Shown: piece by piece, positions 1-64,000 of the stretch
Position numbering within the stretch: position 1 is the first letter of the stretch
Layout of the letters: every line of letters starts with the position of its first letter
NCBI GenBank assembly: GCA_041662965.1
Contig: JBAZRI010000001.1
Span: 227,680-291,679 of the forward strand
Origin: Patescibacteria group bacterium
GTDB taxonomy: Bacteria; Patescibacteriota; Patescibacteriia; Patescibacteriales; GWC2-42-12
DNA: 64,000 nt
Reading direction: 5' to 3'
Position numbers and translations under genes: made by a program
The notes under the pieces: generated by a model
Databases searched by the model: none
What the model saw: only the letters and a program-made list of their open reading frames with translations
Told to the model about the DNA's origin: nothing

Positions 1-791
1 TGGGATTTTTTAGCGGCGCCTGTTTTTTAATGATCGGCGGCTGGCTGGACGATAAATATAATTTAAAACCGGCTTGGCAGATTATTTGGCCGGCGCTGGC
101 GATCGTGAGCGTTATCGCCGGCGGCGTGCAGATTGAAAAAATTACCAATCCCTTCGGCGGTTTTATTTATTTGGGCGCTTTGTCGGCTGTTTTAATCGCT
201 TTGTGGCTCTTAGGCATGATGTATACGACTAAGCTTTTGGACGGGCTTGACGGCTTAGTCAGTGGCATGACGGCTATCGGCGCGCTAGTGATTTTTTTAT
301 TTACCATGAGCGAGAAATATTATCAGCCCGACATCGGTCTGGCCGCTTTGATTTTAGCGGCCGCGACGCTCGGCTTTTTATTTTTTAACTGGCATCCGGC
401 GAAAATATTTTTAGGCGAAGGCGGGTCGCTTTTTCTAGGCTACGCCCTAGGCGTGCTTTCAATCATCTCGGGCGGTAAAATCGCCATCGCCTTATTGGTT
501 ATGGGCATACCGGTATTAGACGTGGCCTGGACTATCATTAGGCGCTTGGTTGCCGGTAAAAATCCTTTTAGGTTCGCGGATAATAAGCATCTGCATTTTC
601 GCTTGTTAAATATGGGCCTAGGCGTTAAAAAATCAGTTTTACTTTTTTACGGCGTTTCCATTATTTTCGGCTTATCCGCCTTATTTTTGCAAAGCCAAGG
701 CAAGGCGCTGGCCTTAGCCGCGCTCTTGGCTATTATGATATCGGTTATTATGTTTTTCGCTTATCTTGACAGAAAGAATAAAGTAGTTTAA
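1..791 (+). CDS. Undecaprenyl-phosphate sugar-phosphate transferase (WecA/TagO/MraY-like GT4 family), 5'-truncated by window edge
   Basis: The frame stays open upstream of the tracked ATG to position 3. Motifs seen: WLDDKY, LDGLDGL, HPAKIFLGEGGS, RFADNKHLHFRLL. Multiple TM segments. Confidence 0.8.
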   Translation, partial: GFFSGACFLMIGGWLDDKYNLKPAWQIIWPALAIVSVIAGGVQIEKITNPFGGFIYLGALSAVLIALWLLGMMYTTKLLDGLDGLVSGMTAIGALVIFLFTMSEKYYQPDIGLAALILAAATLGFLFFNWHPAKIFLGEGGSLFLGYALGVLSIISGGKIAIALLVMGIPVLDVAWTIIRRLVAGKNPFRFADNKHLHFRLLNMGLGVKKSVLLFYGVSIIFGLSALFLQSQGKALALAALLAIMISVIMFFAYLDRKNKVV

Positions 792-805
792 TATTATCTC
801 ATAAC

Positions 806-831
806 GCCTCACTTTCGTGAGCTTTTATTTT
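806..831 (+). terminator. Weak rho-independent terminator after the transferase gene
   Basis: CTCAC-tttc-GTGAG stem followed by ttttattttt. Confidence 0.45.
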
Positions 832-846
832 TAAATAATGTTTTTA

Positions 847-951
847 TTCACCCCGTTAGATATAATTGATAATTATAATGTTATCAATATAACAATCGGG
901 GTTTATCAAATTATATGGCAATTAAAAAAGATGAGATATCTAACGGGGTAA
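847..951 (+). promoter_or_regulatory. Start-codon-enclosing inverted repeat, copy 1 (TTCACCCCGTTAGATAT ... ATATCTAACGGGGTAA)
   Basis: A 14-nt perfect complement (849-863 vs 936-950) flanks the rplU ATG at 915. An inner hairpin ATTGATAA..TTATCAAT lies within the loop. The same architecture occurs at 46265-46351 and 50252-50339. Confidence 0.55.
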
Positions 952-1253
952 AAATAGCAGTTATTAAAACCGGCGGCAAGCAATATAAAGTTAGCCAAGG
1001 GCAGAATTTGAAAATTGAGAAAATTGACGCCGAAGTCGGCGCGGTTTTAAAGTTTCCGGCTTTGCTTATAGCCGAAGAGGAAAATATTAACTTGGGCAAG
1101 CCTTTATTGGGCGAGATAGTTGAAGGCAAAATTTTAGAGCAGGGCAAGGGCAAGAAAGTCAGCGTGGTAAAGTTTAAAAACAAAACCAGATATAAAAGAA
1201 ACGTCGGCCATCGTCAGCCGTATACCAAAGTGGAAATAACCAAGATTGCATAA
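915..1253 (+). CDS. rplU: 50S ribosomal protein L21, with an unusual 12-aa N-terminal extension
   Basis: AVIKTGGKQYKVSQG ... KVSVVKFKNKTRYKRNVGHRQPYTKVEI are typical L21 motifs. Confidence 0.9.
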   Translation: MAIKKDEISNGVKIAVIKTGGKQYKVSQGQNLKIEKIDAEVGAVLKFPALLIAEEENINLGKPLLGEIVEGKILEQGKGKKVSVVKFKNKTRYKRNVGHRQPYTKVEITKIA

Positions 1254-1258
1254 CAAAA

Positions 1259-1282
1259 ATCCCGCGCTTAGCGGGATTTTTA
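1259..1282 (+). terminator. Rho-independent terminator of rplU
   Basis: CCCGC-gctta-GCGGG stem followed by a T run. Confidence 0.7.
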
Positions 1283-1290
1283 AATTTGTT

Positions 1291-1429
1291 TGTCATTGCG
1301 AGCGACTGCAAGGAGCGCGGCAATCTAACGAACTATTTTATTAAATTATAGATTTGTTTTTAACACAAAGGTTTATTATATTAAATTGTCCGTGAGATTG
1401 CTTCGTCGCTATCGCTCCTCGCAATGACA
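1291..1429. repeat. TGTCAT-hairpin palindromic element, ORF-less copy with a ~60-nt AT-rich core
   Basis: Ends are TGTCATTGCGAGCGACTGCAAGGAGCGCGGCAATCT ... GAGATTGCTTCGTCGCTATCGCTCCTCGCAATGACA. It lies in the convergent rplU/recR spacer. Confidence 0.85.
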
Positions 1430-1435
1430 AAAGTA

Positions 1436-2032
1436 TTACATCTCGTTCCTGTATTTCAGCGCGTTGGATAAAGTTATCTCGTCCGCGTATTCAAGGTCCG
1501 CGCCCATGGGCAGGCCTTTGGCCAGGCGGGTGATTTTTATTTTGTAAGGCTTTAATAATTTCACGATGTACATGGCCGTGGTTTCGCCTTCTAGATCCGG
1601 GTTAAAAGCCAGAATAATTTCTTTGGCGCTATTTTGCTTTAAGCGGTTTAACAGAGTTTTGATATTCAGCTGGTCCGGCTTTACGCCTTCAATGGTATTG
1701 ATGACTCCGCCTAAAATATGGTAAAGCCCGCTGTATTGCTTGGTGGCTTCAATGGCCAGCATATCCCGCGTATCCGCGACCAAGCAAATAACCGAGCGGT
1801 TTCTTTTCGCGTCAGAGCAGATTTGGCAAGGATTGGCTTCGGCGATAGACAAACAGGTTTGGCAGACCGCGGTTTTTTCTTTAACTTCGGCGATAGCCTG
1901 AGCAAATTGCTGCAGCCATTCCGGATGCTGGTTTAATAAATAAAAAACATAACGTTCGGCGGTTTTCGGGCCGACCGTCGGCAGTTTGGAAAAATATTCA
2001 ATTAAGTTTTGGATGGAAGAAGGGTAGCGCAT
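1436..2032 (-). CDS. recR: Recombination protein RecR
   Basis: TVGPKTAERYVFYLL HhH motif, CQTC..CQIC zinc finger, Toprim region (VICLVADTRDMLAIE), GLYHILGG. Start moved to MRYPSS because the upstream residues are repeat-encoded. Confidence 0.9.
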   Translation of the reverse strand: MRYPSSIQNLIEYFSKLPTVGPKTAERYVFYLLNQHPEWLQQFAQAIAEVKEKTAVCQTCLSIAEANPCQICSDAKRNRSVICLVADTRDMLAIEATKQYSGLYHILGGVINTIEGVKPDQLNIKTLLNRLKQNSAKEIILAFNPDLEGETTAMYIVKLLKPYKIKITRLAKGLPMGADLEYADEITLSNALKYRNEM

Positions 2033-2039
2033 ATAAATA

Positions 2040-2132
2040 ATAAATGACAAATGATTAATTTCTAATGACAAATTAATGCCAAAATACCAATGTCAAATAA
2101 TTATTTGTCATTTGTCATTGGAAATTTGACAT
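2040..2132. repeat. AATGACAAATG-type AT-rich palindromic repeat
   Basis: aaatgacaaatga..taatgacaaatt faces tttgtcatttgtcatt..tttgacatt. The same unit family occurs at 36886-37025. Confidence 0.6.
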
Positions 2133-2399
2133 TCCGCTTATGCCGCCCATGTCCTGCACTTTTTTGGCCATGAGCTTTTGCGCTCGCTTGATAATTTCGT
2201 TTATGACGTCGGTTAAAATATTTTCCAGCTTTTCTTTAGAAATCTCGGCGCTTAGGGAAAGGCTGGTAATTTCCATATTGCCGTTCATGGTTATTTTAAC
2301 GCCATTTTTTTCATACTCAACCGATTCTTGTGCTAAAGCATTCTGTAAAGTTTTGGCTTGGTTTCTTAGGTCTTTAAACTGTTTTAATTTGTTGAACAT
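2115..2399 (-). CDS. ybaB: YbaB/EbfC-family nucleoid-associated protein
   Basis: 94 aa, conserved position next to recR, and the central VKITMNGNMEITSLSL pattern typical of the family. Confidence 0.7.
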   Translation of the reverse strand: MFNKLKQFKDLRNQAKTLQNALAQESVEYEKNGVKITMNGNMEITSLSLSAEISKEKLENILTDVINEIIKRAQKLMAKKVQDMGGISGMSNFQ

Positions 2400-2417
2400 G
2401 TTTTTTAGTTTATTGAA

Positions 2418-3812
2418 TTAGTATTCCGGCGGAGCTTCTTGGCCGGTTTTTTCCATATTTTTAAAGCTGACCGTATCTTCGTCAAAGAATAAATTAACTT
2501 TGCCGGTCGGCCCGTTTCTATGCTTGGCAATATATATTTCAGCCAGATGTTTCTCGCTCTCGGACAGTTCATCGTAATTATAGCCTCGGTCGGCGGCTTT
2601 CCTATAAATAAACATAACTACGTCCGCGTCCTGCTCAATTGAGCCCGACTCCCTTAAATGGGATAGTTTCGGTATGGCCGGCCTGGATATTTCCGCGGCG
2701 CGCGATAATTGCGATAAAGCAAAGACCGGTATATTAAGTTCGCGGGCGATGCCTTTAAGCCCGCGGGTGATTTCCGAAACTTCCTGCACGCGGTTATCGC
2801 CGTATTTGCCCCGGCCTTCCATTAATTGCAAGTAGTCAATAATTAATAAGCCCAAGCCTTTTTCAACTTGCAGCCGGCGCGCTTTAGTTCTTATTTCCAT
2901 AATATTGGAGCTGGCTGAATCGTCAATATAAATCGGCGCTTCGGATAATCGGCCCATAGCGTCGCCGATGCGCGAAAAATCATTATCTTCTTCTTTGTCC
3001 GATAATTTTCCCGTGCGCATGCGCCATAAGCTGACGTTAGCCTGGGCGCAAAGCATGCGGTCGACTAATTGCTCTTTGCTCATTTCTAGAGAAAATATGC
3101 CGACCGGAACTTTGCTGATAAGGGCTGATTGTCTGGCGATATCAAGGGCTAAAGAAGTTTTTCCCACGCTCGGCCTGGCGGCTAAAATTATTAAATCCGA
3201 TTTTTGCAAACCGGCGAGCAAGTTATCAAGATCATGAAAACCCGTAGGCAAGCCGCGCAATTTTCCGCTTTGCTTATGCAGTTCGTCAATTCTGTCAAAA
3301 GCTTCGGTTAATAAGTTATCAATCGGCTGAAAAACATTTTTTAAATATTTTTGCGAAACGCCAAATAATTTCTGTTCGGCCTCATCAAGCAGTTTTTCAA
3401 TTTCCTCGTCTTCGCGGTAGCCAAGTTCGGTTATTTCGGCCGAAGCGGATAACAGGCGCCTTAAAGTGGCTTTGCGCTGGATAATGGCGGAGTAATGGAC
3501 TACGTGCGCCGAAGTGGCCACAGTATTGCCCAATTCGGCTATATAAGTCCGTCCGCCCACGTCTGCTAATTTGCTTTTTTCTTCAAGTTTTGAGGTTAAG
3601 GTTAAAATATCAATCGGCTCATGGCGGGCGTAAAGCTCCCGCATGGTTTCATAAACAATGCCGTGGCTGTCTTTATAAAAATCTTCCGGGCGCAAAGTAT
3701 CGGCGATTTTAAAAATCGCGTCTTTATCAATCATTAAACAGCCTAAAAGAGAGGCCTCGGCCTCAATATTTTGCGGCGGTAATTTTAAGATAGAAGTTTT
3801 ATTGTCTGCCAT
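2418..3812 (-). CDS. dnaB: Replicative DNA helicase DnaB
   Basis: N-terminal PPQNIEAEASLLGCL, Walker A ARPSVGKTS, IIDYLQLM, SQLSR, IEQDADVV. Confidence 0.95.
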   Translation of the reverse strand: MADNKTSILKLPPQNIEAEASLLGCLMIDKDAIFKIADTLRPEDFYKDSHGIVYETMRELYARHEPIDILTLTSKLEEKSKLADVGGRTYIAELGNTVATSAHVVHYSAIIQRKATLRRLLSASAEITELGYREDEEIEKLLDEAEQKLFGVSQKYLKNVFQPIDNLLTEAFDRIDELHKQSGKLRGLPTGFHDLDNLLAGLQKSDLIILAARPSVGKTSLALDIARQSALISKVPVGIFSLEMSKEQLVDRMLCAQANVSLWRMRTGKLSDKEEDNDFSRIGDAMGRLSEAPIYIDDSASSNIMEIRTKARRLQVEKGLGLLIIDYLQLMEGRGKYGDNRVQEVSEITRGLKGIARELNIPVFALSQLSRAAEISRPAIPKLSHLRESGSIEQDADVVMFIYRKAADRGYNYDELSESEKHLAEIYIAKHRNGPTGKVNLFFDEDTVSFKNMEKTGQEAPPEY

Positions 3813-3909
3813 ATTTTTATAATACCTTGCAGGGCCGGTTTAAGCAAGAGTAAAATTTGCCGTTTTTTAAACTTTTCATCCACGTTTTTTCCACTACTGC
3901 CCATAGCCT

Positions 3910-4001
3910 ATAACTCGCAACTCGTAACTAAAAATGCCGCAAAATAAGGAGTTGTGAGTTATGACCCGCCTGCCATACGGGCAGGGTTGCGAGTTGCGGG
4001 A
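3910..4001. repeat. ACTCGTAAC/GTTACGAGT-type short palindromic repeat cluster
   Basis: ataactcgcaactcgtaact ... gagttgtgagttatgac ... cctgcc-atac-gggcagg ... ttgcgagttgcggg. A related block lies at 25358-25426. Confidence 0.6.
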
Positions 4002-4079
4002 GTTTTTCTTGCTATTTTTAAAGATATATGTTATTTTAATAATAATTAAGACATCCGTCAGCACGGATTTTTTAATTTT

Positions 4080-4155
4080 GCGCTGTTAGCTCAGCTGGTA
4101 GAGCAGCTCCCTTTTAAGGAGAAGGTCACAGGTTCGAATCCTGTACGGCGCACCA
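4080..4155 (+). tRNA. tRNA-Lys (anticodon TTT), CCA encoded
   Basis: Hand-folded cloverleaf: acceptor GCGCTGT/ACGGCGC, anticodon loop CTTTTAA, T-arm ACAGG-TTCGAAT-CCTGT. Confidence 0.9.
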
Positions 4156-4187
4156 TTTTATTTCGTCCTAAATCAAAAGTTAAAATT

Positions 4188-4260
4188 GCCGTCTTAGCTC
4201 AGCTGGTAGAGCAACGGTTTTGTAAACCGTAGGTCGTCGGTTCGAATCCGACAGACGGCT
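4188..4260 (+). tRNA. tRNA-Thr (anticodon TGT), no encoded CCA
   Basis: Acceptor GCCGTCT/AGACGGC, anticodon stem ACGGT/ACCGT with loop TTTGTAA, T-arm GTCGG-TTCGAAT-CCGAC. Confidence 0.9.
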
Positions 4261-4320
4261 CTGAGAAAAATAAAAAATAAATATAAATATAAATCCAATT
4301 AAATAAGGGGGTGAGGAGAG

Positions 4321-4914
4321 ATGATGCGCTCATTAAATGAAATTTTAGAAAATGTAAACAGTACCGTAGCCAATAGAATAAGCGCTTCCCGCATTTTGAT
4401 GTTGCCATTCTATCTAATCTACCATTATATGGGCGAATATAGCATATCATTCGCTCTGGCTTTTTATATGGTAATCTCGGATTTTCTAGATGGGTATGTG
4501 GCGCGACTATACGGCGAGATTAGCGAATTCGGGAAAATTTTGGACCCGATAGCGGATAAGGCCGTTACTTTAACTTTGTTTGTCTCTTTATTGGCAGGCT
4601 CGTATGGTTTGATTGAACGGTCTCTTTGGCGCTCAATCATTATAACTTCGTTAGGTCTGTTGGCGTTGGAAGCAGTTCTTATTATTTTAGGGCATTGGGC
4701 GGCTAAGAAAAATTTGCATAATGGCTCTAATCTATTCGGGAAAGCTAAGATGATAACCGAGAGCTATATTTTTTTATTCGGTTATTATTTTTTCTTTCTC
4801 AACCCAGGCTTATCTCCATTGGCGGAAATCGGCAGATCAATTAATGATTTGCTCTATGTGGCCGTTGGACTAGCTTTTTTAAGCATAATAGGCCACATTA
4901 CAGAAAAAAGATAA
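4321..4914 (+). CDS. CDP-alcohol phosphatidyltransferase family protein (PgsA-like)
   Basis: Family signature DFLDGYVARLYGEISEFGKILDPIADK, plus TM segments. Strong SD GAGGAG just upstream; the start may be 4324. Confidence 0.8.
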   Translation: MMRSLNEILENVNSTVANRISASRILMLPFYLIYHYMGEYSISFALAFYMVISDFLDGYVARLYGEISEFGKILDPIADKAVTLTLFVSLLAGSYGLIERSLWRSIIITSLGLLALEAVLIILGHWAAKKNLHNGSNLFGKAKMITESYIFLFGYYFFFLNPGLSPLAEIGRSINDLLYVAVGLAFLSIIGHITEKR

Positions 4915-4936
4915 CCAGGGCTACATACAATAGCCT

Positions 4937-4963
4937 AGAGCTTTCGCGAGAGAGCTCTTTTTT
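4937..4963 (+). terminator. Hairpin plus T run between the phosphatidyltransferase gene and mtaB-like
   Basis: AGAGCT-ttcgcgagag-AGCTCT followed by tttttt directly before the ATG at 4964. Confidence 0.5.
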
Positions 4964-6301
4964 ATGAAAAATATTAAAATAAAAATTTATACCTTAGGCT
5001 GTAAAGTTAATCAGTATGATTCGGGTAAACTAGCCGGCGAGCTGGTTCGGGCCGGCTTTATAACCGCGGACAAAAACGCCGATATAGCCGTAATCAATAG
5101 CTGCGCCGTGACTAAAACTGCCATAATTAAAAGCGGCCGCATGGTTAAATTGGCTAAAAAAGAAAACCCCAAAGCTAAAATCGTTTTAGCCGGCTGCTGG
5201 CCGAAAACCTATGGAATAAAGAATATTGCCGCTGATTTTATTATTGCCAAAGGCGAGGTCGGCGAGGCTATTAAAAAAATTGCGAATCGCTTCTCTCTAT
5301 TTAAGGATAAGATCTTTACGCCGGCTATCGCCGAGCTCGCGCTAACCGGCCGGACAAGGTATTTTATAAAAATTCAGGACGGCTGCGAGCAGTATTGCAG
5401 TTATTGCGTTATCCCTTACGCGCGCGGCAAATTAATTAGCAGGGGAGAGAAAGAAATTATTCGCGAAATTGAACGGGCGGTAAAAGCCGGATATCGGGAG
5501 ATCGTGCTGTCCGGAATCCATTTAGGGTTGTATGGAAAAACGAGCCAATTGTCATTGCGAGCGACCGGAGGGAGCGAAGCAATCTCACGTACTCGGAGCT
5601 TAACCGGAGATTGCCGCGTCGCTGGCGCTCCTCGCAATGACAAGCTGACGGCATTATTAAAAAAATTAGTTAAAATAAAAGATCTCGGCCGGATCAGGTT
5701 AAGTTCAATTGAAATCACCGAAGTATCGAGCGAGCTGATAAATTTAATGGCCGGGTCAAATAAAATTTGTAAGCATCTGCATATACCATTGCAGTCCGGC
5801 TCGGATAAAATTTTAAAATTAATGAATCGGCCATATGATGTAAAATATTTTTCTGGCCGGATAAAAAAAATTAGGCAAATTATGCCGGATATTGCCATTA
5901 CTACCGACGTGATTACCGGCTTCCCGGGCGAGACCGAGAAAGATTTTAAAGACACGGAAAAATTTATTAAGCGGATAAAATTCAGCCGTCTGCATGTGTT
6001 TCCATATTCGGCTCACGAAAAAACGCCGGCCGCTAAATTCCCCGGCCAAGTTAAAGAAAAAAATAAAGCGCAACGGGCGGAAAAATTAAGGCGGCTTGGC
6101 CTTAAGCTGGCTGAAGATTATAAAAAGAAATTCAAGGGCAGGGAGCTGGAGATTACCGTGGAGCGGATAAAGCAAGATGAAATTATCGGTAAAACCGAGT
6201 TTTATTTTGATATTTTATTTAAAAAGCGACAGCTTATCGGCGGAGAAGCCAGCCAAAGTAAAAAATTAATAGGCACGATTGTTAAGGTAAAAAACAATTA
6301 A
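4964..6301 (+). CDS. mtaB: MiaB/MtaB-family radical-SAM tRNA methylthiotransferase carrying an in-frame repeat insertion
   Basis: MTTase N-domain (IYTLGCKVNQYDS), radical-SAM cluster (GCEQYCSYCVIPYARG) and a TRAM-like C-terminus. Residues LSLRATGGSEAISRTRSLTGDCRVAGAPRNDK are encoded by a palindromic repeat. Confidence 0.85.
   Translation: MKNIKIKIYTLGCKVNQYDSGKLAGELVRAGFITADKNADIAVINSCAVTKTAIIKSGRMVKLAKKENPKAKIVLAGCWPKTYGIKNIAADFIIAKGEVGEAIKKIANRFSLFKDKIFTPAIAELALTGRTRYFIKIQDGCEQYCSYCVIPYARGKLISRGEKEIIREIERAVKAGYREIVLSGIHLGLYGKTSQLSLRATGGSEAISRTRSLTGDCRVAGAPRNDKLTALLKKLVKIKDLGRIRLSSIEITEVSSELINLMAGSNKICKHLHIPLQSGSDKILKLMNRPYDVKYFSGRIKKIRQIMPDIAITTDVITGFPGETEKDFKDTEKFIKRIKFSRLHVFPYSAHEKTPAAKFPGQVKEKNKAQRAEKLRRLGLKLAEDYKKKFKGRELEITVERIKQDEIIGKTEFYFDILFKKRQLIGGEASQSKKLIGTIVKVKNN
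5550..5642. repeat. TGTCAT-hairpin palindromic element inserted in frame inside the mtaB-like CDS
   Basis: 93 bp (31 codons), TGTCATTGCGAGCGACCGGAGGGAGCGAAGCAATCTC ... GAGATTGCCGCGTCGCTGGCGCTCCTCGCAATGACA. Near-identical in layout to 58563-58654. Confidence 0.85.
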
Positions 6302-6330
6302 AATCTCCCGAAAAAACTCTATAAAACATT

Positions 6331-6359
6331 AACCGGCATAGTCCGGTTTTTTGTTTTTT
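6331..6359 (+). terminator. Rho-independent terminator of mtaB-like
   Basis: ACCGG-catagt-CCGGT followed by ttttttgtttttt. Confidence 0.65.
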
Positions 6360-6456
6360 CTGGTAAAATATGTTATAAAAATAGCTGTCTTGACAAAAAT
6401 TAGGAGAAATGTTAAGGTGTGCTGTTAAACTATAATTAATTTTTTATCTGAACTCT

Positions 6457-7371
6457 ATGGAATTTAAAGATTATTTAGGGCTAATAAGCAGGAAGAAAAT
6501 GACAATATTTTTAATTGTTATGTTTTTTTTAATATTAGCTTTAATTTTAACGTTCATTCAACCATTAAAATACGGTTCTACTTCCAGAATTATAGTAATT
6601 CAAAATTTTGACGTAGATACCGACCCTTATGCTATTTCCAAGTCTAATGAATATTTAAGCAATATATTAGCTAACGTGGTTACCTCTAGTTCATTTTTTG
6701 ATGATATTTTGGAATCCGGATATCATATTGATAAAAATTATTTTTCAAAGAATAATAATATTAATGGCGAGATGAAGAAATGGCGGGAAACTGTTCAGGC
6801 TAAAGTTGTCGGTGATACCGGTATTATTGAAATTAATGCGTATCATCCGGATAAAAGACAGCTAGACTTGATCGCCTCGGCGGTAAATTATGTTTTGCAA
6901 ACTAAAAACGGGCAATATCATGGCATGGCAAGCAATGTTGTGATTAGAATAATTGATAAGCCGATTATTTCTTTATGGCCGGTTAGACCAAATATTATAT
7001 TTAATCTGGCGCTGGCAATCGTTTTTGGTCTACTTATTTCTTTTTCTTACATTTATTTATTCCCGGAAGATAGGTATAACTTAAGATTATGGTCAAGATC
7101 GAATAGAAAAAAAATAGAAGAGCAAAAAATATCCAGCGTCCAGCCAGCTGATATAAAGAATCAATGGGAAGATTTAGGCGATGCAAAAAAATATACTGAA
7201 GAGAATCTGAATAGCGATGATTTAGAAATACCCGGCGAAGAAAGCGCTAGTTATAAATCTTTATCTTCTGATGATTTGGATAATAATTATGGCGGGAATG
7301 AACCTCAAGATATTTCCATAAAAGGAAGCATAAATAATATTTTCAGAAATCCAAACCGGGACGATTTTTAA
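6457..7371 (+). CDS. Wzz-like polysaccharide chain-length determinant protein with an acidic C-terminal tail
   Basis: N-terminal TM after LISRKKMTIF, a second TM near residue 200 (IIFNLALAIVFGLLISFSYIYLF), and a periplasmic-type middle domain. Low-GC gene. Confidence 0.55.
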   Translation: MEFKDYLGLISRKKMTIFLIVMFFLILALILTFIQPLKYGSTSRIIVIQNFDVDTDPYAISKSNEYLSNILANVVTSSSFFDDILESGYHIDKNYFSKNNNINGEMKKWRETVQAKVVGDTGIIEINAYHPDKRQLDLIASAVNYVLQTKNGQYHGMASNVVIRIIDKPIISLWPVRPNIIFNLALAIVFGLLISFSYIYLFPEDRYNLRLWSRSNRKKIEEQKISSVQPADIKNQWEDLGDAKKYTEENLNSDDLEIPGEESASYKSLSSDDLDNNYGGNEPQDISIKGSINNIFRNPNRDDF

Positions 7372-7548
7372 TAATCGTCTTATTTTGGGAGTCTGAATTT
7401 TTTCCGGTTATTGCCGGCCATTTTCTTCCGGGTGGAAGAAAGTTGGGATTCAAGCTTTGTTCTTTACATTTTTTTTGACTACTGAAGGCAGGCCTTTGAG
7501 CCGGAGCTGGACGAGTTGAAACCCCTAGAGGGAGAAAGGTAGGGAAAG

Positions 7549-8277
7549 ATGAAAAAACAGTTTTTAGTATTAGCGGTTATGGTTGCTATTGTCTTTGGTT
7601 TTACAGCCATAGTAATGGCGGAGAATAATCTCCAGCGTCATTTTGTCTATTTTCAAGTGGGCAAATCTGATGTCGACAAGCAAAAGGTTTTGGATAAGTT
7701 GGTCAATATTAAGTCGGATTCCATCGTAGAAATATACGGGTATACTGACGAGAGAGGGCGAGCGGATATTAATATTCCGTTGGCTCAAAAAAGATCTGAG
7801 ACTATCGCTGGCGTGGTTAAAGGGGTAATGCCTGAAGTTAAGATTCGGGTAGTGAAGGGCATGCCTTATACCGACGACAAGTCGGTTAATGCCACGAGCG
7901 GGGAGATCAGAATTTACACGCCTGTTAAGGTAGCTCCGGCAGTTGTGGTTGAGCAGAAAGATTATTTACTCAACAAGTATGGATTTTATTTTATAGTCGT
8001 GGGTATAATCGGTCTCTGCTCTATTCTTGGTTTACTGATATGGATTTTGCGTAAATTTTTCATAAAGGCTAAACTTGTTTGGCCCCGGGAACTTTCGGAG
8101 ATCGCGGAGATGTTTCTGGAAAAATTGAACGGAAAAGACGTGAAAAATTGCCCGTTCTGCGGAATGGAAGTAGGCGGGAAAAATTACGTCGGGCACCTTC
8201 GCAGGTGCGTTAAGTCTCCGCTTTTTGAGAAAGACGCAGATGAAACAAAAACAATACTAATGGAAGCGAGGAGGTAA
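7549..8277 (+). CDS. OmpA-like peptidoglycan-binding domain protein with a central TM and a C-terminal CCHC zinc-ribbon-like tail
   Basis: Signal/anchor MKKQFLVLAVMVAIVFGFTAIVMA. OmpA_C-like segment FVYFQVGKSDV..IVEIYGYTDERGRADINIPLAQKRSETI. TM FYFIVVGIIGLCSILGLLIWIL. Tail motif CPFCG..HLRRC. Confidence 0.6.
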   Translation: MKKQFLVLAVMVAIVFGFTAIVMAENNLQRHFVYFQVGKSDVDKQKVLDKLVNIKSDSIVEIYGYTDERGRADINIPLAQKRSETIAGVVKGVMPEVKIRVVKGMPYTDDKSVNATSGEIRIYTPVKVAPAVVVEQKDYLLNKYGFYFIVVGIIGLCSILGLLIWILRKFFIKAKLVWPRELSEIAEMFLEKLNGKDVKNCPFCGMEVGGKNYVGHLRRCVKSPLFEKDADETKTILMEARR

Positions 8278-8281
8278 CAAA

Positions 8282-9256
8282 ATGAAGAAGACACAGAAGA
8301 TTATAGGATTGTTGTTGGCGCTTCTGTTAGTTACAGGTTGCGCCGCGAAGAACATGACGGTAAAAGAGTCGTTTGAATTGCCCCCTAACCCGAATTCGGT
8401 GCTTATTCAGACCGAAAAGGGAAAACAGGCGATTGTTCCAGAAAAAAAGCCTTATGTGGCTTATTTGATTCCTGTGAATCCGATTCTGGAGTTTGCCAGT
8501 AGGTTCGGTATCCGCCAGGATTTGTACCTGGAAGAGAAGGGCAGCAAACCAGAGAAACTTTCCGGCGAGAACTATATTGGCACTAAGATTCCTTGGGGAA
8601 CGAAATTGCATATCCTGGTCACTGACTTCAATAATAAGATTAATATGGACAGAAAAGGGTATATCGGTTCCCGCGACCAAGCAGGCCAACTCCGTCAATA
8701 CGGCCTGGACGGCAAGACCGTCTATGGGCAGTACGAGGAACGCTTTAACTGGGGGAAGATCAAGTCCCTTAAGGAAAGTGGCGTTATCCGGCTGGAAGTT
8801 CAACCCGACGACGCGAATGATAAGTTGATCAGCGAGTCCTTGAATAAAATCGCAGCCCAGGTTGATAAGTTAAATATTCCTAATTTAACAGAGCGGGTGC
8901 TAAGAAAGATTGGTGTTATAACCAGCCAAGATCTGATCATTGGTTTAGGCTTGGTACCCAGAGTAGAGGGGCTAATATTTATGTTCGGAGTACGAATTTT
9001 CCCTGTAATCATGGAGATCGCCGGTGCAGGAGAGCCTAATGGTCCACATCTGGAGCAATCCGTGATCACGAACTACGACCTCGGAAAAACATTAGCCGAG
9101 GAGATTGCGCCGATAAAGAGCATGATGGCCGAGCGCGATGAGGTGCAGGTCAGGGAATATCTCAAGATTCTGGCCGAGCACAATCGTGTGCTTAAGGCTC
9201 AAGAGGCCCTTCAGCAGCAGTACCAGTTACGGCTGGAGGAAAATAAAAAACCTTAA
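8282..9256 (+). CDS. Lipoprotein of unknown function with a C-terminal hydrophobic segment and coiled coil
   Basis: Lipobox LLLVTGC, strong SD AGGAGG 7 nt upstream, 4-nt gap from the upstream gene. Confidence 0.6.
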   Translation: MKKTQKIIGLLLALLLVTGCAAKNMTVKESFELPPNPNSVLIQTEKGKQAIVPEKKPYVAYLIPVNPILEFASRFGIRQDLYLEEKGSKPEKLSGENYIGTKIPWGTKLHILVTDFNNKINMDRKGYIGSRDQAGQLRQYGLDGKTVYGQYEERFNWGKIKSLKESGVIRLEVQPDDANDKLISESLNKIAAQVDKLNIPNLTERVLRKIGVITSQDLIIGLGLVPRVEGLIFMFGVRIFPVIMEIAGAGEPNGPHLEQSVITNYDLGKTLAEEIAPIKSMMAERDEVQVREYLKILAEHNRVLKAQEALQQQYQLRLEENKKP

Positions 9257-9277
9257 TGAAAGATGAGAGGTGGACAG

Positions 9278-10993
9278 ATGAGACGATTGATTTTATTTTT
9301 TGCGGCTCTATTTCTCTGCGCGACCTCTCATCTTGCCCTTGCCGATGAAGGCAAGGTTCAATATGAGCTGGTTACGCCGGAAGTTAGAGCGACGGCTGAA
9401 CACCGAGTAAAATATGGCGAATCGTTATGGGGTATTTTTAAAAAATACTATGGCGAGAATCCATCGGTGAATAAATGCCGCCGTTTGGCAGAATTAAACG
9501 CGATAAAGGATCCGAACCGCATTCGTGCGGGGCAGGTAATCAAGATCTATAAACCCTTAATCATGTTGCAAACTTCGGTCGTGTCTAATCGAACGACTGT
9601 TTCATTGCCAAAAGCCGCGGACAATGCGGTAGCGGCTTTGAAAAAAAGCTTGCGACAAGCGGATATAAAAATGTCCATCCCGGACGACTTAGCTCAAAAG
9701 GTTGTTATAGGGCTAGAGTCTTCTGAAACAATTCATCAATTAAACGGTGAAATTGTGGCCGCGACGACTTATGGCAAGTCGGCCCAAGGATGGACAAAAA
9801 TTGTGGCAAAAGGCGAGGTATCGGGCAAAAGTACAATTACAAGCATTAATGAAAATTACGCTGCTTTAGCAACACTTGCTAAGCAGTGTAAGAACGTCAT
9901 TATCCAGCTTGTGAAAAAAGTGCTTCCGCCGCCGCCACCGCCTAAAGTGGAAATACCGCCGCCACCGCCTAAAGTGGAAATACCGCCGCCTCCGCCGATG
10001 CCGCCGATATTACCACCGCCAGAGTTGTACAGTAAGCCGTTGGAACGGTTTTTAACGGTCTTGTATCGGGAGGCGGTTTGCCCGAACTGCGAGTTTGATT
10101 TAGCAGTCGGCAAGGTGCATCAGGATTATACTGATGACGCGCAAGATTATTCAACCTGGTTATATGCCGCAGTTAGGTGCCAAGTTTGGACCGATAAGGA
10201 TGGCAATATCCACAAAGCCGGCGTATATATTAACGGCAGCAAGTGGGAAGGTGATTGGAAGAAAACGTTTGATTTTGAAGGGAAAATTGAAACCTTCGGG
10301 GTTGAGCATAGAATCCAAACACCGGACAACCAAGAGTATATTTTCCGTATCGGTTATCGCACGCGCCAAGATCTTGGCGCTTCAAGCGATATCTACGGCA
10401 GATATCAAACGGAGACTAACTATAAGGCCCTGGTGTTTGAATCCGAGATCGACGACAATTCCCGTATTAACGAATTGTTTTTCTCAAGATTTAAGGTCGG
10501 CGTAGCCCTGATTACCGAGCTGTCGTCAAGCAGGTATTCAACCTGGACCAATAGTCTAAATGGTCAGGTGATTAACCTTAATGAAAAGCCTGACATAACT
10601 TCCGGGCTGGAATTTAAAAGCGAAATAAGAATTTTTAGTGACAAGCGCAAGCTGGTCACGCTATCGCTTGAGAGTTGGGTTAATTTTCTGTTTGACGGTG
10701 ATTCGGTTTATAAGTTGACCCCATATTTCGGAATCTTGGGCGATTCCTTAAAAATCGGGTATCAAGCTACCGGCCGAAACACCAATGGCAGTCATGCCTT
10801 TGGCAGTGGGTTTGCTTGGCAGCTTAATCTGGGCCAGCTATATGATTATTTAAAGTATAAAGGCTGGGACAGCGGGATTCCCCAACCCGAAATGAACATT
10901 TTCATCAACCCTGATGCCGTGCTTTACGGATCTACATCGGTGGCTGGTGGAGGAGATGTTTTCACTGACCCTGGCGCGTTATTAGAAAATTAA
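9278..10993 (+). CDS. Secreted LysM-domain protein with a poly-proline linker and a beta-rich C-terminal domain
   Basis: Signal peptide MRRLILFFAALFLCATSHLALA. LysM-like HRVKYGESLWGIFKKYYG..LNAIKDPNRIRAGQVIKI. Linker PPPPPPKVEIPPPPPKVEIPPPPP. About 330 aa with alternating aromatic and polar residues. Confidence 0.6.
   Translation: MRRLILFFAALFLCATSHLALADEGKVQYELVTPEVRATAEHRVKYGESLWGIFKKYYGENPSVNKCRRLAELNAIKDPNRIRAGQVIKIYKPLIMLQTSVVSNRTTVSLPKAADNAVAALKKSLRQADIKMSIPDDLAQKVVIGLESSETIHQLNGEIVAATTYGKSAQGWTKIVAKGEVSGKSTITSINENYAALATLAKQCKNVIIQLVKKVLPPPPPPKVEIPPPPPKVEIPPPPPMPPILPPPELYSKPLERFLTVLYREAVCPNCEFDLAVGKVHQDYTDDAQDYSTWLYAAVRCQVWTDKDGNIHKAGVYINGSKWEGDWKKTFDFEGKIETFGVEHRIQTPDNQEYIFRIGYRTRQDLGASSDIYGRYQTETNYKALVFESEIDDNSRINELFFSRFKVGVALITELSSSRYSTWTNSLNGQVINLNEKPDITSGLEFKSEIRIFSDKRKLVTLSLESWVNFLFDGDSVYKLTPYFGILGDSLKIGYQATGRNTNGSHAFGSGFAWQLNLGQLYDYLKYKGWDSGIPQPEMNIFINPDAVLYGSTSVAGGGDVFTDPGALLEN
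9929..9982 (+). repeat. Perfect 2 x 27-bp tandem repeat encoding PPPPPKVEI
   Basis: ccgccgccaccgcctaaagtggaaata occurs twice in tandem inside the LysM protein CDS. Confidence 0.85.
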
Positions 10994-11394
10994 GGCGCAA
11001 GGGTCATAATTTCCGAAAATTATATTGTTGAGTTTCAGAGCTTAGCTGCGTAATTTAAATTACGTGGCGGCCGAGCCGAGTCATTGGTTTAAAATCAAGA
11101 GACGGAGCCGAAACAGTAGACAATATTGTTAAAGGAAATAGTAGCACATTACAATGCATAGAATCAGCTTAATACGCTGTTATAATATATGGTGGCGATT
11201 TCTTTAAAAAGAAATCGCCACCCACCCAATTTCTTTACAAATCAAGAAAAATTATATTTAATAATATAAGCTAGAAGAAAGATAAGTTTAGGTAAATAAT
11301 TTATCTAAAATTACGTTTCTTTTAACAAGCCTAAAAATATTCACGGATGTTCCGTGAAAAAAATAAAGGCAAAATATTCATTAGGGAGGTGCAC

Positions 11395-11982
11395 ATGAAA
11401 AGATTATTGATAATTGCAGTAATGTTGGCAGTCATCGCCGTTGGTGCAAACCTGGCAATGGCGGCCGAGTTAAGGGATCTTGACAAGGAAGGAAACGGTT
11501 TTATTATTGAGGCAACTGCGACGGGTTTTACCGTTACGGTTATTGACAGGTTTACAAAATTGTCAGCACCATTTACGGGGCCGGATGCTAGTAGTTGGAT
11601 CCAGGAAAAAGGGGGCGTATCGCTGATCTCCACGGCCGGTTGGGTCGTGGATGGTAAAAAGGGCAACGCCAAGAGTGCGTCCTATGATGTCAAGGCAGGG
11701 GAAGGCAAGGCGGTTTATGTTTTTGCGGTCAACCCTTCAGTGGTTGGTAAACCGGTTAATGTTGCCGTGAGCAACGGGTCGGTAAACGACCAGCGGTCAA
11801 TCTGGCTGTGTCCGCCCTGGACCAGCCAAGTATTCTTCGCACGGGCGAACAACGCCCACCCGGACGGCGAGCACATGATATTCTTCCAGCTGGAAGGGGA
11901 AATCGTGCGCTCCGTCGTTGATGAGGCAAAAAAGGGAGGTTGGATTCCGGCGGCCGTTTACCATGCCGCCAAAATGAAATAA
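11395..11982 (+). CDS. Secreted hypothetical protein
   Basis: SD GGGAGGT upstream of the ATG at 11395, signal peptide MKRLLIIAVMLAVIAVGANLAMA. No family recognised. Confidence 0.5.
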   Translation: MKRLLIIAVMLAVIAVGANLAMAAELRDLDKEGNGFIIEATATGFTVTVIDRFTKLSAPFTGPDASSWIQEKGGVSLISTAGWVVDGKKGNAKSASYDVKAGEGKAVYVFAVNPSVVGKPVNVAVSNGSVNDQRSIWLCPPWTSQVFFARANNAHPDGEHMIFFQLEGEIVRSVVDEAKKGGWIPAAVYHAAKMK

Positions 11983-12007
11983 ATCGCTTTGCGAAGCAAA
12001 GCCAAAT

Positions 12008-12044
12008 GGGTAACCTGCAGTCACGCGGGTTACCCTCTTTTTTT
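12008..12044. terminator. Bidirectional hairpin terminator between convergent genes
   Basis: GGGTAACC-tgcagtcacgcg-GGTTACCC followed by tcttttttt. Confidence 0.7.
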
Positions 12045-13428
12045 AGGAGACTTCTTTTAAATTCGCGTAAGCTATGACGGCGCCGGTGTAGCTCCAAATC
12101 AAAAATTGCAAAGGCATGGTGCGAAGAATATTGTCGCCTAATGATATAGCTAAGATGCCCAGCCAAAGAATAATTAAACTAAAGAGATAATTTCTAATAT
12201 ATTTGCTGTCCGTTTTATAAAGTTTATAGATTAAAATAAATAATGATATAAATATGCTTATATATATTGCCAGGCCGATAATGCCCAACTCTATCAGGAG
12301 GCGGAGGTAATCATTATGAGCCTGGAGCGATTCATAAGTTTTTGCTTCATCATTATATTTTAAATTTATATTTTTAAAACTGCCTAAACCGTAGCCGAGA
12401 ACCGGGGCGTTCGTAAAGGCCGGCAAGGTAGTCTCAATAATTTTAAGCCGGGTAATAAGGGAACTATTATATTTTGGGTTAAAAACGTCGTTGACGCGTT
12501 CATTTATCGCGGGAGTGAAAAGATAAGCTAGAAAAATTAAAGCAGTAATAGCGACTAGAAATTTACGGCTTTTAAATAAGCCGAAGACTAAAGACATTGC
12601 TAAAAGACCAATCCAGGCGCCGCGCGTTAAAGTTATAAGCGCAATAAATAAATTTAAAAGCAGTAAAACAGCCAAGGGAATTTTTTTGCTTTTATTAATT
12701 TTATTGGACAATAAAGCATAAATAATAGGCAGAGTAGATATGAGATAAAAGGCTAAAGTAGCCGGATGCGAGAAGGTGCCATCAACCCTGTAAGCCATTA
12801 TAGTTTTATCCCACCACCCGCTAACGGTAAAATATTGATAAAAAGAGATTAAGCAGGGAAATAGAGAGCCGAATAATATTGCCGCGATAAGTTGATAAAA
12901 ATTATTTTTATTTTTTACCGCCAATATGGAATAAATAAATAAAATAAAAATAATAATGATCCGGGATAATTCTATGGCGGATGATGTTTTATCTATTGAA
13001 TATATGACGCTTAGAGCGGAGGTTATTAAAAACAAAAAAAATAAAGTTATTACTTTGTATTTTTTTATTAACTCGATTGTTGGCTTAATGTTTCTTAATA
13101 AAAATATACCGCCGAAGGCTAAAACCATCAAATCTATAACAAAGTTAAAATTAAAGGAAATATTATTAAAATTGCCCACGATTATCGTTTCCGATATGTC
13201 TCTTAAACTCGGCGTGATTAAAAAAATGAAGAATAAAAAATATATTGGTTTATATAAAAAAAGAGGAGATAGGCCAAGCAGCAACCCAAGCATTAATTTC
13301 ATATAAATAGTTGCATCAAGCGAGAGAACGGCAAAAAACAATATTAAGGCTAATATTAAATAACTTATTGCTAGCACGCCTGGTTGCCCTTGACTTTTTT
13401 TATAAAATATATTATTATGTAAGGTCAT
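12043..13428 (-). CDS. O-antigen ligase / polymerase-like (Wzy_C family) membrane protein
   Basis: About 11 TM segments, the LTRGAWIGLLAMSL motif, and a large loop with SLQAHNDYLRLLIELG. Confidence 0.7.
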   Translation of the reverse strand: MTLHNNIFYKKSQGQPGVLAISYLILALILFFAVLSLDATIYMKLMLGLLLGLSPLFLYKPIYFLFFIFLITPSLRDISETIIVGNFNNISFNFNFVIDLMVLAFGGIFLLRNIKPTIELIKKYKVITLFFLFLITSALSVIYSIDKTSSAIELSRIIIIFILFIYSILAVKNKNNFYQLIAAILFGSLFPCLISFYQYFTVSGWWDKTIMAYRVDGTFSHPATLAFYLISTLPIIYALLSNKINKSKKIPLAVLLLLNLFIALITLTRGAWIGLLAMSLVFGLFKSRKFLVAITALIFLAYLFTPAINERVNDVFNPKYNSSLITRLKIIETTLPAFTNAPVLGYGLGSFKNINLKYNDEAKTYESLQAHNDYLRLLIELGIIGLAIYISIFISLFILIYKLYKTDSKYIRNYLFSLIILWLGILAISLGDNILRTMPLQFLIWSYTGAVIAYANLKEVS

Positions 13429-13433
13429 AAAAA

Positions 13434-13441
13434 TGTATAAT
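13434..13441 (+). promoter_or_regulatory. Extended -10 box (TGtTATAAT) 7 nt upstream of the ATG at 13449 (leaderless-type spacing)
   Basis: tgtataat then taaatag then ATG. An upstream TTGACT (13390) with a 17-nt spacer to TATTAT is also present. Confidence 0.4.
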
Positions 13442-13448
13442 TAAATAG

Positions 13449-14453
13449 ATGAAGAAACACCAATACAATCAATATTACTCCAAAATCTCGATTATTAGAA
13501 GGCATATTAAGACTAGTCTGCCATATTTAAATATTAGCAAATTTTTAAATATTTTGCTATCAAAAATAGGAGAGGCTATAGGTTTGGAAATAATCAGGCC
13601 CAAACCTTTTTTTATAAAGATTGAGCCGACAAATAAATGTAATCTACGTTGCCCCGGCTGCCGGCAAGCGCTTGGGGAAAAAGATCATATGCCAGGCGGC
13701 TATTTCGGCGATATGGATTTTTCCGCATTCGCTAAAATAATTGATGAGTTGAAAAAGTATTTGGTAAAAGTCTCTCTTTATTTTGAGGGCGAATCTCTAA
13801 TCAACGGGCAAATCAGTCAGATGGTTAAATATTTATCCGATAGAAATATTGGCAGTGTTATTAGCACTAATTTTAATTATCTGCCGGATAAATTAGCCGA
13901 AGAGCTGGTCGCCAATAGATTAACTCATTTGATAGTATGTCTTGACGGCTATAACGAAGAAACATATCAGAGATACAGGCGAGGAGGCAGTTTTCAAAAA
14001 GTTGTTGAGAATATAAAAAAAATTCAGATAGAAAAAAATAAACAAAAATCAAAATATCCGTTGGTTGAAATACAAACAATCAATTTTTCATATTATTCAA
14101 GCGAAGAGAAAGAGAAGATTAAATTACTGGCCGAAAAATTGGGCGCGGATTATTTCACTTTTAAAGATGATCTAAATTCTTATTATAATAATCCGCGGCC
14201 GGCGGGTAAAAGATGCTTTTGGTTGTATGGCCACCCGGCATTCCGTTGGGACGGCGAAGTCCAGCCATGCTGCTATTATTATAATAAGGAAGATAATAAT
14301 TTTGGGAATATTAAGGAGAGTAGCGTAAGACAAATATGGAATAATAAAAAATACCGCGCCGCCAGAAGGTATTTTAAGAACGGCGAGAAAGATAAATCAT
14401 TAAATATCCGTTGTTACTATTGCGATTTTTTTAAATATGAAAATAATAAATAA
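13449..14453 (+). CDS. Radical SAM protein with a Cys-rich SPASM/twitch-like C-terminus (paralog 1 of 3)
   Basis: CNLRCPGC (CX3CX2C) cluster motif. C-terminal GEVQPCCYYY ... NIRCYYCDFF. Confidence 0.75.
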   Translation: MKKHQYNQYYSKISIIRRHIKTSLPYLNISKFLNILLSKIGEAIGLEIIRPKPFFIKIEPTNKCNLRCPGCRQALGEKDHMPGGYFGDMDFSAFAKIIDELKKYLVKVSLYFEGESLINGQISQMVKYLSDRNIGSVISTNFNYLPDKLAEELVANRLTHLIVCLDGYNEETYQRYRRGGSFQKVVENIKKIQIEKNKQKSKYPLVEIQTINFSYYSSEEKEKIKLLAEKLGADYFTFKDDLNSYYNNPRPAGKRCFWLYGHPAFRWDGEVQPCCYYYNKEDNNFGNIKESSVRQIWNNKKYRAARRYFKNGEKDKSLNIRCYYCDFFKYENNK

Positions 14454-15426
14454 ACAACCTCGCACCGCGACTTTAGCCGTAACTTATAGATGCAATTCAC
14501 GTTGCCGGATGTGCAATATCTGGCGAAGTAAAATTGCCGACAGCCTAAAGCCGGCTGACTATTTAAAATTGCCGAAAAGTTTAAATGATATAAATATTAC
14601 CGGCGGCGAACCATTTTTAAGGGATGATTTATTAGAGATATTGGATAGTATTTTTAAAAGATGCAACCCTGAAAGATTGGTTATTTCATCCAACGGTTTT
14701 TTAACCGACCGGATAGTCGGTCTAGCTAAAATAATCTTAAAGCGTAGCTATGCCGACCGCGTTATTATCGCTTTGTCTCTGGACGCTCTAGGCAAAAAGC
14801 ATAATGAAATCCGGGGAGTCGTTAATGCTTTTGAACTGGTTATTAACACAATAACCGAATTAAAAAGAATCGGCTTTAATAATATCGGCCTAGGTTTTAC
14901 TTTTATCTCCGGGAATGAAGATCAGTATTTACCCGTCTATGAATTCGCCAAGAAGAATAACTTAAATTTCGGCGCGACTATCGCCCATAACGCGGAAAAT
15001 TATTTTTCTACGGACAATAATGAAAAACCTGATTATAAAATAATTAAAAAGCAGACTGATTATTATATTGGTGAAAAAATAGAATCGTTTAAAAAAAATG
15101 AGCTGGGCAAATGCTATTATATGCATGGCTTAGCTTATTATGCCAGGACGGGGAAAGCGTTAGTTAATTGTGACGCTATGCGCGGGTCATTTTTCATAGA
15201 TCCGCGGGGCAATATTTATCCCTGTAATATTTTAACCGATATCGCCGGCAATTTACTTGAGGCAGATTTTAAGAATATTTGGCAAAGCCGGGCGGCTGAT
15301 AAAATTAGATGTAAAACAAAAAATTGTCCGACTGCCTGCTGGATGGTCTGCACGGCCAAGCCGGGGATAAAAAAACACTGGCTAAAAACAGGGCTTTGGT
15401 TAATTAAACGTAAATTGAAGCAATAA
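14437..15426 (+). CDS. Radical SAM / SPASM-domain protein (paralog 2 of 3)
   Basis: CNSRCRMC cluster motif, GGEPFL. C-terminal IDPRGNIYPC ... CKTKNCPTACWMVC. Overlaps the upstream gene by 17 nt. Confidence 0.75.
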   Translation: MKIINKQPRTATLAVTYRCNSRCRMCNIWRSKIADSLKPADYLKLPKSLNDINITGGEPFLRDDLLEILDSIFKRCNPERLVISSNGFLTDRIVGLAKIILKRSYADRVIIALSLDALGKKHNEIRGVVNAFELVINTITELKRIGFNNIGLGFTFISGNEDQYLPVYEFAKKNNLNFGATIAHNAENYFSTDNNEKPDYKIIKKQTDYYIGEKIESFKKNELGKCYYMHGLAYYARTGKALVNCDAMRGSFFIDPRGNIYPCNILTDIAGNLLEADFKNIWQSRAADKIRCKTKNCPTACWMVCTAKPGIKKHWLKTGLWLIKRKLKQ

Positions 15427-15429
15427 AAT

Positions 15430-16533
15430 ATGTTTAATAAACATAAAACAATTAAATACGGTAAAATTGCTTTAGCCAAATTAAAGAATATATTTGTTGG
15501 CAATATTTATTTAAGGACAGGATTATTTATGCCCCGGCCGACTAAATTATATTATTTGATGTCAAATAAATGTAATTTTCGCTGTCAAATGTGCCCGCAA
15601 TGGAAAATCGGAGAAGGTGAAAATATTAGTGGTTATATTAGCGAAAACAGAATTAAAGAGATAATTAAAGAAATGGCAAAATTAAAAATTTTTGAATTTG
15701 GAATTTCCGGCGGCGAACCTTTAATTTTTAAAGACAAATTATTAAGGCTGTTAAAATATGCTAATGAGCAAGGTCTCTATACCCATTTCGCGACCAACGG
15801 CAGCTTATTAACCGAAGAATTTTTAGAAAAATATGATAACTTCGGCGGCGGCCATATTTCACTGTCTTTGGACGCGGGCGAAATTTTACATGACAGCTTG
15901 CGCGGATTCCCCGGCGCTTATAAAAACGCCATGGCAGTGATGAAAATATCCAGCGGTAATAAATATAAAAATATAAATTTAAAAATTAACATTACGTTGA
16001 CTAATGAAAATTTAGATGAAATAAGCCCCTTGCTCATGAAAGCAAAAGAAATTGGCGCGATGGTTTTTATCCAGCCTTATGATGCCTACGATTACGGCAA
16101 TAAAAATATAGATTATAAAGAAAATAATTATCCATTATGGGTTAAAAAAGAAAATTATTTTAAATTAAAAAAATTAATCAGTAAATTATTAGAATTTAAA
16201 AGAAAAAATCCGGAGATATTATTAAACGACGAAAAACACTTGAAAGTTTTTTATAGTTATTTTACCGATAGCAATTATTCAGCCAAGTGCTATGCCGCCA
16301 TAGACCAAGTAACTATAGATCCTTTCGGCAATGTGATATTATGTAAATTCGGAAAAATTGTTAATTTGCGTGACACCAGCTTAAAGGATTATATATATAG
16401 CAAAAAAAGAAAAGATATCGTTAAGGCCAGCCTGCAATGCGGTGAAGGTTGTTTGCTTGGTTGTATGTTTAAGCCAAGTCTTATAGATTTAATCAGACAC
16501 GGAAGCAAGCAGTTCTTTAAATTAATAAAATAA
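15430..16533 (+). CDS. Radical SAM / SPASM-like protein (paralog 3 of 3)
   Basis: CNFRCQMC cluster motif, SGGEPLI. C-terminal IDPFGNVILC ... LQCGEGCLLGC. 3-nt gap from the upstream gene. Confidence 0.75.
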   Translation: MFNKHKTIKYGKIALAKLKNIFVGNIYLRTGLFMPRPTKLYYLMSNKCNFRCQMCPQWKIGEGENISGYISENRIKEIIKEMAKLKIFEFGISGGEPLIFKDKLLRLLKYANEQGLYTHFATNGSLLTEEFLEKYDNFGGGHISLSLDAGEILHDSLRGFPGAYKNAMAVMKISSGNKYKNINLKINITLTNENLDEISPLLMKAKEIGAMVFIQPYDAYDYGNKNIDYKENNYPLWVKKENYFKLKKLISKLLEFKRKNPEILLNDEKHLKVFYSYFTDSNYSAKCYAAIDQVTIDPFGNVILCKFGKIVNLRDTSLKDYIYSKKRKDIVKASLQCGEGCLLGCMFKPSLIDLIRHGSKQFFKLIK

Positions 16534-16595
16534 AAAAAGCGGACAGGGACAAGAATTTTTCTTGTGTATCCGCAATTGAGTGCCTACTTGTTGGT

Positions 16596-17090
16596 TTATT
16601 CGTTTAAAAAACCAGTAGGATCAGTACAAACTTTATAGTTTTGGGGAGATTGCAGTTTCTTATTAAGTAAATAATTTTTGCCGCCTTCTTCTCCCCTGAG
16701 GATCACGATAGCATCTGTTACTTTGTAGCCTTGCCATTTATTCTCCGGTCGTGGCGAATAGTGTGTGTAGTATATAGCATCTACTATATCTGCTATATCT
16801 ACAAATTCAATTTCCTCTGTCTGCTGGCCCTGGTAGCGAACTATAGTATATTCGATGTCATGATATTTTTGCATACTGTCTGTTTTCCACTCAGCAGGTT
16901 CCTGGTCGCAGGCTACTCCACAAACAACGACATAATAGTCTGGTTTAGGGAAATAAGAAAGCATTTCTGAGGTACTGGCGCCCTTGTTAACTTTTTTTAT
17001 CTCTTCTGAAGCGTAGGAAATTGAGCACACAACACTTACAAAGAGAACAATCGCCAAAAAAATACTTACGTTACGGATTTTCTTAAACAT
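16596..17090 (-). CDS. Secreted hypothetical protein
   Basis: SD GGGAGG 7 nt upstream, signal peptide MFKKIRNVSIFLAIVLFVSVVCSISYA. Composition differs from the neighbouring low-GC genes. Confidence 0.5.
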   Translation of the reverse strand: MFKKIRNVSIFLAIVLFVSVVCSISYASEEIKKVNKGASTSEMLSYFPKPDYYVVVCGVACDQEPAEWKTDSMQKYHDIEYTIVRYQGQQTEEIEFVDIADIVDAIYYTHYSPRPENKWQGYKVTDAIVILRGEEGGKNYLLNKKLQSPQNYKVCTDPTGFLNE

Positions 17091-17187
17091 GGTTTTTCCT
17101 CCCTAGAATAGGTTAAATATGAATTTTAAAAAAGCAATGAATATTATTGCGAATTGCAATCTTAATTTATATCATATATTGAGTAAT

Positions 17188-18411
17188 ATGTCAAGAGTAT
17201 TAAAAATTCTACAAATAAATAAATTTTATTATTTAAAAGGCGGCAGCGAGCGGCATATGTTTGATATAACTCAAATATTAGAACAAAAAGGCCATGCCGT
17301 AATACCTTTTTCAATGCAAGATCCGAGAAATAAAACCTCTGAATACGATAAATATTTTATAAGCGAAGTAGATTTGAATAAATTCAGCCTGAAAAATATT
17401 GTAAAGTTTTTTTGGAATTACGACGCGGTTAGAAAGCTGGAAATATTAATTAGAAATGAGAAGCCCGATATCGCCCACTTGCATAATATCGCGCACCAGT
17501 TTAGCCCGGCGATTATATATGTTTTAAAAAAGCATAAAATACCCGTTGTCCAGACTTTGCATGATTATAAATTAATTTGCCCCAATTATAAGCTATTTAA
17601 TAAAAATAAGGCTTGCCTGAAATGTTTAAACGGAAAATATTATAATTGCTTTTTGGGCGAGTGCGTGAAAAATTCTTACTTAAAAAGTTTTTTGGCTATG
17701 CTCGAAGCGTATTTATATAAATGGTTAAGAACATATGCTTTGGTTGATTTATTTATCGCTCCCAGCCAGTTTATGAAAGATAAATGCGTTGAATCAGGAA
17801 TCAAGGAAGAAAAAATTAAAATATTAAGACATTTTGTAGATGATAAATATTTTAGTATTAATAGCGAGGTCGGAGATTATCTATTGTATTTCGGCCGCTT
17901 ATCTGATGAAAAAGGAGTTGATATTTTATTTAGGGCCATGCGGGAAACTAATAGCGGGCAGAGATTAAAAATTGTCGGCGCCGGCCCGGATTATGAAAAG
18001 TATAAATTAAAAATTTTGGATAGCCGACTCTCGGAAAAAGTTGAGTTATGCGGGCCTAAATATGATGATGAGCTTATTGGAATCGTTAAACAGGCTAAAG
18101 CCATTATTATGCCGTCAGTTTGGCCGGAGAATATGCCATATAGCCTTTTGGAAGCTATGGCTATGGGAAAAGTAGTTATCGCTTCACGGATCGGCGGCAT
18201 GGCAGAGGTTATAAATGATAAGGCCAACGGATTTTTATTCAGGGCGGGTGGCGAAAAAGAATTAGCCTCGATTATGAACAATTTGGGTAATTGCAATCTA
18301 GAGAAAATCGGTGAAATGGCGAGAGAATCAGCCAGTCGCAATAAAAAAGACGAATACTGCGAAAGTCTTTTGCGTATTTATCAAGGAGCGGAAAGGCAGG
18401 CGCGTTTATGA
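17188..18411 (+). CDS. Glycosyltransferase family 4 (GT-B fold)
   Basis: EAMAMGKVVIASRIGGMAEVINDKANGFLF motif. Start moved to MSRVLKILQINKFYY. TATATT box 7 nt upstream of that ATG. Confidence 0.8.
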   Translation: MSRVLKILQINKFYYLKGGSERHMFDITQILEQKGHAVIPFSMQDPRNKTSEYDKYFISEVDLNKFSLKNIVKFFWNYDAVRKLEILIRNEKPDIAHLHNIAHQFSPAIIYVLKKHKIPVVQTLHDYKLICPNYKLFNKNKACLKCLNGKYYNCFLGECVKNSYLKSFLAMLEAYLYKWLRTYALVDLFIAPSQFMKDKCVESGIKEEKIKILRHFVDDKYFSINSEVGDYLLYFGRLSDEKGVDILFRAMRETNSGQRLKIVGAGPDYEKYKLKILDSRLSEKVELCGPKYDDELIGIVKQAKAIIMPSVWPENMPYSLLEAMAMGKVVIASRIGGMAEVINDKANGFLFRAGGEKELASIMNNLGNCNLEKIGEMARESASRNKKDEYCESLLRIYQGAERQARL

Positions 18412-20441
18412 TAATTAACAATCATAAAAAAATATTAATTTTTTTTCTTAGTTTATTATTAAACCTTGGTTTGTTTAGCGATACGGCATCGGCGGAAATT
18501 AAAAGTGATTATCCCAAAATCGCCAATTATTATCTTCAGCCATGGATGCCGGCTGAAGACGCGGACGAATTATATAAATACGATTTAATTATTCTTGACG
18601 CGGACGTTGATACGGTAAATCCGGAGCTTATTCCCGGTATAAAAAAGAAAAACCCAAAAGCTATAATACTTGCTTATATTCCTGCCCAGGGAGTTAATAC
18701 CGAGGACTTAAATTCATGGGCAAAACTAAGAAGAGAAGAATATAAAATAATTAAAGACAATGATTGGTGGTTAAAAGACAGCCGGGGCGATATAATTAAT
18801 TTTTCAAATATTTGGCCGAATATTAAGTTTGTTGATCCGGGCAAAGGCTGGGCTGATTATTTATCCACGGCCGCGAAAAATGAATTATCCGACAACACTT
18901 ACTGGGATGGAATTTTTTATGACATGATGTTTGCTAATTTGGGATGGCTGAATAATGGAGATATAGATATAAATCAGGACGGTAAGAAGGATGATATAAG
19001 CTTGGTGAATCAGTATTGGCAAAAGCAGATGAATGATTTGCTTAAAAAAACCAAAGATAAGATCGGCGGCAAATTGCTTTTGGCGAATGTTGATATAGTC
19101 GATAAGTATGCCGGGTTGCTTAACGGCACGATGATGGAAAATTTTCCGGCTGCTTGGCTGGGTAAAAACGGCTGGTCGATATTAACTGATCAATATGTAA
19201 ATAATCTGCCTTTGATTAATCAATTTCCGAATATTTATATTATTAATTCAAATTTGAATAATGCCGAAGTGATGAGCGATTTTTCCGCCATGCGCTTCGG
19301 TTTAACCAGCACTCTGCTCGGCGGCGGTTATTATTCTTTTGATTACGGCGATCAGGATCATTCTCAAAATTGGTGGTACGATGAGTATGATGTAAATTTA
19401 GGCATATCGATGTCGAACCCCTACAACCTGCTGAACAGAAGCAGCCAGGCCGTGAAACTTGGGCTATGGCGCAGGGATTTTGAATTCGGTGTTTCAATAG
19501 TAAATTCAACCAGCGAGAAGCAAAGGTATATTTTTTTAAAAGAGGAATTTGAGAAAATTAACGGCGCCCAGGACAGAAGAGTAAATAATGGAACTAAAGT
19601 TAATTATATAGACCTAGAGCCTAAAGACGGCGTTGTATTATTGAAAATTGATAATATGATTAAGGAAAACAGCTTCAACAACGGCAGTTTTGTCCGTGTT
19701 TTTAACCAAGCCGGAGATCAGACAAGAAACGGTTTTTTTTCATATCTTGATAGTTATTCCGGCAGCGTTACTGTTTTAAATAGCGATATTGATAATGACG
19801 GCAGAATTGAGACCCTGGTCAACGGCCAAGGCGTGATTACAATATACAAAGACGGGAAAGCAGTTTCAAATTTTTGCGTTTATGATAGAAAATTTAATGG
19901 GGATGTTTCATTCGCCGTCGGCGATCTTAACGGCGACGGCACCAAAGAGATTATCACCGGAGCCGGACCGGGCGGCGGCCCTCAGGTGCGGATATTTTCA
20001 AAGGACGGCCGGCCTCTAACCGGCGGATTTTTCGCCTATGATAAAAATTTCCGCGGCGGAGTGAATGTGGCGGTTATAGATCTTAACGGCGACGGCACCA
20101 AAGAGATTATCACCGGAGCCGGACCGGGCGGCGGTCCTCAGGTGCGGGTATTTTCAAAGGACGGCCGGCCTCTAAACGGCGGATTTTTCGCTTATGATAA
20201 AAATTTCCGCGGCGGAGTAGATTTGGCAGTCGGTGATCTTGATGGCGACGGCACCAAAGAGATTATTGCCGGAGCCGGGCCGGGAGGCGCGCCTGAAGTA
20301 AAAATTTTTAGCAAAGACGGTAAATTATCAAGCGCTTTTATGGCTTATAACCACAACGATAAAAATGGTATAATGGTAATGTCTAATGATATCAATAGTG
20401 ATAAGGTGGATGAAATTTTGGTAAGTTTAAGAGGGAATTAA
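18408..20441 (+). CDS. Secreted protein: N-terminal putative glycoside-hydrolase-like domain plus C-terminal FG-GAP/VCBS-type repeats
   Basis: Signal peptide. YPKIANYYL..DLIILDADV region (weak GHL-type resemblance). Repeats GDLNGDGTKEIITGAGPGGGPQVR.FSKDGRPL.GGFFAYDKNFRGG. Confidence 0.6.
   Translation: MIINNHKKILIFFLSLLLNLGLFSDTASAEIKSDYPKIANYYLQPWMPAEDADELYKYDLIILDADVDTVNPELIPGIKKKNPKAIILAYIPAQGVNTEDLNSWAKLRREEYKIIKDNDWWLKDSRGDIINFSNIWPNIKFVDPGKGWADYLSTAAKNELSDNTYWDGIFYDMMFANLGWLNNGDIDINQDGKKDDISLVNQYWQKQMNDLLKKTKDKIGGKLLLANVDIVDKYAGLLNGTMMENFPAAWLGKNGWSILTDQYVNNLPLINQFPNIYIINSNLNNAEVMSDFSAMRFGLTSTLLGGGYYSFDYGDQDHSQNWWYDEYDVNLGISMSNPYNLLNRSSQAVKLGLWRRDFEFGVSIVNSTSEKQRYIFLKEEFEKINGAQDRRVNNGTKVNYIDLEPKDGVVLLKIDNMIKENSFNNGSFVRVFNQAGDQTRNGFFSYLDSYSGSVTVLNSDIDNDGRIETLVNGQGVITIYKDGKAVSNFCVYDRKFNGDVSFAVGDLNGDGTKEIITGAGPGGGPQVRIFSKDGRPLTGGFFAYDKNFRGGVNVAVIDLNGDGTKEIITGAGPGGGPQVRVFSKDGRPLNGGFFAYDKNFRGGVDLAVGDLDGDGTKEIIAGAGPGGAPEVKIFSKDGKLSSAFMAYNHNDKNGIMVMSNDINSDKVDEILVSLRGN
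19923..20390 (+). repeat. Three tandem 156-bp near-identical coding repeats (52-aa FG-GAP-like units)
   Basis: gatcttaacggcgacggcaccaaagagattatcaccggagcc recurs at 19923, 20079 and 20235. The first two copies are almost identical at the DNA level. Confidence 0.85.
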
Positions 20442-20460
20442 TTATATAAATTTTAAATAT

Positions 20461-22326
20461 ATGAATATGCCAAACAATGATAATAACAAAAAAGAATATA
20501 GCCAAGAAGAAGGCAACTTAGAGATAGTAAAGATTAATAAAAACAATAATGCTATCGCCGTAGATAACTGCGCTCCTGGCGTTAAAAGGAGCGGCAATAT
20601 AATTATCGGCACCCTTAATGTTTTTACGTGCCCATTTAAAAAAAGGCATGCTAAATATTATAAAGAAAGTACTTTTCATTTGGTAGCGGATATAATTTTA
20701 GCATTGATAATTTTTGGTTTGATTGGCATTTTGTGCTGGTTGGTATTTTTTGAGCCGGGGCAGAAGATGCTTTTAGAGTCTAAGTATTTAAGCGACAAGA
20801 TCACCAGCGGCCAGATGGAAACTTTCGAAATTAAATATATTAATAAATCCCAAGAAGAGTATCAAAACACTTCTTTGGCCGTTATTATGCCGGAAAATTT
20901 TATTTTAGATTCTGTGTCGCCGGAAAATGTATTTGATAATAATACAAATACTTTCCATCTCGGTAATTTAACGGCAGGCGGGAACGGCAAAGTAAAAATT
21001 AAGGGTATAATTTTGGGCGACCTTGGCAGCCAACAGACTTTAGCGTATATTTTTAATTATTATTATAAAGGCAGTCAGGAAAACGTGATAAATTCGTTAA
21101 TTTATAATATTGAAGATTCTGCCTTAGACGTTAAGCTGATTTTGCCTAATAGAATTTTTCAGGGCGTCGAATTCTTCGGGAACATAGATTTGTCCCTTAA
21201 TTCAGATATAAATTTTGAGGAAATTAAGTTAGAATTTAGTGATAATTTAGAAATTATCTCGGGAGAAGCGGTAAAAAAAGATAATGATATTTTAATCAAT
21301 GAAATAAAGCCCGGAGAAAAAAAACAAATAAGTTTTAAAGCTATGGCTAATCGGGGAGGCCCGCAGGATTTTGAATTAACGGCCAGCGCTTTATTTAATA
21401 ATAAGAATTTAAAGCAGAGTTTAATTAAAGAAAAAAGAGATATTCAAAAATCAAAATTTATAGTTTCAATTAATACTGATCAGGAGATTATCAAAGACAA
21501 AGAGGCGGTAAATTACGTAGTAAGTTTTATAAATGATGAAACGGAAAAGATTAGCAATGTAAATTTTTATTTTGTTTCCGGTAATAATAATTATCGCCTA
21601 GGTAATTTTAATATTACCTATCCCGGGAGTTGCGATATAACAGCCGAAAAATTTACGGCCAGTAAAACTGAATTATCTCCCGGGGAAAGTGAACGGATTG
21701 AGTTAAGCGCTAGCTTTATAAATTATAAAAGGGATTTTAATCAGGAAGTATATTTATCAGCGGTAGTAAGTTATGAAATTAACGGAGAAAAATTAAAAAA
21801 AGTTATTTATTCTCCTAAAGTTAAAATTTTATCAAATCTTAATGTTTCCGCGGCGGGTTATTATTATAGCCGGGAGGGGGACCAGCTGGGGGTAGGCCCT
21901 TTACCGCCTACCGTAGATATGCTGACAAATTATTGGATTTTCTTTGATATCGGTAATTTTGGCAATGACCTTGAAGATATTAATATTGTTGCCCAGCTCG
22001 GCAAGGATGTAATCTGGGGTGATGATAAAAGTCTCTTGGCCGGGGAATTATATTTTGGGCAAGAATCAGGCAGGATTGTTTGGAATATCAACACTTTTGG
22101 TAAAAACGAGAGTAATAAAAAGGCCGGTTTTAAAATCGGGATAATACCAAAATCCAATGATATCGGGAAAATATCAACTTTATTGGAAAATATTGAATAT
22201 AGCGCATATGATAAATTCTGCAATAAAAAAATTTCTGGCTCTTTGAGCGATATTACCACTGATTTGGTTATGGATAAATTGGCGTCAGGCAAGAGCAAGG
22301 TTATTAGCAGACCATTGACAGATTAA
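20461..22326 (+). CDS. Membrane-anchored surface protein with Ig-like (DUF11/CARDB-like) repeats, function unknown
   Basis: Single TM (ILALIIFGLIGILCWLVFF) after a ~75-aa N-terminal region. Beta-rich repeated segments follow. No family firmly recognised. Confidence 0.45.
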   Translation: MNMPNNDNNKKEYSQEEGNLEIVKINKNNNAIAVDNCAPGVKRSGNIIIGTLNVFTCPFKKRHAKYYKESTFHLVADIILALIIFGLIGILCWLVFFEPGQKMLLESKYLSDKITSGQMETFEIKYINKSQEEYQNTSLAVIMPENFILDSVSPENVFDNNTNTFHLGNLTAGGNGKVKIKGIILGDLGSQQTLAYIFNYYYKGSQENVINSLIYNIEDSALDVKLILPNRIFQGVEFFGNIDLSLNSDINFEEIKLEFSDNLEIISGEAVKKDNDILINEIKPGEKKQISFKAMANRGGPQDFELTASALFNNKNLKQSLIKEKRDIQKSKFIVSINTDQEIIKDKEAVNYVVSFINDETEKISNVNFYFVSGNNNYRLGNFNITYPGSCDITAEKFTASKTELSPGESERIELSASFINYKRDFNQEVYLSAVVSYEINGEKLKKVIYSPKVKILSNLNVSAAGYYYSREGDQLGVGPLPPTVDMLTNYWIFFDIGNFGNDLEDINIVAQLGKDVIWGDDKSLLAGELYFGQESGRIVWNINTFGKNESNKKAGFKIGIIPKSNDIGKISTLLENIEYSAYDKFCNKKISGSLSDITTDLVMDKLASGKSKVISRPLTD

Positions 22327-22498
22327 TTTTATTATGGTAAGTTCCTTAGTTAAAAGCATGAAACATTAACTTATATAAAAATACATTTTATTGTTGAATA
22401 TTAGTCAATAAATTAAGAAATCATAGAAAAAATAGAAATAATTTCTGCCAGCGGTCTATAATGTATCGCAACAAGTGAATAAACAATTATTTAATATT

Positions 22499-23806
22499 AT
22501 GAACACAAATATGAACATAAATAAGCTAAAAATTACATCAACAACGGTCATTATAATAATATCCATAGCCGCGATATTATTTTATGCTAATCTTTCTCTT
22601 GGCAAAGCTCGGCCATATTATTCCGGCCAAGCCATTCGTTTTCAGAATAAAATAGTATTCGCCACTGTGAACACAGGAGAGTTTGAATTATTCGTTTTAG
22701 ATAATAACAAAATAATTAAAACCGCTTCTATTTCTAACGCTTACGGATATGACTCGGGAAATAAAGCTTTTGATAGCCAAGTAATGAAACAGGAGGCCGA
22801 TAGGCTGTATGCTTATTTGGTTAACGGGGCATATTTATATAAATATGATATTACCGATCCTTTTTCGCCTAAGCTAGAAACAAGGGTTAAAGATAATTCC
22901 TGGGACTGGTTTACTAGTTTAAGCAAGGCGGGAAACTATATAATTTCCAAGGGCACTAAGGGTATTAAAGCTTGGAACAGCAATTTAGATATTATTAACG
23001 CGTATAATATAATCAATAGTGGTTATTCGGATAATTTGAGATTATCGGAGACAATGAAATATATTTATAATATTGACGGCGATAAATTGCAGATCTATTC
23101 ATCAGAAAAAAGAGATTTGTTAAAAGAGATAAAGTTTTTTTTAAACGAAGAGCATGTCAGAAAATTATATAATGACGAAAAGGCAGGCTTAGTTTATATG
23201 GTTGATGACCAAGCGTTAAGGGCTTATGATTTAGGCGGTGTTCTAAAGAAAGAATTTAAGCATATATCTAAACTAGGGTATGATGTCGCCGCTTTAGATA
23301 ATAGCAAATATTTATACTTTTCCGATGGCGTCGGAATCGTTAAGGCGAAAAAGAGCGATTTAAAACCGGTTGATTGGATTTTTACTACAAAACTGGAGAT
23401 TGAAAACGGCTGGGCCATGGGCCTGGATGTAGCCATGGATAAAGACGGAGAAAAAGTTTTTGTTTTTAACGAGTCAAGCATATTAGTTTTAGATGAGGAT
23501 CTAAAGTTAGTGGATTATTATTTGGCGAGTGGAGATAGCAGCAAGCCAATTGAATCTTTATATTTGAATTATGATAAAAAAAGCAGTTCGCCAGGGGAAT
23601 ATATTGCTTTATCCGGCGGCGGATATGGGCTGAATGAGCCGTTGCAGATAATATTTGCCGGAACCGAAATTAATGCCACGAGTAACAAAAATGGAAAATT
23701 TAAGGAAATAATTAAAGCGCCGTCAGTTTTACCTGGCAATGTGCAAATAACAGTGAATGGAGTTAATTCCGGCCGAACTTATAGCATCAGTTTTGTAATT
23801 AATTAA
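22499..23806 (+). CDS. Membrane-anchored beta-propeller-like surface protein with a C-terminal Ig/IPT-like domain
   Basis: N-terminal anchor TTVIIIISIAAILFY. The tracked ORF starts at a GTG (22475); the in-frame ATG at 22499 is preferred. No family firmly recognised. Confidence 0.4.
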   Translation: MNTNMNINKLKITSTTVIIIISIAAILFYANLSLGKARPYYSGQAIRFQNKIVFATVNTGEFELFVLDNNKIIKTASISNAYGYDSGNKAFDSQVMKQEADRLYAYLVNGAYLYKYDITDPFSPKLETRVKDNSWDWFTSLSKAGNYIISKGTKGIKAWNSNLDIINAYNIINSGYSDNLRLSETMKYIYNIDGDKLQIYSSEKRDLLKEIKFFLNEEHVRKLYNDEKAGLVYMVDDQALRAYDLGGVLKKEFKHISKLGYDVAALDNSKYLYFSDGVGIVKAKKSDLKPVDWIFTTKLEIENGWAMGLDVAMDKDGEKVFVFNESSILVLDEDLKLVDYYLASGDSSKPIESLYLNYDKKSSSPGEYIALSGGGYGLNEPLQIIFAGTEINATSNKNGKFKEIIKAPSVLPGNVQITVNGVNSGRTYSISFVIN

Positions 23807-23808
23807 TT

Positions 23809-24987
23809 ATGAAAATATATTTTATCGGTCAAAAAGGCATACCGTCAAAATTCGGCGGAGTGGAAAAGCACGTGGAAGAGCTGTCCTCGCGCCTGGTTAA
23901 GGCCGGGCATGAAGTTTTCGTTTATACTCGGCCCAACTATACCGATAAAAATTTGAAAAAATATCGGGGAGTTAATTTAATCAGTTTGCCTGCTATCGCG
24001 ACTAAACATCTGGACGCCATTACTCATACTTTCCGCGCTTGCTTGGATTTAACAAGGCGCGAGGCAGATATTATTCATTTTCATTCCATCGGCCCGTCAT
24101 CTTTAATTTGGCTGGCTAAATTATTAAAGCCGGGCGTGCCGGTTATTTTTACCTTTCATACAAAATGCTATGAGCATAAGAAATGGGGGGCATTAGCTAA
24201 GGCGTGCTTAAAAATAGGCGAGGCAATCGCCTGCCATTTAGCGGATAAGGTAATAGTGATTTCGCCGTCGCTGGCCGAATACACCTTGGCTAAATATAAA
24301 GTTAGCGCGGCTTACGCTCCTAATGGAGTCAGCCTGCCTAGAATAGTTAAAGCTGATAAAATAAAAAAATGGGGGTTGAGAGAAGGCAATTATATTTTAA
24401 CGGTCACTAGATTAGTCGGCCATAAGGGCGTGCAGTATTTAATCGGCGCTTATAAAAATTTGAAGACTAAAAAGAAATTAGTCATAGTGGGCGACGGCGC
24501 TTATACGGATAATTATGTTAAAGAATTAAAAGCGGCGGCTCAAGGCAACAAAAATATAATTTTTACCGGCAATCAAACCGGCCCGGAGCTGGCAGAGTTA
24601 TTTTCTAACGCTTATCTTTTCGTCCAGCCTTCCGAGTCGGAAGGTTTATCTATCGCTCTGCTTGAAGCTATGGCCTATAAAAATTGCGCGCTAGTCAGCG
24701 ATATTATAGAAAATAAATATGTGGTCGCGGATTGCGGGTTTATTTTTAAAAATAAAAATATAAAAAGCTTGCGACTGAAATTATCGTATTTGCTGAAACA
24801 GCCTAAGTTGGCGGATAAGTGCGGCCAATCAGCCAGAGCAAGAGTCAGCGGAAATTTTAATTGGTCTAAGATAGTTTTTTCCATAATAAAAATCTATCGT
24901 CAATCTTCAGCCGAAAAGAATAAGCAGCCGAAATATTTTTTTAAATTAAAGTTAGCCAGGAGAATAGCAACTATGTTTATGCTATAA
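23809..24987 (+). CDS. Glycosyltransferase family 4
   Basis: KFGGVEKHVEELS N-terminal motif and ESEGLSIALLEAMAYKNCALVSD motif. Confidence 0.8.
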   Translation: MKIYFIGQKGIPSKFGGVEKHVEELSSRLVKAGHEVFVYTRPNYTDKNLKKYRGVNLISLPAIATKHLDAITHTFRACLDLTRREADIIHFHSIGPSSLIWLAKLLKPGVPVIFTFHTKCYEHKKWGALAKACLKIGEAIACHLADKVIVISPSLAEYTLAKYKVSAAYAPNGVSLPRIVKADKIKKWGLREGNYILTVTRLVGHKGVQYLIGAYKNLKTKKKLVIVGDGAYTDNYVKELKAAAQGNKNIIFTGNQTGPELAELFSNAYLFVQPSESEGLSIALLEAMAYKNCALVSDIIENKYVVADCGFIFKNKNIKSLRLKLSYLLKQPKLADKCGQSARARVSGNFNWSKIVFSIIKIYRQSSAEKNKQPKYFFKLKLARRIATMFML

Positions 24988-24988
24988 T
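24980..24988 (+). promoter_or_regulatory. Extended -10 box (TGcTATAAT) 6 nt upstream of the tsaB-like ATG (leaderless-type spacing)
   Basis: tgctataat then tctagt then ATG at 24995. The box overlaps the stop codon of the upstream GT4 gene. Confidence 0.4.
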
Positions 24989-24994
24989 TCTAGT

Positions 24995-25369
24995 ATGACC
25001 CTATTAATCGACACCACGCAAAAAGATTTGATCGTGATCGGCTTAAAAGATAAAGATAAGCTTATCGCCGTTAAAAAATTCAAGTCGCACCGCACCCAGG
25101 CGGAAAAGCTTTTGCCGGCCATAGGCAGACTGCTTAAAGCCAATAAATTAAAATTAAGCGATCTTAAAAAGATAGAAGTGGAGAATAGGGGAGGCTCGTT
25201 TACTTCGCTGCGCATCGGCGTAGTGACGGCCAACGCTTTGGCTTACGCGCTCGGTATTCCGATATCTGGCGGCAAACAGCCGGAAAAAAGAAGCAAAAAG
25301 CTAGCCGCCGCCGAGCCGATATACGACAGGGAGCCGGAGATTACCAAGAAGAAATCCCGTAGCTCGTAA
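24995..25369 (+). CDS. tsaB: Short TsaB/YeaZ-like protein (N-terminal domain only)
   Basis: LLIDTT ... GGSFTSLRIGVVTANALAYALGIPI motif. The last codons and the stop lie inside a repeat block. Confidence 0.5.
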   Translation: MTLLIDTTQKDLIVIGLKDKDKLIAVKKFKSHRTQAEKLLPAIGRLLKANKLKLSDLKKIEVENRGGSFTSLRIGVVTANALAYALGIPISGGKQPEKRSKKLAAAEPIYDREPEITKKKSRSS

Positions 25370-25426
25370 CCCGCAACTCAAAACTTAAAATCGGGAGCTA
25401 CGAGTTATGGGTTACGAGTTATGAGA
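25358..25426. repeat. ACTCGTAAC/GTTACGAGT-type palindromic repeat cluster
   Basis: gtagctcgtaacccgcaactc ... gggagctacgagttatgggttacgagttatgag. Confidence 0.6.
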
Positions 25427-25484
25427 TTTGTGGATAAACTTGTTGATAACTGCCTGAGAAAAATTGTATAATATTTCAAATAAA

Positions 25485-25515
25485 ACATCCGCCGATAAAT
25501 GACGGATGTTTTTTA
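25485..25515 (+). terminator. Rho-independent terminator
   Basis: ACATCCG-ccgataaatga-CGGATGT followed by ttttt. Confidence 0.65.
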
Positions 25516-25561
25516 TTATTTTTAATTTAACTTTAGCTTAAATTTTAGTGGCGGCTTATCA

Positions 25562-25590
25562 TTGACAAATGGCAAATTGTGGTATATAAT
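25562..25590 (+). promoter_or_regulatory. Consensus sigma-70-type promoter of the dcw cluster (TTGACA, 17-nt spacer, TATAAT)
   Basis: ttgaca aatggcaaattgtggta tataat: both hexamers are perfect. Confidence 0.7.
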
Positions 25591-25625
25591 TATAGTATTA
25601 TGGTGAATGGTGGGGAATTGTGGCG
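25577..25625 (+). promoter_or_regulatory. Cluster of TGTGG/TGGTG repeats overlapping and following the promoter (candidate MraZ operator)
   Basis: tTGTGGt (25578), aTGGTGa (25601), aTGGTGGGG (25608), tTGTGGc (25619). Confidence 0.35.
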
Positions 25626-25853
25626 ATTCATCCGCGAAACTATCTTCAAGTTATTTAAAATAAAAACAAAAAACAAGCCCGCCTCGCTAAAGCTATGGCG
25701 GACAAGCCGGCCAAGACAATAACGCCGGCCAAACAAGGCCTGTTTCGTGCCTAACGAAACAAATTTTAATTAAGGCAAAGAAGGGGTCTTATCAGCGGCT
25801 TGCCGCTGGTCGGACTTCTCGTTAGCCTTAGTTCTAACTTCTTAATTTTTCAC

Positions 25854-26285
25854 ATGTTCATCGGCGAATACAACCATAATTTAGACGATAAAGGCCGAGT
25901 GGCCGTGCCGGTTAAATTCCGCTTTATGCTAAAAGGCGGAGCAGTCGTTACCAAGGGATTGGACAACTGCCTTTTTTTGTATACAAAAAATGAATGGCGG
26001 GAACTGGCCGTTAAGCTGTCTAAATTGCCGATCGGCCAAGCCAACACCCGCGCTTTCGCGCGTTTGATGCTGGCCGGCGCCATGGATGTGGATTTTGATA
26101 ATCAGGGGCGCATTATGCTACCCGAGTATTTAAGGAAGTTCGCCGGCTTAAAGAAAAAGCTGGTGATCGCCGGCCTTTACAGCCGATTGGAAATTTGGGA
26201 CCAAACCGCTTGGAATAAATATAAGCAAGGCACGGAAAAAAAGAGCGTGGATATCGCCGAAGCTTTAGGGGGATTAGGCGTGTAA
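25854..26285 (+). CDS. mraZ: Transcriptional regulator MraZ
   Basis: MFIGEYNHNLDDKGRVAVPVKFR and a second DxxGRxxLP repeat (DNQGRIMLPEYLR). Start moved to the ATG at 25854. Confidence 0.9.
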   Translation: MFIGEYNHNLDDKGRVAVPVKFRFMLKGGAVVTKGLDNCLFLYTKNEWRELAVKLSKLPIGQANTRAFARLMLAGAMDVDFDNQGRIMLPEYLRKFAGLKKKLVIAGLYSRLEIWDQTAWNKYKQGTEKKSVDIAEALGGLGV

Positions 26286-26323
26286 ACCGCCTGGTTAAAT
26301 AATTTTAAAATTAAAATAAAAAA

Positions 26324-27145
26324 ATGAAAAAAGTAATCGCGGGTCTCGCGGTGGTATTATCCGCCGCCGTCTTATTAGGCCAGGCCATGGCCACGGAAAA
26401 TAATGTGCCGTATGTTAATATGGAAACCGGCGCGACGGTCGTCGGCGACGAAGAAGGCGGAGTTATCGTTGACCCTGACAGCGAAGAAGTCGTCGTTACC
26501 AACGGCAACGAAACCATAGTCGTTGACGGGAAAAATAACAGCGTGCTGATTAATAACAGCGAGGGAACGCTAATCGTCGGCGGTTGCGCCGCCAATACTT
26601 TATGCGGCCGGATTCTAGGCAATATAGTTTTGCGAGTCCAAAAAAACGGCGAAGCTTATTATGTCAATCCGGTGAAAAAGAGCCTGCATTTTCTCGGCCG
26701 GCCCGACGACGCTTTGGGAGTAATGAAAAAAGAAGGCGTGGGCATCGCGACCAGCGATCTTAAAAAAATTCCTATCGGCTTAAGCCAGTCGTCAGGTCCG
26801 GATGCCGACGGAGACGGCTTGTCGGATTTGATGGAAGACGCGGTTAAGACGGATAAGAATAAAAACGATACTGATAATGACGGCTTTGACGATAAGTCGG
26901 AAATAGCCGGCGGGTATGACCCGGCTAAAGGCGGCGGCGCGAGAATGCAAGTGGAAGCCGGCTTCGCCAAAAAGCAAAAAGGCAAAATTTTTCTCCAAAT
27001 CCAGGACAACGGAGAAGCTTGGTATATTAATACTAAAGATGAAAAAAGATATTTCTTAGGCCGTCCGGCGGACGCTTTTAGCATCATGCGCTTTTTAGGC
27101 GTCGGCATAACCGAGGCGGATTTCGTGAAATTAAGCGTTAAATAA
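26324..27145 (+). CDS. Secreted protein with a duplicated ~50-aa domain and thrombospondin-type-3-like Ca-binding repeats
   Basis: Signal peptide. The duplicated domain is VQKNGEAYYVNP..HFLGRPDDALGVMKKEGVGI versus IQDNGEAWYINT..YFLGRPADAFSIMRFLGVGI. Ca-binding stretch DADGDGLSD..DTDNDGFDD. Confidence 0.55.
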   Translation: MKKVIAGLAVVLSAAVLLGQAMATENNVPYVNMETGATVVGDEEGGVIVDPDSEEVVVTNGNETIVVDGKNNSVLINNSEGTLIVGGCAANTLCGRILGNIVLRVQKNGEAYYVNPVKKSLHFLGRPDDALGVMKKEGVGIATSDLKKIPIGLSQSSGPDADGDGLSDLMEDAVKTDKNKNDTDNDGFDDKSEIAGGYDPAKGGGARMQVEAGFAKKQKGKIFLQIQDNGEAWYINTKDEKRYFLGRPADAFSIMRFLGVGITEADFVKLSVK

Positions 27146-27155
27146 AAATAAAAAT

Positions 27156-27317
27156 ATGGTGAAAAAAATAAAAGTGTCGGTGCCGTTTTTAAAAAACGCG
27201 GCCGGCGCGAATGCCGAAGCGGAAAAGGTGAGGGTAAAAATCATAAGAGCGCCGCTCGTAGACGGGAACGATTTGCGCAACGTTATGTTTTATCGCGCCC
27301 GAGCGGTTGTTCTTTAA
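27156..27317 (+). CDS. Possible small ORF (53 aa), not in the supplied track
   Basis: ATG at 27156 to TAA at 27315-27317, hand-translated with no internal stop (MVKKIKVSVPFLKNAAGANAEAEKVRV...). No family recognised. Confidence 0.2.
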   Translation: MVKKIKVSVPFLKNAAGANAEAEKVRVKIIRAPLVDGNDLRNVMFYRARAVVL

Positions 27318-27369
27318 AGAAACGGGCGGCGCGAGCAGCCGCCACCTTATTAAAATTAGCAGTACTTAA

Positions 27370-28311
27370 ATGCCATACCGACATACTCCAGTAATGTTAA
27401 AAGAAGTTTTAGAATATTTGCGGCCCAGGCCGGGCGGGAATTTTATTGATTGCACGCTCGGCGGCGGCGGCTATACTTTCGCCATAGCCAAAGCCGTAGC
27501 GCCCGGAGGCAAAGTTTTAGCCATAGACTTGGACGAAATGGCTATAAAAAATTGGCAGACGCCTGACCTTGGCCCAAGATTTAATAATATAATAATCGCC
27601 CATGACAATTTTAAAAATTTACAGAAAATTGTTGAAGAATACTTTGAAGCAGGCGCCAAATTTAATGGCATTGTATTTGATTTGGGGCTATCATCAGCTC
27701 AACTCGAAGATAGGGCTAGAGGATTTTCTTTCAGCTTGGCTGGCGCGCCGCTAAGCATGAACTTCGGCCAAACAGGGGAGACGGCTGAAAATATCATTAA
27801 TAGCCGGAGCGCGGAAGATTTAGCTAAAATATTCAAAGATTACGGCGAGGAAAAGTTCGCTTATAAAGTCGCCTTAGCCATAGCCGAAGAGCGCCGGACG
27901 GGGAGAATCACAACGACAGATCAGCTGGTTAAAATTATTTTAAGCGCCATACCAAAAAGGTTTCAATCAAAAATACATCCGGCCACAAAAATTTTTCAAG
28001 CCTTGCGCATCGCCGTTAACCGGGAACTAGAAAATTTGCGAGCGGTTTTGCCTCAGGCAGTCAGTTTATTAAAGCCGGGCGGGAAATTAATAGTTATTTC
28101 TTACCATAGCTTAGAGGATAGGATCGTTAAACAATATTTCAGGCAAGAGTCAAAAGATTGCCTCTGTCCGCCGGTGGCGCCGATCTGCCAATGCGGCCAT
28201 AAAGCCAGTTTAAAAATATTAACTCATCCGATTTTAAGGCCGACCGGGGAGGAGGTCTTAAAAAATCCTAAAGCCAGAAGCGCTAAGCTAAGAGCGATAA
28301 TAAAGATATAG
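27370..28311 (+). CDS. rsmH: 16S rRNA (cytosine1402-N4)-methyltransferase RsmH
   Basis: HTPVMLKEVLEYL, DCTLGGGGY, DLGLSS.Q, ISYHSLEDRIVK. Confidence 0.95.
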   Translation: MPYRHTPVMLKEVLEYLRPRPGGNFIDCTLGGGGYTFAIAKAVAPGGKVLAIDLDEMAIKNWQTPDLGPRFNNIIIAHDNFKNLQKIVEEYFEAGAKFNGIVFDLGLSSAQLEDRARGFSFSLAGAPLSMNFGQTGETAENIINSRSAEDLAKIFKDYGEEKFAYKVALAIAEERRTGRITTTDQLVKIILSAIPKRFQSKIHPATKIFQALRIAVNRELENLRAVLPQAVSLLKPGGKLIVISYHSLEDRIVKQYFRQESKDCLCPPVAPICQCGHKASLKILTHPILRPTGEEVLKNPKARSAKLRAIIKI

Positions 28312-28367
28312 AAAATTTCCTGAATTTAGTCCAAGCTGATAGTAAAATATAAAAATAAAAAATAAAT

Positions 28368-28685
28368 ATGGAAAAAACAAATAACAAAATCGGAAAAAAA
28401 ATATTCAATTTGAAAAATTTTAACAAAGCCATATTTTTTGCTATGATTGTTTTGTCGCTTTATTACATCGCCGGCGTTAATGATTTATCCATAAAAGGCT
28501 TTGCTTTAAGCGAATTAAAACAGCAAAAAAATAAATTAGTTGAAGCTAACAACAAGCTTGAGCTTAAGGCCTTAACTTCAAGCTCATATTCAAATATTAA
28601 AGAAAAAATCAGCGATTTAAAAATGGTGGCGGTCGGAGAAGTAAGCTATATAACCGCCGGAGCCGAGGTGGTGGCGAAAAAATAA
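28368..28685 (+). CDS. FtsL-like small membrane / coiled-coil division protein
   Basis: Position between rsmH and ftsI, a single TM (AIFFAMIVLSLYYIAGV), then a coiled coil. Confidence 0.45.
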   Translation: MEKTNNKIGKKIFNLKNFNKAIFFAMIVLSLYYIAGVNDLSIKGFALSELKQQKNKLVEANNKLELKALTSSSYSNIKEKISDLKMVAVGEVSYITAGAEVVAKK

Positions 28686-28708
28686 GAGAGATTGTAATTT
28701 AGCGATTT

Positions 28709-30790
28709 ATGTCGTTTTGGAAAAAAAGACAAAACAGCGGTGGTAAAATAAATAATAGTCGCATTAATTTAATAATTGCGATTGTTTTTTTATTGGCCGG
28801 AGTTATTATTTACAGATTAATTGATCTGCAGATATTAAATTATGATTTATATTACAGCTTAGCCTCGGATCAGCATCAAATCTATAATCTTTTAAGTCCG
28901 ACTCGCGGCCGGATTTTTATTCAAAATGACGTTAAGAGCGCCGATAACCGGCTTTATCCCATCGCCACCAATAAAAATTTCGCCTTGCTTTTCGCCGTGC
29001 CCAAAGACATAAAAGGCGTAAAAGAAGCCGAGAGGATCAGCGAACAGCTTTATGTGATTTTCAAAAAAGAGAAAATTGAGCAAGAAGTTGAGGAGATTTT
29101 CATAAAAGAAGACGCTGATAATCTAAGCGCCCAGCTTAAAGCTTTAGGCGATATAAAAGACGAAGCCGGCAAGATTAAAGAAGCGGAAATAATCGCTCGG
29201 CATCAAGCCATCCAATCCGATAAATCATTTCAAGATATAAGGCAAGTTAGGCGGGAAGCGGAAATTAATTTGAGGAAAAAAGAAATTATCGGCGCCTATT
29301 TAAAAAAGCTTGATAAGCCGGGCGATATTTATGAACCGCTTGAGCAAAAAGTTGACGAGGCGGTTTTAAAAAATTTCTATCTGGCCGCCGGCCGGCCGGT
29401 TGATGATGTAAAGATTGAAGATTTGGAAGTTGACGGCAATACGATGGTTATTTTAAACCATGAAGCAGAAAAAGAATTAAAAATAGACGGCATTGGTTTT
29501 TCCGAAAGTTCATTTCGTTTTTACCCCGAAGGCAATATCGGCTCTAACATCTTAGGCTTTGTCGGCTACGCGGGCGATAAGCTAGAGGGCCGGTATGGCC
29601 TTGAAGGATTTTTTGATCAAGAGCTTACCGGCTCTCCGGGCTCAATAAAGATTGAGCGCGACGCCAAAGGCTACCCGATAATTATTAATGACCGCGAATA
29701 CAATAAGGCGGACGACGGCAGCGATTTAATTTTAACCATTAACCGGTCTATCCAGTTTATGGCTTGCCAAAAATTAAATGAAGCGGTTAAGAGGCATGGC
29801 GCCGACGGCGGCAGCGTCATAATTTTAGAGCCTGATACCGGAGCGGTTTTGGCCATGTGCTCAAGCCCTGATTATGACGGCAATAATTTTCAAGAAACCA
29901 AAGATATTAAGGATTTTACCAATCCGGCGATTTTCTCCCAATACGAGCCCGGCTCAATTTTTAAAGTCATCACCATGGCTATGGCTTTAGACCGGGAAAA
30001 GATAACCCCGCAAACTACCTACGACGACACCGGGCAGGTTATAATTTCCAAATATAAAATAGAAAATTCCGACCATAAGGCCAACGGCGTGCAAACTATG
30101 TCCGAGGTGCTGGAAAAATCTTTAAATACCGGCGCTATTTTCGCTATGAGAGCCATCGGGCCTGATTTATTTTCCGAATACGTGAAAAAATTCGGTTTTG
30201 GCGAAAAAACCGGCATTGAGCTTGAAGGCGAAAGCAAAGGCGATATAAAAAATTTAATAAAAAAACCCGTGGGCGAGCTTTACGCGGCTACAGCTTCCTT
30301 CGGCCAAGGCATGGCGGTTACGCCAATACAAATAGCTGCGGCCTTTTTAGCTTTAGCTAATAATGGCATAATGATGCAGCCTTATATTGTTAAAGAAATA
30401 ATCAAGCCTGACGGCGCTAAAATTGAAACCAAGCCTAAAATAGTCGGCCGGGTAGTTTCGGAAAAGGCCACTGTTATTTTAGGCGGCATGATGGTTAATG
30501 TGGTAGAAAAGGGCCATGGTAAATTGGCCGGCGTTAAAGGCTATTACGTCGCCGGGAAAACCGGTACGGCCCAGGTTCCGGCGAAAAACGGCGGCTATCA
30601 GGCCGGCGCCCATATCGGCTCTTTCGCCGGTTATGCTCCGGTCGATAATCCGAAATTCGTCATGCTGGTCAGAATTGACCAGCCGCGAGACGTTGAATGG
30701 GCGGAAAGCTCGGCCGCGCCTTTATTTGGCGAATTGGCTGAATATATGCTAAATTATTGGCAGGTGCCTAAGGAAAGAAACATCAATTAA
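28709..30790 (+). CDS. ftsI: Penicillin-binding protein 2 / FtsI-type transpeptidase
   Basis: N-terminal TM. SxxK (GSIFK), SxN (SLN) and KTG (GKTGTA) motifs. Contains an extra ~120-aa charged, coiled-coil-like insertion in the N-terminal domain. Confidence 0.9.
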   Translation: MSFWKKRQNSGGKINNSRINLIIAIVFLLAGVIIYRLIDLQILNYDLYYSLASDQHQIYNLLSPTRGRIFIQNDVKSADNRLYPIATNKNFALLFAVPKDIKGVKEAERISEQLYVIFKKEKIEQEVEEIFIKEDADNLSAQLKALGDIKDEAGKIKEAEIIARHQAIQSDKSFQDIRQVRREAEINLRKKEIIGAYLKKLDKPGDIYEPLEQKVDEAVLKNFYLAAGRPVDDVKIEDLEVDGNTMVILNHEAEKELKIDGIGFSESSFRFYPEGNIGSNILGFVGYAGDKLEGRYGLEGFFDQELTGSPGSIKIERDAKGYPIIINDREYNKADDGSDLILTINRSIQFMACQKLNEAVKRHGADGGSVIILEPDTGAVLAMCSSPDYDGNNFQETKDIKDFTNPAIFSQYEPGSIFKVITMAMALDREKITPQTTYDDTGQVIISKYKIENSDHKANGVQTMSEVLEKSLNTGAIFAMRAIGPDLFSEYVKKFGFGEKTGIELEGESKGDIKNLIKKPVGELYAATASFGQGMAVTPIQIAAAFLALANNGIMMQPYIVKEIIKPDGAKIETKPKIVGRVVSEKATVILGGMMVNVVEKGHGKLAGVKGYYVAGKTGTAQVPAKNGGYQAGAHIGSFAGYAPVDNPKFVMLVRIDQPRDVEWAESSAAPLFGELAEYMLNYWQVPKERNIN

Positions 30791-30890
30791 AATAATGAAT
30801 AATCTTGAGATTTTAAAGAATAAAAATAAAAATTACATTCCCAAATTTTCAATTACCAATTACCAATTTTCAAATAAAATGCAAATACAT

Positions 30891-32186
30891 ATGAAATCAT
30901 TAACGCAAAAAATTTTAAAAATATTGGCCGGATTGATTTTAAAAAAATACCGGCCGGAAATTATCGGCATTACCGGCAGTGTCGGCAAGACCGGAGCTAA
31001 AGAAGCGATCTATGTAGTGCTCAATGCTAAGTTTAATGTGCGCCGCAGTTTAAAAAATTATAATAACGAAATCGGCGTGCCGCTTACTATTATCGGCGCG
31101 GCCTCGCCGGCTAAATCAATTTTCGGCTGGATGCAAGTTTTTTTCTTGGCAATTAAGCTATTAATAAAGCCGGATGAAAATTATCCTAAAATATTAATTT
31201 TAGAAATGGCCGCGGATAAGCCCGGCGATATGAGCTATTTAACCGGTATGGTTAAGCCGAATATCGGAGTTTTAACTTCAATCGGCGATTCTCATATTGA
31301 AAATTTTGGCAGCCAGGAAAGAATTAAGCAAGAAAAATCTGTTTTAATTAAAACGATTGACCGCCAAGGCTGGGCGGTTTTGAATATTGATGATCAGCGG
31401 ATCGCGCCTCTTGTTAAAGAGGCTAAGGCAAAAGTTTTAACTTATGCCATAGATAATCAAGCTGACTTTTCCGGCAAGGAAATAAGATTAGTGTTCGTTC
31501 CTTCGCTTAGCGAAAAAGACAAATTAGGTATGAATTTTAAATTGCTTAATAACGGTTCTTTCGCGCCGGTCTTTTTGCCCAATGTAATCAGCAAGGCCGG
31601 AGTCTATGCCGCGCTGGCTGCCGCGGCCGTTGGCGTGGCTAAAGGCCTGAATTTGGTAGAAATCAGCCAAGCGCTGAATAAATATTCACCGCCGAACGGC
31701 AGAATGAAATTGCTTTTAGGCGTAAAAGGCACTTATATAATTGACGATACTTATAATGCTTCTCCGGCCGCTTCTATTTTAGCCATTGAAACTTTGGCCG
31801 TCATCCCTAAAAAAGGTGGGGAAAATAAATACGCGGTTTTAGGCGATATGCTGGAGTTAGGTGAATTCACTAAAGCCAAGCACCAAGAAGTCGGCCGAGC
31901 GGTGGTAAAAAATAAAATTGATAAATTAATCGTCGTGGGGGAGAGATCGCGCGATATCGCCCGCGGCGCTTTAAATTCAGGCATGAGCCAAGATGATATT
32001 TTTCATTTTGCCGCCACCGATGAAGCCGGTAAATTTATCCAGGAAAGGATTAAAACCGGTGATCTGATTTTAGTCAAAGGCTCGCAGGGCGCTCGCATGG
32101 AAAAAGTAGTGAAAGAAATTATGGCCGAACCGTTGAGAGCGAAAGAATTATTAGTCAGGCAAGGTGAAGAATGGGAGAATAAATAG
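30891..32186 (+). CDS. murF: UDP-N-acetylmuramoyl-tripeptide--D-alanyl-D-alanine ligase MurF
   Basis: GITGSVGKTGAKE P-loop, NYNNEIGVPLT, DDTYNASP. The tracked start (30795) adds residues encoded by the low-complexity attaccaattaccaat repeat; the ATG at 30879 or 30891 is preferred. Confidence 0.9.
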   Translation: MKSLTQKILKILAGLILKKYRPEIIGITGSVGKTGAKEAIYVVLNAKFNVRRSLKNYNNEIGVPLTIIGAASPAKSIFGWMQVFFLAIKLLIKPDENYPKILILEMAADKPGDMSYLTGMVKPNIGVLTSIGDSHIENFGSQERIKQEKSVLIKTIDRQGWAVLNIDDQRIAPLVKEAKAKVLTYAIDNQADFSGKEIRLVFVPSLSEKDKLGMNFKLLNNGSFAPVFLPNVISKAGVYAALAAAAVGVAKGLNLVEISQALNKYSPPNGRMKLLLGVKGTYIIDDTYNASPAASILAIETLAVIPKKGGENKYAVLGDMLELGEFTKAKHQEVGRAVVKNKIDKLIVVGERSRDIARGALNSGMSQDDIFHFAATDEAGKFIQERIKTGDLILVKGSQGARMEKVVKEIMAEPLRAKELLVRQGEEWENK

Positions 32187-32220
32187 CATGGCGTGTTTTT
32201 TAAAATTAATATTATAAAAA

Positions 32221-32250
32221 CACCTCCGAAGAAACTCGGAGGTGTTTTTT
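32221..32250 (+). terminator. Rho-independent terminator of murF
   Basis: CACCTCCGA-agaaa-CTCGGAGGTG followed by tttttt. Confidence 0.8.
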
Positions 32251-32252
32251 AG

Positions 32253-32324
32253 TACCGCTACGGGGAATCGAACCCCGATTACCAGGATGAGAACCTGGCG
32301 TCCTAACCGTTAGACGATAGCGGC
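32253..32324 (-). tRNA. tRNA-Glu (anticodon CTC)
   Basis: The reverse complement folds as acceptor GCCGCTA/TAGCGGT, anticodon stem CCAGG/CCTGG with loop TTCTCAT, and T-arm CGGGG-TTCGATT-CCCCG. Confidence 0.85.
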
Positions 32325-32458
32325 ATATTTACTTCGTTAAATATATCAATAAAATTAAAAATTTAATTTGCCTTAGATTAAGCGTTTATTTAACGGAGTT
32401 AACTTATTATTAACACATTATACACATAAAATCAGCCAGTTATCAATAGTTTTTCCTC

Positions 32459-32620
32459 TTGACTGATTTAACTAAGCGCGCCTAAACTGAAATTAGAGTT
32501 AGAGTGCGGATCAGTCTGCATTTTAACAATGCCTGCCGTCATAAGTATTCATATACGAAAAACGGCAACGCATGGGGATTGAAGCGCCTGCATATGCATA
32601 ATGTGCTGGCGCTTTGTTTT
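32459..32620 (+). ncRNA. Candidate small RNA transcription unit (promoter-like TTGACT, 18-nt spacer, TAAACT; internal hairpins; terminator)
   Basis: GCCGT..ACGGC hairpin (32535-32565). AGCGCC-tgcatatgcataatgtgct-GGCGCT followed by ttgtttt. No plus-strand CDS downstream. No RNA family recognised. Confidence 0.3.
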
Positions 32621-32628
32621 ATAGGATT

Positions 32629-32670
32629 AAACGGCTAGCTTATAAAATTATTTTATAAGCTAGCCGTTTT
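32629..32670. terminator. Long perfect hairpin downstream of fmt; reads as hairpin plus TTTT on the plus strand
   Basis: AACGGCTAGCTTATAAAAT / ATTTTATAAGCTAGCCGTT followed by tttt. Confidence 0.65.
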
Positions 32671-32671
32671 A

Positions 32672-33607
32672 TTATCCCAATATATTGCCAATAAAATCTT
32701 TATGGCCTCGCAAGAATTCTTCGCTGGCTAGCGCGTTTTTTCCTTCAAGCTGCAAACTTTTTATAATTAAAGCGTCCCGGCCGCATTGCACGGCCAAGCC
32801 GCTGTTGTATTTAAAAGTTTTGCCCGGCTTATAAGAATTTATTTCTATAGGCTGATTTTGCGCGGAAATTATTTTAATTTGTTTGCCGTCCCACCAAGTC
32901 CAGGCCATGGGCCAGGGATTCATGGCTCTAATAAATTTTTCCAGATGCGCTGCCGGTTTTGACCAATTGATTAAACCGTCGCCCTTAGTTAAGGCTTTGG
33001 CGTAGCTGGCCTGGCTGGAATCTTGCGCTTTCGGCGTGATTTTTCCGGCTAAATATTTTTTGATCGCGGCAATCAGAAAATCCGCGCTTACTTCCGATAA
33101 TTTGTCATATAATGTTCCGGCCGTATCTTCATCGCTAATGTTAATCGCGGTTTGCGCTAAAATCGCTCCGGTATCTAAGCCTTTATCCATTTTTATTATG
33201 GTTAAACCGGTCTCTACGTCGCCGTTTAAGATAGCGGCCTGAATTATGGCCGCGCCCCGGTATTTAGGCAGAAGCGAAGCATGCAGATTTAGGCAGCCGT
33301 ATTTCGGCAGATTCAAAATTTCTTCAGGTATAAGCTGCGCGTAAGCCGCTACGATAATTAAATCGGGTTTTAGCAAAAGAATTTTATCTCTGATATCTAT
33401 AATATGCTCCGGCTGTAAAACCGTAATATTTTTTTTCTCGGCCGCGATTTTTATGGGCGAAGACGTTATTATTTGTTTTCTGCCCGTTGGCCTGTCCGGC
33501 TGGGTAATTGCTAAGACTATTTCAAAGTCGTTGTCTTTTATTAAAGCCTCAAACCCGGGTAAACCGAATTCGGCAGTGCCGATGAAGATTGTTTTAGTTT
33601 TATTCAT
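32672..33607 (-). CDS. fmt: Methionyl-tRNA formyltransferase
   Basis: IFIGTAEFG, ITQPDRPTGRKQ, NLHASLLPKYRGAAIIQAAI. Confidence 0.95.
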   Translation of the reverse strand: MNKTKTIFIGTAEFGLPGFEALIKDNDFEIVLAITQPDRPTGRKQIITSSPIKIAAEKKNITVLQPEHIIDIRDKILLLKPDLIIVAAYAQLIPEEILNLPKYGCLNLHASLLPKYRGAAIIQAAILNGDVETGLTIIKMDKGLDTGAILAQTAINISDEDTAGTLYDKLSEVSADFLIAAIKKYLAGKITPKAQDSSQASYAKALTKGDGLINWSKPAAHLEKFIRAMNPWPMAWTWWDGKQIKIISAQNQPIEINSYKPGKTFKYNSGLAVQCGRDALIIKSLQLEGKNALASEEFLRGHKDFIGNILG

Positions 33608-34085
33608 TTTTGTTTTTTAATTTTTCATTTTCTATCTCTACCGCCTTGTCAATAAAAAGTATTCCGTCAAGATGATCAATCTCATGCTGTATCACCCGAG
33701 CCATCATGCCGACGGCGGTAAGTTTGGTTTTTTTGCCGTCTTTATCCGTATAAGTTAAGCTGATTTTTTTGTGCCTTTTAACTTTGCCGAAAACTCCGGG
33801 TATGGATAAGCAGCCTTCTTGCCCTATTTCGCGCGCCCAGGATTTTTTAGTGAATTTGGGGTTTATCAAGCAGAAAACTCCGTCTTTGGAATTAATGACG
33901 GCCAATCTGATATTCTTCCCAATTTGCGGAGCGGCCAAGCCAACGCCGTCGGTTTTAAGCATGGTTTTATCCATGGCGGAAATAAGGTTTTTAAATTCGC
34001 GGCTTTTTATAGCTTCCGGGCTTATTTCAATTGATTTTTTCCTTAAAATCTGGTTGGGCTGAGTTATTATTTTTAGTATTGGCAT
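33600..34085 (-). CDS. def: Peptide deformylase
   Basis: GVGLAAPQIG, EGCLSIPG, QHEIDHLDG. Confidence 0.95.
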   Translation of the reverse strand: MPILKIITQPNQILRKKSIEISPEAIKSREFKNLISAMDKTMLKTDGVGLAAPQIGKNIRLAVINSKDGVFCLINPKFTKKSWAREIGQEGCLSIPGVFGKVKRHKKISLTYTDKDGKKTKLTAVGMMARVIQHEIDHLDGILFIDKAVEIENEKLKNKNE

Positions 34086-34116
34086 GTTATAAATGATAAA
34101 TTATTAATACTCTTTC

Positions 34117-34247
34117 TGTCATTGCGAGGAGACTTGTAATCAAGTCGACGAAGCAATCTCTGGTTAAGTTCAGAGTACGTGAGATTGTGAAGTTTATCCC
34201 GAGCGATAGCAAGGGACCTGCATTCCTTTCAGTCGCTCGCAATGACA
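34117..34247. repeat. TGTCAT-hairpin palindromic element, ORF-less copy in a divergent promoter region
   Basis: TGTCATTGCGAGGAGACTTGTAATCAAGTCGACGAAGCAATCTC ... GAGATTGTGAAG ... CAGTCGCTCGCAATGACA. Confidence 0.8.
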
Positions 34248-34291
34248 ATAATAGTTGATATTAACAAATAGATGAAATTTTAGCAATAGTT

Positions 34292-34300
34292 TGTTATACT
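34292..34300 (+). promoter_or_regulatory. Extended -10 box (TGtTATACT) 6 nt upstream of the ATG at 34307 (leaderless-type spacing)
   Basis: tgttatact then taatat then ATG. Confidence 0.4.
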
Positions 34301-34306
34301 TAATAT

Positions 34307-34603
34307 ATGCAAACAAACAAAGGCATGGAAAAATTAGGCGATTTATTTATGGAAGGGTCAAAAAACCAGCGCTTGCGGCCTAAAGCGCCGGCTTATGCTT
34401 GGCAGGATTTGGCTTTAGAGGTAATTAAAGAATTAAACATTCCGGATTTTAAAAGAAGCGCGGTTTTTAGAGTATGTAAACTAAAGCCAAGAGTTTATAT
34501 TGAAAAATGTTTAAATGACACTAAAGAATTATGCCATACCGGCGAGAAGTGGAAATATTTTTTTAAAGTCGCGGCCGGCGGAGCTAAAAGTAAAAAGTTA
34601 TAA
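34307..34603 (+). CDS. Hypothetical protein (98 aa)
   Basis: ORF with a plausible promoter; no family recognised. Confidence 0.4.
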   Translation: MQTNKGMEKLGDLFMEGSKNQRLRPKAPAYAWQDLALEVIKELNIPDFKRSAVFRVCKLKPRVYIEKCLNDTKELCHTGEKWKYFFKVAAGGAKSKKL

Positions 34604-35386
34604 TTTAAAATTCATCGTTAAATAACCGACGCCGAAAGGCGCTTCGTATGATAAAAGCTGGGGTTCATATTTTATAACCTCTATAATGCCAAGCAAGATA
34701 ACGATTGATTTTAAGCCGCATTCGCCCGCGTCAGCGATTAATTCCGGTTTGAATTTTATTATTTCATTGGTTTGTTTTTTAAGCAAACAATCAATTAGCT
34801 TTTTATCAAATTTTTTTCCTTTAGGGCTAAAGCCGGCCGGGGCGTTTTTGCTTAACCTATGCGAAAGGTCGCCGGAAGCGATTAGGGCGATACGGGTGCT
34901 TGAGCTTAATAGTTCATTTTTTAATATCTGGCCGAAATTATAATGAGCGGCTAAACTCAATCCCGAATAATAAAGCGGGATTATTTTTATTTTTGGCAAG
35001 TGCCGGGTTAAATGATAGAGGGGGATTGAGGCGCCGTGGTCAAGCTTGGTTTCGCTAATAAGCTGGAGCGGGGCCTTAGTCTCTAATTTTTCTCTGATTT
35101 TATGGGCTAAGCCGATATCGCCGTTTAGATTAAATTTAGTCGTTAAATCGCCGAAGTCTTTAAAATCACCCGTGAATTCAGGGCTTAAGTTAATAGTGAA
35201 AGCTTCTTCCTGCAGATGGCCGTGCGGAGAAATGATAATGATAGTTTCCGCCTGCGAAGCATATAAATCTTGCTCTAATTCCAAATATGAATCAGAAGTG
35301 GCTTTAAGCTGATTGATATTTTCTTTGCCGATGGTCGGTATAAGAATGGGCGGGTGAGGGACAATAGCGGAAAAGACAATAGACAT
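34598..35386 (-). CDS. Class III extradiol dioxygenase (LigB) / Memo-related family protein
   Basis: N-terminal AIVPHPPILIP, IIIISPHGH, DHGASIPLY, SGDLSHRL. Confidence 0.6.
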   Translation of the reverse strand: MSIVFSAIVPHPPILIPTIGKENINQLKATSDSYLELEQDLYASQAETIIIISPHGHLQEEAFTINLSPEFTGDFKDFGDLTTKFNLNGDIGLAHKIREKLETKAPLQLISETKLDHGASIPLYHLTRHLPKIKIIPLYYSGLSLAAHYNFGQILKNELLSSSTRIALIASGDLSHRLSKNAPAGFSPKGKKFDKKLIDCLLKKQTNEIIKFKPELIADAGECGLKSIVILLGIIEVIKYEPQLLSYEAPFGVGYLTMNFKL

Positions 35387-35406
35387 ATAGTTAATGATTA
35401 AAATAT

Positions 35407-36879
35407 TTATTCTTGCGCATTTTCCGCTAGCACTTCGGTTATTGGCGCGCCGGCTTCGTATAAATATAAGACGCTTGACGGCACGATGATGATATTTTCC
35501 GCTTTATAGCCTAGGCCGCTGAAGACTTTGTCTGAAGCTATGAGGATTTTTTTGCCGCCGGAAATTACGTAGGCGTAAGGGGAGTCTTTGGTTTTTAGAA
35601 GTTCTCCGTCGCCGAATAAATAAGGTTTTAAGGTTAGGTATTGGTCAAGCTCCTCCGGCGCGACTTTTATGATTTTTTTACTGCTGAATTTCGCGGTTAA
35701 GAAAATTTTATCAATCAGCGGCGCTTTAGTGCCGTCAATCACGTAATAAACGCCGCCGGTTTTGTTATTCTGCAAGAGCGCTCCGGTCGGATAAGTCGAA
35801 GTGGCGGTGATATTGGCCCCATCGGCGTAATAATTTATGTCTTCCCAGCTGGCGTTAACGACTTCGTCCGGGTTAAAGCCCATTTTGCGGAAAGCTTCCA
35901 TGGATGTAAAGCCGCGCTTTTTATCGTCAACCAATAAGAAAATCGTGCCGCGCGGCGATTTGATTAGGGAATATTGGGGGAATTTAATCGGCGCGCCTTT
36001 CTCATATTTATCCAAGTCGGATTTGTTTATTTTTATGATTTTATTGGCGTCAAAGCGCGTAGCCAAGGCGGCCATGGATAAGAACGGCCGTTTTAAGCCG
36101 TTTTGCAGAAGCCAGACTCCGGGTTCGCCTTGGGCTTGCAGGAGAGAGCCGTCCGGATAGATTTTAGTGAACCAGCGCTGCCAGATTTTATAAAAATTAA
36201 AATTGCCGTTATAGACGTGCGGCGTGTAATTATACAGCGCGGCCGTAGCCTGGTTAACCGGCGTTACGGTTATCGGATCGGTGCTGATAGTTCCGTAAGG
36301 GTTGGTGAAAGTATAAGTATTGCCGGCACGGTAAGTATAAAATTGGGGATTATCCATATAGTCTCTGAACTGCAAAGCCGCGGAATTAACCTGTTTGCCA
36401 AAACCTTGCCAGCGGGTATTGCAGCCGCCTGAATCCGGACAACCGTAACCGGTGGCCCAATCAAGATTACGTTGGCCGGGCGAAGAATTTTCAATCAGAC
36501 TTTGCTCTTTCTGCAGAAGCACTAAAAGGAATTTTGGGCTGATGGTAATTTTCCGGCATTTTAATTTTCTTTCTTCTTCGGTCGGGTTATCGCTTAAAAT
36601 AGCGCTACTGCAGTCATAATTTTTTGCGGCCGCGTTATAAATTATTTCCGAAGCTTTTCTAGTTACGCCGTAATAATCCGGGCAGGAGTAATTAGCCAAA
36701 TAGCTATTTTTATTTTCTAAAAATTTTTGAATATCGGCTAAATCCATGGAAGTATAATCCATGATTTCCAAGTCGCTAATAATATTATTAGGATCAAAGC
36801 CTTCGGCGCTGGCGGTAAGACCGAATGCCAAACTTAATGGTATAATTATAAAAATTAATAAATATTTTAGGTTTGTCAT
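35407..36879 (-). CDS. Secreted hypothetical protein (490 aa), possible cell-wall-associated
   Basis: Signal peptide MTNLKYLLIFIIIPLSLAFGLTASA. ISPKFLLVLLQKEQSLI region. No family firmly recognised. Confidence 0.4.
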   Translation of the reverse strand: MTNLKYLLIFIIIPLSLAFGLTASAEGFDPNNIISDLEIMDYTSMDLADIQKFLENKNSYLANYSCPDYYGVTRKASEIIYNAAAKNYDCSSAILSDNPTEEERKLKCRKITISPKFLLVLLQKEQSLIENSSPGQRNLDWATGYGCPDSGGCNTRWQGFGKQVNSAALQFRDYMDNPQFYTYRAGNTYTFTNPYGTISTDPITVTPVNQATAALYNYTPHVYNGNFNFYKIWQRWFTKIYPDGSLLQAQGEPGVWLLQNGLKRPFLSMAALATRFDANKIIKINKSDLDKYEKGAPIKFPQYSLIKSPRGTIFLLVDDKKRGFTSMEAFRKMGFNPDEVVNASWEDINYYADGANITATSTYPTGALLQNNKTGGVYYVIDGTKAPLIDKIFLTAKFSSKKIIKVAPEELDQYLTLKPYLFGDGELLKTKDSPYAYVISGGKKILIASDKVFSGLGYKAENIIIVPSSVLYLYEAGAPITEVLAENAQE

Positions 36880-36885
36880 GAAAAA

Positions 36886-37025
36886 ATGTAAAATGTAAAT
36901 TTCAAAATGAAAAATGACAATGTAAAGTTACTTGTCCCGCCTCGCTTACGGGGTCGGGGAAAATTATAAAATTAGGCAATTTTACATTTTGAATTGTCAT
37001 TTTAAACTTTGATCTTTAAATTTTT
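36886..37025. repeat. AATGACAATG/TGTAAA-type AT-rich inverted repeat flanking a GC-rich core
   Basis: tgtaaaatgtaaatttcaaaatgaaaaatgacaatgtaaag ... cccgcctcgcttacggggtcgggg ... caattttacattttgaattgtcattttaaac. Confidence 0.6.
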
Positions 37026-37217
37026 AATTAGTTATACTATACATTATAGTATACGAGGGGTAATAGGGCAAATTATACTAGTCTGTTTACTAAAATTAGC
37101 CAATATATTTATTATTAGTTGATTTTTTTAGTGAATTGTGTTAAGATATAATTTAAATATTTAGTGTGGATAGGGGGAAGGGGATAGTTTTTTCAAAATT
37201 TAATTATGGAGGGGAAA

Positions 37218-37805
37218 ATGAAAAAACGAGTTCGAGGGGAAAAATTAATGGCGGATCATGTCGCTCTTGGAATTGACAATTGGTCGAGGGATGTGCGCGA
37301 TGATCTGGAAAGGTTAAACGACAGAAAACAGGTGCCGATTGGAGAAAGATTATTTTGTACAATTGACGGTACTGCTGTCGCGTCTTTTGGAGAGGTCGTC
37401 AGCGGATGTTCTAATATCTCATTCTGTCAGCTTCAAGATTGTCTTACAGGAAATGAGGAAAAGGTTTGTACTATTTGCGGCTATGAATTTGCTGAAGAAA
37501 GAAAAATCGGCGGCGCTTATCCCTGCCAGCCTATTAACGAAGATGATTATGAGGATAGGCTTGATACGCCGGAAAAGATAAAAGCATATTATCGTTTTAT
37601 GTACCCCTGGCTGTTTATTGACAAAGCGCCAGCCGTTAAGAAAAGAAAAAAAATAAAGCTGGAGAAAATCGGTTGCCCAAAATTTCATGGCGCGACGCGC
37701 CAAAGCCATCCTAAACCAAAAGTTTTGCGTTTGCATAGTAAATCAAACGCGAAAAGAAGACCCTGCAAATGCCGTTGTAGAAAAACTATACGGCAGATAG
37801 AATAA
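37218..37805 (+). CDS. Cys-rich basic-tailed orphan protein
   Basis: SD GGAGGGG directly upstream of the ATG at 37218. Contains VCTICGYEF and a C-terminal RRPCKCRCRK. No family recognised. Confidence 0.45.
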   Translation: MKKRVRGEKLMADHVALGIDNWSRDVRDDLERLNDRKQVPIGERLFCTIDGTAVASFGEVVSGCSNISFCQLQDCLTGNEEKVCTICGYEFAEERKIGGAYPCQPINEDDYEDRLDTPEKIKAYYRFMYPWLFIDKAPAVKKRKKIKLEKIGCPKFHGATRQSHPKPKVLRLHSKSNAKRRPCKCRCRKTIRQIE

Positions 37806-37817
37806 AATGAATTAAAA

Positions 37818-37855
37818 AAGGACCGCCGATTAAATCAGGCGGTCCTTCTTCTTTT
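37818..37855. terminator. Bidirectional terminator between the orphan gene and clpB
   Basis: AAGGACCGCC-gattaaatca-GGCGGTCCTT followed by cttctttt. Confidence 0.75.
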
Positions 37856-37867
37856 ATCTGTTATTTT

Positions 37868-40495
37868 TTATTTTACGGTCATCAAAATTTTATCTTTTAC
37901 GCCCAAATCAATTTCCACTTTGTTGCCTTGCTTGATTTTACCTTCAATTATTTCCAAAGCCAGTTCGTCTAAAATCATATTTTGGATGACCCGCTTAAGC
38001 GGCCGGGCGCCGTAAGTCGTATCAAAGCCTTTTTCCGCCAGCATCTTTTTAACCTTAAGCCCGATTTTAATATTAATTTCTTTATTTTTCAGCCTGGTCT
38101 CAACTTTAGCCAGTTCCAAGTCAACGATTTTAGATAAAACTTCTTTGTTCAGGCTTTTGAATATGACGATTTCATCAATGCGGTTTAAGAATTCCAGCTT
38201 AAAATGGTCTTTTAAGATGTTGTCAATTTTTTCCTTCATTTCATCCGAGCGCAGGCTGGCCGCGGTTTTTACGTCCGTAGTATCGGCGAAACCGATGGAA
38301 TATTCTTTAATCACTTCATTGCCTAGATTTGAGGTCATGATAATGATGGCATTTTTAAAGTTAACCGCCCGCCCTTTAGAATCGGTCAGGCGGCCGTCGT
38401 CTAAAATTTGCAGGAGTATATTAAAGACTTCGGGATGAGCTTTTTCAATTTCGTCAAACAGCACCACGCTATACGGCCGGCGCCTGATTTTATCGGTTAA
38501 TTGCCCGCCTTCGTCATGGCCGACATAGCCGGGCGGCGCGCCGATTATTTTAGCTACCGAATGTTTTTCCATAAATTCGCTCATATCCAATCTAACTAAA
38601 GCGTTTTCATCGTTAAACATGAATTCGGCTAAAGCTTTAGCCAGTTCGGTTTTACCCACGCCGGTCGGGCCGACAAACATAAAAGAGCCGATAGGTTTTT
38701 TTTCTTCATTAATGCCGGCTCGCGAGCGCCTGATGGCGTTAGCCACGGATTTAATGGCCTCGTCTTGGCCGATAACTCTTTTATTTAAAACCTCTTCGGC
38801 TTTGGCTAATTTTTTTATTTCCGATTCCAGCATTTTAGAAACCGGGATGCCGGTCCAGCGCGCCACGACTTTAGCAATATCTTCTTCGTCAACCTCTTCT
38901 TTTAAAATTCTTTGGCCCGCCGATTGGATTTTTACGAGTTCGGCTTCTTGTTTTTTTACTTCTTCCATAAGCGCGGGAATTTTTGAATATAATATTTCCG
39001 CCACTTTGGTTAAATCGTCGCCGCGCCGCTCAATAATCTCGGCTTGAATTTTCAGTTCGTCAATTTGTTTTTTAGACAGCCTGATTTTAGCGATGATATT
39101 TTTTTCATTAAGCCAATGCAGTTCCAGCTGATTGGCTTTTTCTTTGAGAGCCGCTAATTTTTTGTTTATTTCTTTTAATTTGGCGGTTTGCTTGTTTTCT
39201 TTCATTAAGCCGGCCTTTTCAATCTCCAGCCGTTTTATTTCCCGCTTTAAAGCGTCCAATTCGTCCGGCGAAGAATCTATTTCCATGCGCAAAGCCGAAG
39301 TGGCTTCGTCAACCAAATCCACGGCTTTATCCGGCAGAAACCGATCGGTAATATAGCGGGAAGATAATTTGGCCGCGGCGATTAAAGCATCGTCGGTAAT
39401 CCGCACGCCATGGTGCACTTCATATTTTTCTTTAATGCCGCGCAGAATAGCGATGGTATCTTCAATTGAAGGTTCGCTGACATAAATCGGCTGAAAGCGC
39501 CTTTCTAAAGCCGCGTCCTTTTCAATATATTTTTGGTATTCGCGGGTAGTAGTAGCGCCCACGGCTTTTAATTCTCCCCGCGCCAAAGCCGGTTTTAGCA
39601 TGTTAGAGGCGTCCATAGAGCCTTCAGAGGCCCCGGCGCCCACCAAGGTGTGCAGTTCGTCTATAAAGAGGATAATGTTGCCGCCCTGGGCCTTAATCTC
39701 TTTTAAAACGGCTTTTAGGCGGTCTTCAAATTCGCCTCTGAATTTTGAGCCGGCCACTAAAGCGCCGAGGTCCAGCGAAATCAATTCTTTGCCTTTTAAG
39801 GTTTCCGGCACATCACCGGAAACAATTCTTTGCGCCAGGCCTTCAATGATAGCGGTTTTGCCCGTGCCGGCTTCGCCGATTAAGACCGGGTTATTTTTAG
39901 TGCGCCGGGACAAGACTTGCATAATGCGCCTGATTTCTTCGTCGCGGCCGATGACCGGGTCAAGCTTTTCATTTCGCGCCAGCTCGGTTAAGTTAATGGC
40001 GTATTTTTCCAAAACTCTGAATTTTGACTCCGGCTCCGGATCGGTGATAGTTTGCGCCCCCCTTAGCTTGCCCAGTATTTTTAGAACTTCCATATATTCA
40101 ACCCCGGCGCTAATCAATATTTCCTGGGCTCTTGATTTTATGCCGATTAAAGATAAAAACAAATGCTCGGTGGAAATGTATTCATCGCCGATTTTATCCG
40201 CTTCTTTTTTAGCGCGCTCTAAAATCATGGCCACTTCGGCCGTGCCTTGGACCGTGCCGACGCTGGCGGAAATTAAAATTTTCGGCAGTTTTTCTATAAT
40301 TTCCTTGGTTTGTTTTTCTATTTGGCGAAAATTAATGCCTAATTTTTCAAGGATCGGCTTAATTAAGCTCTCGCTTTGAGCGAGTAGGGAAGCGAGTAAA
40401 TGCAAAGCTTCAATTTGCTGCTGGCCGTTGTCCTGGGCGATAATTTGCGCGTTGATAATGGCTTCTTGGGATTTATGGGTGAATTTATCAAACAT
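37868..40495 (-). CDS. clpB: Chaperone ClpB (AAA+ disaggregase)
   Basis: 875 aa. Two Walker A motifs (GEAGTGKTA, GPTGVGKTE), the long middle coiled-coil domain, and a Clp N-domain. Confidence 0.95.
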   Translation of the reverse strand: MFDKFTHKSQEAIINAQIIAQDNGQQQIEALHLLASLLAQSESLIKPILEKLGINFRQIEKQTKEIIEKLPKILISASVGTVQGTAEVAMILERAKKEADKIGDEYISTEHLFLSLIGIKSRAQEILISAGVEYMEVLKILGKLRGAQTITDPEPESKFRVLEKYAINLTELARNEKLDPVIGRDEEIRRIMQVLSRRTKNNPVLIGEAGTGKTAIIEGLAQRIVSGDVPETLKGKELISLDLGALVAGSKFRGEFEDRLKAVLKEIKAQGGNIILFIDELHTLVGAGASEGSMDASNMLKPALARGELKAVGATTTREYQKYIEKDAALERRFQPIYVSEPSIEDTIAILRGIKEKYEVHHGVRITDDALIAAAKLSSRYITDRFLPDKAVDLVDEATSALRMEIDSSPDELDALKREIKRLEIEKAGLMKENKQTAKLKEINKKLAALKEKANQLELHWLNEKNIIAKIRLSKKQIDELKIQAEIIERRGDDLTKVAEILYSKIPALMEEVKKQEAELVKIQSAGQRILKEEVDEEDIAKVVARWTGIPVSKMLESEIKKLAKAEEVLNKRVIGQDEAIKSVANAIRRSRAGINEEKKPIGSFMFVGPTGVGKTELAKALAEFMFNDENALVRLDMSEFMEKHSVAKIIGAPPGYVGHDEGGQLTDKIRRRPYSVVLFDEIEKAHPEVFNILLQILDDGRLTDSKGRAVNFKNAIIIMTSNLGNEVIKEYSIGFADTTDVKTAASLRSDEMKEKIDNILKDHFKLEFLNRIDEIVIFKSLNKEVLSKIVDLELAKVETRLKNKEINIKIGLKVKKMLAEKGFDTTYGARPLKRVIQNMILDELALEIIEGKIKQGNKVEIDLGVKDKILMTVK

Positions 40496-40511
40496 ATGTT
40501 TAAAATTTTTC

Positions 40512-40593
40512 TGTCATTGCGGGCTTGACCCGCAATCCAGAAACTTGTTAATTGCGATTAAACATGGATTCCGGCTCGTAGGCCGGAATGACA
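40512..40593. repeat. TGTCAT-hairpin palindromic element (variant stems) in the clpB 5' leader
   Basis: TGTCATTGCGGGCTTGACCCGCAATCC ... GGATTCCGGCTCGTAGGCCGGAATGACA. Confidence 0.75.
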
Positions 40594-40602
40594 ATACACT
40601 TT

Positions 40603-40629
40603 TTAGCACTCTTTAGCGTTGAGTGCTAA
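40603..40629. promoter_or_regulatory. CIRCE element (HrcA operator) upstream of clpB
   Basis: TTAGCACTC-tttagcgtt-GAGTGCTAA is a perfect match to the TTAGCACTC-N9-GAGTGCTAA consensus. Confidence 0.85.
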
Positions 40630-40633
40630 TTTC

Positions 40634-40662
40634 AATATAGTATAGCCGTTTAGCCTTGTCAA
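40634..40662 (-). promoter_or_regulatory. clpB promoter (minus strand: TTGACA, 17-nt spacer, TATATT)
   Basis: The reverse complement reads ttgaca aggctaaacggctatac tatatt, immediately upstream of CIRCE. Confidence 0.6.
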
Positions 40663-40742
40663 TAGTTTCTCGGGTTAAAAGATTATTTTAAATATGCTAT
40701 AATGTGGATAAGCAGAAATCTCAAAAAATAAAGGAGGGGACC

Positions 40743-40937
40743 ATGATGGAGAAAAATTGTTTTAACTGCGCATTTAGACAAGCGTGTTTTTGCCAAATAT
40801 TTAGACATCTGATTGAAAATTGTAAAAACGAAGGCAAGGATTGCGTTGCCTTTATGGAAAATTCGCCTAAACAATGTTTTTCCGAATCTGTCTATTTTTC
40901 TCTACAAAGAAAAATAGCCGAAGGTTATTTTGATTAA
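40743..40937 (+). CDS. Small Cys-rich protein (64 aa)
   Basis: SD AAGGAGGGG 3 nt upstream. Sequence MMEKNCFNCAFRQACFCQIF..C..C. An extended -10 TGcTATAAT lies at 40695-40703. Confidence 0.4.
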   Translation: MMEKNCFNCAFRQACFCQIFRHLIENCKNEGKDCVAFMENSPKQCFSESVYFSLQRKIAEGYFD

Positions 40938-40962
40938 AGGCGCTATCTAAAATAGCGCCTTT
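40936..40962. terminator. Bidirectional terminator
   Basis: AAAGGCGCTAT-ctaaa-ATAGCGCCTTT. Confidence 0.75.
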
Positions 40963-40963
40963 C

Positions 40964-41980
40964 TCATTCCAAAATATCTAAACTCTTATCGCAATAAAGG
41001 CAGCGGCCGTGATGGTCCAGGCGTTCAATCTCGTAGCCAAAGCGGCGAATGGCTAGCTGGCCGCAGACCGGGCAATAAGTATTTTCCCTTTCATCGCCCG
41101 GGATGTTGCCGGTATAAACATATTTAAGGCCGGCTGATTTGCCGATTTCATAAGCTCCTAAAATTATTTTTTCCGGCGTGGCCGGAGTATTTTTTAATTT
41201 CCAGGCAACGTCCGGGGAAAATTTGGAAACATGCCAAGGCGTGTCGGCGCCTAATTCTTCGGTGATGAATTCGGCGGTTTTTTTAAGCATCTCGTAATCG
41301 TCGGATAATTCCGGAATAATCAAAGTGGTTATTTCCAGGTGCAGGCCGGCTTTTTTTATGGCGATTAAATTATCTAATACCGGTTCAAGCTTGGCCGCGC
41401 AGTTTGTTTTATAAAATTCGCTATCCATGGATTTTAAATCAACGTTGATGGCGTCAAGGTAGGGGGAAATTGCTTCCAGGCATAAGCCGCTCATGTAGCC
41501 GTTAGAAACCCAGATATTTTTTAAATCATTCTGCCTGGCCAGCTTCATAATCTCTAGGGCGTATTCGGTAAAGATGGTCGGCTCATTATAGGTATAAGAA
41601 ATTGACGAGCAGGCGTTGTCCAGCGCACCGCTGACGATTTTTTCCGGCTCTATAAAATCAATATTTTTAATTTTTTTCTCAATATCAGCGGCTTGGCTGA
41701 TATGCCAATTTTGGCAGTTCAGGCATTTAAAATTACAGCCCAGCGTGCCGAGAGAATAACTTAAACTGCCGGGTAGAAAATGAAATAAGGGTTTTTTTTC
41801 AATCGGGTCAACGTTTAAGGCCGCCGGATAGCCGTAGGTCAAAGAGAAGAGCTGGCCGTTGATATTTTTTCTAACTCCGCATACTCCGGCCGAATTATTT
41901 TTTATCAAGCAAGCCTGATGGCAAAGCAGGCAAGCCGCGGTTAGATTATCTGATTTTTTGTAGAATTCGGCTTCGTGCAT
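40964..41980 (-). CDS. AmmeMemoRadiSam-system-type radical SAM enzyme (PflA-like activase family)
   Basis: N-terminal Cys cluster CLLCHQAC..GVCGVR, radical-SAM CNFKCLNCQNW, and a C-terminal CPVCG..C..C. Confidence 0.75.
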   Translation of the reverse strand: MHEAEFYKKSDNLTAACLLCHQACLIKNNSAGVCGVRKNINGQLFSLTYGYPAALNVDPIEKKPLFHFLPGSLSYSLGTLGCNFKCLNCQNWHISQAADIEKKIKNIDFIEPEKIVSGALDNACSSISYTYNEPTIFTEYALEIMKLARQNDLKNIWVSNGYMSGLCLEAISPYLDAINVDLKSMDSEFYKTNCAAKLEPVLDNLIAIKKAGLHLEITTLIIPELSDDYEMLKKTAEFITEELGADTPWHVSKFSPDVAWKLKNTPATPEKIILGAYEIGKSAGLKYVYTGNIPGDERENTYCPVCGQLAIRRFGYEIERLDHHGRCLYCDKSLDILE

Positions 41981-42039
41981 ATTTATTTCTTACGCCTGTA
42001 TATTAGCATAAAATTTCCTTTTTGTCATGCGGAATGCGT

Positions 42040-42068
42040 TTGCTAAAGCTAGCTTTTTTTAGTATAAT
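42040..42068 (+). promoter_or_regulatory. tagA promoter (TTGCTA, 17-nt spacer, TATAAT) with the -10 box only 6 nt from the ATG
   Basis: ttgcta aagctagctttttttag tataat tcagtt ATG. Confidence 0.55.
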
Positions 42069-42074
42069 TCAGTT

Positions 42075-42815
42075 ATGGGTTTAATCAATATATTAGGCGT
42101 AAATATTAACACCTTCAGCAAGAAACAGGCTCTGGCTAAAATCCAGGAGTTTTTAATTGACGGCCGGCGGCATTTTATTATTACGCCCAACCCGGAGATT
42201 ATTCTAGCGGCCGGCGAAGATAAGGAATTTTTTGATATATTGAATAAAGCTGATTTGTCTTTGCCTGACGGCGTTGGCTTAAAAATCACGGCTTGGCTGA
42301 TGGGCGTTAATTTTCAGAGAATTACCGGAGCTGATTTATTGAAAGATATTTTGGCGATAGCGGAGGCGCAGGGCAGGCGAGTGGCGGTTTTTAACTGGCG
42401 AGGCGGGCTATCAAGCTATCAAGATATATCGCAGGCGTTGGCCGTTTACTATCCAAAATTGCAAGCCATAGCCATTGACTTGGATCGGCAAACTGATGTG
42501 TCGGAGGGCATACTAGCGCCAGTGCGCGAATTCAAGCCGGGAATAATTTTTTTAACTTTAGGCGCGCCTTATCAGGAAAAATTTATTTTTCATAATTTGG
42601 CCAAGCTGCCGTCCGTTAAAATCGGGCTGGGCGTTGGCGGAGCGTTTGATTTTTTAACCGGCAAGCTGCCACGCGCGCCTTTTTGGCTTAGAAAAATAGG
42701 CTTAGAATGGCTCTGGCGATTGATTAAACAGCCGGCCAGATGGAAAAGGATTTATAACGCGGTCATAGTTTTCCCGGTTAAATTTTTAATTTGGTTGATT
42801 AAAAGAAAAATTTAA
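42075..42815 (+). CDS. tagA: WecG/TagA/CpsF-family glycosyltransferase (GT26)
   Basis: ILGVNIN.F, IITPNPEII, LPDGVGL, GAPYQEKF, GVGGAFDF..G...RAP.W....GLEWLWRL..QP.R. Confidence 0.85.
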   Translation: MGLINILGVNINTFSKKQALAKIQEFLIDGRRHFIITPNPEIILAAGEDKEFFDILNKADLSLPDGVGLKITAWLMGVNFQRITGADLLKDILAIAEAQGRRVAVFNWRGGLSSYQDISQALAVYYPKLQAIAIDLDRQTDVSEGILAPVREFKPGIIFLTLGAPYQEKFIFHNLAKLPSVKIGLGVGGAFDFLTGKLPRAPFWLRKIGLEWLWRLIKQPARWKRIYNAVIVFPVKFLIWLIKRKI

Positions 42816-42832
42816 AAATAAATTTTAAACAT

Positions 42833-43603
42833 ATGTTAAAATATACGCCGTCAAAAAACGCGTTAATCATCGCTAAGCAATATTTAAAGCAAGAATTCAG
42901 GAAAATTTTTGCCGATATTAAAGATGATAAATTTTATAAAAGAATTGATAAATCAATTGATAATTTTAACGCCAGGGAAGGGGAGGCGTCGTTTTGGAAT
43001 TTATTAGCCGCGATTTCCGAAGGCTGGAAGCTAAAGCAGGTTTTCGCCGTTATGTCGGATGATAAATATCAATGGAAGCTGAAAAATATCCCGTTGGAAA
43101 AAATTTATTTAACCGGCATGTCGCCGATAATTGATAAGTATGTTATAAAAAAATTCAACCGCAATCCGGCGGCTTTTGCCAAAGCCTGGAAGATAAACAA
43201 GGCTATGCGGGAGGAAATTATTAAAACCGGATTTTGCGCCCATAAAGAAAGGGATTATTTCCCGATTTTAGTTTATAAAACAGGGGATAGTTACCGAGTT
43301 TTTGACGGCATGAGGCGCGTTTTACTAGCCTTAACTAAAAATCAAAAAAATATTAAAGCTTGGGCAGGCTATAAAGTTAACGCTAAAGGCCGGCCGCTCA
43401 TTAGCGCCAACCGTTGCTATTTTTTGTCAAACTTATATAATCAAGCCAAGAGCAAAGATAAAACTCTGGAAAAATCAATTATTAGAATTGGCAAAGAAAT
43501 CAATAAAAATTATCGTAACGGCCGCGAAGTGCTTTTAAAAAGAATTATCGGCTGGTCGCATGACCAAAAAATAAAAAGTATTTTCGCGGAAATGATAAAA
43601 TAA
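42833..43603 (+). CDS. Hypothetical protein with a ParB/Srx-like nuclease-fold motif in the C-terminal half
   Basis: YFPILVYKTGDSYRVFDGMRRVLLAL resembles the ParB-like DGxHR core (weak). The N-terminal half is unrecognised. Confidence 0.35.
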   Translation: MLKYTPSKNALIIAKQYLKQEFRKIFADIKDDKFYKRIDKSIDNFNAREGEASFWNLLAAISEGWKLKQVFAVMSDDKYQWKLKNIPLEKIYLTGMSPIIDKYVIKKFNRNPAAFAKAWKINKAMREEIIKTGFCAHKERDYFPILVYKTGDSYRVFDGMRRVLLALTKNQKNIKAWAGYKVNAKGRPLISANRCYFLSNLYNQAKSKDKTLEKSIIRIGKEINKNYRNGREVLLKRIIGWSHDQKIKSIFAEMIK

Positions 43604-43620
43604 AAAGTTCATCTTATCTT

Positions 43621-44089
43621 TGTCATTTCGACCGAAGGGAGAAATCTATAATACAAGGAAAGCGCTTTATTATGCGAAAAGAATACCAATTTTTTGTTTA
43701 TATTTTAAGCAATTACGAAAGAACAACTTTATATGTAGGTTTTACTAATAATATAATAAGGAGAATGATTGAACATAAAAACGGCCTAGGCTCTAAGTTT
43801 ACTAAATTATACAAGTTAACAGATTTACTTTATTACGAACAACACCAATATGTTAACGATGCCATTTCCAGAGAAAAAGAAATAAAAAAATGGCGTCGCG
43901 AAAAAAAGATTAATTTGATAAAATCAAAAAATAAAATGATGAATGATTTAAGCGATAAGTTATTTTCAGAATATGATATTTCCGAAAAAGAAATTAAAGA
44001 TTATGTAGGTAGTTTAAAAAATAATTGATATATTAGTTTAAGTATTAACCTATTATAGATCTCTCCTCCCTGTGGTCGTCGAGATGACA
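43621..44089 (+). mobile_element. GIY-YIG gene bracketed by inverted TGTCAT-hairpin termini (candidate autonomous element, copy 2)
   Basis: Left end TGTCATTTCGACCGAAGGGAGAAATCTAT (43621-43649). Right end ATAGATCTCTCCTCCCTGTGGTCGTCGAGATGACA (44055-44089). Confidence 0.6.
43672..44028 (+). CDS. GIY-YIG nuclease family protein (118 aa)
   Basis: FFVYILSN..TLYVGFTNNIIRRMIEHKNG ... AISREKEIKKWRREKKINLIKS. Paralog of 53371-53667. Confidence 0.8.
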   Translation: MRKEYQFFVYILSNYERTTLYVGFTNNIIRRMIEHKNGLGSKFTKLYKLTDLLYYEQHQYVNDAISREKEIKKWRREKKINLIKSKNKMMNDLSDKLFSEYDISEKEIKDYVGSLKNN

Positions 44090-44121
44090 AAAAGGTCAGG
44101 CTAGAGATGATAATAATATTT

Positions 44122-45603
44122 ATGAGCAATATCAGAGTTCGTTTCGCTCCATCGCCGACCGGTTTCCTGCATATCGGCAGCTTAAGGCCGGTTTTGTTTA
44201 ATTATCTGATAGCGAAAACTTTAAACGGTGAATTGATTTTAAGGATTGAGGACACGGACCAAAAAAGGGAAGTTCAAGGCGCGGTTAAAGGCTTAATTGA
44301 TATTTTAGACTGGGTGGGCATAAAATTTGACGAAGGGCCGCATGTTGGCGGCGGATTCGGGCCATATACCCAATCGCAAAGGCTGGAAATTTATAAAGAG
44401 CATATTGAAGCGCTTTTAAAAAAGGGCGAGGCTTATTATTGTTTTTGCACTTCTGAAAGATTAACCGAGATGCGCGAGCGCCAGCAGGCGGAAAAAAAAC
44501 CGCCGCGCTATGACCGCGCCTGCCGCGAGCTCGCCAAAGAAGAAGTTGAGAAAAAAATTAAAGCCGGAGAAAAATTCGTTATCAGGCAAAAAATGCCTGT
44601 GGGCGGAGAAATTATTGTCCATGATGAACTGCGCGGCGATATAAAATTCGCGGCCCGCGATCTGGAAGACCAAGTTTTAATAAAATCAGACGGCATGCCG
44701 ACTTATCAATTCGCTAGTGTAGTTGATGATCATCTTATGGCCATCAGCCATGTCTTAAGAGGCGATGAATGGCTTTCCAGTTTCCCCAAAAATATTTTAT
44801 TATATAACGCCTTCGGCTGGCCAGCGCCGAAATTTATTCACCTAACCTTAACTTTAAATAAAGAAGGCGGTAAATTAAGCAAGCGCCAGGGCGACGTAGC
44901 GGTTGAGGATTACCGCTCTAAAGGCTATCTGCCCGAAGCTCTATTGAATTTTTGCGTCTTGCAGGGCTGGCATCCTTCGGCGTCGGCTAAAGCGCCAAAA
45001 GAAAAAACCGATGAAATTTTAAATTTGGATGAAATGATTGAATATTTTGATTACAAAGATATGGGGATCAGCCCGGCGGTTTTTGACATAGAAAAATTAG
45101 ACTATTTCAACGGTTATTATATCAGGCGGATGTCATTGGAAAAATTAACTAAATTATGCCTGCCGTTTATGGGCGAAAATTTGAAATTAACTCGCGATAC
45201 AAGAAAACAAGCCAATGATTTTATGGAAAAAGTTATCGGGCTGGAGCAGGAAAGGCTTAAGAAATTATCCGAGATAGGGGAGTTGACAAAGTTCTTTTTT
45301 TTGGATAATCTTGAATATCCGGAAGAAATGCTGATCTGGAAAAATTTAACTCTTAAGCAGGCGAAAGCGAACCTTAAAGAGCTGGCCGCTTTGCTTGAAA
45401 AAATTCCCGAAGCCGACTGGTTGAAAGAAACGATTGAAAAAACTCTGCTTGATTACATTAAAGACAAAGGCGCTAAAAACGGCGATTATCTCTGGCCTTT
45501 GCGCGTAGCGCTTTCCGGCCAAAAATTCAGCCCGCCGCCTTTCGCCATCGCCGCGATTCTAGGCAAAAAAGAAAGTTTAGATAAAATTAATAAAAATAAA
45601 TAA
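44122..45603 (+). CDS. gltX: Glutamyl-tRNA synthetase
   Basis: RVRFAPSPTGFLHIGSLR (HIGH-type motif), KLSKR motif. Start moved to MSNIRV. Confidence 0.95.
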   Translation: MSNIRVRFAPSPTGFLHIGSLRPVLFNYLIAKTLNGELILRIEDTDQKREVQGAVKGLIDILDWVGIKFDEGPHVGGGFGPYTQSQRLEIYKEHIEALLKKGEAYYCFCTSERLTEMRERQQAEKKPPRYDRACRELAKEEVEKKIKAGEKFVIRQKMPVGGEIIVHDELRGDIKFAARDLEDQVLIKSDGMPTYQFASVVDDHLMAISHVLRGDEWLSSFPKNILLYNAFGWPAPKFIHLTLTLNKEGGKLSKRQGDVAVEDYRSKGYLPEALLNFCVLQGWHPSASAKAPKEKTDEILNLDEMIEYFDYKDMGISPAVFDIEKLDYFNGYYIRRMSLEKLTKLCLPFMGENLKLTRDTRKQANDFMEKVIGLEQERLKKLSEIGELTKFFFLDNLEYPEEMLIWKNLTLKQAKANLKELAALLEKIPEADWLKETIEKTLLDYIKDKGAKNGDYLWPLRVALSGQKFSPPPFAIAAILGKKESLDKINKNK

Positions 45604-45632
45604 AAAAATCCCGAAAGGGGAAGGGGGATGAC

Positions 45633-45893
45633 ATGAATTACGAGGAGTATTTGTTCTTTTTATTTTCAATTTTTTTTGGCATTTACTTGATGGGCAGAGG
45701 ATTTTCTTCTGAAACGCTCTCTCTAACGTGTGCAATATTTGGATTATTTATTTTCTTTTTTGCCTTCATGAATTTATTATTTTTAGGGCCAGGAAGCAAA
45801 GTGGCTACCATGCCGGCGGATATATTTTTCGCGGTGGTAGCTGGAATGTTAATAGCGTGGGCCTTTGGAAAGACAATCGAAAGGAGGACATGA
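45633..45893 (+). CDS. Small membrane protein (86 aa, 3 TM)
   Basis: G-rich SD GGGGAAGGGGGA upstream. Hydrophobic segments. The stop overlaps the next start (ATGA). Confidence 0.45.
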   Translation: MNYEEYLFFLFSIFFGIYLMGRGFSSETLSLTCAIFGLFIFFFAFMNLLFLGPGSKVATMPADIFFAVVAGMLIAWAFGKTIERRT

Positions 45894-46186
45894 TGAATTT
45901 ATGGGAAGCTTTTATTTTTATAATGTTAGTTTTTGTATTTATTCTGATAACCGAAAGGAAAAATGTTAATAACCCGGGGCGGATAGGAGAATATGCGATT
46001 TTTATGTTTTTCGTTGTAATATTGACATCAGGAATAATAATGTTATTTATTTCTTTCTTTTCTTTTTATTGCCACTGGCCATCTTTTTATTGCCGCTGGC
46101 CATTCGTAGTGGTACTTGATAGTATGGTAATATCATATTCTGGCTTGCTGTTGGGCTATACTGTAAAGCAATTGTTTTTTAAATAA
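45890..46186 (+). CDS. Small membrane protein (98 aa) with an FYCHWPSFYCRWP duplication
   Basis: SD AGGAGG 3 nt upstream of the ATG at 45890. The tracked ORF start (45728) overlaps the previous gene out of frame and is rejected. Confidence 0.45.
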   Translation: MMNLWEAFIFIMLVFVFILITERKNVNNPGRIGEYAIFMFFVVILTSGIIMLFISFFSFYCHWPSFYCRWPFVVVLDSMVISYSGLLLGYTVKQLFFK

Positions 46187-46264
46187 GATAATCTATGTAG
46201 TTAAGGGGCTTGGATAAAATCCGGCTCCTTTTTTTATTGTTTAAAAAATGTTATAATTAAATTA

Positions 46265-46351
46265 TTCACCCTGTTAGAAGTCTTAAATAAACAAGATATC
46301 TGGCAGGGCAAATTATAATTGCAGTTTCTATGGGAACTTCTAACAGGGTAA
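46265..46351 (+). promoter_or_regulatory. Start-codon-enclosing inverted repeat, copy 2 (TTCACCCTGTTAGAAGT ... ACTTCTAACAGGGTAA)
   Basis: A 14-nt perfect complement flanks the ATG at 46330. Base changes relative to copy 1 are compensated in both arms. Confidence 0.55.
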
Positions 46352-47571
46352 AAAAAATTATTAAGTTAATCATACCTATATTATTTTTAGGCCTGTTTTT
46401 AACCGCGCCTGATTTTAGCTATGGCCAGGCTGAAGCCGGGCAAAACGAAGAAGTCAGGCAGATAAACAAAGATATTCAGGAAAAAAAAGACAGGATTAAA
46501 AAAATCCAGGATCAGCAGGCGGTCTATGAAGCGCTGATTAAGAAAAAACAGAGCGAAAAAGCCAGCCTGAATAACCAGCTGGCGATTTTAGAAAACCGTT
46601 TGGCTAAAGCCGCTTTGGATATTGAAAGCGCGCAGACCGAGATTGACCGGACGAATTTAGAGATAGACAAAGTCAACCTGGAAATTAAGGCTAAAGATGA
46701 GCAGATTTTAAATCAAAAAGAGCATATCGCGTCAGTCGTTAGATTGATGCAAAAGCAAGACGATAAATCAACTTTGGAAATATTGCTTCTGAACGGCACT
46801 TTGAATGATTTTGTCAGCCAGGTTAAATATTTGGAAGATATAAATAAAGAAATCGGCCAGAGTTTGGAAACTTTAAAGCAATACAAAAAAGATTTGGAAG
46901 CCCAGCAGAAAGATTTGAACGGAAAAAAGCGGGAATTATCCGGCTTGAAGGTAGAGCTGGAAAACAGAAAAAGCGGCCTGGCTACGGAGCAGCAAAACAA
47001 GGCGTATGTTTTAGACCAGACTAAATCTTCGGAAAGAGAATACCAAAGGTTATTGGCATTAGCTAAACAAGAACAACAGCGGGCTGAGTCCGATATCGTC
47101 AGCCTGGAAAAAACCGTCAGGGCAAAATTATCTAAAATTTCCGGCCAAGCCTTGGAATTCAATGACGCGGGTTTTATCTGGCCGGTGACGAAAAATATGG
47201 TTATGGCGACTTTCCATGATCCGGACTATCCGTTCCGCTATATTTTTGAGCATCCGGCCATAGATATCAGGGCCGGTCAAGGCAGCGCCTTAAGGGCCGC
47301 GGCTTCAGGCTACGTGGCCATAGCTAAAAACGCGGGTAAAGGCTATAGCTATATTATGATAGTGCATGGCAACGGGCTGGCTACGGTTTACGGGCATGTG
47401 TCAAAAATCTATGTCCAAGCCGATGAATACGTAGTCCAGGGGCAGGCGATCGGCCTTTCGGGCGGCATGCCGGGCACTAACGGAGCCGGCTCGTTAACCA
47501 CCGGGCCGCATCTGCATTTTGAAGTCCGCTTAAACGGAATTCCGGTTAATCCTTTGGAATATCTGCCGTAA
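46330..47571 (+). CDS. M23-family peptidase with an N-terminal coiled coil (EnvC-like)
   Basis: A long coiled coil followed by HPAIDIRAG..G..V.A..SG.V, GNGLATVYGHVS and GPHLHFEVRLNG. Confidence 0.85.
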   Translation: MGTSNRVKKIIKLIIPILFLGLFLTAPDFSYGQAEAGQNEEVRQINKDIQEKKDRIKKIQDQQAVYEALIKKKQSEKASLNNQLAILENRLAKAALDIESAQTEIDRTNLEIDKVNLEIKAKDEQILNQKEHIASVVRLMQKQDDKSTLEILLLNGTLNDFVSQVKYLEDINKEIGQSLETLKQYKKDLEAQQKDLNGKKRELSGLKVELENRKSGLATEQQNKAYVLDQTKSSEREYQRLLALAKQEQQRAESDIVSLEKTVRAKLSKISGQALEFNDAGFIWPVTKNMVMATFHDPDYPFRYIFEHPAIDIRAGQGSALRAAASGYVAIAKNAGKGYSYIMIVHGNGLATVYGHVSKIYVQADEYVVQGQAIGLSGGMPGTNGAGSLTTGPHLHFEVRLNGIPVNPLEYLP

Positions 47572-47579
47572 AAATTGAT

Positions 47580-48023
47580 ATGGATTTAATAGAACATTAT
47601 AAAAAAGTCCAAACAGCTTGCGACTGCGCTTTAAAAATAATTGGCATTACCAAGCTTAAATTCAGGCCCATGCGCCGCCAAGACGACCACGTTAATACCA
47701 AGCGTGGTTTTGTTATCGGCCGGACGAATTTAAAAACCGGCCTGATTACGATTGATATTTTTACGCCGAAGTTCAGAAAGCCAAAAAAAATTTCTTCAAT
47801 TTTAAGGACGCTAGCCCATGAAGCCGCGCATCATCAAAAACCGCCTTACCGCTCGCGGTTCAGGGGGCGGATAATAACCAGAATTCATTACCCGATATTT
47901 TATCGGCAGGTAACGAGAAATATTAAGAAGTTGAAAAAAGACAAAACGCTGGGGGAGTATTTTTCCTTGAATAGGGGATATAGGCATTTATTTTTAAAGC
48001 GGTATGCGCGTATTACTTTATAG
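47580..48023 (+). CDS. Putative zinc metallopeptidase-like protein (HExxH; SprT/DUF45-like)
   Basis: The LAHEAAHH motif in a small basic protein; weak assignment. Confidence 0.35.
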   Translation: MDLIEHYKKVQTACDCALKIIGITKLKFRPMRRQDDHVNTKRGFVIGRTNLKTGLITIDIFTPKFRKPKKISSILRTLAHEAAHHQKPPYRSRFRGRIITRIHYPIFYRQVTRNIKKLKKDKTLGEYFSLNRGYRHLFLKRYARITL

Positions 48024-48062
48024 TCATTTCAATAAATCTAAATTTCTACGGGCTTAACCTAG

Positions 48063-48107
48063 ATTCCCGCCCGCCTAGCGGACTGGTAAACCTGCGCGGG
48101 AATGACA
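48063..48107. repeat. Solo TGTCAT-hairpin unit just 3' of the metallopeptidase-like gene
   Basis: ATTCCCGC-ccgcctagcggactggtaaacct-GCGGGAATGACA. A degenerate partner aGTCATTTC lies at 48022. Confidence 0.6.
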
Positions 48108-48613
48108 ATAAAAAATTAGTCGCTTACAGCGGTAGTTATTTAAAGGGGGAATTACTATAACGGCTATACTTTTCTAATATAATAGCGTCGCACAATATAA
48201 CTTATGCGACGCCAGACTAACCTTTGATATAATCTATTTGCTTGAGTTTATGCCCGGCCTATTGAATTAACATGCCGAACAGGCTGATTTGCGGGTAAAA
48301 TAATAATATGAATTTCAATAAAAGTAAAAATAAGCCGACAATCAAAAAACAAAATACTATTACCCCTAAAATAAACAATGTTTTAAAAATTCCTTCCATA
48401 AGCTTATTGGCGCATTAAAATTTAAATGCCCGCCTGGTACCTATGTACCTTTTTAGGTTTAAATTTTAATAGGTTTATTAACATAAATTTAATTTTTTTC
48501 AATAGCCGGGTTATTTTTTCTGAAATTATGCTGTTATATAATCTCGCCTGCCTGCTTGCTACCAGTATATAACATTTTTTAATATTATGTAATTAGTTAT
48601 GTGTCGCAAAATA

Positions 48614-49492
48614 TTATTTCAGGTAAACATTATTGGCGTATCTTAAATCAATATACTCCCTAGCGGCTTTAAAATCGTTTTTTAATTTTTCTCTAATGAT
48701 TAAATCAAGTTTGGCCGCTTGCTCGGCTACGGGCGCTTTTATGTTAAAATAAACTTTTGGCCCGGATAAAATCGCCATTTTAACGGTGTTAATGTCTTTA
48801 TCAACAATAAATCTTTCAATCGCGAAATTATGTTTTTTCTCCTTGAATTCATTAAACAAATTCAGGATATAGCCTATCGCCTCTTTATTTATATTGGCTT
48901 GCCGCCCGTCTATCTTAACGGCGGTCAGGTTTTCTATTAAAGGGTAGCTTCCGTCGTTAATATTTAAAGGATCGGTTTGGTTTATGACGTTGCCGTCGCC
49001 GTCCAGATAATAGTATTGCTCATCTTCGCGCCAAACCGCGGCTTGTTGTTTTTCGCGCAAATTTATGGTTAAAGTATGAAATAATTTTCTTTTAACGGTT
49101 AAATCGTCTAAATAATATTTTTCGTTTAAAATTTTTATCAAATCGCTTTTATTATAAAGCAATAGATTATTTTTTCCCGCCAACCTGTCCCGCGCGAGAT
49201 CCCAAGCGATTGATTCTATCTCGCCGGTTAGGCTTTCACGAACGCCGTTGACTTCTATTTTTTGGATTTTAAACAGAGTTGAAAAAAATAACAGCCAAAC
49301 TAGGATTAAAATTATAATAGCGGCGGCGAAAATAGCCAGCTTGCTTTTATTTTTCAGCCAGCCCGGCTTTATATCCGCGGTTCTTTTATTTTGAAAAAAA
49401 GGATTTTTATAAGCTTTGGCCGAATAAACGTATTTTCTTCTATTTGAGCCGAACCGATTTATTTTTTTAAGGCTATTCCTCCTGAATAACAT
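48614..49492 (-). CDS. ftsQ: FtsQ/DivIB-like cell division protein (POTRA)
   Basis: Basic N-terminus, a single TM (LAIFAAAIIILILVWLLFF), then the POTRA-like segment KIQKIEVNGV. Confidence 0.65.
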   Translation of the reverse strand: MLFRRNSLKKINRFGSNRRKYVYSAKAYKNPFFQNKRTADIKPGWLKNKSKLAIFAAAIIILILVWLLFFSTLFKIQKIEVNGVRESLTGEIESIAWDLARDRLAGKNNLLLYNKSDLIKILNEKYYLDDLTVKRKLFHTLTINLREKQQAAVWREDEQYYYLDGDGNVINQTDPLNINDGSYPLIENLTAVKIDGRQANINKEAIGYILNLFNEFKEKKHNFAIERFIVDKDINTVKMAILSGPKVYFNIKAPVAEQAAKLDLIIREKLKNDFKAAREYIDLRYANNVYLK

Positions 49493-49494
49493 AA

Positions 49495-50277
49495 TTATTT
49501 TAAATTTATTATAATTTTTTTGACTATTAAGCCGATCAGCAGGGCGTAAGCGTGGTGCTCGCCGAAGCGGTTTATTGAATAATTTTTTGTTTCATTGCCG
49601 TCGGTAACCGCTACGGTTTGCCCGCTTGAGGTTTTTTCCGTTATCTCGCCCAGCCAATGATTATTAAGGCTAGGCGTGTTTTTTTCTAAACCGAAAAAAA
49701 TAACTTTGGCTTTTGTAAATCCGGAAAGTTTTTTAATCCGCCGGTTGTCGTAATTTAAAATTAAATAACCGTTTTCGTTAATTGACTCAACAAAATGCTT
49801 ATACTCCCCTACTAGGTCGTCCATATCGGAAAAACTTTCAATATAGCGCTGGGTAATATCGGTGACAATGGCGATTTTCGGCTTAACTAATGACATTAAA
49901 TATTTCATGTCGCCGCGCTTGTCTATGCCCAGGCCTAATACTAAAATTTTAGGGAAAGTTGGCTTAAATAACGATATAAAAGCCCGCCAAATAATCGGCA
50001 GCCAATTTTTATAAGAATTATAGCCGCTGGATAAATTCAGAATGGCTAGCGGCAGTCCGATTTCGGTATTGAAATTTTTAGGATTTGATCTAACGTCATA
50101 TCCGGCTTGTTCCAGTCGGCGCTTAATTTCGCTTTTAACGAAAAATTCATTGGTGCTGCCGGTGACGCTGATAATCAGCGGCCGATGAATCAATAAAACT
50201 ATTTTGGTAATAAATTTCAAATAGTATTTTAAGATTTGCTTGAAAATTATTTTCACCCCGTTAGAAATATCATTCAT
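49495..50277 (-). CDS. Truncated MurF paralog lacking the P-loop lysine and the C-terminal domain
   Basis: Aligns by eye to MurF residues ~50-300 (NFNTEIGLPLAIL, KILVLGLGIDKRGDMKYL), but GSVGKT is replaced by GSTNEF. 2-nt gap to ftsQ-like. Confidence 0.6.
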   Translation of the reverse strand: MNDISNGVKIIFKQILKYYLKFITKIVLLIHRPLIISVTGSTNEFFVKSEIKRRLEQAGYDVRSNPKNFNTEIGLPLAILNLSSGYNSYKNWLPIIWRAFISLFKPTFPKILVLGLGIDKRGDMKYLMSLVKPKIAIVTDITQRYIESFSDMDDLVGEYKHFVESINENGYLILNYDNRRIKKLSGFTKAKVIFFGLEKNTPSLNNHWLGEITEKTSSGQTVAVTDGNETKNYSINRFGEHHAYALLIGLIVKKIIINLK

Positions 50278-50339
50278 AGAGTTATATAGGTAAGATTAAT
50301 TATGGCCCGTTAATATAAATTAATTTCTAACGGGGTTCA
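50252..50339 (-). promoter_or_regulatory. Start-codon-enclosing inverted repeat, copy 3 (minus strand: GAACCCCGTTAGAAAT ... ATTTCTAACGGGGTGAA)
   Basis: A 14-nt perfect complement flanks the ATG at 50277. The upstream arm abuts the aminotransferase stop codon. Confidence 0.55.
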
Positions 50340-51488
50340 TAAGCTAAAAAATTTTTCCAGCCGGTCAAAAGCCGTATTGATATGCGCCTCGGTCCGGCCG
50401 AAGCTTAACCGGATATGCCCTTCGCCGTTAGGCCCGAAGGCTATGCCGGGCACAACCGCGACCTGGACTTTATCCAAAAGTTCTAAAGCCAAAGCCAGAG
50501 AATCGCTGTTATTCAATATTTTAGGGAAAACAAAATAAGCGCTGTTAGGCTTTATGTAGCGCAAGTATTTATTAAGCCGATCAAGCCTTGAGCAAATTAA
50601 ATCTCGGCGGCGGTCATATTGTTTTTTAAAATTAATTACATCGCCCTCCCCCATTTCCAAAGCTCCCATGGCCGCGTATTGGGAAATTACCGGCGCGCAG
50701 GTTACCAGGCAGTCATGCACTTTTAAAATTTCTTTAATAACCGATTCGTCGCTATGGATAAAGCCGATGCGCCAGCCGGTCATGGCGTGGGATTTGGAAA
50801 AACTGAAAACCCTGATAACGCGCTCTCTTATTTCCGGCAGTTCGGCCAGGGAAAATATTTTTCCCGAACCGCCATAAATAAAATCTTTATAAACCTCGTC
50901 GCTGATTATAAAAAGGTTGTGTTTTTTCGCCAATTCGGCCAAACCGGTTAATTGCTCCCGGCCATAAATCGTTCCGGTCGGGTTATTCGGGTTGCAGAAT
51001 AAGATGGCTTTGGTTTTCGGCGTGATGGCCTGCTCAAATTCAGCCAATTCAAAAGACCAGCCTTGGTCCTCGTTTAAAGGCACGAAAATCGGCGTACAGC
51101 CGGCTAAATTTATTACTTCTTTGTACGAGACATAAGTCGGCGTAGGCAGAATTATTTCGTCGCCCGGGTCGCTGACGGCTAAAACGGCCGCGGTTAGGCC
51201 CTCAATTGATCCGGCCGTTACTATGATTTCTTTCTGCCAGTCATAAAACATGTTTTCTTTAGCCAAAGAAATTTCTATCATTTCCCTAAGTTCCGGCAGG
51301 CCGGGCGATAATGAATATTTAGCCACGGCGCCGGCGCGCAAAGCTCTTTCCACGCGCCGTTTAATGCAGGCCGGAGTATCAAAACTGGGAATGCCTTGGG
51401 CTAAGGAAATAACGTCCGGGTATTTAGCCGCCCGGATTTCCATCTGCTTAATAACGCTTAATTGCAAATTTTTAACTCGGTTGAACAT
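50337..51488 (-). CDS. Class I/II PLP-dependent aminotransferase
   Basis: SFSKSHAMTGWRIG (PLP-lysine motif), NPNNPTG, and the expected length. Confidence 0.85.
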   Translation of the reverse strand: MFNRVKNLQLSVIKQMEIRAAKYPDVISLAQGIPSFDTPACIKRRVERALRAGAVAKYSLSPGLPELREMIEISLAKENMFYDWQKEIIVTAGSIEGLTAAVLAVSDPGDEIILPTPTYVSYKEVINLAGCTPIFVPLNEDQGWSFELAEFEQAITPKTKAILFCNPNNPTGTIYGREQLTGLAELAKKHNLFIISDEVYKDFIYGGSGKIFSLAELPEIRERVIRVFSFSKSHAMTGWRIGFIHSDESVIKEILKVHDCLVTCAPVISQYAAMGALEMGEGDVINFKKQYDRRRDLICSRLDRLNKYLRYIKPNSAYFVFPKILNNSDSLALALELLDKVQVAVVPGIAFGPNGEGHIRLSFGRTEAHINTAFDRLEKFFSL

Positions 51489-51497
51489 GGTTATTGG

Positions 51498-52805
51498 TTA
51501 AGCCGCCTTTTTGCTTTTTATCAATTTAATTTTTCCCGGCAGATACTTGCGCAGAACTTTGGGAATTTCTATTGAGCCGTCGGCTCGCTGATAATTTTCC
51601 ATAATGGCGATTAAGGCGCGGCTGACCGCTATGGCCGTGCCGTTAAGCATATGCACGAAATGCTTTTCGCCGGCTAGGTCTTTATATTTGATGTTTAAGC
51701 CTCTGGCCTGGTAATCCGTGCAGTTAGAGGTTGAAGTAATTTCTGCCCAATCGCCGGCCGTGCCGTTTTTATTGGGTTTGCCCGGCAGCCAAGCTTCTAA
51801 ATCGTAAGTCCGGTATGACGGCCCGCCCAAGTCGGCCGTTGAGTGGTCAATAACCCTGAACGGCAGGCCCAGGCCTTTAAATATTTCTATTTCAATATTC
51901 AGCATTTCCTGATGGGCCGCTTCGCTGTTTTCCGGCAAAGTATATTGGAACATTTCTATTTTAGTAAATTGGTGGACGCGGAAAATGCCTTTGGAAAATT
52001 TTGAATAGCTGCCGGCTTCGGTGCGAAAACAATGGGAGACGGCCACGTATTTTTTCGGCAAATCTTTTTCGTCAATAATTTCATTCATATGGTAGCCGCC
52101 CATGGTTATTTCCGCCGTGCCGATTAAGCTAAGGCCTGTCCCGAGTTTAGCCGAGGGATCGGTTTGCTCAATATTATATATTTGCGTTGCTTCGCCTCTC
52201 GGATTAAAGCCCAAGCCTTCTAAAACTTCTTGCTTGGCCATGTCCGGAGTTATAAACGGCGTGAATTTATGCTTGATAACGGTTTCTAAAGCGTATTGGA
52301 TTAAAGCGAATTCCAATAAAACCGCCTGGTTTTTTAGGTAATAAAATTTCGCGGCGCTGACTTTAGCCGCGCGGTCAAAGTCAATTAAATCCAGATTTTC
52401 CGCCAGCTGAACATGGTCAAGCGGCGTGAATTTAAATTTAGGCGGCTTACCGTAAGTTTTTAATATCGGATTGTCGTCTTCATTAGCGCTTACCCGCACC
52501 TCGGGATGGGTTAAATTCGGAACCTGAAAAAGCAATTTTTTATATCCGGCATAAACTGAATTATATTTTTCTTCCAGGCTTTTTACGGTTTCGCCCAATT
52601 TTTTCATCGCGGATATTTCTTCGGCCGTGGGCTTAGTTTTGGAAACCGTATTTCTTTTCGCCCTAAGCTCGTCAATCTCGGCTTCCAGGGCGCGGCGCTC
52701 CTCGTCGGCTTTTATTAATTCGCCGATATCAACTTTGGCTAGCCGGTTTTTGCAGTTGGTTTTTATTAAATCAACGTTCTCCCTGATGAATTTTATGTTT
52801 AGCAT
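51498..52805 (-). CDS. serS: Seryl-tRNA synthetase
   Basis: MLNIKFIREN start, an N-terminal coiled coil, and class II motifs (FRTEAG, GTAIAVSRALIAIMENYQ). The tracked start at 52814 is a TTG; the ATG at 52805 is preferred. Confidence 0.95.
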   Translation of the reverse strand: MLNIKFIRENVDLIKTNCKNRLAKVDIGELIKADEERRALEAEIDELRAKRNTVSKTKPTAEEISAMKKLGETVKSLEEKYNSVYAGYKKLLFQVPNLTHPEVRVSANEDDNPILKTYGKPPKFKFTPLDHVQLAENLDLIDFDRAAKVSAAKFYYLKNQAVLLEFALIQYALETVIKHKFTPFITPDMAKQEVLEGLGFNPRGEATQIYNIEQTDPSAKLGTGLSLIGTAEITMGGYHMNEIIDEKDLPKKYVAVSHCFRTEAGSYSKFSKGIFRVHQFTKIEMFQYTLPENSEAAHQEMLNIEIEIFKGLGLPFRVIDHSTADLGGPSYRTYDLEAWLPGKPNKNGTAGDWAEITSTSNCTDYQARGLNIKYKDLAGEKHFVHMLNGTAIAVSRALIAIMENYQRADGSIEIPKVLRKYLPGKIKLIKSKKAA

Positions 52806-52885
52806 ATAAATCAATTAAAAATTAATAATTACGAATTACGAAATTTTTCGCGAAGCTAACGCTGCCGCAAAGAGTTATTCTCATA

Positions 52886-53290
52886 TTAGTTTTTTAAAAT
52901 AATAGATGTTTTGTATTTATGCGGCATAAAAGGCCTTAATCTTACAATTTTAGTTTTTAATTTTAATCTTTTTAATTCGTTTTTAAGCCGGTCAACAAAA
53001 TTAGTTTGGTCATAGCCCAGGCAGATTATATTCGGCCGGTATTTTTTAATGGCGCTGTATTTATCGGTTAGACTGCCTAATACCGCTTTAGACGCCAATT
53101 TTAGGCCTTTAATCGCCTCTAGGCGCTGTTTTTCGCTATGCTCGGGCAATTTGCCTTTAACCTTTAAAACCGTGCTGTTGCGGGCAATAACAACGATTAG
53201 ACAATCGCCATATTTTTTAGCCTGTTTTATAAAGTTGATATGCCCGGGATGCAAAATATCAAATGTGCCGAAAATCATAACAATTTTCAT
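52886..53290 (-). CDS. Cytidylyltransferase-like nucleotidyltransferase (RibL/FAD-synthase-like)
   Basis: FGTFDILHPGHINFI (HxGH). Start moved to MKIVMIFG because the upstream residues are repeat-encoded. Confidence 0.65.
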   Translation of the reverse strand: MKIVMIFGTFDILHPGHINFIKQAKKYGDCLIVVIARNSTVLKVKGKLPEHSEKQRLEAIKGLKLASKAVLGSLTDKYSAIKKYRPNIICLGYDQTNFVDRLKNELKRLKLKTKIVRLRPFMPHKYKTSIILKN

Positions 53291-53296
53291 TTTTAT

Positions 53297-53740
53297 TGTC
53301 ATCCCGAGTGAGCGCATCTGCCAATCGGCAGATGAGCGACGAGGGATCTCGTTAAATGCAATAATGTAAATTATAAAAAATCTATTATTAAGTCTTTAAA
53401 TATTAAGTTGTTACTTTTTATTAAGTTTATTTTCTTTTCTCTGCGCCAGCCTTTTAATTCTTTTTCTCTGGAGATGGCGTAGCTAATATCATTAAATATT
53501 TCATAATAAACTAATTTATTGATATTGTACTTCGCGGTAAAACTTTTTGGAAATTTTTTATTTTTATGTTCATAGCAGCGGTTCAATAGATTATTGGTAA
53601 CTCCGATATAAAATCGTTTATTATTGATGTTAGTTAAAATATAAATATAGTAAGTATATTCTTTCATCTTTAAATTATATTATCATTTTATCGCGCTTTG
53701 CCGAGATCCCTCTGCCGCTGAAGCGGCATTCGGGATGACA
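53297..53740 (-). mobile_element. GIY-YIG gene bracketed by inverted TGTCAT-hairpin termini (candidate autonomous element, copy 1)
   Basis: TGTCATCCCGAGTGAGCGCATCTGCCAATCGGCAGATGAGCGACGAGGGATCTCG (53297-53351) and CGAGATCCCTCTGCCGCTGAAGCGGCATTCGGGATGACA (53702-53740). Confidence 0.65.
53371..53667 (-). CDS. GIY-YIG nuclease family protein (98 aa)
   Basis: YYIYILTN..RFYIGVTNNLLNRCYEHKN ... AISREKELKGWRREKKINLIKS. Confidence 0.8.
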   Translation of the reverse strand: MKEYTYYIYILTNINNKRFYIGVTNNLLNRCYEHKNKKFPKSFTAKYNINKLVYYEIFNDISYAISREKELKGWRREKKINLIKSNNLIFKDLIIDFL

Positions 53741-53743
53741 TTA

Positions 53744-55201
53744 TTATTTCGGCCGCATCAGCGGGAAAATTTGGCATTCTCTCATGGATCTGTCCATTAA
53801 AAAAGCAAAGACGCGCTCCGACATGCCAAAGCCGCAAGCCGGCGGCATGCCGTATTCTAAAGCTTCCACAAATTCAGCATCAAACATCTGGGCTTCTTCG
53901 TCCCCTGCTTCCCTTAATTTAGCCTGCTCTTTAAATCTTTCAACCTGGTCTAAAGGATCATTAAGCTCGCTATAGCCGTTGCCTAGTTCCGAGCCGGCGA
54001 TAATCACCTGAAATCTCTGGCTTAATTCCGGATGTTTCTCATCGCGCTTAGCCAAAGGCGAGACTTCAATCGGCACGCCGGTTAAAAAGCCCGGGCCGGT
54101 GATTTGCTTACGGCAATATTTCCATAAATTATCAATGGCGCGAGTTTTATTAAAGCCTTTTTTATCATATTCCACGCCCAGTTCTTTTAGTTTTTTTTCA
54201 ATCTGTTTTATATCCGTAGCTAAAATATCAACGCCCGTATATTTTTTTACGGTTTCGCGGTAATCATAGCGCTCCCAGGTTTTCCCCAAATCAACTGCAA
54301 AATTTTTAATTTTAAATTTAAGCGCGCCGAAAGTTTCCTCGGCCGCGTATTTAAACAGCTCTTCAACCAGTTTCATGCCGGCTTCATAATCGGCGTAGGC
54401 CCAATAAAATTCCATATGCGTGTAATCCTGCAGATGCTCGGCGTCCATGCCTTCATTGCGAAAAACTCGCCCAATCTCAAAAGTTTTTTCAAAACCCGCG
54501 ATCATCAGCCGTTTTTGCCATAATTCGCCGGCGCAAATACGCAGATAAACATTCATATCCAAAGCGTTATGATGAGTTAAAAAAGGCCTGGCGTCGGCGC
54601 CGCCGGCGGTATTCTCCAGGACCGGAGTTTCAACTTCCAAAAAATTTTTCTTAATTAAAAAATCCCGGATAGACTGCCAAAATTTCGCGCGTTTTATAAA
54701 TATGTCTTTTACCTCGCTGTTAAATAAAATATCCAAATAGCGTTTTCTCAATAGCTCTTCTTCGTCCGATAAACCGTGCCATTTTTCCGGCAGGGGCCGG
54801 ACGGCTTTGGCTAAGAGCCGCCAATCTTTAACCATAACGCTTTTTTCACCGTTATGGGTTAAAAAGGCCGTGCCGGAGATTTGCGCGAAATCGCCGATGT
54901 CAACGTATTTTGAAAATATTTTATAGCTCGAGTCGCCAATTTCTTTTTTAGAAAAAGCCAGCTGGATTTTACCGCTACCGTCTTCCAGATGGGCGAAAGT
55001 AAGATTGCCGTGGGCGCGCAGGCTTCTTAGCCGGCCGGCTAATTTCAATTCAACTTCGCCTGATTGCAATTTTTCAAAATCAGCCAGAACGTTATTCACA
55101 AAGATATTCTTTTCCGCTTTGGCCGGGTAAGGGTTGACGCCTAATTTTTTTAATTCCGCTAATTTTTTAAGCCGGTCCTCGCGCTCGCTTGTTTTTATCA
55201 T
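53744..55201 (-). CDS. lysS: Lysyl-tRNA synthetase, class II
   Basis: OB-fold N-domain. FLEVETPVL, FRNEGMD, and GGFGMSERVFAFL-type motif 3 (ACGFGMSERV). Confidence 0.95.
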   Translation of the reverse strand: MIKTSEREDRLKKLAELKKLGVNPYPAKAEKNIFVNNVLADFEKLQSGEVELKLAGRLRSLRAHGNLTFAHLEDGSGKIQLAFSKKEIGDSSYKIFSKYVDIGDFAQISGTAFLTHNGEKSVMVKDWRLLAKAVRPLPEKWHGLSDEEELLRKRYLDILFNSEVKDIFIKRAKFWQSIRDFLIKKNFLEVETPVLENTAGGADARPFLTHHNALDMNVYLRICAGELWQKRLMIAGFEKTFEIGRVFRNEGMDAEHLQDYTHMEFYWAYADYEAGMKLVEELFKYAAEETFGALKFKIKNFAVDLGKTWERYDYRETVKKYTGVDILATDIKQIEKKLKELGVEYDKKGFNKTRAIDNLWKYCRKQITGPGFLTGVPIEVSPLAKRDEKHPELSQRFQVIIAGSELGNGYSELNDPLDQVERFKEQAKLREAGDEEAQMFDAEFVEALEYGMPPACGFGMSERVFAFLMDRSMRECQIFPLMRPK

Positions 55202-55270
55202 ACGAATTAACTTATAAATTAATGTTGATATTTTACCCTAATTTAACCTAAAAGTCAAAATAAAAGCCAA

Positions 55271-55304
55271 ATAAAAAATAAGCTTCTCACAAAGCTTATT
55301 TTTA
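55271..55304 (-). terminator. Terminator of greA
   Basis: AATAAGCTT-ctcaca-AAGCTTATT with a T run on the minus strand. Confidence 0.65.
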
Positions 55305-55319
55305 GAATACCGCTGATAT

Positions 55320-55778
55320 TTATTCAACTTTTAAAATTTCATAAATTACATTGCCCCGAGGCGTGTTAACCGTTATTTTTTCACCCTTCTTTTTTCCGAG
55401 CAAAGCTACGCCCAAAGGCGATTCATTGGAAATTTTGCCTTCGCCTGGGTTAGCTTCGTTAAAGCTGACGATAGCAAACTCTTTGGTTTTGCCTTCGCTT
55501 AAGGCGGTTACTTTTGAGCCCATGCCGACCTTATGCTTATCGCCGTTATTCTGCACGATGGTAACGTTTTTTAATAAAGCCATCAGCTCGCCGATCCGCC
55601 CGTCGTTAAAAGCTTGCTCATCTTTAGCTTCGGCATATTCGGCGTTTTCGCTTAAATCTCCAAGTTCTTTAGCCGTTTCAATCCGGCCGGCGATTTCCAG
55701 CCTTTTAGGGCCAAGCCTTTCGTCAAGCTCTTTCTTTAATTTATCATAGCCTTCTTGGGAAATGATTTGGTCGGGCAT
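55320..55778 (-). CDS. greA: Transcription elongation factor GreA
   Basis: GDLSENAEY.AAK.EQ, plus the C-terminal ISNESPLGVALLGKKKGE. Confidence 0.9.
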   Translation of the reverse strand: MPDQIISQEGYDKLKKELDERLGPKRLEIAGRIETAKELGDLSENAEYAEAKDEQAFNDGRIGELMALLKNVTIVQNNGDKHKVGMGSKVTALSEGKTKEFAIVSFNEANPGEGKISNESPLGVALLGKKKGEKITVNTPRGNVIYEILKVE

Positions 55779-55859
55779 AATGTTTATTAAATTAGAAGTA
55801 AAATTATATAATCTACAATATACAGGAAGTTTAAAATTTGCGCAAGAGCGTTGTTCGCG

Positions 55860-57362
55860 CTAAAAATTATTTTTTAATTTTAAATTTTCCAGCATAACCG
55901 CGGCGATGATTAGGCAGCCGATGCCTAAAGGATGGTTAACGTACGGGCTGAAGATATTAACCGCCAAGACGACTATTAAGCCGGCGGCTAATGACAAGGA
56001 ATAATATGAGCCTATTTTAAAGCCGTCAAAAATAAGCTTGGCAAATAAAGCTAAATAAGCCAATAAGCCGAAAATTCCCAATTTCAGCCAAACATCAAGC
56101 CAGCCCCATTCAAAAGCATAAGTCGTGTATTCACCTTTTAAATTAGCGCTTAAAACGCGGGGATCGCTGCTGATATAAGTTACCGTGGCGCCAAAGCCTT
56201 GGCCTAAAATCGGCGCGGCTTTAATTTTCTGCCATAACGGCGGCAAAAGCTGCCACCTTGAAGAAGCGCCGGCCTCATCAGTAATTTGCGTGGCTCGGTC
56301 GCTTAATAAATTCGTGGCGTTAAAATCTCCGGCCGGCGCCGGGTAAGGAAATTTTATAATAAAAAAAGTTAAGGCCAGGCTTAAAATTATAACAGCTAGA
56401 GCCAGCAGGTTAAAAACGATAAATTCTTTTAACTTGGTTTTTAATTTAAAAATCATGGCCAGCCAAACGGATAAGCCGCCGGCCGCTAGCCCCAGCCAAA
56501 AGCTTCGCGAAAAACTGACTATGATGATTGATAATAATAAAGAGGCCAAGCCGATTAATTTAAGACTTTGTTTATTTAAGGCGGTATGTTTTTCCGCTAA
56601 ATTTTTCAATAAATAAAACAGCAGAATAAAAAAGCCGATTAAAACAAAAATATGCGATTGCATAAATATCCGGTTGAACCCGGGAACGACTTGGGTTATC
56701 TCCCCGACTCCGCTGCGGCGCACCCAAAGGTAAAGATCCGGAATAAAAAAATTAAAACTATGGGAAAAAATATAAGCTAAAATAATCGTTTTTACGCTAA
56801 GCCAGCTTATGGACGCTAAAAATATTTGCTTAACAATGTTTAAATTATCGTCAGATCGCAAAAGGGAAAATACCGGAAAAACCAATAAAAAATACAGCCA
56901 ATTGTTAAAATCAAAAAAGATATTGTTTAACGAATTATTTTTTAAAAAGCCGCTTACTGCGCCTAGAGCGATGAAAATAAATAAAGCTGAAAAATAAAAT
57001 AAATAAGGCGAACGGAAAAAATTTAATTCCAGCTTTTTTGTTTTTACCGATTTAATTACGGTTCCGGCCAGCCAAACCGACATAACAATCAGCCAGAGCG
57101 CGATGCGGATGGAAATTTTAAAACCGCCGGTTTCAAAATAGAATAAATAACCGAAAGAGCTGATTAACAGTTCGGCTAATAATATATATAAGCCATATTC
57201 CAGCCGGTATAATGATAAGATTAAAACCAGAGCTATTATAATAAAAAACGCGGTAAAATTAACCGCCGGATAATAATAGCCTAAAAATGATAATATTTCG
57301 GCTAAGATTATCAGTAAAAAAATTAACCGTAAATTTTTATTTAAAATACCATTTATTGACAT
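55860..57362 (-). CDS. O-antigen-ligase-like polytopic membrane protein
   Basis: At least 10 TM segments, an SFSRSFWLGLAAGG motif, and a large outward loop near the C-terminus. Confidence 0.5.
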   Translation of the reverse strand: MSINGILNKNLRLIFLLIILAEILSFLGYYYPAVNFTAFFIIIALVLILSLYRLEYGLYILLAELLISSFGYLFYFETGGFKISIRIALWLIVMSVWLAGTVIKSVKTKKLELNFFRSPYLFYFSALFIFIALGAVSGFLKNNSLNNIFFDFNNWLYFLLVFPVFSLLRSDDNLNIVKQIFLASISWLSVKTIILAYIFSHSFNFFIPDLYLWVRRSGVGEITQVVPGFNRIFMQSHIFVLIGFFILLFYLLKNLAEKHTALNKQSLKLIGLASLLLSIIIVSFSRSFWLGLAAGGLSVWLAMIFKLKTKLKEFIVFNLLALAVIILSLALTFFIIKFPYPAPAGDFNATNLLSDRATQITDEAGASSRWQLLPPLWQKIKAAPILGQGFGATVTYISSDPRVLSANLKGEYTTYAFEWGWLDVWLKLGIFGLLAYLALFAKLIFDGFKIGSYYSLSLAAGLIVVLAVNIFSPYVNHPLGIGCLIIAAVMLENLKLKNNF

Positions 57363-57421
57363 TCTGTTTAATATTAGTTAAAGTTATTTTAAATAACCGA
57401 TGGAAATAAGGAGGGTAATTT

Positions 57422-57478
57422 ATGAGGATATGGCGGCTCTTTTCAATCGTAGTTATTATTTCTTGGCTAATAGGCTAA
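57422..57478 (+). CDS. Possible 18-aa hydrophobic micro-ORF (MRIWRLFSIVVIISWLIG)
   Basis: Strong SD AAGGAGGG 6 nt upstream. Not in the supplied track. Hand-translated. Confidence 0.2.
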   Translation: MRIWRLFSIVVIISWLIG

Positions 57479-57540
57479 TTATATAATTTATTTTATTTAA
57501 ATTCATCTAAAAATTTTTACCCAAACAGAAGGAGGGGCTA

Positions 57541-57801
57541 ATGGAAAAAAGAAAAAGTATTATAGAATCGATTATTGACACTGCGTGTGAAAATTTCATA
57601 AGACGGATAGAACTCATGGCTGAATTTGAATCTCAGGCAGAGCGATCTTCAAAAAAAATTATGCCTGAGCCTTGCGCAGCATGCGGCTGTAATTTCTATG
57701 TTATTAGCGAATCATGCTTAATAACTGATATTTTTTGTTCTCAAGATCCACAAAATAATCAGAAAATCATGGTATGCGCTGACTGTGGCGAGCCAATTTA
57801 A
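57541..57801 (+). CDS. Small Cys-rich (zinc-ribbon-like) orphan protein (86 aa)
   Basis: SD AAGGAGGGG 3 nt upstream. Contains CAACGC ... CADCGEPI. Confidence 0.45.
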   Translation: MEKRKSIIESIIDTACENFIRRIELMAEFESQAERSSKKIMPEPCAACGCNFYVISESCLITDIFCSQDPQNNQKIMVCADCGEPI

Positions 57802-57833
57802 ATGGCTCTTAAATTGTTTATTTATCCTCCGGT

Positions 57834-57860
57834 TTATTTTAAAAATTGGAGGATTTTTTA
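57834..57860. terminator. Bidirectional terminator
   Basis: ATCCTCC-ggtttattttaaaaatt-GGAGGAT followed by ttttt. Confidence 0.65.
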
Positions 57861-58553
57861 TTATAGGTTATGCTTTTGCTTGATTATGGCCATGGCTTGA
57901 TTGTATTTTTTAACCCGGGGCAGCCAGGGAAATAGTTTATAAGCGCAGGACGGCAGCCAGCCGCTCATAGTCTGCGTGCCGCCTAAGGCAAGCTTAAAAA
58001 GAATTTGGTCGGCGAAAACTCCCGTATGGCCCTGTTCCAGCATAGTCAGCCAAAGATCCCAGTCTTGGAATTTTTTTATAGCTTCGTCAAAGCCGGGAAA
58101 ATGCTCGCGCTTGATTAATGAAGTTGTAGTGATGTAAGGCATCTCTTTAAGCTTCTCGGCGTCAAACGGCCAAAGCTTGAATTTTTTACGGCCCCAGATA
58201 AAAGACGAATAGCAGAAGCTGGCGCTTAGGTTATTTTTTAAAGTTTTCAGCATCACTTCAAGCATAAACGGCTTCATGACAGCGTCGGCGTCGCAAAAAA
58301 TTATATATTCTCCGCCGGCTAATTTAGCGCCTTTATTCCTGGCCGCGGCCGCTCCCCTGTTTTCCTGCTCGGTGTAAGATAATTTCAAGCCGAAAATTTG
58401 CTTGAATTTTTCAATCACTTTAATTATATTATCCGTTGAGCCGTCGTCAACCACGATAATTTCATAATTACCGTAAGTTTGTTTTTTAATGCCGGCTAAG
58501 CAATTAGCCAGATGTTCGGCCTGATTATAAACCGGGATAATAATGCTTATCAT
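57861..58553 (-). CDS. Glycosyltransferase family 2
   Basis: ISIIIPVYNQAEHL, VVDDGSTD, CDADA. Start moved to MISIII because the tracked N-terminus (to 58649) is repeat-encoded. Confidence 0.85.
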   Translation of the reverse strand: MISIIIPVYNQAEHLANCLAGIKKQTYGNYEIIVVDDGSTDNIIKVIEKFKQIFGLKLSYTEQENRGAAAARNKGAKLAGGEYIIFCDADAVMKPFMLEVMLKTLKNNLSASFCYSSFIWGRKKFKLWPFDAEKLKEMPYITTTSLIKREHFPGFDEAIKKFQDWDLWLTMLEQGHTGVFADQILFKLALGGTQTMSGWLPSCAYKLFPWLPRVKKYNQAMAIIKQKHNL

Positions 58554-58562
58554 ATTGTTATT

Positions 58563-58654
58563 TGTCATTGCGAGCGACCGCAGGGAGCGCGGCAATCTCA
58601 CATACGTGGGATTTAACCAGAGATTGCTTCGTCGCTGCGCTTCTCGCAATGACA
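58563..58654. repeat. TGTCAT-hairpin palindromic element, ORF-less copy between GT4 and GT2
   Basis: TGTCATTGCGAGCGACCGCAGGGAGCGCGGCAATCTCACATACGTGGGATTTAACCAGAGATTGCTTCGTCGCTGCGCTTCTCGCAATGACA. Confidence 0.85.
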
Positions 58655-59803
58655 GTGAGAGAATGTTATTGCTTTATATATTTTTTTAATCTGTTTTTCC
58701 CAATTAAATTCTTTGATCGCTCGCTCTCTCCCCTGCTCGCCTAATTTTTTTCGCAGTCCGGGATCCCGGGCTAATTTAATGATAGCCGAAGCGATTTGCT
58801 CCGTATCTTCGGGATCAACTAAGAGGCCGTTTAAGCCGGCTATTACGGCGTCGCCGACTCCGCCGCTTTTGCCGGCTATTACCGGCTTGCCGGCCAGATT
58901 AGCTTCCAGATAAACTAGGCCAAAGCCCTCAAAATCGCCGTTAATATTTCGGCTAGGCATAATAAAGATGTCGCTGGCATTATACCAATTATCGCGCTCC
59001 TTGTCCGTAGCTTGATTTATTATTATAACTTGTTTTTCCAATCCCAAATTTGAAATTTGAAATTTTAAATTTTTTAATTCGGCTCCGCCGCCTAAAATAA
59101 TATAAATTAAATTCGGCGCTTGTCTTAGCGCTTCCGGCAGAGCTTCTATGACTTTATCAAAACCTTTGCGTTTTACCAGCCTGCCGACCGATAATAAAAT
59201 TATTTTATCGGTTAAATTATATTGTTTTTTTAAAGCAGAAATTTTTTCCGGCGCCGCCGGCCGCGCCGGCTCAATCGCCGGGTTAACGACGGCTATTTTA
59301 TCCGCGCTTAACGGGAAAAATTGTTTGGTTAAATTCGCCGTGTAGCCGTTTAAGCAAATTATTTTATGGGTATTAGATAAAATTTTTTTAGCCAGCCATT
59401 TTTTTCTGGGTTTCTTCAAGGCGTAAGTTAAATCCATGCCGTGTAAAAATACCGAATATTTTATTTTAAAAAATTTGGCGCAAATCAACGCGGCCGCGCC
59501 TAAGGGCAAAATTTGGCCGACTAAAATATGCTCGATTTTTTCTTGTTTTATTTCCCGCCGCAAAGCGAAATAAGCCGGCAGCCATTTTAACAGCGGCAGT
59601 TTATTATTAATCAAGCGCCCATCCTTGTTATCAAGCACGGAAATTTCGTCCGGCTTGGGCTTGCCCTCCGACTTGTCCGCCAAAGCTTTAGCGTCGGTGG
59701 AAGCTTTAGCGAAGGAGGGCCAGTATTTTACCAGATTACCGTAATAATTGGCCACGCCGCCATGAAACGGCGGATATTCTAATGTAAATAATAGAGTTTT
59801 CAT
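58613..59803 (-). CDS. Glycosyltransferase family 4 whose last ~14 codons and stop lie inside a palindromic repeat; also carries an internal repeat-encoded insert
   Basis: GFGLVYLEANLAGKPVIAGKSGGVGDAV motif. The C-terminus ...FSHCHCEKRSDEAISG is repeat-encoded. The FAKASTDAKALADKSEGKPKP insert lies near the N-terminus. Confidence 0.8.
   Translation of the reverse strand: MKTLLFTLEYPPFHGGVANYYGNLVKYWPSFAKASTDAKALADKSEGKPKPDEISVLDNKDGRLINNKLPLLKWLPAYFALRREIKQEKIEHILVGQILPLGAAALICAKFFKIKYSVFLHGMDLTYALKKPRKKWLAKKILSNTHKIICLNGYTANLTKQFFPLSADKIAVVNPAIEPARPAAPEKISALKKQYNLTDKIILLSVGRLVKRKGFDKVIEALPEALRQAPNLIYIILGGGAELKNLKFQISNLGLEKQVIIINQATDKERDNWYNASDIFIMPSRNINGDFEGFGLVYLEANLAGKPVIAGKSGGVGDAVIAGLNGLLVDPEDTEQIASAIIKLARDPGLRKKLGEQGRERAIKEFNWEKQIKKIYKAITFSHCHCEKRSDEAISG
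59663..59720. repeat. GCCCTCC...GGAGGGC palindromic repeat inside the GT4 CDS
   Basis: gccctccgacttgtccgccaaagctttagcgtcggtggaagctttagcgaaggagggc. A related sequence (gcccgcctcgctaaagctatggcggacaagccggc) lies at 25675-25712. Confidence 0.65.
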
Positions 59804-59816
59804 TTTAGATTGCCTG

Positions 59817-59847
59817 GACGTCCGACGTCCCCGGGACGTCGGACGTC
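59817..59847. repeat. 31-nt perfect GC-rich palindrome between wzx-like and GT4
   Basis: GACGTCCGACGTCCCCGGGACGTCGGACGTC. Confidence 0.8.
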
Positions 59848-59848
59848 T

Positions 59849-61291
59849 TTATGATTTTTTACTGAAAGATTGATAAATGCTTATCACGTCTTCCTTTTTA
59901 AAGCCTTTAAAGATATATAAAGCGATAAAGTAGCTTAAGCCGGCTAAGATAACGGTTAAAATAAGATTGACTTGATTTTTTAAATAATAGCCGACCGCGC
60001 CCATGACCGCTACGGCCAAAAGCGACTTTACTGATATGGCGATTATTTTTTTATAATCATATTTAGTGATTCGCGGAACTATCCACATGCTCAAAATAAA
60101 CATCAGTAAATTAGTCAGCAAGGCGGTTAAACTGGCGCCGGCCGCCTCTAAGCGGGGTATTAAAATTAAATTTAAAATAACGCTCGCCGTTAAGACAATG
60201 CCCATATTGATAGTATTGGTTTTTTGCCGGTCGCAGGCGTTTAAAAGCGATCCGGCCGGAAAGTTTAAAAACATAAAAACGACCGCGCCCATGGTAATTT
60301 GCAATGGTAAAATCGCGTCGTTAAAGCCGCTTTTAAAAATTATCATTATTTTATCGGCTAAAATTATTCCGCCGACGGAAACCGGCAAAGAAATGATTAT
60401 TAAATAATTCATGGCGCGCTCAAAAGTAATGGCCAGCTGTTCGCGGTTATTATGCCAATAATGGCTTAAGGCGGGGAAAAGCGAAGCCACGAAAGCCATG
60501 GGCAGAAACTGTAAAGCGAAAATAATTTTAAAAGGAATTTGGTAGATGCCTACTTGATGGTCGCCCGAGAGAAGCGAGAGCATGACCGAATCAAGATACA
60601 TGTAAAGCCGCTGGAAAATAGCGTAAACCGCGAAAGGCAGGGAAATCATTAAGATGCTTTTAATTAAAATTTTATCCGGCCGCCAATTAATTTTAAGCTT
60701 CCATCTGGTTTTTAAAATATAAAATGAAAAAATTAAATTATACAGGCTGGCTAAAACCAAGGACATCATCAGCCAGACAAGCCCCAGATTGAATTTTAAG
60801 ACGGTTAAAATTACGGCCAGAACGATTAGCTGGAAGATAACCGAAGAGATGCTTTCGTATTTTAAGTTATGGAAACCGCGGCTAACCGCGAAAAAGGTTA
60901 AAGTAAAAGAATCTAGGGCCATGCAAAACATGGAAAGATAAACCAGCTGGCGGGTTATCTCGGGATAAGCCGAAAAATTTATTAGGCTGAAAGCCGCCAG
61001 CATAGCTAGTAGAGCCAAAGGCAGCTTAATTAAAAAAACCGAGCTGAAGAATTTCTCGGCATTGTCCGGGCGCTTGGCCACTTCGCGCGTCAGGACGCTG
61101 GATTGGCCGATATCAATAAAAATTCCGAAGATGGAAGTGAAAGAAATGGCAAAGTAATATTTGCCTAAATCGGCCGGGCCGATGGCGCGGGCGATTAAAA
61201 CAAAATAAGTGAAAGAAATTATTTTTTGCAGTATTAAAGCCAAGGTGAAGTAAGACGTATTCTTGGCGATATTAGTAATTTTTTCGGCCAT
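59849..61291 (-). CDS. Wzx-like oligosaccharide flippase (MOP superfamily)
   Basis: 480 aa, about 12-14 TM segments, and the N-terminal IAKNTSYFTLALILQKIISFTYFVLIARAIGPADLGKY pattern. Confidence 0.75.
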   Translation of the reverse strand: MAEKITNIAKNTSYFTLALILQKIISFTYFVLIARAIGPADLGKYYFAISFTSIFGIFIDIGQSSVLTREVAKRPDNAEKFFSSVFLIKLPLALLAMLAAFSLINFSAYPEITRQLVYLSMFCMALDSFTLTFFAVSRGFHNLKYESISSVIFQLIVLAVILTVLKFNLGLVWLMMSLVLASLYNLIFSFYILKTRWKLKINWRPDKILIKSILMISLPFAVYAIFQRLYMYLDSVMLSLLSGDHQVGIYQIPFKIIFALQFLPMAFVASLFPALSHYWHNNREQLAITFERAMNYLIIISLPVSVGGIILADKIMIIFKSGFNDAILPLQITMGAVVFMFLNFPAGSLLNACDRQKTNTINMGIVLTASVILNLILIPRLEAAGASLTALLTNLLMFILSMWIVPRITKYDYKKIIAISVKSLLAVAVMGAVGYYLKNQVNLILTVILAGLSYFIALYIFKGFKKEDVISIYQSFSKKS

Positions 61292-61392
61292 AAAATATGT
61301 TAATATTATAGCTTATTTTTAATAAAAATAAAACCCCGTTTTTTAAACAAGGTTTTATTGTATATTTGATATTTGTATATTATAAATTCTGG

Positions 61393-61416
61393 ATTCCCGC
61401 CTACGCGGGAATGACA
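61393..61416. repeat. Solo TGTCAT-hairpin unit immediately 3' of rpsI
   Basis: ATTCCCGC-ctac-GCGGGAATGACA, 5 nt after the rpsI stop. Confidence 0.6.
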
Positions 61417-61420
61417 TGCC

Positions 61421-61840
61421 TTAACGTTTAGCCCATTGCGGAGCGCGCCTGGCTTTCTTTAGGCCCGGTTTCTTTCTTTCTTTCTTGCGCGCGTCGCGCA
61501 TAATCCAGCCTTTTACCTTAAACGATGCCCTTAATTCCGGATTGATCGCGAGTAGGGCGCGGGCGATGCCGTGCCGTACGGCTTCGGCTTGGCCTTTTTT
61601 ACCGCCGCCGGCGAGATTAACCGATATGTTAAAATCTTTAGCCAAACCGGCTAATTTCAGGGGCTGGCTGATAATTAAAAATAATTCTTCTTCCGGGAAA
61701 TATTTTTTAGCCTCAACGCCGTTAATAACAAATAAACCCTCGCTACCTTTATAGACTCTAACCCGGGCGGTTGAAGTTTTTCGGCGGCCTAAACCGACCG
61801 TATATCTGCCTTTAAATTTTATAGCTTCTGTTTCGGTCAT
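61421..61840 (-). CDS. rpsI: 30S ribosomal protein S9
   Basis: GRRKTSTARVRV, GGGKKGQAEAVRHGIARAL, and the C-terminal RRAPQWAKR. Confidence 0.95.
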   Translation of the reverse strand: MTETEAIKFKGRYTVGLGRRKTSTARVRVYKGSEGLFVINGVEAKKYFPEEELFLIISQPLKLAGLAKDFNISVNLAGGGKKGQAEAVRHGIARALLAINPELRASFKVKGWIMRDARKKERKKPGLKKARRAPQWAKR

Positions 61841-61841
61841 A

Positions 61842-62180
61842 TTAATTTATAATTAATCTTTTTAGCATATTTACTCTATGCTTGGTCGGCGGCAGCATGT
61901 CTCTAACCGCCCTTTTTAAAATGTCGGCCGGCTTCAAGTCGGCTATTTTTTTGGTTTTTAAGCCGCCCGGATAACCGGAATATTTATAATATTTTTTTTG
62001 TTCAATCTTTTTGCCGCTGAATTTAAGCTTGGCTATGTTTATAACCTGAACTATGCCGCCCATATCTAAATGAGGCAGATATTCGGCCTTATTTTTACCG
62101 CGCAAGATTAAGGCTATTTCCGTAGCCAATCGGCCGGCCGCTTTGCCTTCAGCGTCAATTTTATAAATTTTTCTTTCCAT
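61842..62180 (-). CDS. rplM: 50S ribosomal protein L13 (short, 112 aa)
   Basis: IDAEGKAAGRLATEIALILRGKNK, YSGYPGGLK, AVRDMLP. Lacks the usual ~25-aa C-terminal tail. Confidence 0.9.
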   Translation of the reverse strand: MERKIYKIDAEGKAAGRLATEIALILRGKNKAEYLPHLDMGGIVQVINIAKLKFSGKKIEQKKYYKYSGYPGGLKTKKIADLKPADILKRAVRDMLPPTKHRVNMLKRLIIN

Positions 62181-62215
62181 ATTATTTAATGCAGTATATT
62201 TTTTTAAATATTTTT

Positions 62216-62566
62216 TTAAACCAATTCAATTTGCACCATCTCCGCGCTATCGCCGGCTCTTTTGCCCAGCTTAATGATCCTTAAATAACCGCCTTGTCTG
62301 CCTTTGTATTTAACCGCTAAAATTTCCATGGCTTTTTTTACGGCCATCGGCTGGGGCAATAATCTGATTAATTCCCGGCGGCTGGCCAAATCGCCCTTGA
62401 TTGACGCGGTAATGATTTTTTCCAAAAGCGGTTTTACCGTTTTGGCTTTAGCCTCGGTAGTCTTAACTTTTTCATAAATAATAATGCTGGACGCTAAATT
62501 TTTCAGCATCGCAACCCTGGGCGCTTTGGTTCTGTCTAGTTTTTTCCCTTTTACTCTATGTCTCAT
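62216..62566 (-). CDS. rplQ: 50S ribosomal protein L17
   Basis: MRHRVKGKKLDRTKAPRVAML.NLA, TTEAKAK, GGYLRIIKLG.R.GD. Confidence 0.95.
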   Translation of the reverse strand: MRHRVKGKKLDRTKAPRVAMLKNLASSIIIYEKVKTTEAKAKTVKPLLEKIITASIKGDLASRRELIRLLPQPMAVKKAMEILAVKYKGRQGGYLRIIKLGKRAGDSAEMVQIELV

Positions 62567-62579
62567 ATAAAAATATTAT

Positions 62580-63398
62580 TTAACTTTTTTTCGGCCGGCC
62601 GCGTTTTTTAGTTTTTTTGTCTTCGCCGGCTTCTTCCGGTATTCCTTCTTTCTTTTCCGCTTCTTTAGTTTCCGCGGCTTCAGTTTTTATTTCTTCGGCC
62701 TCTTCTTTAACGGTTTTTCCGATTAAAGCGTTAAATTGATTTATTAAAATATCCACGGATTTATTAAAGGCGTCTTCCGGAGTTATCGTGCCGTCGGTGG
62801 TTAAATCCAAAATCAGTTTATCCCAGTTGGTCATTTTGCCGATGCGGACGTTTTCAATGTTGACGCCGACCGACATTACCGGAGAAAAAATAGAATCCAT
62901 TTCAATGTAGCCGATTTCATTTTTAGCGCTTTCACGGCTTTCAACCGTTATATAACCCGACCCTCGAGAAACGGAAATTTCCATGCTTAGGCTCCCTGCC
63001 ATATCGGTAACATGGCCTAAAACCAAGTCAGGATTGGCTATTTCCACCAAGCTGTTCTTTTTTATATCAGAAGCTTTAACTTCTTTCTCGCCGCGGGCAT
63101 CAAGCTCAAGCTTCACAACCTCGTCAGTGAAAACTTTTAAGCGCAGTTTCTTTAAATTCAAAATAAGCTCTAAAACATCTTCTTTAACATGGGGTAAAGA
63201 CATAAATTCATGGTCAGCGCCTTTAATTTTTACGCCGATAGGGGCGGCTCCGGGCAAAGAAGACAATAATACCCTTCTTAAAGCATTGCCGATAGTAGCG
63301 CCATAGCCCGGGTAGCATGGCTCAATGATAATTTGCTTGTTGTTCGCGCTTGAACCTTTAACAAATTCTATTTTTTGCGGCAAAGCTATTTTTTCCAT
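62580..63398 (-). CDS. rpoA: DNA-directed RNA polymerase alpha subunit, N-terminal domain only, with an acidic tail ending in an AT-hook-like KKRGRPKKS
   Basis: GYGATIGNALRRVLLSSLPGAAP, HEF..L..V.EDV.E.ILNLK. No HhH C-terminal-domain sequence after residue ~228. Confidence 0.9.
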   Translation of the reverse strand: MEKIALPQKIEFVKGSSANNKQIIIEPCYPGYGATIGNALRRVLLSSLPGAAPIGVKIKGADHEFMSLPHVKEDVLELILNLKKLRLKVFTDEVVKLELDARGEKEVKASDIKKNSLVEIANPDLVLGHVTDMAGSLSMEISVSRGSGYITVESRESAKNEIGYIEMDSIFSPVMSVGVNIENVRIGKMTNWDKLILDLTTDGTITPEDAFNKSVDILINQFNALIGKTVKEEAEEIKTEAAETKEAEKKEGIPEEAGEDKKTKKRGRPKKS

Positions 63399-63441
63399 AT
63401 AATTCTTGTTTATTTATAATAATTGTTTGTAAATTCGCGGG

Positions 63442-64000
63442 TTATTTAGAATAGAACTCAACGATCATCTGGCTGTTGATTTTTGATTCAAAATCTTCTT
63501 TAGCCGGCTGATGCAAAACTTTGGCGCTTAAATCTTTAATCTCAAGATTAAGCCAGCTCGGGGTTTCTATTTTTTTAAGTTTTTCCGATAAATTAGCGAA
63601 GTGCTTATTTTTTCGGCTTGACTGCCTAACCTTTATAATATCGCCGGTTTTGACGTTAAATGACGGAATATTAACTTTTTTATCATTAACTCGGAAATGG
63701 CCGTGGTTGGCTAGAACTCTGGCCTGGGCCCTTGACGGGGCGAAGCCTAAGCGGTAAATAACATTATCAAGCCTGGTTTCCAATATTTTCATTAAATTTT
63801 CGCCAGCCTCGCCTTTTTGCTTAATGGCCCTTAAAAAACTTAATTTGAATTGTTTTTCCATCAAATTATAAATTCTTTTGGCTTTCTGTTTTTCTCGTAA
63901 CTGCATGTTGTAGCCGCTCTGTCTGGCTCGGCCTTTCGGGCCATGCAGGCCCGGCGGATAGTTTCTTTTAACTATCGCGCATTTAGCCGTAAAGCATCTC
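63442..64000 (-). CDS. rpsD: 30S ribosomal protein S4, 5' end beyond the window edge
   Basis: The frame stays open upstream of the tracked Met: ...CFTAKCAIVKRNYPPGLHGPKGRARQSGYNMQLREKQK. S4 RNA-binding domain (LDNVIYRLGFA.SR.QAR). Confidence 0.9.
   Translation of the reverse strand, partial: RCFTAKCAIVKRNYPPGLHGPKGRARQSGYNMQLREKQKAKRIYNLMEKQFKLSFLRAIKQKGEAGENLMKILETRLDNVIYRLGFAPSRAQARVLANHGHFRVNDKKVNIPSFNVKTGDIIKVRQSSRKNKHFANLSEKLKKIETPSWLNLEIKDLSAKVLHQPAKEDFESKINSQMIVEFYSK

Follow-up and report, generated by a model that had tools for sequence, protein, structure and literature searches.

Three short inverted repeats that enclose the start codons of rplU, an M23 peptidase gene and a Mur-ligase family gene very likely mark insertions of a miniature transposable element (MITE), which is a DNA transposon of the non-autonomous, cut-and-paste type, into ATG-AAA gene starts. 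They lie in a window of 64,000 nt from a Patescibacteria group bacterium (GCA_041662965.1, contig JBAZRI010000001.1, positions 227,680-291,679, forward strand). As the original prediction had it, a repeat pair surrounds the ATG of each of these genes. The copies are single, 4-45 kb apart, and span 80-98 bp from repeat to repeat.

Structure of the element and its target site

The element measures about 70-110 bp and carries 13-bp terminal inverted repeats, which consist of CCCCGTTAGA and three variable bases. In an unbiased metagenome sample, the 10th to 90th percentile of element length was 58-95 bp and the full range 27-120 bp, a size that leaves no room for a transposase gene and agrees with the shortness that marks a MITE. 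Interiors were highly diverse, whereas the 13-bp ends were nearly invariant, and 594 of 600 arm occurrences had a partner within 250 nt. The arms are flanked by a 4-bp target duplication that fits T-N-N-A and is in most cases TAAA or TGAA. Perfect 4-bp direct repeats flanked 84 of 147 elements in the metagenome sample, while shuffled partners gave an expectation of 16 and a maximum of 28 in 2000 shuffles; among the 147 elements this agreement was restricted to exactly 4 bp. Repeat positions 11-13 agreed with the partner arm in 95, 91 and 77% of cases (56, 71 and 40% with shuffled partners) and pairing from position 14 on was at chance level, so that the boundary is sharp. The sequence would equivalently fit ends of the form ACCCC...GGGGT with a 2-bp duplication within a T-NN-A target. 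Element length plus duplication was divisible by 3 in 61 of 114 de-duplicated elements (p = 7e-6). The parts of the three copies in the window, their genes and one promoter-like site are as follows.

766-794, plus strand: promoter-like site TTGACA-17-TAATAT, outside the element and conserved in relatives without the element
847-850, plus strand: left flank of copy 1, TTCA, at the place of the left TGAA target copy and now its complement
851-863, plus strand: left terminal inverted repeat of copy 1, CCCCGTTAGATAT
864-935, plus strand: interior of copy 1, which contains both the new ATG (915-917) and a third, degenerate version of the repeat (AATCGGGG, 894-901)
936-948, plus strand: right terminal inverted repeat of copy 1, ATATCTAACGGGG, translation I-S-N-G
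949-952, plus strand: right flank of copy 1, TAAA, which is TGAA in the ortholog L123
915-1253, plus strand: rplU (ribosomal protein L21), with the element-encoded extension MAIKKDEISNGV of 12 residues
46265-46268, plus strand: left flank of copy 2, TTCA, the former TGAA of ATGAA
46269-46281, plus strand: left terminal inverted repeat of copy 2, CCCTGTTAGAAGT
46282-46335, plus strand: interior of copy 2, which contains both the new ATG (46330) and a third, degenerate version of the repeat (TCTGGCAGGG, about 46299-46308)
46336-46348, plus strand: right terminal inverted repeat of copy 2, ACTTCTAACAGGG, translation T-S-N-R
46349-46352, plus strand: right flank of copy 2, TAAA, the former TGAA; Val codon GTA for the former Met of MKKIIKLI...
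46330-47571, plus strand: M23 peptidase gene, with a 6-residue extension, MGTSNRV
50336-50339, minus strand: left target duplication copy of copy 3, TGAA
50323-50335, minus strand: left terminal inverted repeat of copy 3, CCCCGTTAGAAAT
50269-50322, minus strand: interior of copy 3, which contains both the new ATG (50277-50275) and a third, degenerate version of the repeat (TTAACGGGCC)
50256-50268, minus strand: right terminal inverted repeat of copy 3, ATTTCTAACGGGG, translation I-S-N-G
50252-50255, minus strand: right target duplication copy of copy 3, TGAA; GTG for the former Met of MKIIFKQ...
49495-50277, minus strand: Mur-ligase family gene, with a 7-residue extension, MNDISNGV

The predicted perfect pairing of 14 nt was found in every copy and is composed of the 13-bp repeat and one A:T pair contributed by the flanks. 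The predicted spacers of 72 nt (copy 1) and 54 nt (copy 2) between the arms were recovered as well, but that of copy 3 is 54 nt between the 13-bp arms instead of 46 nt. The differences between copies (CCCCG/CGGGG versus CCCTG/CAGGG; ATAT, AAGT and AAAT) are indeed compensated in the partner arm. This covariation arises because subfamilies differ in the bases at repeat positions 11-13, and the hairpin potential (predicted energies of -25 to -30 kcal/mol, z-scores of -3.7 to -4.5) because the two element ends are inverted copies of each other; both ends would have to fit one and the same transposase. The core pattern occurred seven times in the window at up to two mismatches, against 1.36 expected, and none of 100 shuffles reached seven. 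When the 13-mer was searched at up to three mismatches, the three pairs and two 2-mismatch matches (36630 and 42750) were the only hits with zero to two mismatches, and the total of 18 matches was lower than the 29 expected by chance. A Shine-Dalgarno-like GGGGTGA, a tandem G.A motif at the stem base and a T-arm-like GGGGTTCA had also been considered; all three are accounted for by the TGAA target duplication.

Probable replacement of the start codon

In each of the three genes, the element sits in a TGAA that spans the start codon and the following Lys codon (A-TGAA-A). The insertion severed the old ATG from the gene, and a Val codon (GTG or GTA) now stands in place of the old Met codon, built from the last G of the right repeat and the TG of the duplication; in copy 1, the codon in place of the former L21 Met is G948 plus TA. 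The duplication is perfect in copy 3 (TGAA/TGAA), where the aminotransferase gene upstream ends with its TGA stop (50339-50337) inside the left TGAA, which also forms the old ATG together with A50340. In copies 1 and 2 it has diverged (TTCA/TAAA), and the insertion origin of these two copies depends on the empty sites of relatives and on presumed later flank changes. Both copies would be old: the left flank would have changed from ATGAA to ATTCA, which in copy 1 destroyed the old ATG of rplU, and the right-hand codon from GTG to GTA, so that both leftover start codons are gone.

A precise empty site (ATGAAA...) was present in relatives for all three loci. The rplU empty site reads ...gacaaaaatATGAAAATAGCAG in L125, and the spacing of the copy 1 left flank agrees with the empty sites L121 and L125; an independent young insertion in L129 retains ATGAA at its left flank (...gacaaaaatATGAA, element, TGAAAATAGCAG). 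For the M23 peptidase, the site is empty in L255 (TATAATagcattATGAAAAAAATT) and filled in the window, L253 and L254. The Mur-ligase site is empty in L258 (ggcttATGAAAATG / ggcttATGAAAATGATT), where the ATGA stop/start overlap is restored relative to the window. Element-free relatives begin with MKIAVIK (L21), MKKIIKL (peptidase) and MKIIFKQ (Mur ligase), exactly at the V/K junction, and the same holds for the native N-termini of dozens of other genes, among them GT2, Pth, ProS, L3 and response regulators. Relatives with an empty site are as close to the window genome as those with a filled site, so the history was not one clean insertion. An assembly artefact was rejected, as the same loci occurred in NCBI, JGI, ENA and Logan assemblies and two JGI samples were identical in sequence.

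These empty sites and the 4-bp direct repeats are left unexplained by inversion. It is extremely improbable that the copies are invertons, in which a site-specific recombinase would flip the 46-72 bp between the repeats and switch the gene on or off, and this reading was rejected. An inverton would account for a segment that holds a start codon between inverted repeats, and the repeat is symmetrical, with an SNGV readout in either orientation. However, the loop orientation was identical in four rplU and four peptidase orthologs, the target genes are essential housekeeping genes, and segments of 46-72 bp are very short for recombinase synapsis.

With the MITE inserted, translation would now begin at the in-frame ATG within the element and exit through the right repeat, which would place x-S-N-G-V before the native second residue K. 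The right arm is translated as (I/T)SN(G/R)VK in all three genes, as predicted. TCT-AAC-GGG-G is the sole stop-free frame of the right repeat, and the frame is constant because the other two frames of TCTAACGGGGTGA hold TAA or TGA. The extension of 12-13 residues that had been proposed for L21 proved real, since the Pfam L21 domain begins at residue 14 and close relatives begin with MKIAVIKTGG. The extended N-terminal peptides would be MAIKKDEISNGVK for L21 and MGTSNRVK for the peptidase. The same peptide is found on many unrelated proteins, as it would be if x-ISNGVK were a conserved N-terminal tag under protein-level selection, for example for targeting or degradation. We consider such a tag very improbable and rejected it: the left arm, although non-coding, is exactly complementary, the sequence also occurs between genes, at 3' ends and in both orientations, the peptide has decayed in some orthologs (SNPTK, YNGAK, FNGVK), and it is stop codons that force the frame.

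The original prediction had offered a mobile cassette that donates both a promoter and a start codon. Its mobility is well supported: target sites are duplicated, relatives have empty sites, and one subfamily occurs in multiple copies. The donated start codon is supported as well, for the ATG within the element is the only usable one in all three genes, and ATG-bearing subfamilies recur at unrelated genes. The donated promoter is not borne out: the promoter-like site of rplU and of the peptidase lies upstream of the element and is also found at the empty sites of relatives, with L255 holding TATAAT-agcatt-ATGAAAAAAATT at the same spacing as in the window. Strings similar to TATAAT are present in the AT-rich loops, but a consensus promoter scan found no promoter within loops 1 and 2.

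An in-frame ATG was present in the loop of 23 of 62 elements read in the gene direction, of 6 of 62 in the opposite direction, and of 13 of 162 copies without an open reading frame. The ATG is not an intrinsic part of every element, as just 8-10% of the copies outside gene starts have one. Several subfamilies with a conserved outward-reading ATG were found at different genes and in different phyla (MKISNGV, MA(K/Q)..KISNGV and MVNQISNGV).

Distribution of the family

Additional copies had been expected at start codons. Only about one third lie at N-termini; about one third are intergenic, one quarter are at gene 3' ends and roughly 7% are in frame inside genes. Such positions are those expected of a MITE. 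A 95-bp subfamily comprised 12 loci with interiors 90-98% identical and unrelated flanks, each with its own TAAA or TGAA duplication, which supports recent transposition. The family is found in Patescibacteria, Planctomycetota, Desulfobacterota, Omnitrophota, Nitrospirota and others. Viral contigs held just two copies, so phages are no obvious carrier, and a search of a plasmid collection with the 95-bp subfamily gave no match.

Conservation of the arms

In old orthologous copies, the arms were far better conserved than the loops or fourfold-degenerate sites, which counts against an inert, decaying transposon remnant. Arms were intact in six of nine ortholog lineages, with two compensated changes, and decayed or deleted in L130, L252 and L123. 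This pattern could be explained if the element came by transposition and the host has since preserved the hairpin of fixed copies for a cis-acting role, the tuning of mRNA initiation or stability. The hairpin could work at the RNA level around the start codon, at the DNA level, or by binding a sequence-specific protein, for example a transposase-derived one, and many housekeeping genes would then be under one common control. We regard such an acquired function as unlikely, although several observations speak for it. Over the left arm of the peptidase copy, 23 non-coding bases are identical between the window, L253 and L254, and so is the right arm, at a loop identity of about 70% and a fourfold-site identity of 0.46-0.55, and the rplU lineage is similar. 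Compensated changes distinguish rplU (GATAT/ATATC) from L131 (GAAAT/ATTTC) and the peptidase (GAAGT/ACTTC) from L252 (GAAAT/ATTTC), and G.U-compatible changes occur in L127 and L252. The predicted stems of the window copies are strong, and both arms of all three lie downstream of a likely promoter or within an operon, so that a hairpin would be transcribed.

Against this, the left arm was lost in L123 while the gene and its extension were kept, L130 and L252 show plain decay, and the majority of copies lie away from gene starts. Mismatches in sense-strand stems comprised 16 G.U and 15 A.C pairs, hence no G.U excess, and it is the arm sequence that is conserved and not pairing alone, which differs from a simple RNA stem. 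Moreover, template switching can create compensated changes in quasi-palindromes in one step. The hairpin had no Rfam match: at the gathering threshold over the whole window and in permissive scans of copies 1 and 3, only microRNA-type chance hairpins appeared, which scored far below the gathering score. A cis-regulatory RNA leader would hold a fixed position relative to the start codon and show RNA-level pairing; about one third of copies at N-termini and 16 G.U versus 15 A.C pairs in sense stems agree with neither. The alternative half of the original prediction, a shared structure that regulates initiation at unrelated genes, is unneeded for any observation; no more than about a third of the copies are at gene starts, and the presumed dependence of the L21 extension on the upstream arm is contradicted by L123, which keeps SNGVK with the left arm deleted.

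A more specific version, which we consider decidedly unlikely, holds that the host retains the nearly invariant 13-bp ends of copies fixed long ago because they are read by a transposase-derived DNA- or RNA-binding protein or act as a hairpin, and that housekeeping translation starts have thereby been wired to a shared control. If true, this control would cover dozens of genes (rplU, rplC, gyrA, pnp, proS, frr, murC/G and others), and it would have arisen in CPR bacteria with small genomes and in parallel in several other phyla.

Relation to known elements

One point against the MITE reading is that 1.7 Mb of fetched loci yielded no autonomous partner, with a transposase gene between the ends of this family. 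The search covered distant arm pairs whose flanks agreed, arms that lacked a partner and arms with as many as four mismatches; every candidate enclosed ordinary genes (murG/ftsW, gas-vesicle genes, toxin-antitoxin pairs). The IS1380 family and the piggyBac superfamily have a 4-bp target duplication (4-5 bp in IS1380) and ends that begin with CC(C), and the piggyBac repeat CCCTAGAAAG has TAGAAA in common with CCCCGTTAGAAAT. The target of the present family is T-N-N-A and not strictly TTAA. These two groups are a possible source of the transposase.

Among bacterial MITEs, Correia and RUP elements use TA targets. ERIC-type elements show a 5'-TA-3' motif at both ends (PMC3184786). Like the present family, bacterial MITEs such as Correia/CREE of Neisseria, RUP, ERIC and Nezha are short and non-coding, with terminal inverted repeats and a fixed short duplication, and they likewise occur in many copies, mainly at gene borders (PMC3184786). 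They can alter the expression of neighbouring genes and form hairpins when transcribed (PMC3184786). The present family differs in its repeat sequence, in its 4-bp T-N-N-A duplication, in its occurrence in at least six phyla and not one genus, and in combining diverse interiors with near-invariant 13-bp ends. Rickettsia palindromic elements (RPE) lie in frame within protein-coding genes and are translated (PMC3184786). Similarly, whole elements of the present family can be read as NPVRN...ISNGVK, as in MurG, Fpg and MurD, and their lengths are enriched for multiples of 3; in contrast to RPE, they are flanked by clear target duplications and favour gene ends, the start codon most of all, and their hosts differ. 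The Neisseria REP2 and Borrelia inverted-repeat units are also repeats that supply a gene start, but they lie upstream of the gene, whereas the element described here splits and replaces the original start codon.

The arms also hold GTTAGAT and ATCTAAC, which fit the core and inverse-core consensus of an integron attC site, and GTTRRRY and RYYYAAC strings occur in copy 1. Integrons are known from many of the host phyla. That the copies represent attC recombination sites or cassette boundaries nevertheless has next to no probability and was rejected. The boxes are in the wrong order and not outermost (GTTAGA...TCTAAC, with CCCC/GGGG outside, as against an outermost AAC...GTT in attC), the copies stand alone at housekeeping genes and form no arrays, and integron recombination proceeds without target duplications.

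Searches of the literature by sequence string, peptide and topic found no description of this element family. The insertion of such an element is a known kind of event, and the family, present in many bacterial phyla, seems to be undescribed.

Implications

Gene callers will assign many housekeeping proteins an N-terminal extension (x-ISNGVK) that looks spurious but is probably real, or will misplace the start. Annotation is affected in CPR bacteria and in other groundwater or sediment bacteria, and knowledge of the element allows such cases to be recognized. That the ends of one MITE family have hardly changed across at least six phyla implies a transposase that travels widely. Domestication is one conceivable reason why the ends of old copies are so strongly conserved. 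Essential genes, even those for ribosomal proteins, can survive a split start codon if the element brings an ATG and an open frame.

Inverted repeats in the window

The three inverted-repeat pairs of the original prediction were recovered at exactly the positions claimed. In each of them 14 bases pair perfectly, and between the two arms lies the start codon (ATG) of a real gene:

847–951, plus strand, start of rplU (ribosomal protein L21; copy 1)
46265–46351, plus strand, start of an M23 peptidase gene (copy 2)
50252–50339, minus strand, start of a gene for a Mur-ligase family protein (copy 3)

The left arm has the conserved core CCC(C/T)GTTAGA and the right arm TCTAAC(G/A)GGG; the bases directly inside the core vary by copy (TAT, AGT, AAT), with matching changes in the partner arm, as had been noted. 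Allowing up to 2 mismatches, the window has 7 matches to the core pattern (1.36 expected), a number reached in 0 of 100 shuffles. The window copies are predicted to fold into hairpins of −25 to −30 kcal/mol (z-scores −3.7 to −4.5). In the rplU product, the L21 domain (Pfam) starts at residue 14. The common reading frame of the right arms is indeed constant, but requires no biological explanation, since the remaining two frames of TCTAACGGGGTGA hold TAA or TGA.

Other repeats occur in the window as well. A second short inverted-repeat family with arms GTCATTGCGAGC (9 arm matches vs 0.2 expected) forms four pairs of 90–137 bp (1292–1428, 5551–5641, 34118–34246 and 58564–58653), one of them directly downstream of rplU, and leaves a single arm at 40513. 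Long AT-rich imperfect inverted repeats with 31–42 nt per arm, made of ATGACAAAT- and AATGTAAA-like units, lie at 36885–37029 and, between recR and a ybaB-like gene, at 2036–2133.

Occurrence across genomes

A scan of one genome per species, with one flank fixed in the two-arm pattern, revealed at least 120 loci; the motif is not special to the window genome.

Taxonomic distribution of loci among the 80 matches listed
Patescibacteria: 36
Planctomycetota: 11
Deltaproteobacteria or Desulfobacterota: 10
Omnitrophota: 4
Nitrospirota: 4
Gammaproteobacteria: 3
Bacteroidetes: 1
Unclassified: 11

Left–right pairing at a distance of 19–100 nt was nearly the sole form in which the arms occurred, and for 594 of 600 arm occurrences a partner arm lay no more than 250 nt away. 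Viral contigs contained only two copies of the element. There were about 85 pairs whose right arm is read as SNGV within a long ORF, an ATG lying 9–36 nt upstream. The host genes are housekeeping genes with no relation to one another (gyrA, pnp, proS, rplC, frr, pth, murC, glycosyltransferases, response regulators, pilins), and the familiar N-terminus of each protein starts at the V of SNGV/K (...ISNGV/KLSIVIPAYNEE, /KKILFVEDE, /KLIIGLGNPG; the slash marks the junction).

The element is a MITE

Because the first scan had fixed one flank, metagenome contigs were searched with a free-flank pattern, which yielded 147 elements. A perfect direct repeat of 4 bases was present outside the arms of 84 of these, compared to 16 with shuffled partners (maximum 28 in 2000 shuffles), and the flanks matched solely at a length of exactly 4. 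With strands collapsed, the duplications were TAAA (40), TGAA (25) and TCAA/TTGA (11), therefore indicating T-N-N-A as the target. Partner arms agreed at repeat positions 11, 12 and 13 in 95, 91 and 77% of cases (56, 71 and 40% when shuffled) and only at chance level from position 14 onward, which sets a sharp repeat length of 13 bp. Moreover, a 95-bp subfamily with interiors 90–98% identical was found at 12 loci with unrelated flanks, every one carrying its own TAAA or TGAA duplication. The element is a MITE, the duplication, the 13-bp repeats and the multi-locus subfamily being its defining marks. An autonomous partner was found neither in 1.7 Mb of loci nor in the plasmid collection; the 4-bp duplication and CC(C) termini are reminiscent of IS1380 and piggyBac. 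A third, internal repeat copy stood beside one end in 56 of the 147 elements (about 14 by chance), and all three window copies have one as well.

Two arrangements deviated from the simple form. At locus L164, two 100% identical 120-bp composite copies with near-identical flanks (2819–2938 and 4069–4188) enclose a HigB/HigA-like toxin–antitoxin pair, an arrangement suggestive of either a segmental duplication or a composite mobile unit. At L017 (954–1044), a tandem duplication of the right arm creates MNKTSNGVNKTSNGVN where a NusA-like gene starts.

Empty and filled sites

Each of the three window loci has a precise empty site in relatives. L21 is 100–101 residues long in many close relatives (up to 88% identity) and starts MKIAVIKTGG. 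Comparison of the empty site L125 (...gggaatgacaaaaatATGAAAATAGCAG) with the filled site L129 (...gggaatgacaaaaatATGAA, element CCCCGTTAGAAAT...ATTTCTAACGGGG, TGAAAATAGCAG) demonstrates a precise insertion with duplication of TGAA. The window rplU lineage (window, L127, L130, L131, L123), whose flanks and interior are unlike those of L129, represents a second, independent insertion into the same start codon. Peptidase relatives start with MKKIIKLI (empty site L255, TGcTATAATagcattATGAAAAAAATT); the filled sites read TATAAT, 6 nt, ATTCA, element, TAAAAAAAATT, with the spacing of L255. Relatives of the Mur ligase start with MKIIFKQ, and at their empty site L258 (ggcttATGAAAATG) the ATG and the aminotransferase stop codon overlap in an ATGA; the window retains this upstream stop codon in its left TGAA, and its right TGAA runs into the gene. 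Empty-site relatives (0.89 amino-acid identity) are as close to the window genome as filled ones (0.79–0.88).

Directly upstream of the rplU start, L125 (~1468–1495) and L129 (~340–370) also carry a small palindromic element, GGATTCCCGCCTGCGCGGGAATGACA; three different small elements have collected at this spot in related genomes. The L21 relatives P0026 and P0031 have other N-terminal extensions (MSAKGESALGGK, MNNNMSAKGGSAFGGK), which may stem from a different element inserted at the same start codon.

Replacement of start codons

Met-Lys is the commonest bacterial start, and the target TGAA lies inside its codons as A-TGAA-A. Upon insertion, the old ATG remains at the left end, reading ATGAACCCCGTTAGAAAT (MNPVRN), and at the right end GGGG + TGAA + A becomes GGG-GTG-AAA, therefore placing Val where Met had been. 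A new start is then needed, which, judged from sequence, the in-element ATG would provide in all three window genes; it is the only available start in each. The element does not always bring one: an in-frame loop ATG was present in 23 of 62 elements in gene direction, compared to 6 of 62 when read the opposite way, and in 13 of 162 copies without an ORF. Subfamilies with a conserved outward-reading ATG recur at unrelated genes in different phyla.

Subfamilies with a conserved ATG
ATGAAAATTTCTAAC: MKISNGV
TTATGGCAAAA...: MA(K/Q)..KISNGV (includes the rplU copy)
Third subfamily: MVNQISNGV

Survivorship is a likely explanation, with start-codon insertions lasting only where the copy happens to supply a start. 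The supposed tie to start codons did not hold in general: in the unbiased set just about a third of copies touch an N-terminus, about a third lie between genes, a gene's stop codon falls within or at the element in about a quarter, and about 7% lie in frame within genes (e.g., Fpg, MurD, MurG). Length plus duplication was divisible by 3 for 61 of 114 de-duplicated elements (p = 7e-6), in keeping with tolerance of insertions in coding sequence, of the kind described for Rickettsia palindromic elements (PMC3184786); the present element resembles these in its translated, in-frame insertion. The entire element is translated in frame (..NPVRN..SNGVK..) at L070 (minus strand, ~3572) and L158 (7246–8457 and 9568–10122): within Fpg/MutM, close to the C-terminal end of a MurD-like protein, and at the MurG N-terminus, with the old ATG remaining in use in this last case.

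The flanks differ between copies. In copy 3 and L129 the duplication is perfect, with TGAA on either side. In copies 1 and 2 the left flank is A-TTCA and the right flank TAAA, as in several start-codon copies from other phyla (L001, L024, L045, L072, L092). TTCA is the exact complement of TGAA, and this change abolishes the old ATG; on the right, a change of G to A abolishes the GTG, still present in the ortholog L123. Both may be later changes, favoured for silencing leftover start codons, copies 1 and 2 then being old insertions and copy 3 and L129 young ones.

Promoters, covariation and a possible acquired role

The original prediction offered two readings. For the first, a mobile cassette donating promoter and start codon, mobility and start-codon donation are supported, but a consensus promoter scan gave no call within loops 1 and 2. 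At rplU (766–836), a promoter-like TTGACA-17-TAATAT site lies upstream of the element, within the last part of the glycosyltransferase gene upstream, followed by a terminator-like hairpin (808–821) and T-run just before rplU; site and hairpin are conserved in relatives whether or not these carry the element, and the region may be an L21 leader or attenuator. The peptidase gene has a TGnTATAAT site upstream of the element, and the Mur ligase is translationally coupled to its upstream gene. Promoter donation is therefore hypothetical and unnecessary here. At the peptidase empty site (L255, ~280–303) a TGcTATAAT box stands just 6 nt before the ATG, suggesting a leaderless mRNA in relatives; in the window, the element lies between box and gene.

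The second reading, a shared structure regulating initiation, draws on the covarying arms. Since both would be transcribed at the three loci, an mRNA hairpin could form around the new ATG. Two compensated changes among orthologs (rplU, window vs L131; peptidase, window vs L252) and several G·U-compatible ones accord with pairing. The covariation is real, but an ordinary property of terminal inverted repeats, because subfamilies differ at positions 11–13 and the ends of a copy share one source; both ends would have to fit the same transposase. Template switching, an established mutational route that corrects quasi-palindromes in one step, could have produced the orthologs' compensated changes. 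Gene-oriented stems gave no signature of selection for RNA pairing (16 G·U vs 15 A·C mismatches), the L21 ortholog L123 lacks the left arm and keeps the ATG, right arm and extension, and arms have decayed in L130 and L252. A regulatory structure is not supported, but conceivable.

In the peptidase lineage (window, L253, L254), 23 non-coding bases over the left arm are identical, as is the right arm, at ~70% loop identity and 0.46–0.55 identity at fourfold sites; arm and loop conservation is similar in the rplU lineage. A dead remnant would not account for the internal third repeat copies, for empty-site relatives as close as filled ones, or for such conserved ends, and an acquired role for the ends is conceivable, if improbable.

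No Rfam family matched this element, a MITE in kind, and the papers searched contained neither its sequence nor its peptide, nor a description by topic. Its interest lies in its spread over phyla, in the replaced start codons of essential genes and in its conserved ends.

Follow-up and report, generated by a model that had tools for sequence, protein, structure and literature searches.

Strong Shine-Dalgarno sequences on an accessory minority of genes in a largely SD-less Patescibacteria contig

In Bacteroidia, sequestration of the anti-Shine-Dalgarno (anti-SD) sequence normally keeps the ribosome from responding to SDs. In Flavobacterium johnsoniae, the SD class reportedly consists essentially of rpsU alone. 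Among Parcubacteria, CCTCCT is reportedly missing in about half (PMC9297842). Here, we describe a metagenomic Patescibacteria contig from an uncultured, Parcubacteria/Falkowbacteria-like bacterium of the candidate phyla radiation (CPR). Coordinates refer to the window, which is the whole stretch of 64,000 nucleotides that was analysed, while the gene set comprised 79 called genes on 80 kb of the 131-kb parent contig of this one genome.

Strength and context of the start sites

SD strength was calculated as the RNAduplex ΔG against ACCUCCUUU, with values of -9.5 kcal/mol or below taken as strong and values above -7 kcal/mol as non-SD. A canonical GGAGG-type SD was located 3-9 nt 5' of the ATG in 12 genes (~15% of the 79). 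All 12 starts to which an earlier note on this DNA had assigned an SD are indeed preceded by a purine-rich SD at the position given there. Ten genes had ΔG ≤ -9.5 as compared to 0.5% of 1972 other ATGs used as background (binomial p = 1.2e-11), and GGAGG was placed 5-7 nt upstream of 8 starts vs ~0.4 expected. The non-SD class contained 62 genes with a median ΔG of 0, among them all ribosomal, tRNA-synthetase, division, cell-wall and chaperone genes seen. A two-component mixture fitted the ΔG distribution better than a single component (BIC 440 vs 478), and anti-SD complementarity across the 79 genes on these 80 kb is bimodal and strongly enriched at starts. The housekeeping genes named in the earlier note as SD-less all lacked a correctly spaced SD, and none was gained when the core genes were rescanned with alternative starts. 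Other Patescibacteria loci contained 0-10% SD genes, with strength tending to all-or-none, whereas the highest values among non-CPR controls were 30-70% of genes at ΔG ≤ -7.

The start regions of the non-SD genes were 79% A+T, with G at only 3-9% at positions -9 to -1, and were weakly folded (MFE -4.9 vs -9.3 kcal/mol in internal windows, p = 4e-8). A -10-like hexamer was located exactly 6 nt 5' of the ATG in 7 non-SD genes (2418, 24995, 26324, 34307, 42075, 53371 and one just beyond the window); judged by this signal, about seven non-SD genes look leaderless. Two non-SD genes illustrate the range of leaders:

2418-3826, minus strand: dnaB, probable leaderless start with a TATTAT box that ends 6 nt 5' of the ATG
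37868-40662, minus strand: clpB, non-SD class, ΔG +0.2, leader of ~130 nt
40662-40634, minus strand: putative clpB promoter TTGACA-17-TATATT
40603-40629, minus strand: putative clpB CIRCE operator, perfect match

Since clpB combines a promoter, a CIRCE operator and a 130-nt leader with the absence of an SD, SD-less initiation here is not restricted to leaderless mRNAs. Considered together with the SD-bearing genes inside the operon of the module described below, this also indicates that the split is not explained by leader length or operon position.

The SD genes were also thought to follow a different codon style, and this is clearly the case. Low codon adaptation (CAI < 0.58) was observed in 11 of the 12 SD genes vs 2 of the 67 others (p = 1e-10), and the contrast persisted against short non-SD genes (p = 4.6e-5). 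The codon fractions in core genes were 0.74 for GGC, 0.03 for GCA, 0.04 for ACA and 0.04 for CCA, compared to 0.36-0.44, 0.2, 0.25-0.35 and 0.16-0.41, respectively, in SD genes. Neither GC nor GC3 by itself separated the two classes. The dinucleotide signature of the SD genes was likewise atypical (δ* 0.179 vs 0.097, p = 2.6e-6) and lacked the GC/CG clustering of the genome.

Genes that carry an SD

All but one of the 12 SD genes fit the earlier description as membrane, secreted or Cys-rich. Nine of the 10 strong-SD genes have no Pfam domain, as compared to 11 of the 62 non-SD genes (Fisher p = 1.7e-5). Transmembrane or signal segments were identified in 8 of the 12, and 3 of the 12 contain ≥5% Cys vs none of the 62 non-SD genes. 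Homologues anywhere are absent or very few, and SD genes were missing from syntenic relatives at ~80% ClpB identity. The SD set is a lineage-specific, fast-evolving accessory fraction. Four of the genes form an envelope module at 7549-11982:

7527-8277, plus strand, start 7549: first module gene, OmpA-like anchor; SD AGAGGGAGAAAGG/AGGGAAAG, ΔG -8.6
8268-9256, plus strand, ATG 8282: second module gene, lipoprotein with lipobox LLVTGC; SD GAGGAGGT (GAGGAGG) at 8268-8274, 7 nt 5' of the ATG, ΔG -12.9
9265-10993, plus strand, start 9278: third module gene, secreted LysM protein; SD GAGAGGTGG, ΔG -7.6
11383-11982, plus strand, ATG 11395: fourth module gene, secreted 195-aa protein; SD AGGGAGGTG (AGGGAGG) at 11383-11389, 5 nt 5' of the ATG, ΔG -12.1

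In the first protein, a signal/anchor segment and a CxxC at the C-terminus were identified together with a partial OmpA-like peptidoglycan-binding domain, whose match (E = 1.4e-4) does not reach the Pfam cutoff. The lipoprotein gene has a GC3 of 0.56 and a CAI of 0.48. The third protein carries a LysM domain (E = 1.3e-7), a linker of PPPPPKVEI repeats and a β-rich domain at the C-terminus, and has just 6 homologues among 5.8e9 proteins; a start at 9263 was rejected since the signal peptide begins at 9278. The fourth gene (GC 0.52, GC3 0.57, CAI 0.47) is a separate transcription unit 3' of a hairpin at 11191-11222.

At least three diverged lineages have the module in the corresponding position, and its genes are SD-led there too. 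The orthologue of the first gene in L087/L095 (34% identity) has the SD GGGGGAGGAAG (ΔG -11.0), all four orthologues of the second gene (L087, L090, L095 and L096) have an AGGAGG-type or G-rich SD, and those of the third in L087, L090 and L095 have AAGGAGGTGA (ΔG about -12.4). Positional counterparts of the fourth gene in L087, L095 and L096 are SD-led with a GC3 of 0.50-0.58. The ΔG values of module genes in L087, L090, L095 and L096 were -9.9 to -12.5 with two exceptions for which the called starts are doubtful, namely the first gene of L090/L091 and the LysM gene of L096, which as called from a TTG has no SD. Genes flanking the module in the relatives had ΔG mostly near 0 (weakest -4.9), and the relatives' module GC3 was 0.30-0.58 vs 0.20-0.31, with all values at 0.40 or more bar a 79-aa gene. 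A module GC3 of ~0.5 was observed both in a genome with GC3 ≈ 0.25 and in one with GC3 ≈ 0.4.

The other SD genes stand alone or as a pair:

4305-4914, plus strand, start 4321/4324: divergent CDP-alcohol phosphatidyltransferase (Pfam PF01066), ΔG -11.5; SD AAGGGGG-T-GAGGAGAG at 4305-4320, with GAGGAGAG at 4313-4320
16596-17104, minus strand, ATG 17090: orphan secreted 164-aa protein, ΔG -10.8; SD AGGGAGG at 17098-17104, 7 nt 5' of the ATG
37208-37805, plus strand, ATG 37218: Cys-rich 195-aa cytoplasmic protein, ΔG -9.8; SD GGAGGGG at 37208-37214, 3 nt 5' of the ATG
40675-40937, plus strand, start 40743: 64-aa four-Cys protein, divergent from clpB, ΔG -12.2; SD AAAGGAGGGG at 40730-40739
45613-45893, plus strand, ATG 45633: 86-aa membrane protein, ΔG -11.4; SD GGGGAAGGGGGA 4 nt before the ATG
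45879-46186, plus strand, start 45890/45893: 97/98-aa membrane protein, ΔG -11.9, CAI 0.56; SD AAAGGAGGA at 45880-45888
57408-57478, plus strand, ATG 57422: putative 18-codon hydrophobic mini-ORF MRIWRLFSIVVIISWLIG; SD AAGGAGGG 6 nt before the ATG
57527-57801, plus strand, ATG 57541: Cys-rich 86-aa protein with two CxxC pairs, ΔG -12.7; SD AAGGAGGGG at 57529-57537, 3-5 nt 5' of the ATG

Stand-alone SD genes have their own promoters and leaders of roughly 30-110 nt, in which no common motif was found apart from the SD. The phosphatidyltransferase gene (CAI 0.55) follows directly after tRNA-Lys and tRNA-Thr and has 3 close homologues, beyond which nothing is nearer than 31-40% identity. Its SD leader and the order tRNA-Thr, phosphatidyltransferase, MtaB are kept in L094, where an IS element is located near the locus. 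The gene at 16596, with a TTGACA-17-TATAAA promoter ~75 nt upstream, is antisense to its neighbours on both sides (radical SAM and GT1), is missing at the syntenic locus of L087 and has no real homologue among 1.84e9 representatives. The gene at 37218 is also antisense to both flanking genes, with its own promoter and terminator; the single homologue of its product is located in the same slot in L097 (51-53% identity, leader ~90% identical in nucleotides, dS 1.26, dN/dS 0.27). An extended -10 promoter (TGcTATAAT, ending at 40703) precedes the gene at 40743, giving a leader of ~33 nt. Its slot is filled in L097 and L098 with near-identical leader and SD, and the proteins show 22-34% identity, whereas the radical SAM gene next to the slot reaches 80-81%; the Cys pattern is kept in all three genomes. 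The gene at 45633 (hydrophobic segments, CAI 0.49) is missing from the syntenic L007 and L008 and is translationally coupled to the next, which begins with ATGATG at 45890/45893. The mini-ORF at 57422 was not called as a gene and has a TTGACA promoter-like hexamer upstream, while the gene at 57541 (CAI 0.54, Cys 9.3%) is antisense to both neighbours and followed by a terminator hairpin.

Origin and translation of the SD genes

We consider it probable, at roughly 0.6, that two initiation regimes operate side by side in this genome, an SD-less default and an accessory minority with strong SDs. The default, covering ~80% of the genes, would place the start codon in an A+T-rich, G-depleted and weakly folded region, and part of its mRNAs, with a -10 box 6 nt 5' of the ATG, are probably leaderless. 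The minority (12 of 79 genes) would be initiated at a canonical strong SD with a GGAGG core and 3-9 nt spacing.

It is less probable, and on balance rather unlikely, that the SD set is a specialised-translation regulon. Ribosomes would then mostly ignore SDs owing to a sequestered anti-SD, as in Bacteroidia, and the SD-led mRNAs would be read by just a subset of ribosomes or in situations such as host contact or stress. A likeness to Bacteroidia may be seen in that core genes are SD-less, there genome-wide (PMC7797042, PMC9976891), and the functional coherence of the set (envelope, membrane and small Cys-rich proteins), a low codon adaptation that fits low or conditional expression, and purifying selection that is strong on SDs and leaders but not on coding sequences would all suit such a regulon. 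However, the leaders share no motif besides the SD, the SD class comprises 15% of the genes here as against essentially one gene reported for F. johnsoniae, and simple constitutive use of SDs explains the same data.

Besides such a regulon, the earlier note proposed that the SD genes may have been acquired recently, the donor being a host, a phage or another lineage that uses SDs. On this reading, codon usage and start signals would not yet have adapted. A compositionally distinct accessory set with few homologues was confirmed, but not its recency, and we regard this explanation as about as unlikely as the regulon. The atypical codon and dinucleotide usage, the absence of single SD genes from syntenic relatives, the ORFan at 16596, the IS element in L094, small genes of another kind, also SD-led, at the corresponding place in L007 and the GC3 of the module in two differently composed genomes are consistent with import. 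Against this, L097 (ClpB 96% identical) has orthologues of 37218 and 40743 in the same slots, and L098 has a gene in the 40743 slot, with near-identical promoter, leader and SD. Moreover, the SD is kept on the phosphatidyltransferase gene of L094, the module is syntenic across at least three lineages at saturated divergence, and the dS values of the SD genes (1.26-1.37) equal those of neighbouring core genes (0.48-1.32). For the LysM, 37218 and 16596 proteins, no homologue was found outside a narrow CPR clade. Neither a donor lineage nor a PHROG or viral-contig match (a generic LysM domain excepted) was found for the SD genes, nor flanking repeats, an integrase or other mobility gene.

Recent acquisition is thus disfavoured on sequence comparison for 37218, 40743, 4324 and the module. 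The orthologous proteins diverge 3-10 times faster than their neighbours at equal dS while the leaders retain ~90% nucleotide identity, and the kept SD and leader together with core-like dS argue for stable, fast-evolving accessory genes that are probably long-term residents. For the module, simple long-term residence does not explain a GC3 of ~0.5 in a genome of GC3 ~0.25 at saturated divergence; selection, repeated exchange or biased gene conversion would have to account for it.

A gene-calling artefact, whereby Prodigal-type callers that reward RBS motifs call spurious small ORFs when SD-bearing and so falsely tie the SD to small hypothetical genes with odd codon usage, is very improbable: ~10 uncalled ATGs reach ΔG ≤ -9.5 by chance across both strands (160 kb in all), several SD genes encode short products of 64-97 aa that have no homologues, and a called 42-aa ORF at 3961 overlapping tRNA-Lys is probably spurious, but 7 of the 12 have frame-keeping orthologues or a Pfam domain, the dN/dS at 37218, the conserved Cys pattern in the 40743 family and the codon contrast with short genes speak for real proteins, signal peptides start precisely at the SD-preceded ATG, and the ORFs occupy gaps between core genes with promoter- and terminator-like signals. 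Five SD genes lack an orthologue, and the case for them as real, conserved genes is built on the length and hydrophobicity of their ORFs and on the signals for promoters and terminators.

If two regimes do coexist, the ribosome would still carry a working anti-SD, and native genes may have given up SDs for A/U-rich, unstructured starts. Accessory genes without the native sequence style, possibly of outside origin but already resident when the lineages of the compared relatives split off, would rely on SD pairing, and selection would therefore keep SD and leader while the proteins change. Should the set instead be a regulon, it would constitute a co-regulated surface and interaction programme.

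Start signals of the 79 genes

The analysed stretch of 80,160 bp (window coordinates -9085 to 71074) was joined from four overlapping pieces of the ENA metagenome contig ERZ27249449:k141_107985 (130,862 bp), of which the window is the reverse strand, and yielded 79 called genes with precomputed Pfam matches from 80 kb of one genome. Its ClpB protein had its best genome matches, with identities of 70-80%, in MAGs of Patescibacteria that are labelled as Parcubacteria or Falkowbacteria. Starts were taken from an automatic caller that favours ribosome-binding motifs; this bias does not affect codon usage, orthology or the position of signal peptides.

For each called start we calculated the duplex energy of the preceding 20 nt against ACCUCCUUU. 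Anti-SD complementarity was bimodal among the 79 genes, with a BIC of 440 for a two-component mixture and 478 for a single component, in agreement with the two classes of start signal proposed in the earlier note. Ten genes had ΔG values of -9.5 kcal/mol or below, 7 fell between -7 and -9.5, and 62 were above -7 (median 0). A value of -9.5 was reached by only 0.5% of 1972 other ATGs on both strands (binomial p = 1.2e-11), and 8 of the 52 occurrences of GGAGG on the two strands were located 5-7 nt before a called start, compared with about 0.4 expected. The starts picked by eye as SD-led all had a purine-rich SD 0-9 nt upstream. Genes in the middle group (3961, 13584, 18408, mraZ and rpsD) were rejected as SD genes, mostly for wrong spacing, a doubtful start or a spurious ORF.

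The curated SD set contained 12 genes (about 15% of all genes), 11 inside the window and one just outside it. Wrong spacing and doubtful starts led to exclusion, as did the overlap of a 42-aa ORF with tRNA-Lys, while the genes at 7549 and 9278 were kept because their orthologues have textbook SDs. Every ribosomal-protein, tRNA-synthetase, division and chaperone gene among the 79 was SD-less, alternative starts included, and the housekeeping genes listed as such in the earlier note remained so when the best of the first four candidate starts was allowed.

Two further SD-like sites were observed. One is the perfect SD of an uncalled 18-codon hydrophobic mini-ORF at 57408-57478 (ATG 57422; MRIWRLFSIVVIISWLIG). 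This ORF is located 60 nt ahead of the SD-led Cys-rich 86-aa gene at 57541 and may encode a small membrane protein or a leader peptide. The other belongs to the 88-aa SD gene that adjoins the window: at 8663-8770 of the parent contig (L005), about 340 nt ahead of the first window position, a second perfect AAGGAGGTGA precedes the gene's own SD by about 85 nt and is followed by no ATG, GTG or TTG. More speculatively, a frame of 24 codons beginning with ATT would terminate at the SD of the 88-aa gene.

The start regions of the non-SD genes were AT-rich (79% A+T from -20 to -1), with only 3-9% G from -9 to -1 (62 genes). The strongest single position was T at -1 (66%), and A was at 61% at -6 and at 54% at -2, as estimated from only 62 genes. 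Windows from -30 to +30 were weakly folded (-4.9 kcal/mol) compared with internal windows of the same genes (-9.3 kcal/mol, p = 4e-8). A TATAAT-like hexamer ended exactly 6 nt before the start in seven SD-less genes, compared with 1-2 genes at other spacings, which is suggestive of leaderless mRNAs, although the genes are few. Those in the window are:

2418-3826, minus strand, gene with TATAAT-like hexamer 6 nt from the start
24981-25369, gene with TATAAT-like hexamer 6 nt from the start
26310-27145, gene with TATAAT-like hexamer 6 nt from the start
34293-34603, gene with TATAAT-like hexamer 6 nt from the start
42061-42815, gene with TATAAT-like hexamer 6 nt from the start
53371-53681, minus strand, gene with TATAAT-like hexamer 6 nt from the start

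Initiation without an SD extends beyond leaderless mRNAs, as clpB shows with its SD-less leader of about 130 nt. Its promoter, TTGACA-17-TATATT on the minus strand (11 of 12 consensus positions; window 40603-40662 with the operator), is directly followed by a perfect CIRCE operator, TTAGCACTC-N9-GAGTGCTAA, which is kept in the relatives L097 and L098 and implies that clpB is under heat-shock control of the HrcA type in this lineage of CPR bacteria. Ribosomal-protein and mur/fts genes inside operons were SD-less, and operon-internal genes of the envelope gene module at 7549-11982 were SD-led. Neither operon position nor leader length can be the cause of the split, given the long-leader clpB without an SD and the internal module genes with one.

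Compared with shuffles of synonymous codons, the native genes were poor in the motifs GGAGG, GAGGT and AGGAG (z = -2.2 to -3.4). The same held for CCTCC, the reverse complement (z = -2.9), so that the depletion probably reflects dinucleotide context and is silent on the anti-SD.

Within a polysaccharide locus, positions 13449-16533 hold a tandem array of three radical SAM genes, of which two are of SPASM type. The array is kept in the related contigs L087 and L090, where very AT-rich ORFs of 41 and 60 aa precede it, and may be a cassette for peptide modification. The start called at 13584, a TTG, is probably misplaced: the ATG at 13449, without an SD and closely preceded by a TATAAT, agrees better with the orthologue length in L087. 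An uncalled 147-aa basic ORF (47580-48023) with an HEAAHH motif and no Pfam match begins 9 nt after an M23 peptidase gene, in a gap of 1 kb (47572-48613) that holds no other annotation.

Function and composition of the SD-led genes

All 12 SD genes encode accessory envelope, membrane or Cys-rich proteins or the phosphatidyltransferase, as described in the earlier note. No Pfam match was obtained for 9 of the 10 strongest SD genes, compared with 11 of the 62 non-SD genes (Fisher p = 1.7e-5), and the only additions from profile searches of the SD genes were a LysM domain (9278) and, below threshold, an OmpA-like segment (7549). Hydrophobic segments of the signal or membrane type were present in 8 of the 12, and a cysteine content of at least 5% in 3 of the 12 and in none of the 62 non-SD genes. 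Lone genes opposite in strand to both neighbours made up 5 of the 12 SD genes and 4 of the 67 others; these five are preceded by promoter-like hexamers, their leaders are roughly 30-110 nt long, and terminator hairpins are present. There was no paralogy among the SD-led singletons, nor, apart from the SD, any evident common regulatory motif in the leaders of the SD-led genes. The PPPPPKVEI linker of the LysM protein is encoded by a tandem 27-nt repeat at 9929-10009 (two identical copies and one diverged). An AlphaFold2 model of this protein, from a 7-sequence alignment and with a pLDDT of 41, weakly suggests a β-rich C-terminal half.

The different codon style that the earlier note had perceived by eye was recovered in the codon fractions and in the codon adaptation index (CAI).

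Fractions of selected codons in core translation genes and SD genes
GGC (of Gly): core translation genes 0.74; SD genes 0.36-0.44
GCA: core translation genes 0.03; SD genes about 0.2
ACA: core translation genes 0.04; SD genes 0.25-0.35
CCA: core translation genes 0.04; SD genes 0.16-0.41
AGT: core translation genes 0.03; SD genes 0.14-0.16

With the translation genes as reference, CAI values below 0.58 were obtained for 11 of the 12 SD genes (0.45-0.56, versus at least 0.59) and for 2 of the 67 others (p = 1e-10), and the contrast was kept when the comparison was made with non-SD genes of at most 200 aa (p = 4.6e-5). The SD genes also lacked the dinucleotide signature of the genome (ρ(GC) 1.69, ρ(CG) 1.45, ρ(AC/GT) 0.56), their δ* being 0.179 compared with 0.097 (p = 2.6e-6). 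The start-signal classes coincided almost perfectly with the codon-usage classes, and the two classes of start corresponded both to two composition classes and to the division between core and lineage-specific functions. GC content and GC3 were rejected as discriminators: the singletons are AT-rich (GC3 0.28-0.41) and only the module at 7549-11982 is GC-rich.

The oligonucleotide signature of the genome is extreme for a GC content of 41%, with GCCGGC, CGGCCG and GGCCGG at 23, 18 and 15 times the mononucleotide expectation and 331 copies of GGCGG on both strands of the 80 kb, and is accompanied by a strong preference for GGC, GCC, CCG and CGC codons. Synonymous differences from the close relative L097 showed a 2-2.6:1 excess of AT→GC in core genes and none in SD genes. 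By far the lowest GC contents in the window (0.23-0.25, GC3 0.22-0.28) were those of two small stand-alone GIY-YIG genes, at 43672-44028 and 53371-53667 (minus strand), and a similar gene (GC3 0.20) adjoins the Wzy gene in the related contig L096; such genes may be mobile or homing-endonuclease-like elements.

Evolution of the SD-led genes in related genomes

In two relatives with about 80% ClpB identity (L007 and L008), the clpB-adjacent singletons were absent and the flanking core genes syntenic; in L007 two different SD-led small membrane genes occupied the slot that separates clpB from the radical SAM gene. Collinearity with the much closer relative L097 (GCA_964526325.1; ClpB 96%, other core proteins 68-88% identical) extends over 16 kb, and neither slot is empty there: they hold a 197-aa homologue of the Cys-rich 37218 protein (51-53% identical) and a 69-aa four-Cys protein at the position of 40743. 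The same arrangement was seen in a third genome, L098, which was found by using the conserved leader as a DNA pattern. Promoter, leader and SD were near-identical in the window, L097 and L098 (about 90% nucleotide identity), while the small proteins of the 40743 slot were only 22-34% identical and the adjoining radical SAM enzyme was 80-81% identical. These alignments indicate that selection maintains the SD and leader, with rapid divergence of the encoded proteins.

Synonymous substitution frequencies (dS; Nei-Gojobori, window versus L097) were 1.26 and 1.37 for the two SD genes and 0.48-1.32 for eleven core genes, and these core-like values imply that both SD genes were present before the window and L097 lineages split. 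Their dN/dS ratios (0.27 and 0.56, compared with 0.04-0.23 for the core genes) indicate that 37218 and 40743 are under selection, with several-fold faster protein evolution.

A search of 5.8 billion clustered proteins gave no more than six homologues of the LysM protein. In the contigs that carry them (L087, L090-93, L095 and L096), the module is kept beside the same Wzy, radical-SAM/SPASM and GT1 genes, and it is syntenic in at least 3 lineages. Nearly all module genes of the relatives were SD-led (ΔG -9.9 to -12.5), the exceptions being doubtful start calls in L090/L091 and L096, and the ΔG values of the flanking genes were mostly near 0, the weakest -4.9. GC3 was 0.40-0.58 in the module, except for one 79-aa gene (0.30), and 0.20-0.31 in the flanks, and identity to the window proteins was 34-53% for the module and 50-76% for the flanking genes. 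A module GC3 of about 0.5 in an AT-rich genome at saturated divergence would need selection, biased gene conversion or repeated exchange.

The phosphatidyltransferase had only three close homologues, the rest being 31-40% identical, and the related contig L094 keeps both the order tRNA-Thr, phosphatidyltransferase, MtaB and the SD leader. An IS element (HTH and rve transposase) lies between mtaB and a Wzz-like gene at 2298-3241 of L094, and the SD-led module is missing after Wzz; the locus is a variable region.

The SD genes resemble genes of genomic islands in their patchy, lineage-restricted distribution and in their deviating codon usage and dinucleotide signature. An older foreign origin is a possible alternative that would fit this composition. 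The recent acquisition from an SD-using donor put forward in the earlier note is contradicted for the SD genes that have orthologues, given the in-slot genes of L097 and L098, the core-like dS values and the synteny of the module. Unlike island genes, these orthologues have co-diverged with the core, their leaders are strongly conserved, and we found no integrase-type mobility gene or identifiable donor for the SD genes and no mobile-element footprints or flanking repeats around the module. A taxonomic profile of best matches, as the earlier note had recommended, did place the homologues of the LysM and 37218 proteins, but only in the same CPR clade; the orphan 16596 had none, and no donor was seen. 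A phage origin was rejected, as PHROG matches were limited to the LysM domain and signal-peptide-like segments and no relative was on a viral contig.

In a comparison of 60-odd loci, SD genes generally accounted for 0-10% in Patescibacteria, with SDs either strong or absent. The highest SD users among non-CPR controls had 30-70% of genes at ΔG ≤ -7, and some controls were as low as the CPR loci. In a more distant member, L034, clpB and groEL have the same SD-containing leader, CTTGGGAGGGTAAAAAA (9960-10000 and 13250-13275), so the SD-led minority in other CPR lineages can include heat-shock core genes.

Comparison with known systems and implications

Genomes that make little use of SDs and keep them on a few genes are well known, for instance from Bacteroidia and from groups B and X of GeneMarkS-2 (PMC6028130), with SDs on about 3% of genes in Bacteroides ovatus (PMC6028130). 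Bacteroidia resemble the present genome in their SD-less core genes (here 62 of 79 with ΔG above -7), A-rich or A/U-rich unstructured starts and small strong-SD minority (PMC7797042, PMC9976891, PMC6028130). Their anti-SD is present but sequestered by bS21/bS18/bS6, and strong SDs are essentially limited to rpsU, in connection with its autoregulation (PMC7797042, PMC9976891). Start selection in such systems relies on Kozak-like adenines upstream; in the present genome the A/T-rich starts have A at -6 and -2 and, as the strongest position, T at -1. The minority here differs in comprising about 15% of genes, 12 in 80 kb, which encode accessory envelope and small proteins; the phylum and the upstream signature, with T at -1 and A at -6, are also different. 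No rpsU, rpsR or rpsF was found among the genes of the 80-kb stretch.

In group C, exemplified by Actinobacteria and Deinococcus, leaderless first genes are combined with SD-led remaining genes (PMC6028130). Start-signal types coexist here too, and a few genes (seven) have a Pribnow box at the group C distance of 6-8 nt, but operon-internal and long-leader genes, such as those of the ribosomal-protein operon and clpB, are also SD-less. In appearance it is closer to a genome of group B or X, to which a class of SD-led atypical genes has been added.

The anti-SD is reportedly missing in many Parcubacteria (PMC9297842); Tsurumaki et al. (2022) describe lineages without the 16S motif CCTCCT, in which uL1 loss tracks anti-SD loss (PMC9297842). 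These belong to the same broad group and share the very low SD use, but a Ribosomal_L1 (uL1) gene is located on our contig, 5.5 kb beyond the window start, which places the genome outside the uL1-lacking subgroup. Together with the conserved, correctly spaced SDs, this argues that the anti-SD is retained. The window contains three tRNAs and no rRNA, and the 16S gene with its 3' end was absent from the window, the 80-kb stretch and all 98 loci of the comparison. In a full-text literature search we found no description of an SD split by gene class within one CPR genome, and only PMC9297842 touched on the anti-SD.

CPR ribosomes are reduced, and to our knowledge nothing is known experimentally about how they initiate translation. 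We infer that the ribosome keeps a working anti-SD, that native genes would have shifted to leaderless starts or to A/U-rich, unstructured ones, and that the accessory genes would depend on SD pairing. A more exciting reading is a possible specialised-ribosome regulon like that of Bacteroidia (PMC7797042, PMC9976891). The ribosomes of this CPR lineage would then be SD-blind by default, and the SD set, with its conserved leaders, a conditional programme of rapidly diversifying surface proteins and small Cys-rich ones, accessible only to ribosomes in a specialised state, such as might arise on attachment to a host cell; we consider this improbable. If true, it would be a translational switch over the symbiosis-facing part of the CPR proteome.

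The split predicts an intact anti-SD in the lineage and SD-dependent, possibly conditional, translation of the accessory set only. Should the pattern fail genome-wide, it would be only a local curiosity. Gene callers with a single start model will misplace starts in such a genome, where SD-less native genes are cleanly split from a stable, atypical and fast-evolving minority with conserved strong SDs. The presence of an SD could mark a flexible gene pool in these genomes, possibly one involved in host interaction.

Follow-up and report, generated by a model that had tools for sequence, protein, structure and literature searches.

A GC-rich hairpin repeat in frame inside mtaB of a Patescibacteria bacterium, in a loop that is an insertion hotspot

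How does the gene for a tRNA-modifying enzyme come to carry a strong palindrome in the middle of its coding sequence, and what is that palindrome? The question is raised by a 64,000-nt stretch of Patescibacteria DNA (the window), in which a sequence-only reading had described a stop-free 93-bp TGTCAT hairpin inside an mtaB-like gene, a description with which the reading frame, the inverted-repeat arms and the predicted fold all agree. We find that the insert is a selfish hairpin repeat lying in frame inside mtaB of an ultra-small Patescibacteria bacterium. The explanation we favor, with a probability of about 0.8, is that a non-autonomous GC-rich hairpin repeat inserted into DNA for a loop of MtaB and is read in frame, leaving an enzyme that is likely functional. 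According to this explanation, the repeat, a member of a family with TGTCATTGCGAG...CTCGCAATGACA ends dispersed in this genome and in many other phyla, would have entered AT-rich DNA encoding a beta-alpha loop. Its length of 93 bp and its codon phase 1 would keep the frame, such that about 31 extra residues, modelled as disordered by AlphaFold2, would be translated. The sequence of the added peptide would be irrelevant, and the nucleic-acid palindrome would be what persists.

The hairpin and its host gene

The host gene (4964-6301, + strand) encodes an MtaB-type radical-SAM tRNA methylthiotransferase of 445 aa, and the open reading frame list for the 64-kb window gives it 445 codons without an internal stop. 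Pfam finds UPF0004 and Radical_SAM in the protein, which has the UPF0004/radical-SAM/TRAM architecture and the two sets of three cluster cysteines characteristic of MtaB. It scores 379.5 bits against the NCBIfam MtaB equivalog TIGR01579 (cutoff 357.05), in two stretches that are broken at the insert. The AlphaFold2 model, in which the fold is confidently predicted outside the insert loop, matches structures of MtaB, MiaB and RimO (9a6d, 7mjz and 4jc0) with TM scores of 0.76-0.78. Upstream of the insert, the radical-SAM cluster motif C141-x3-C145-x2-C148 (5384-5407, + strand) is kept. In an alignment of 35 orthologs, C13, C47, C78, C141, C145 and C148 are invariant, and the insert-bearing protein keeps about 90 invariant positions along with all cluster cysteines.

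The palindromic element itself, TGTCAT...ATGACA, occupies positions 5550-5642. An inverted-repeat search delimits terminal arms of 13 nt with perfect complementarity, TTGTCATTGCGAG on the left (5549-5561) and CTCGCAATGACAA on the right (5631-5643). Between them is an inner stem, GCAATCTC/GAGATTGC (5579-5614), formed by an 8-bp pairing of 5579-5586 with 5607-5614 with 20 nt forming the central loop; the whole family conserves this motif, which recurs in metagenome copies and in the copy alignment. The RNA fold predicted for 5540-5655 has an energy of -49 kcal/mol (z = -3.64), and 1 of 200 shuffles was equally stable.

One host base of a Leu codon precedes the element, placing it in codon phase 1, the sole phase that is open in both element orientations; with a length of 93 bp, this phase lets the mtaB frame continue through the element. 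Since the element takes in the last two bases of the Leu codon and only the first base of a Lys codon, it touches 32 codons (5549-5644, + strand), which encode LSLRATGGSEAISRTRSLTGDCRVAGAPRNDK (residues 196-227) in the context ...GIHLGLYGKTSQ-LSLRATGGSEAISRTRSLTGDCRVAGAPRNDK-LTALLKKL...RIRLSSIE. The net addition is 31 codons. The peptide had been quoted correctly as a sequence, but it has 32 residues rather than the 31 of the net addition, while the statement that the protein continues normally on both sides holds, with the cluster motif upstream and LTALLKKL...RIRLSSIE downstream.

A GC-rich hairpin in a coding region resembles known bypass elements, and the insert might accordingly be left untranslated, either removed from the mRNA or skipped by the ribosome as in T4 gene 60 or the mitochondrial 'byp' elements. 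We consider this extremely improbable. All mtaB alleles have lengths divisible by three, are stop-free and lie in the phase that is open both ways, which would be needless if the segment were skipped. No stop follows a take-off codon, and there are no matching take-off and landing codons. With 93 nt, the segment also falls far short of the size of a self-splicing intron, and Rfam offers no candidate: a scan of the window at gathering thresholds returned three tRNAs and nothing else, and a permissive scan of 5500-5700 gave one lncRNA match at chance level. The insert is thus probably translated and not removed.

Alignment and structural models place the insert in what appears to be a permissive beta-alpha connecting loop of the MtaB radical-SAM domain, adjoining the conserved GIHLG strand. 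A phmmer match to MiaB (7mjz) breaks at the insert into query residues 3-190 and 231-420, such that 40 query residues face 14 in MiaB. In the AlphaFold2 model, residues 195-223 have pLDDT values <50 and lie between a strand (179-183) and a helix (227-235); both of these are retained, and the insert-bearing loop between them comprises 37 disordered residues. The model of an ortholog with an empty site (P0012) has the same order of secondary-structure elements, with a confidently modelled loop of 8 residues. The proposed checks of a loop position and of structures with and without the insert thus both agree with the sequence-only reading.

An insertion of 31 residues in the radical-SAM core domain, beside a conserved strand, could mark a pseudogene in the making, and inactivation had been put forward as an alternative. 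The evidence runs the other way, with a 445-codon frame still open, the cluster cysteines and invariant positions kept, the equivalog cutoff passed and the fold confident outside the loop. Moreover, dozens of orthologs have an insert at this same loop, and all of them have a full-length reading frame; among the best 120 matches there are no split genes, and query coverage is at least 77% in all. As judged from these features, mtaB appears intact despite its insert, the enzyme is most likely active, and loss of the gene is very unlikely.

Could the segment instead be a plain lineage-specific loop that has nothing to do with the repeat, or a chimera created in assembly? The general variability of the MtaB loop is the one observation in favor. 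In most of 117 orthologs the baseline loop measures 25-30 aa, and in the 63 insert-free loci with a readable loop, Bacillota and other phyla among them, it spans 22-36 aa, so orthologs do not generally carry a homologous segment of another kind here. The segment matches intergenic copies in the window nucleotide by nucleotide. The 5,338 nt surrounding mtaB are identical in a separate ENA assembly, and other mtaB insert alleles were found again across separate samples (L001/L002 and L086/L087). We give this alternative next to no credence.

One loop, many alleles

The MtaB loop is an insertion hotspot. At least 12 extra residues are present at this loop in 38 of 120 orthologs, compared with at most two orthologs for any other internal site. 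Three or more related hairpin families contribute inserts, which can point either way at one and the same nucleotide, and some inserts are nested. Alignment of orthologs, which had been proposed as a check, documents that the insert is lineage-specific. Two syntenic loci with 90% nucleotide identity, one filled (L001) and one empty (L003), differ by the element; all distant orthologs lack it; and filled, empty and other-family states are interleaved among sister taxa. In the closest ortholog, the empty site is the most AT-rich 45 nt of the gene (7% GC), and in more distant CPR orthologs the insertion site is mildly AT-rich (mean 23rd percentile), a weak hint that the element might target AT-rich DNA. 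That a single loop would be struck so often was not foreseen by the sequence-only reading.

The mtaB alleles that have been sequenced are all 93 or 102 bp long and all in phase 1, in contrast to 127 metagenome members of the family, whose lengths modulo 3 are distributed 48/33/46. This difference argues that the mtaB reading frame is under selection.

The concentration at one loop raises the possibility that the hotspot reflects a targeted mechanism and not tolerance, with the hairpin driving its own allelic spread into the mtaB site by double-strand-break repair or gene conversion, co-converting the flanks, and flipping in situ like an invertible cassette. Several observations are consistent with this idea, in addition to the occupancy of the loop in 38 of 120 orthologs. 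Forward and reverse alleles share the same nucleotide position and the same 93-nt length. The centres of the elements in the window and in L210 are 91% identical, versus 72% for the host genes. In a pair of near-identical loci (L085 and L086, 99.5% identical), 79 of 100 mismatches over 4,752 nt cluster around an inverted element, in a 155-nt patch, the lone hyperdivergent one in these 4.7 kb, that extends into some 50 nt of flank, where changes are of the synonymous type and at third positions; this is one recombinant pair, and it was picked because its elements differ. Against targeting, the element has no linked endonuclease or recombinase, no target motif is apparent across 129 copies, and the insertion point of family C is three codons upstream of that of family A, making the hotspot a region and not a single site. 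On balance, such self-driven homing seems unlikely to us.

We think it less likely still that the insert has been domesticated, either as an mRNA or DNA hairpin that regulates mtaB (through ribosome pausing, an RNase III site or stability) or as a basic disordered loop that aids tRNA binding. In favor are the strength of the hairpin (-49 kcal/mol), its retention whichever way it points, the high conservation of its arms (88-97% identical to elements at the same site in orthologs, where 4-fold sites are just 33-52% identical), and an insert peptide that is positively charged overall within an enzyme that binds RNA. Yet the insert is absent from close sister orthologs and never occurs in distant ones, and the unrelated families and two orientations found at the site give unrelated peptides. 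The conservation of the arms is family-wide, extending to unrelated contigs of 34-65% GC, and is hence not specific to mtaB.

Insertion of a selfish repeat into a permissive loop therefore remains our preferred explanation, but passive tolerance alone does not account for arms that are so highly conserved, or for inserts so concentrated in one loop. The distribution of states suggests several routes of allele turnover: elements would be inserted and deleted, would be inverted in place or replaced through ectopic conversion, and short patches would pass from one lineage to another by homologous exchange. The MtaB loop thus offers a natural system in which to follow the gain, loss and exchange of palindromic repeats, given that close relatives display empty, forward, reverse, nested and other-family alleles, along with one recombination patch in near-identical strains. 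It may also help to identify what conserves the repeat arms across phyla.

Relatives in the window and in other phyla

The mtaB element is not alone in the window. With at most one mismatch, GTCATTGCGAG occurs nine times, compared with 0.54 expected occurrences and with none of 100 shuffles reaching nine; the nine matches correspond to four full elements and one terminus of a related variant. Intergenic copies of the same family are found at 1291-1429 (139 bp, between convergent ORFs at 915-1253 on the + strand and 1436-2071 on the - strand) and at 34117-34247 (131 bp), and a 92-bp copy at 58563-58654 overlaps the 3´ end of a GT4 glycosyltransferase gene, just upstream of the start of the next gene. 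Family elements are 92-139 bp long, with perfect terminal inverted repeats of 12-13 nt. The mtaB copy and those at 1291 and 58563 have the same orientation, and in their alignment each arm differs by a swapped dinucleotide variant. A related element of a second architecture, GTC-[ATTGCGGG..CCCGCAAT]-CC ... GG-[ATTCCGGC..GCCGGAAT]-GAC, is intergenic at 40512-40593; its ends are of the same type as those of the MtaB-loop inserts 'SVIPA..PAMTN' and 'SVIAGLTRNP' of orthologs. Other stable GC-rich stretches within window genes (29561, 11761 and 9301) contain no element-like repeat. The presence of a dispersed family in the window, together with an intact host gene, upholds the earlier suggestion of a selfish palindromic repeat tolerated in frame, as for Rickettsia palindromic elements (RPEs).

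The GT4 gene is a second gene in the window that hairpin repeats have altered, which had not been anticipated. The final 13 codons of this gene (58613-59803, - strand) and its stop (CHCEKRSDEAISG*) come from the copy at 58563-58654, and a 91% identical ortholog (P0127) is without the element-encoded tail.

Beyond this genome, contigs from many phyla, with GC contents of 29-71%, have elements with these termini. In-frame copies in other contigs lie in genes for LysRS, a TP_methylase, a B12-radical-SAM protein, acetyl-CoA synthetase and an NTPase. Across 129 copies, no target motif was found and direct duplications of 1-5 nt were at chance level. When the 2,035 ORFs in about 1 Mb of DNA flanking 150 copies were clustered, the outcome was phage structural-protein clusters only and no partner transposase; on viral contigs, the reading frames that separate paired copies are those of phage genes. 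With no target-site duplication, target motif or partner transposase in these samples, we call the element putatively mobile, from its dispersal. The stems are invariant, with 0 compensatory pairs among eight aligned copies (one partly off register), and so give no covariation support for a selected structure.

Searches outside these contigs returned little. BLAST against plasmids found a single full-length copy, which lies unannotated on a Calothrix plasmid, and a single partial match in Halomonas, neither with a named feature. A phmmer search of the 32-aa insert peptide against 1.84 billion representative sequences gave five matches, and the three that were inspected are spurious ORFs through tandem arrays of related repeats. 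A word-index protein search with the insert peptides of both orientations produced one candidate and no match. Our literature search found neither the terminal sequences in a relevant context nor the typical peptides, and it turned up no CPR paper describing such repeats.

The near-invariance of the arms at 29-71% GC and on phage contigs, combined with the lack of target-site duplications and of an associated known transposase, invites a bolder reading, which we offer only tentatively and regard as doubtful. The TGTCATTGCGAG-ended hairpins might constitute an undescribed, pan-bacterial superfamily of mobile hairpins that settle in permissive loops encoded by essential genes. Those in the MtaB loop would then behave as a homing or invertible cassette, moving from lineage to lineage through short conversion tracts that co-convert the flanks, flipping in situ and nesting, and the loop would be a landing pad driven by recombination and not a passively tolerant site.

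There are consequences for annotation as well. GC-rich hairpin repeats inflate and diversify CPR proteins, here MtaB and the GT4 glycosyltransferase, break HMM matches in two, and generate many spurious 'hypothetical proteins'. In the list of matches, insert-bearing orthologs more often have the generic names 'MiaB/RimO family' or 'radical SAM protein'.

Comparison with known repeat systems

Mobile GC clusters of yeast mitochondrial DNA are GC-rich palindromes that invade AT-rich genomes, coding regions included, and the related 'byp' elements, over which the ribosome jumps, are free to be out of frame. The mtaB element is likewise a GC-rich palindrome in an AT-rich genome, but unlike byp it is in frame; this constraint, and the lack of stops, argue for translation and against skipping. 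Homing group I introns and inteins occupy fixed sites in conserved genes, are patchy among relatives and co-convert their flanks. The mtaB element resembles them in its fixed site, its patchiness and, in one recombinant pair, a co-converted flank, and differs in encoding no endonuclease and in not being removed from RNA or protein.

Like a MITE, the element is small and dispersed, has terminal inverted repeats, codes for no protein itself, and in places forms part of a host reading frame, as in the fusions reported for intragenic ERIC, QMITE1 of Coxiella and Anabaena MITEs (PMC10969869). Target-site duplications, expected of MITEs, are missing, and about 1 Mb of sequence around 150 copies contained no recurrent transposase-like ORF cluster that would point to a cognate insertion sequence with the same termini.

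Di Nocera et al. (2013; PMC3733652) describe intragenic REP dimers, from several phyla, that code for 20-30 amino acids. As in REPIN/BIME structures, short palindromic units are inverted into a larger hairpin without target-site duplication. The two inverted units are clear in the B and C types (40512-40593 in the window; L208 and L209), whereas in the A type the long hairpin is clear and a single arm forms a weak hairpin with only a 5-bp ATTGC/GCAAT stem. REP palindromic units have a conserved GTAG or CGTC tetranucleotide tag at one end, and RPE-4 and RPE-6 have been equated with CGTC-type REPs (PMC3733652); the termini here are TGTCATTGCGAG and CTCGCAATGACA instead. No RAYT or TIRYT was seen near copies, either in the 64-kb window with short flanks or in about 1 Mb around 150 copies.

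The closest parallel in kind is with the RPEs, dispersed palindromic repeats that are both intergenic and in frame in housekeeping genes, where the ORF is preserved and the site is compatible with the fold; in the summarised account their transposase is not identified (Ogata et al., 2000, 2002, summarised in PMC10969869). The mtaB element is alike in being a dispersed palindrome of a small-genome host that lies in frame in a housekeeping gene, with the ORF preserved, at a fold-compatible loop. It differs in its Patescibacteria host, its TGTCATTGCGAG ends and its size (93 bp versus about 100-150 bp for RPEs), and also in that one loop of one gene has been struck repeatedly, by several families and in both orientations, with near-identical strains differing from each other. 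By analogy with the published descriptions, from which we know RPEs here, we would call the element RPE-like as a kind and make no claim of membership in the RPE sequence families. Selfish DNA in protein genes, best known from Rickettsia, is thereby extended to Patescibacteria (CPR), another lineage of reduced genomes, with an element family that differs from those of Rickettsia: a new phylum and a new family for RPE-like or intragenic-REP-like insertion.

A hairpin repeat in the reading frame of mtaB

The mtaB gene is a 445-codon ORF (4964-6301, plus strand) with UPF0004 and Radical_SAM domains (Pfam) and a match to the NCBIfam MtaB equivalog TIGR01579 that scores 379.5 bits (cutoff 357.05) and falls into two separate stretches. 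Inside it lies a 93-bp element (5550-5642), reading TGTCATTGCGAG...CTCGCAATGACA, with perfectly complementary outer arms of 13 nt each (5549-5561 and 5631-5643), an inner stem, GCAATCTC/GAGATTGC (5579-5586 and 5607-5614), and a predicted RNA fold of -49 kcal/mol (z = -3.64) for the region. Because the 93 bp start at the second base of a Leu codon and end at the first base of a Lys codon, 32 codons are touched, encoding LSLRATGGSEAISRTRSLTGDCRVAGAPRNDK, for a net gain of 31. The sequence-only reading had described the element accurately, as a 93-bp hairpin in frame within an mtaB-like CDS, free of stop codons. The organism is a Patescibacteria (CPR) MAG whose nearest MtaB relatives are labelled Falkowbacteria or Patescibacteria, and a protein identical to its MtaB is on record from NCBI, JGI and ENA.

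Sequence comparison within the window shows that the insert is a repeat, not a private loop of this protein. The 11-mer GTCATTGCGAG, allowing at most one mismatch, occurs nine times (0.54 expected), and the matches form four full elements, namely the mtaB insert, intergenic copies at 1291-1429 and 34117-34247, and a copy at the end of a GT4 glycosyltransferase gene (58563-58654), together with one terminus of a related intergenic variant (40512-40593). When the copies are aligned, the arms are invariant and the centres differ. An assembly artefact is excluded because a separate ENA assembly contains the 5.3 kb surrounding mtaB without a difference, and because other alleles with inserts recur in different samples.

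The copy at 58563-58654 supplies the GT4 gene (396 aa, 58613-59803, minus strand) with its last 13 codons, CHCEKRSDEAISG, and its stop (58613-58654); on the minus strand it also sits a short way ahead of the start codon of the following gene. This tail is absent from a 91%-identical ortholog, P0127, and present in P0128, from another lineage. A second, different GC-rich hairpin is in frame in the same gene (about 59660-59723; -42.2 kcal/mol, z = -5.45) and encodes KASTDAKALADKSEGKPKPD, a segment missing from close orthologs, including P0127; other repeat-like inserts occupy the site in P0177, P0178, P0196, P0216 and P0243.

Further repeats were noted in the window. The heptamer TGTCATT occurs 24 times (3.9 expected) and, apart from the elements, is carried by AT-rich inverted arrays, AATGACAAAT...ATTTGTCATT, at 36885-37029 and at 2036-2133, the latter between two small minus-strand genes, ybaB-like and recR-like; these arrays could be protein-binding sites that bear the element's terminal motif. 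Two copies of a second palindromic family (~847-960 and ~46270-46356) have the ends ATTCACCC(C/T)GTTAGA...TCTAAC(G/A)GGGTAAAAA and different centres. A near-perfect 23-nt palindrome (32626-32672, 96% complementary, 1-nt spacer) is found some 300 nt away from a tRNA gene (32253-32324), and an inverted repeat at about 25.4 kb (25352-25429) has 28-nt arms that are 82% complementary.

A variable loop that collects inserts

Comparison with orthologs, proposed as a check in the sequence-only reading, finds the insert to be lineage-specific and located at a variable loop. Two syntenic loci (NusG-SecE-...-DnaB-MtaB-Wzz), one with the insert (L001) and one without (L003), share 90% nucleotide identity in mtaB and differ by the element. 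The segment from GIHLG to RLSSIE spans 25-30 residues in most of 117 orthologs and 22-36 residues in 63 readable loci without an insert, most of them GTDB species representatives, with Bacillota and other phyla among them; of the GTDB representatives, only L005 carries an insert. L005, which has CPR-like MtaB synteny, is one of many MAG records titled 'uncultured Gammaproteobacteria bacterium' (L005-L008, L011, L013, L015 and others), whose MtaB proteins share 44-67% identity with the Patescibacteria query; these titles appear to be placeholders or misassigned taxonomy.

A phmmer alignment to the solved MiaB (7mjz) is interrupted precisely at the insert, covering query residues 3-190 and 231-420 and leaving 40 residues of the query opposite 14 of MiaB. 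Structure prediction with and without the insert agrees: in the AlphaFold2 model of the window's MtaB (pTM 0.77), residues 195-223, between strand 179-183 and helix 227-235, have pLDDT below 50, while a natural ortholog lacking the insert, P0012 (pTM 0.85), keeps the same order of secondary structure with a well-modelled loop of 8 residues. The remaining radical-SAM and TRAM parts are modelled confidently, the model reaching TM 0.76-0.78 with MtaB, MiaB and RimO structures, and the cluster cysteines, in two sets of three (C13, C47, C78 and C141, C145, C148), are invariant in the ortholog alignment. Inactivation of MtaB by the insert is therefore unlikely, given the permissive-loop position, the kept fold and these cysteines, and the enzyme is presumably active despite it.

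The loop is an insertion hotspot: when the best 120 orthologs are aligned, inserts of at least 12 residues occur here in 38 of them, and every other internal site has at most two such inserts. The inserts sort into recognisable hairpin-repeat peptide types: LSLR[A/G]...[A/P]RND[N/K/S] (13 proteins), SVMPDLIRHP...LDSRLRGND or SVIAGLTRNP (about 7), SVIPA.EPESR...PAMTN (alone in 2, nested within the first type in 3) and many further peptides that resemble GC-rich repeats. In nucleotide sequence, the 'LSLRGAPATKQS...' peptides are encoded by the same element family read in reverse orientation. Elements of family A, that of the window's insert, always lie exactly four codons past the Gly of LYG, forward and reverse alleles alike being 93 nt long, and family C lies three codons upstream. 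Families B and C are built as GTC-[hairpin]-CC...GG-[hairpin]-GAC, as is the variant at 40512-40593, and all three families have TGTCAT/ATGACA ends. In L208 (protein P0007), the middle of an A element has given way to an element of family B, and 18 nt of A remain on either side. Nested elements were also seen in the loops of P0002, P0042, P0010 and P0031, the last two with only a degenerate A right end (..CAPRNDN, ..GARDEN).

The reading frame bears on whether the insert reaches the protein. A 93-nt A element always ends in TGA in phase 2, is open in one orientation only in phase 0, and is open in both orientations in phase 1 (SLR...RND). All mtaB alleles examined are in phase 1 and 93 or 102 bp long, and none of the best 120 hits is a split gene; for metagenome family members, lengths modulo 3 are distributed 48/33/46 (n = 127 among the matches listed). 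Phase-1 alleles of 3n length without split genes are what translation of the insert, with purging of insertions that break the frame, would produce, and they argue against its being spliced out or bypassed by the ribosome. We infer that it is translated.

Allele turnover and spread of the family

A neighbour-joining tree built after masking the loop shows filled, empty and other-family states mixed among sister taxa. Orthologs with 66-72% gene identity, and just 33-52% identity at 4-fold sites, have element arms that still match at 88-97%; because the arms are far more alike than these sites, the inserts are not ancient remnants in decay. Unrelated metagenome contigs (34-65% GC) contain very similar arms, so arm conservation is a property of the family and not specific to mtaB.

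Two near-identical strains illustrate this turnover. Contigs L085 and L086 overlap by 4,752 nt with 100 mismatches, 79 of them in a stretch of about 300 nt surrounding the element; counting the gene alone, positions 474-629 hold 79 of the 83 differences. The element of L086 is that of L085 in reverse complement (84/93 identical), and changes in the upstream flank fall mainly on every third base. The patch is most simply read as a short tract that homologous recombination brought in from a diverged allele with an inverted element. The single-loop hotspot, the coexistence at one site of forward, reverse, nested and other-family alleles, and this patch are less ordinary and leave room for a possible homing-like or inversion mechanism. 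Near mtaB of relatives, a small GIY-YIG gene lies directly upstream in L003 (9282-9614), L004 (934-1311) and L209 (626-904) and is absent in L001, L208 and the window, and an HTH_28+rve (IS481-like) transposase gene lies just downstream in L086 (5016-5927) and L087 (3294-4205); no link between these genes and the element was seen.

Both termini of the element occur in at least 120 metagenome contigs (29% to 71% GC among the matches listed), exact-ended copies occur in 32 IMG/VR viral contigs, and a Calothrix plasmid holds one unannotated copy. In about 11-12 related, predicted phage contigs, including L215, L217, L218, L232, L237 and L241, copies sit between structural genes (capsid-like, portal-like). 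Clear in-frame insertions were found in a class I LysRS, a TP_methylase (RsmI-like), a B12-type radical-SAM protein, an acetyl-CoA synthetase and an NTPase, and in several of these enzymes a Pfam domain runs across the insert. The LysRS case is a TGTCAT element in a CPR-like class I LysRS/B3_4 protein (L114, 1660-1752), which has a second repeat-like insert (..SGKRSQVPSGTWRSASRISNVVRDSGQARMTD..). L188 carries two tandem in-frame copies with one codon between them (5707-5792 and 5800-5885) in a large, apparently membrane-bound protein. The copies in the 5.4-kb contig L090 (899-982 and 4424-4507) have mutually reverse-complementary flanks, symmetric about its centre; L090 is probably a palindromic chimera produced during assembly or amplification. 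The metagenome copies revealed no target-site duplication or target motif, and about 1 Mb of sequence surrounding 150 copies yielded no partner transposase.

Comparison with other intragenic repeats

No Rfam family matches the element, and our literature search returned no paper with its termini in context, its typical insert peptides or such repeats in CPR; the hairpin family is apparently unnamed but very widespread. The element lacks the target-site duplication of a MITE and the GTAG/CGTC tag of a REP. In-frame fusions cited in a 2024 review of MITEs comprise Rickettsia palindromic elements (RPEs), intragenic ERIC, QMITE1 and Anabaena MITEs (PMC10969869). Intragenic REP dimers encoding 20-30 residues have been described from several phyla, and RPE-4 and RPE-6 equated with CGTC-type REPs (Di Nocera et al., 2013; PMC3733652). 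The finding is real, and its interpretation as a selfish repeat tolerated in frame, which the sequence-only reading had likened to RPEs, is supported by an insert that is dispersed, lineage-specific and in a permissive loop of an intact host. The likeness lies in the kind of insertion: the element works as RPEs and intragenic REP dimers do, as an in-frame palindromic insert, and it extends RPE-like or intragenic-REP-like insertions to a new phylum.
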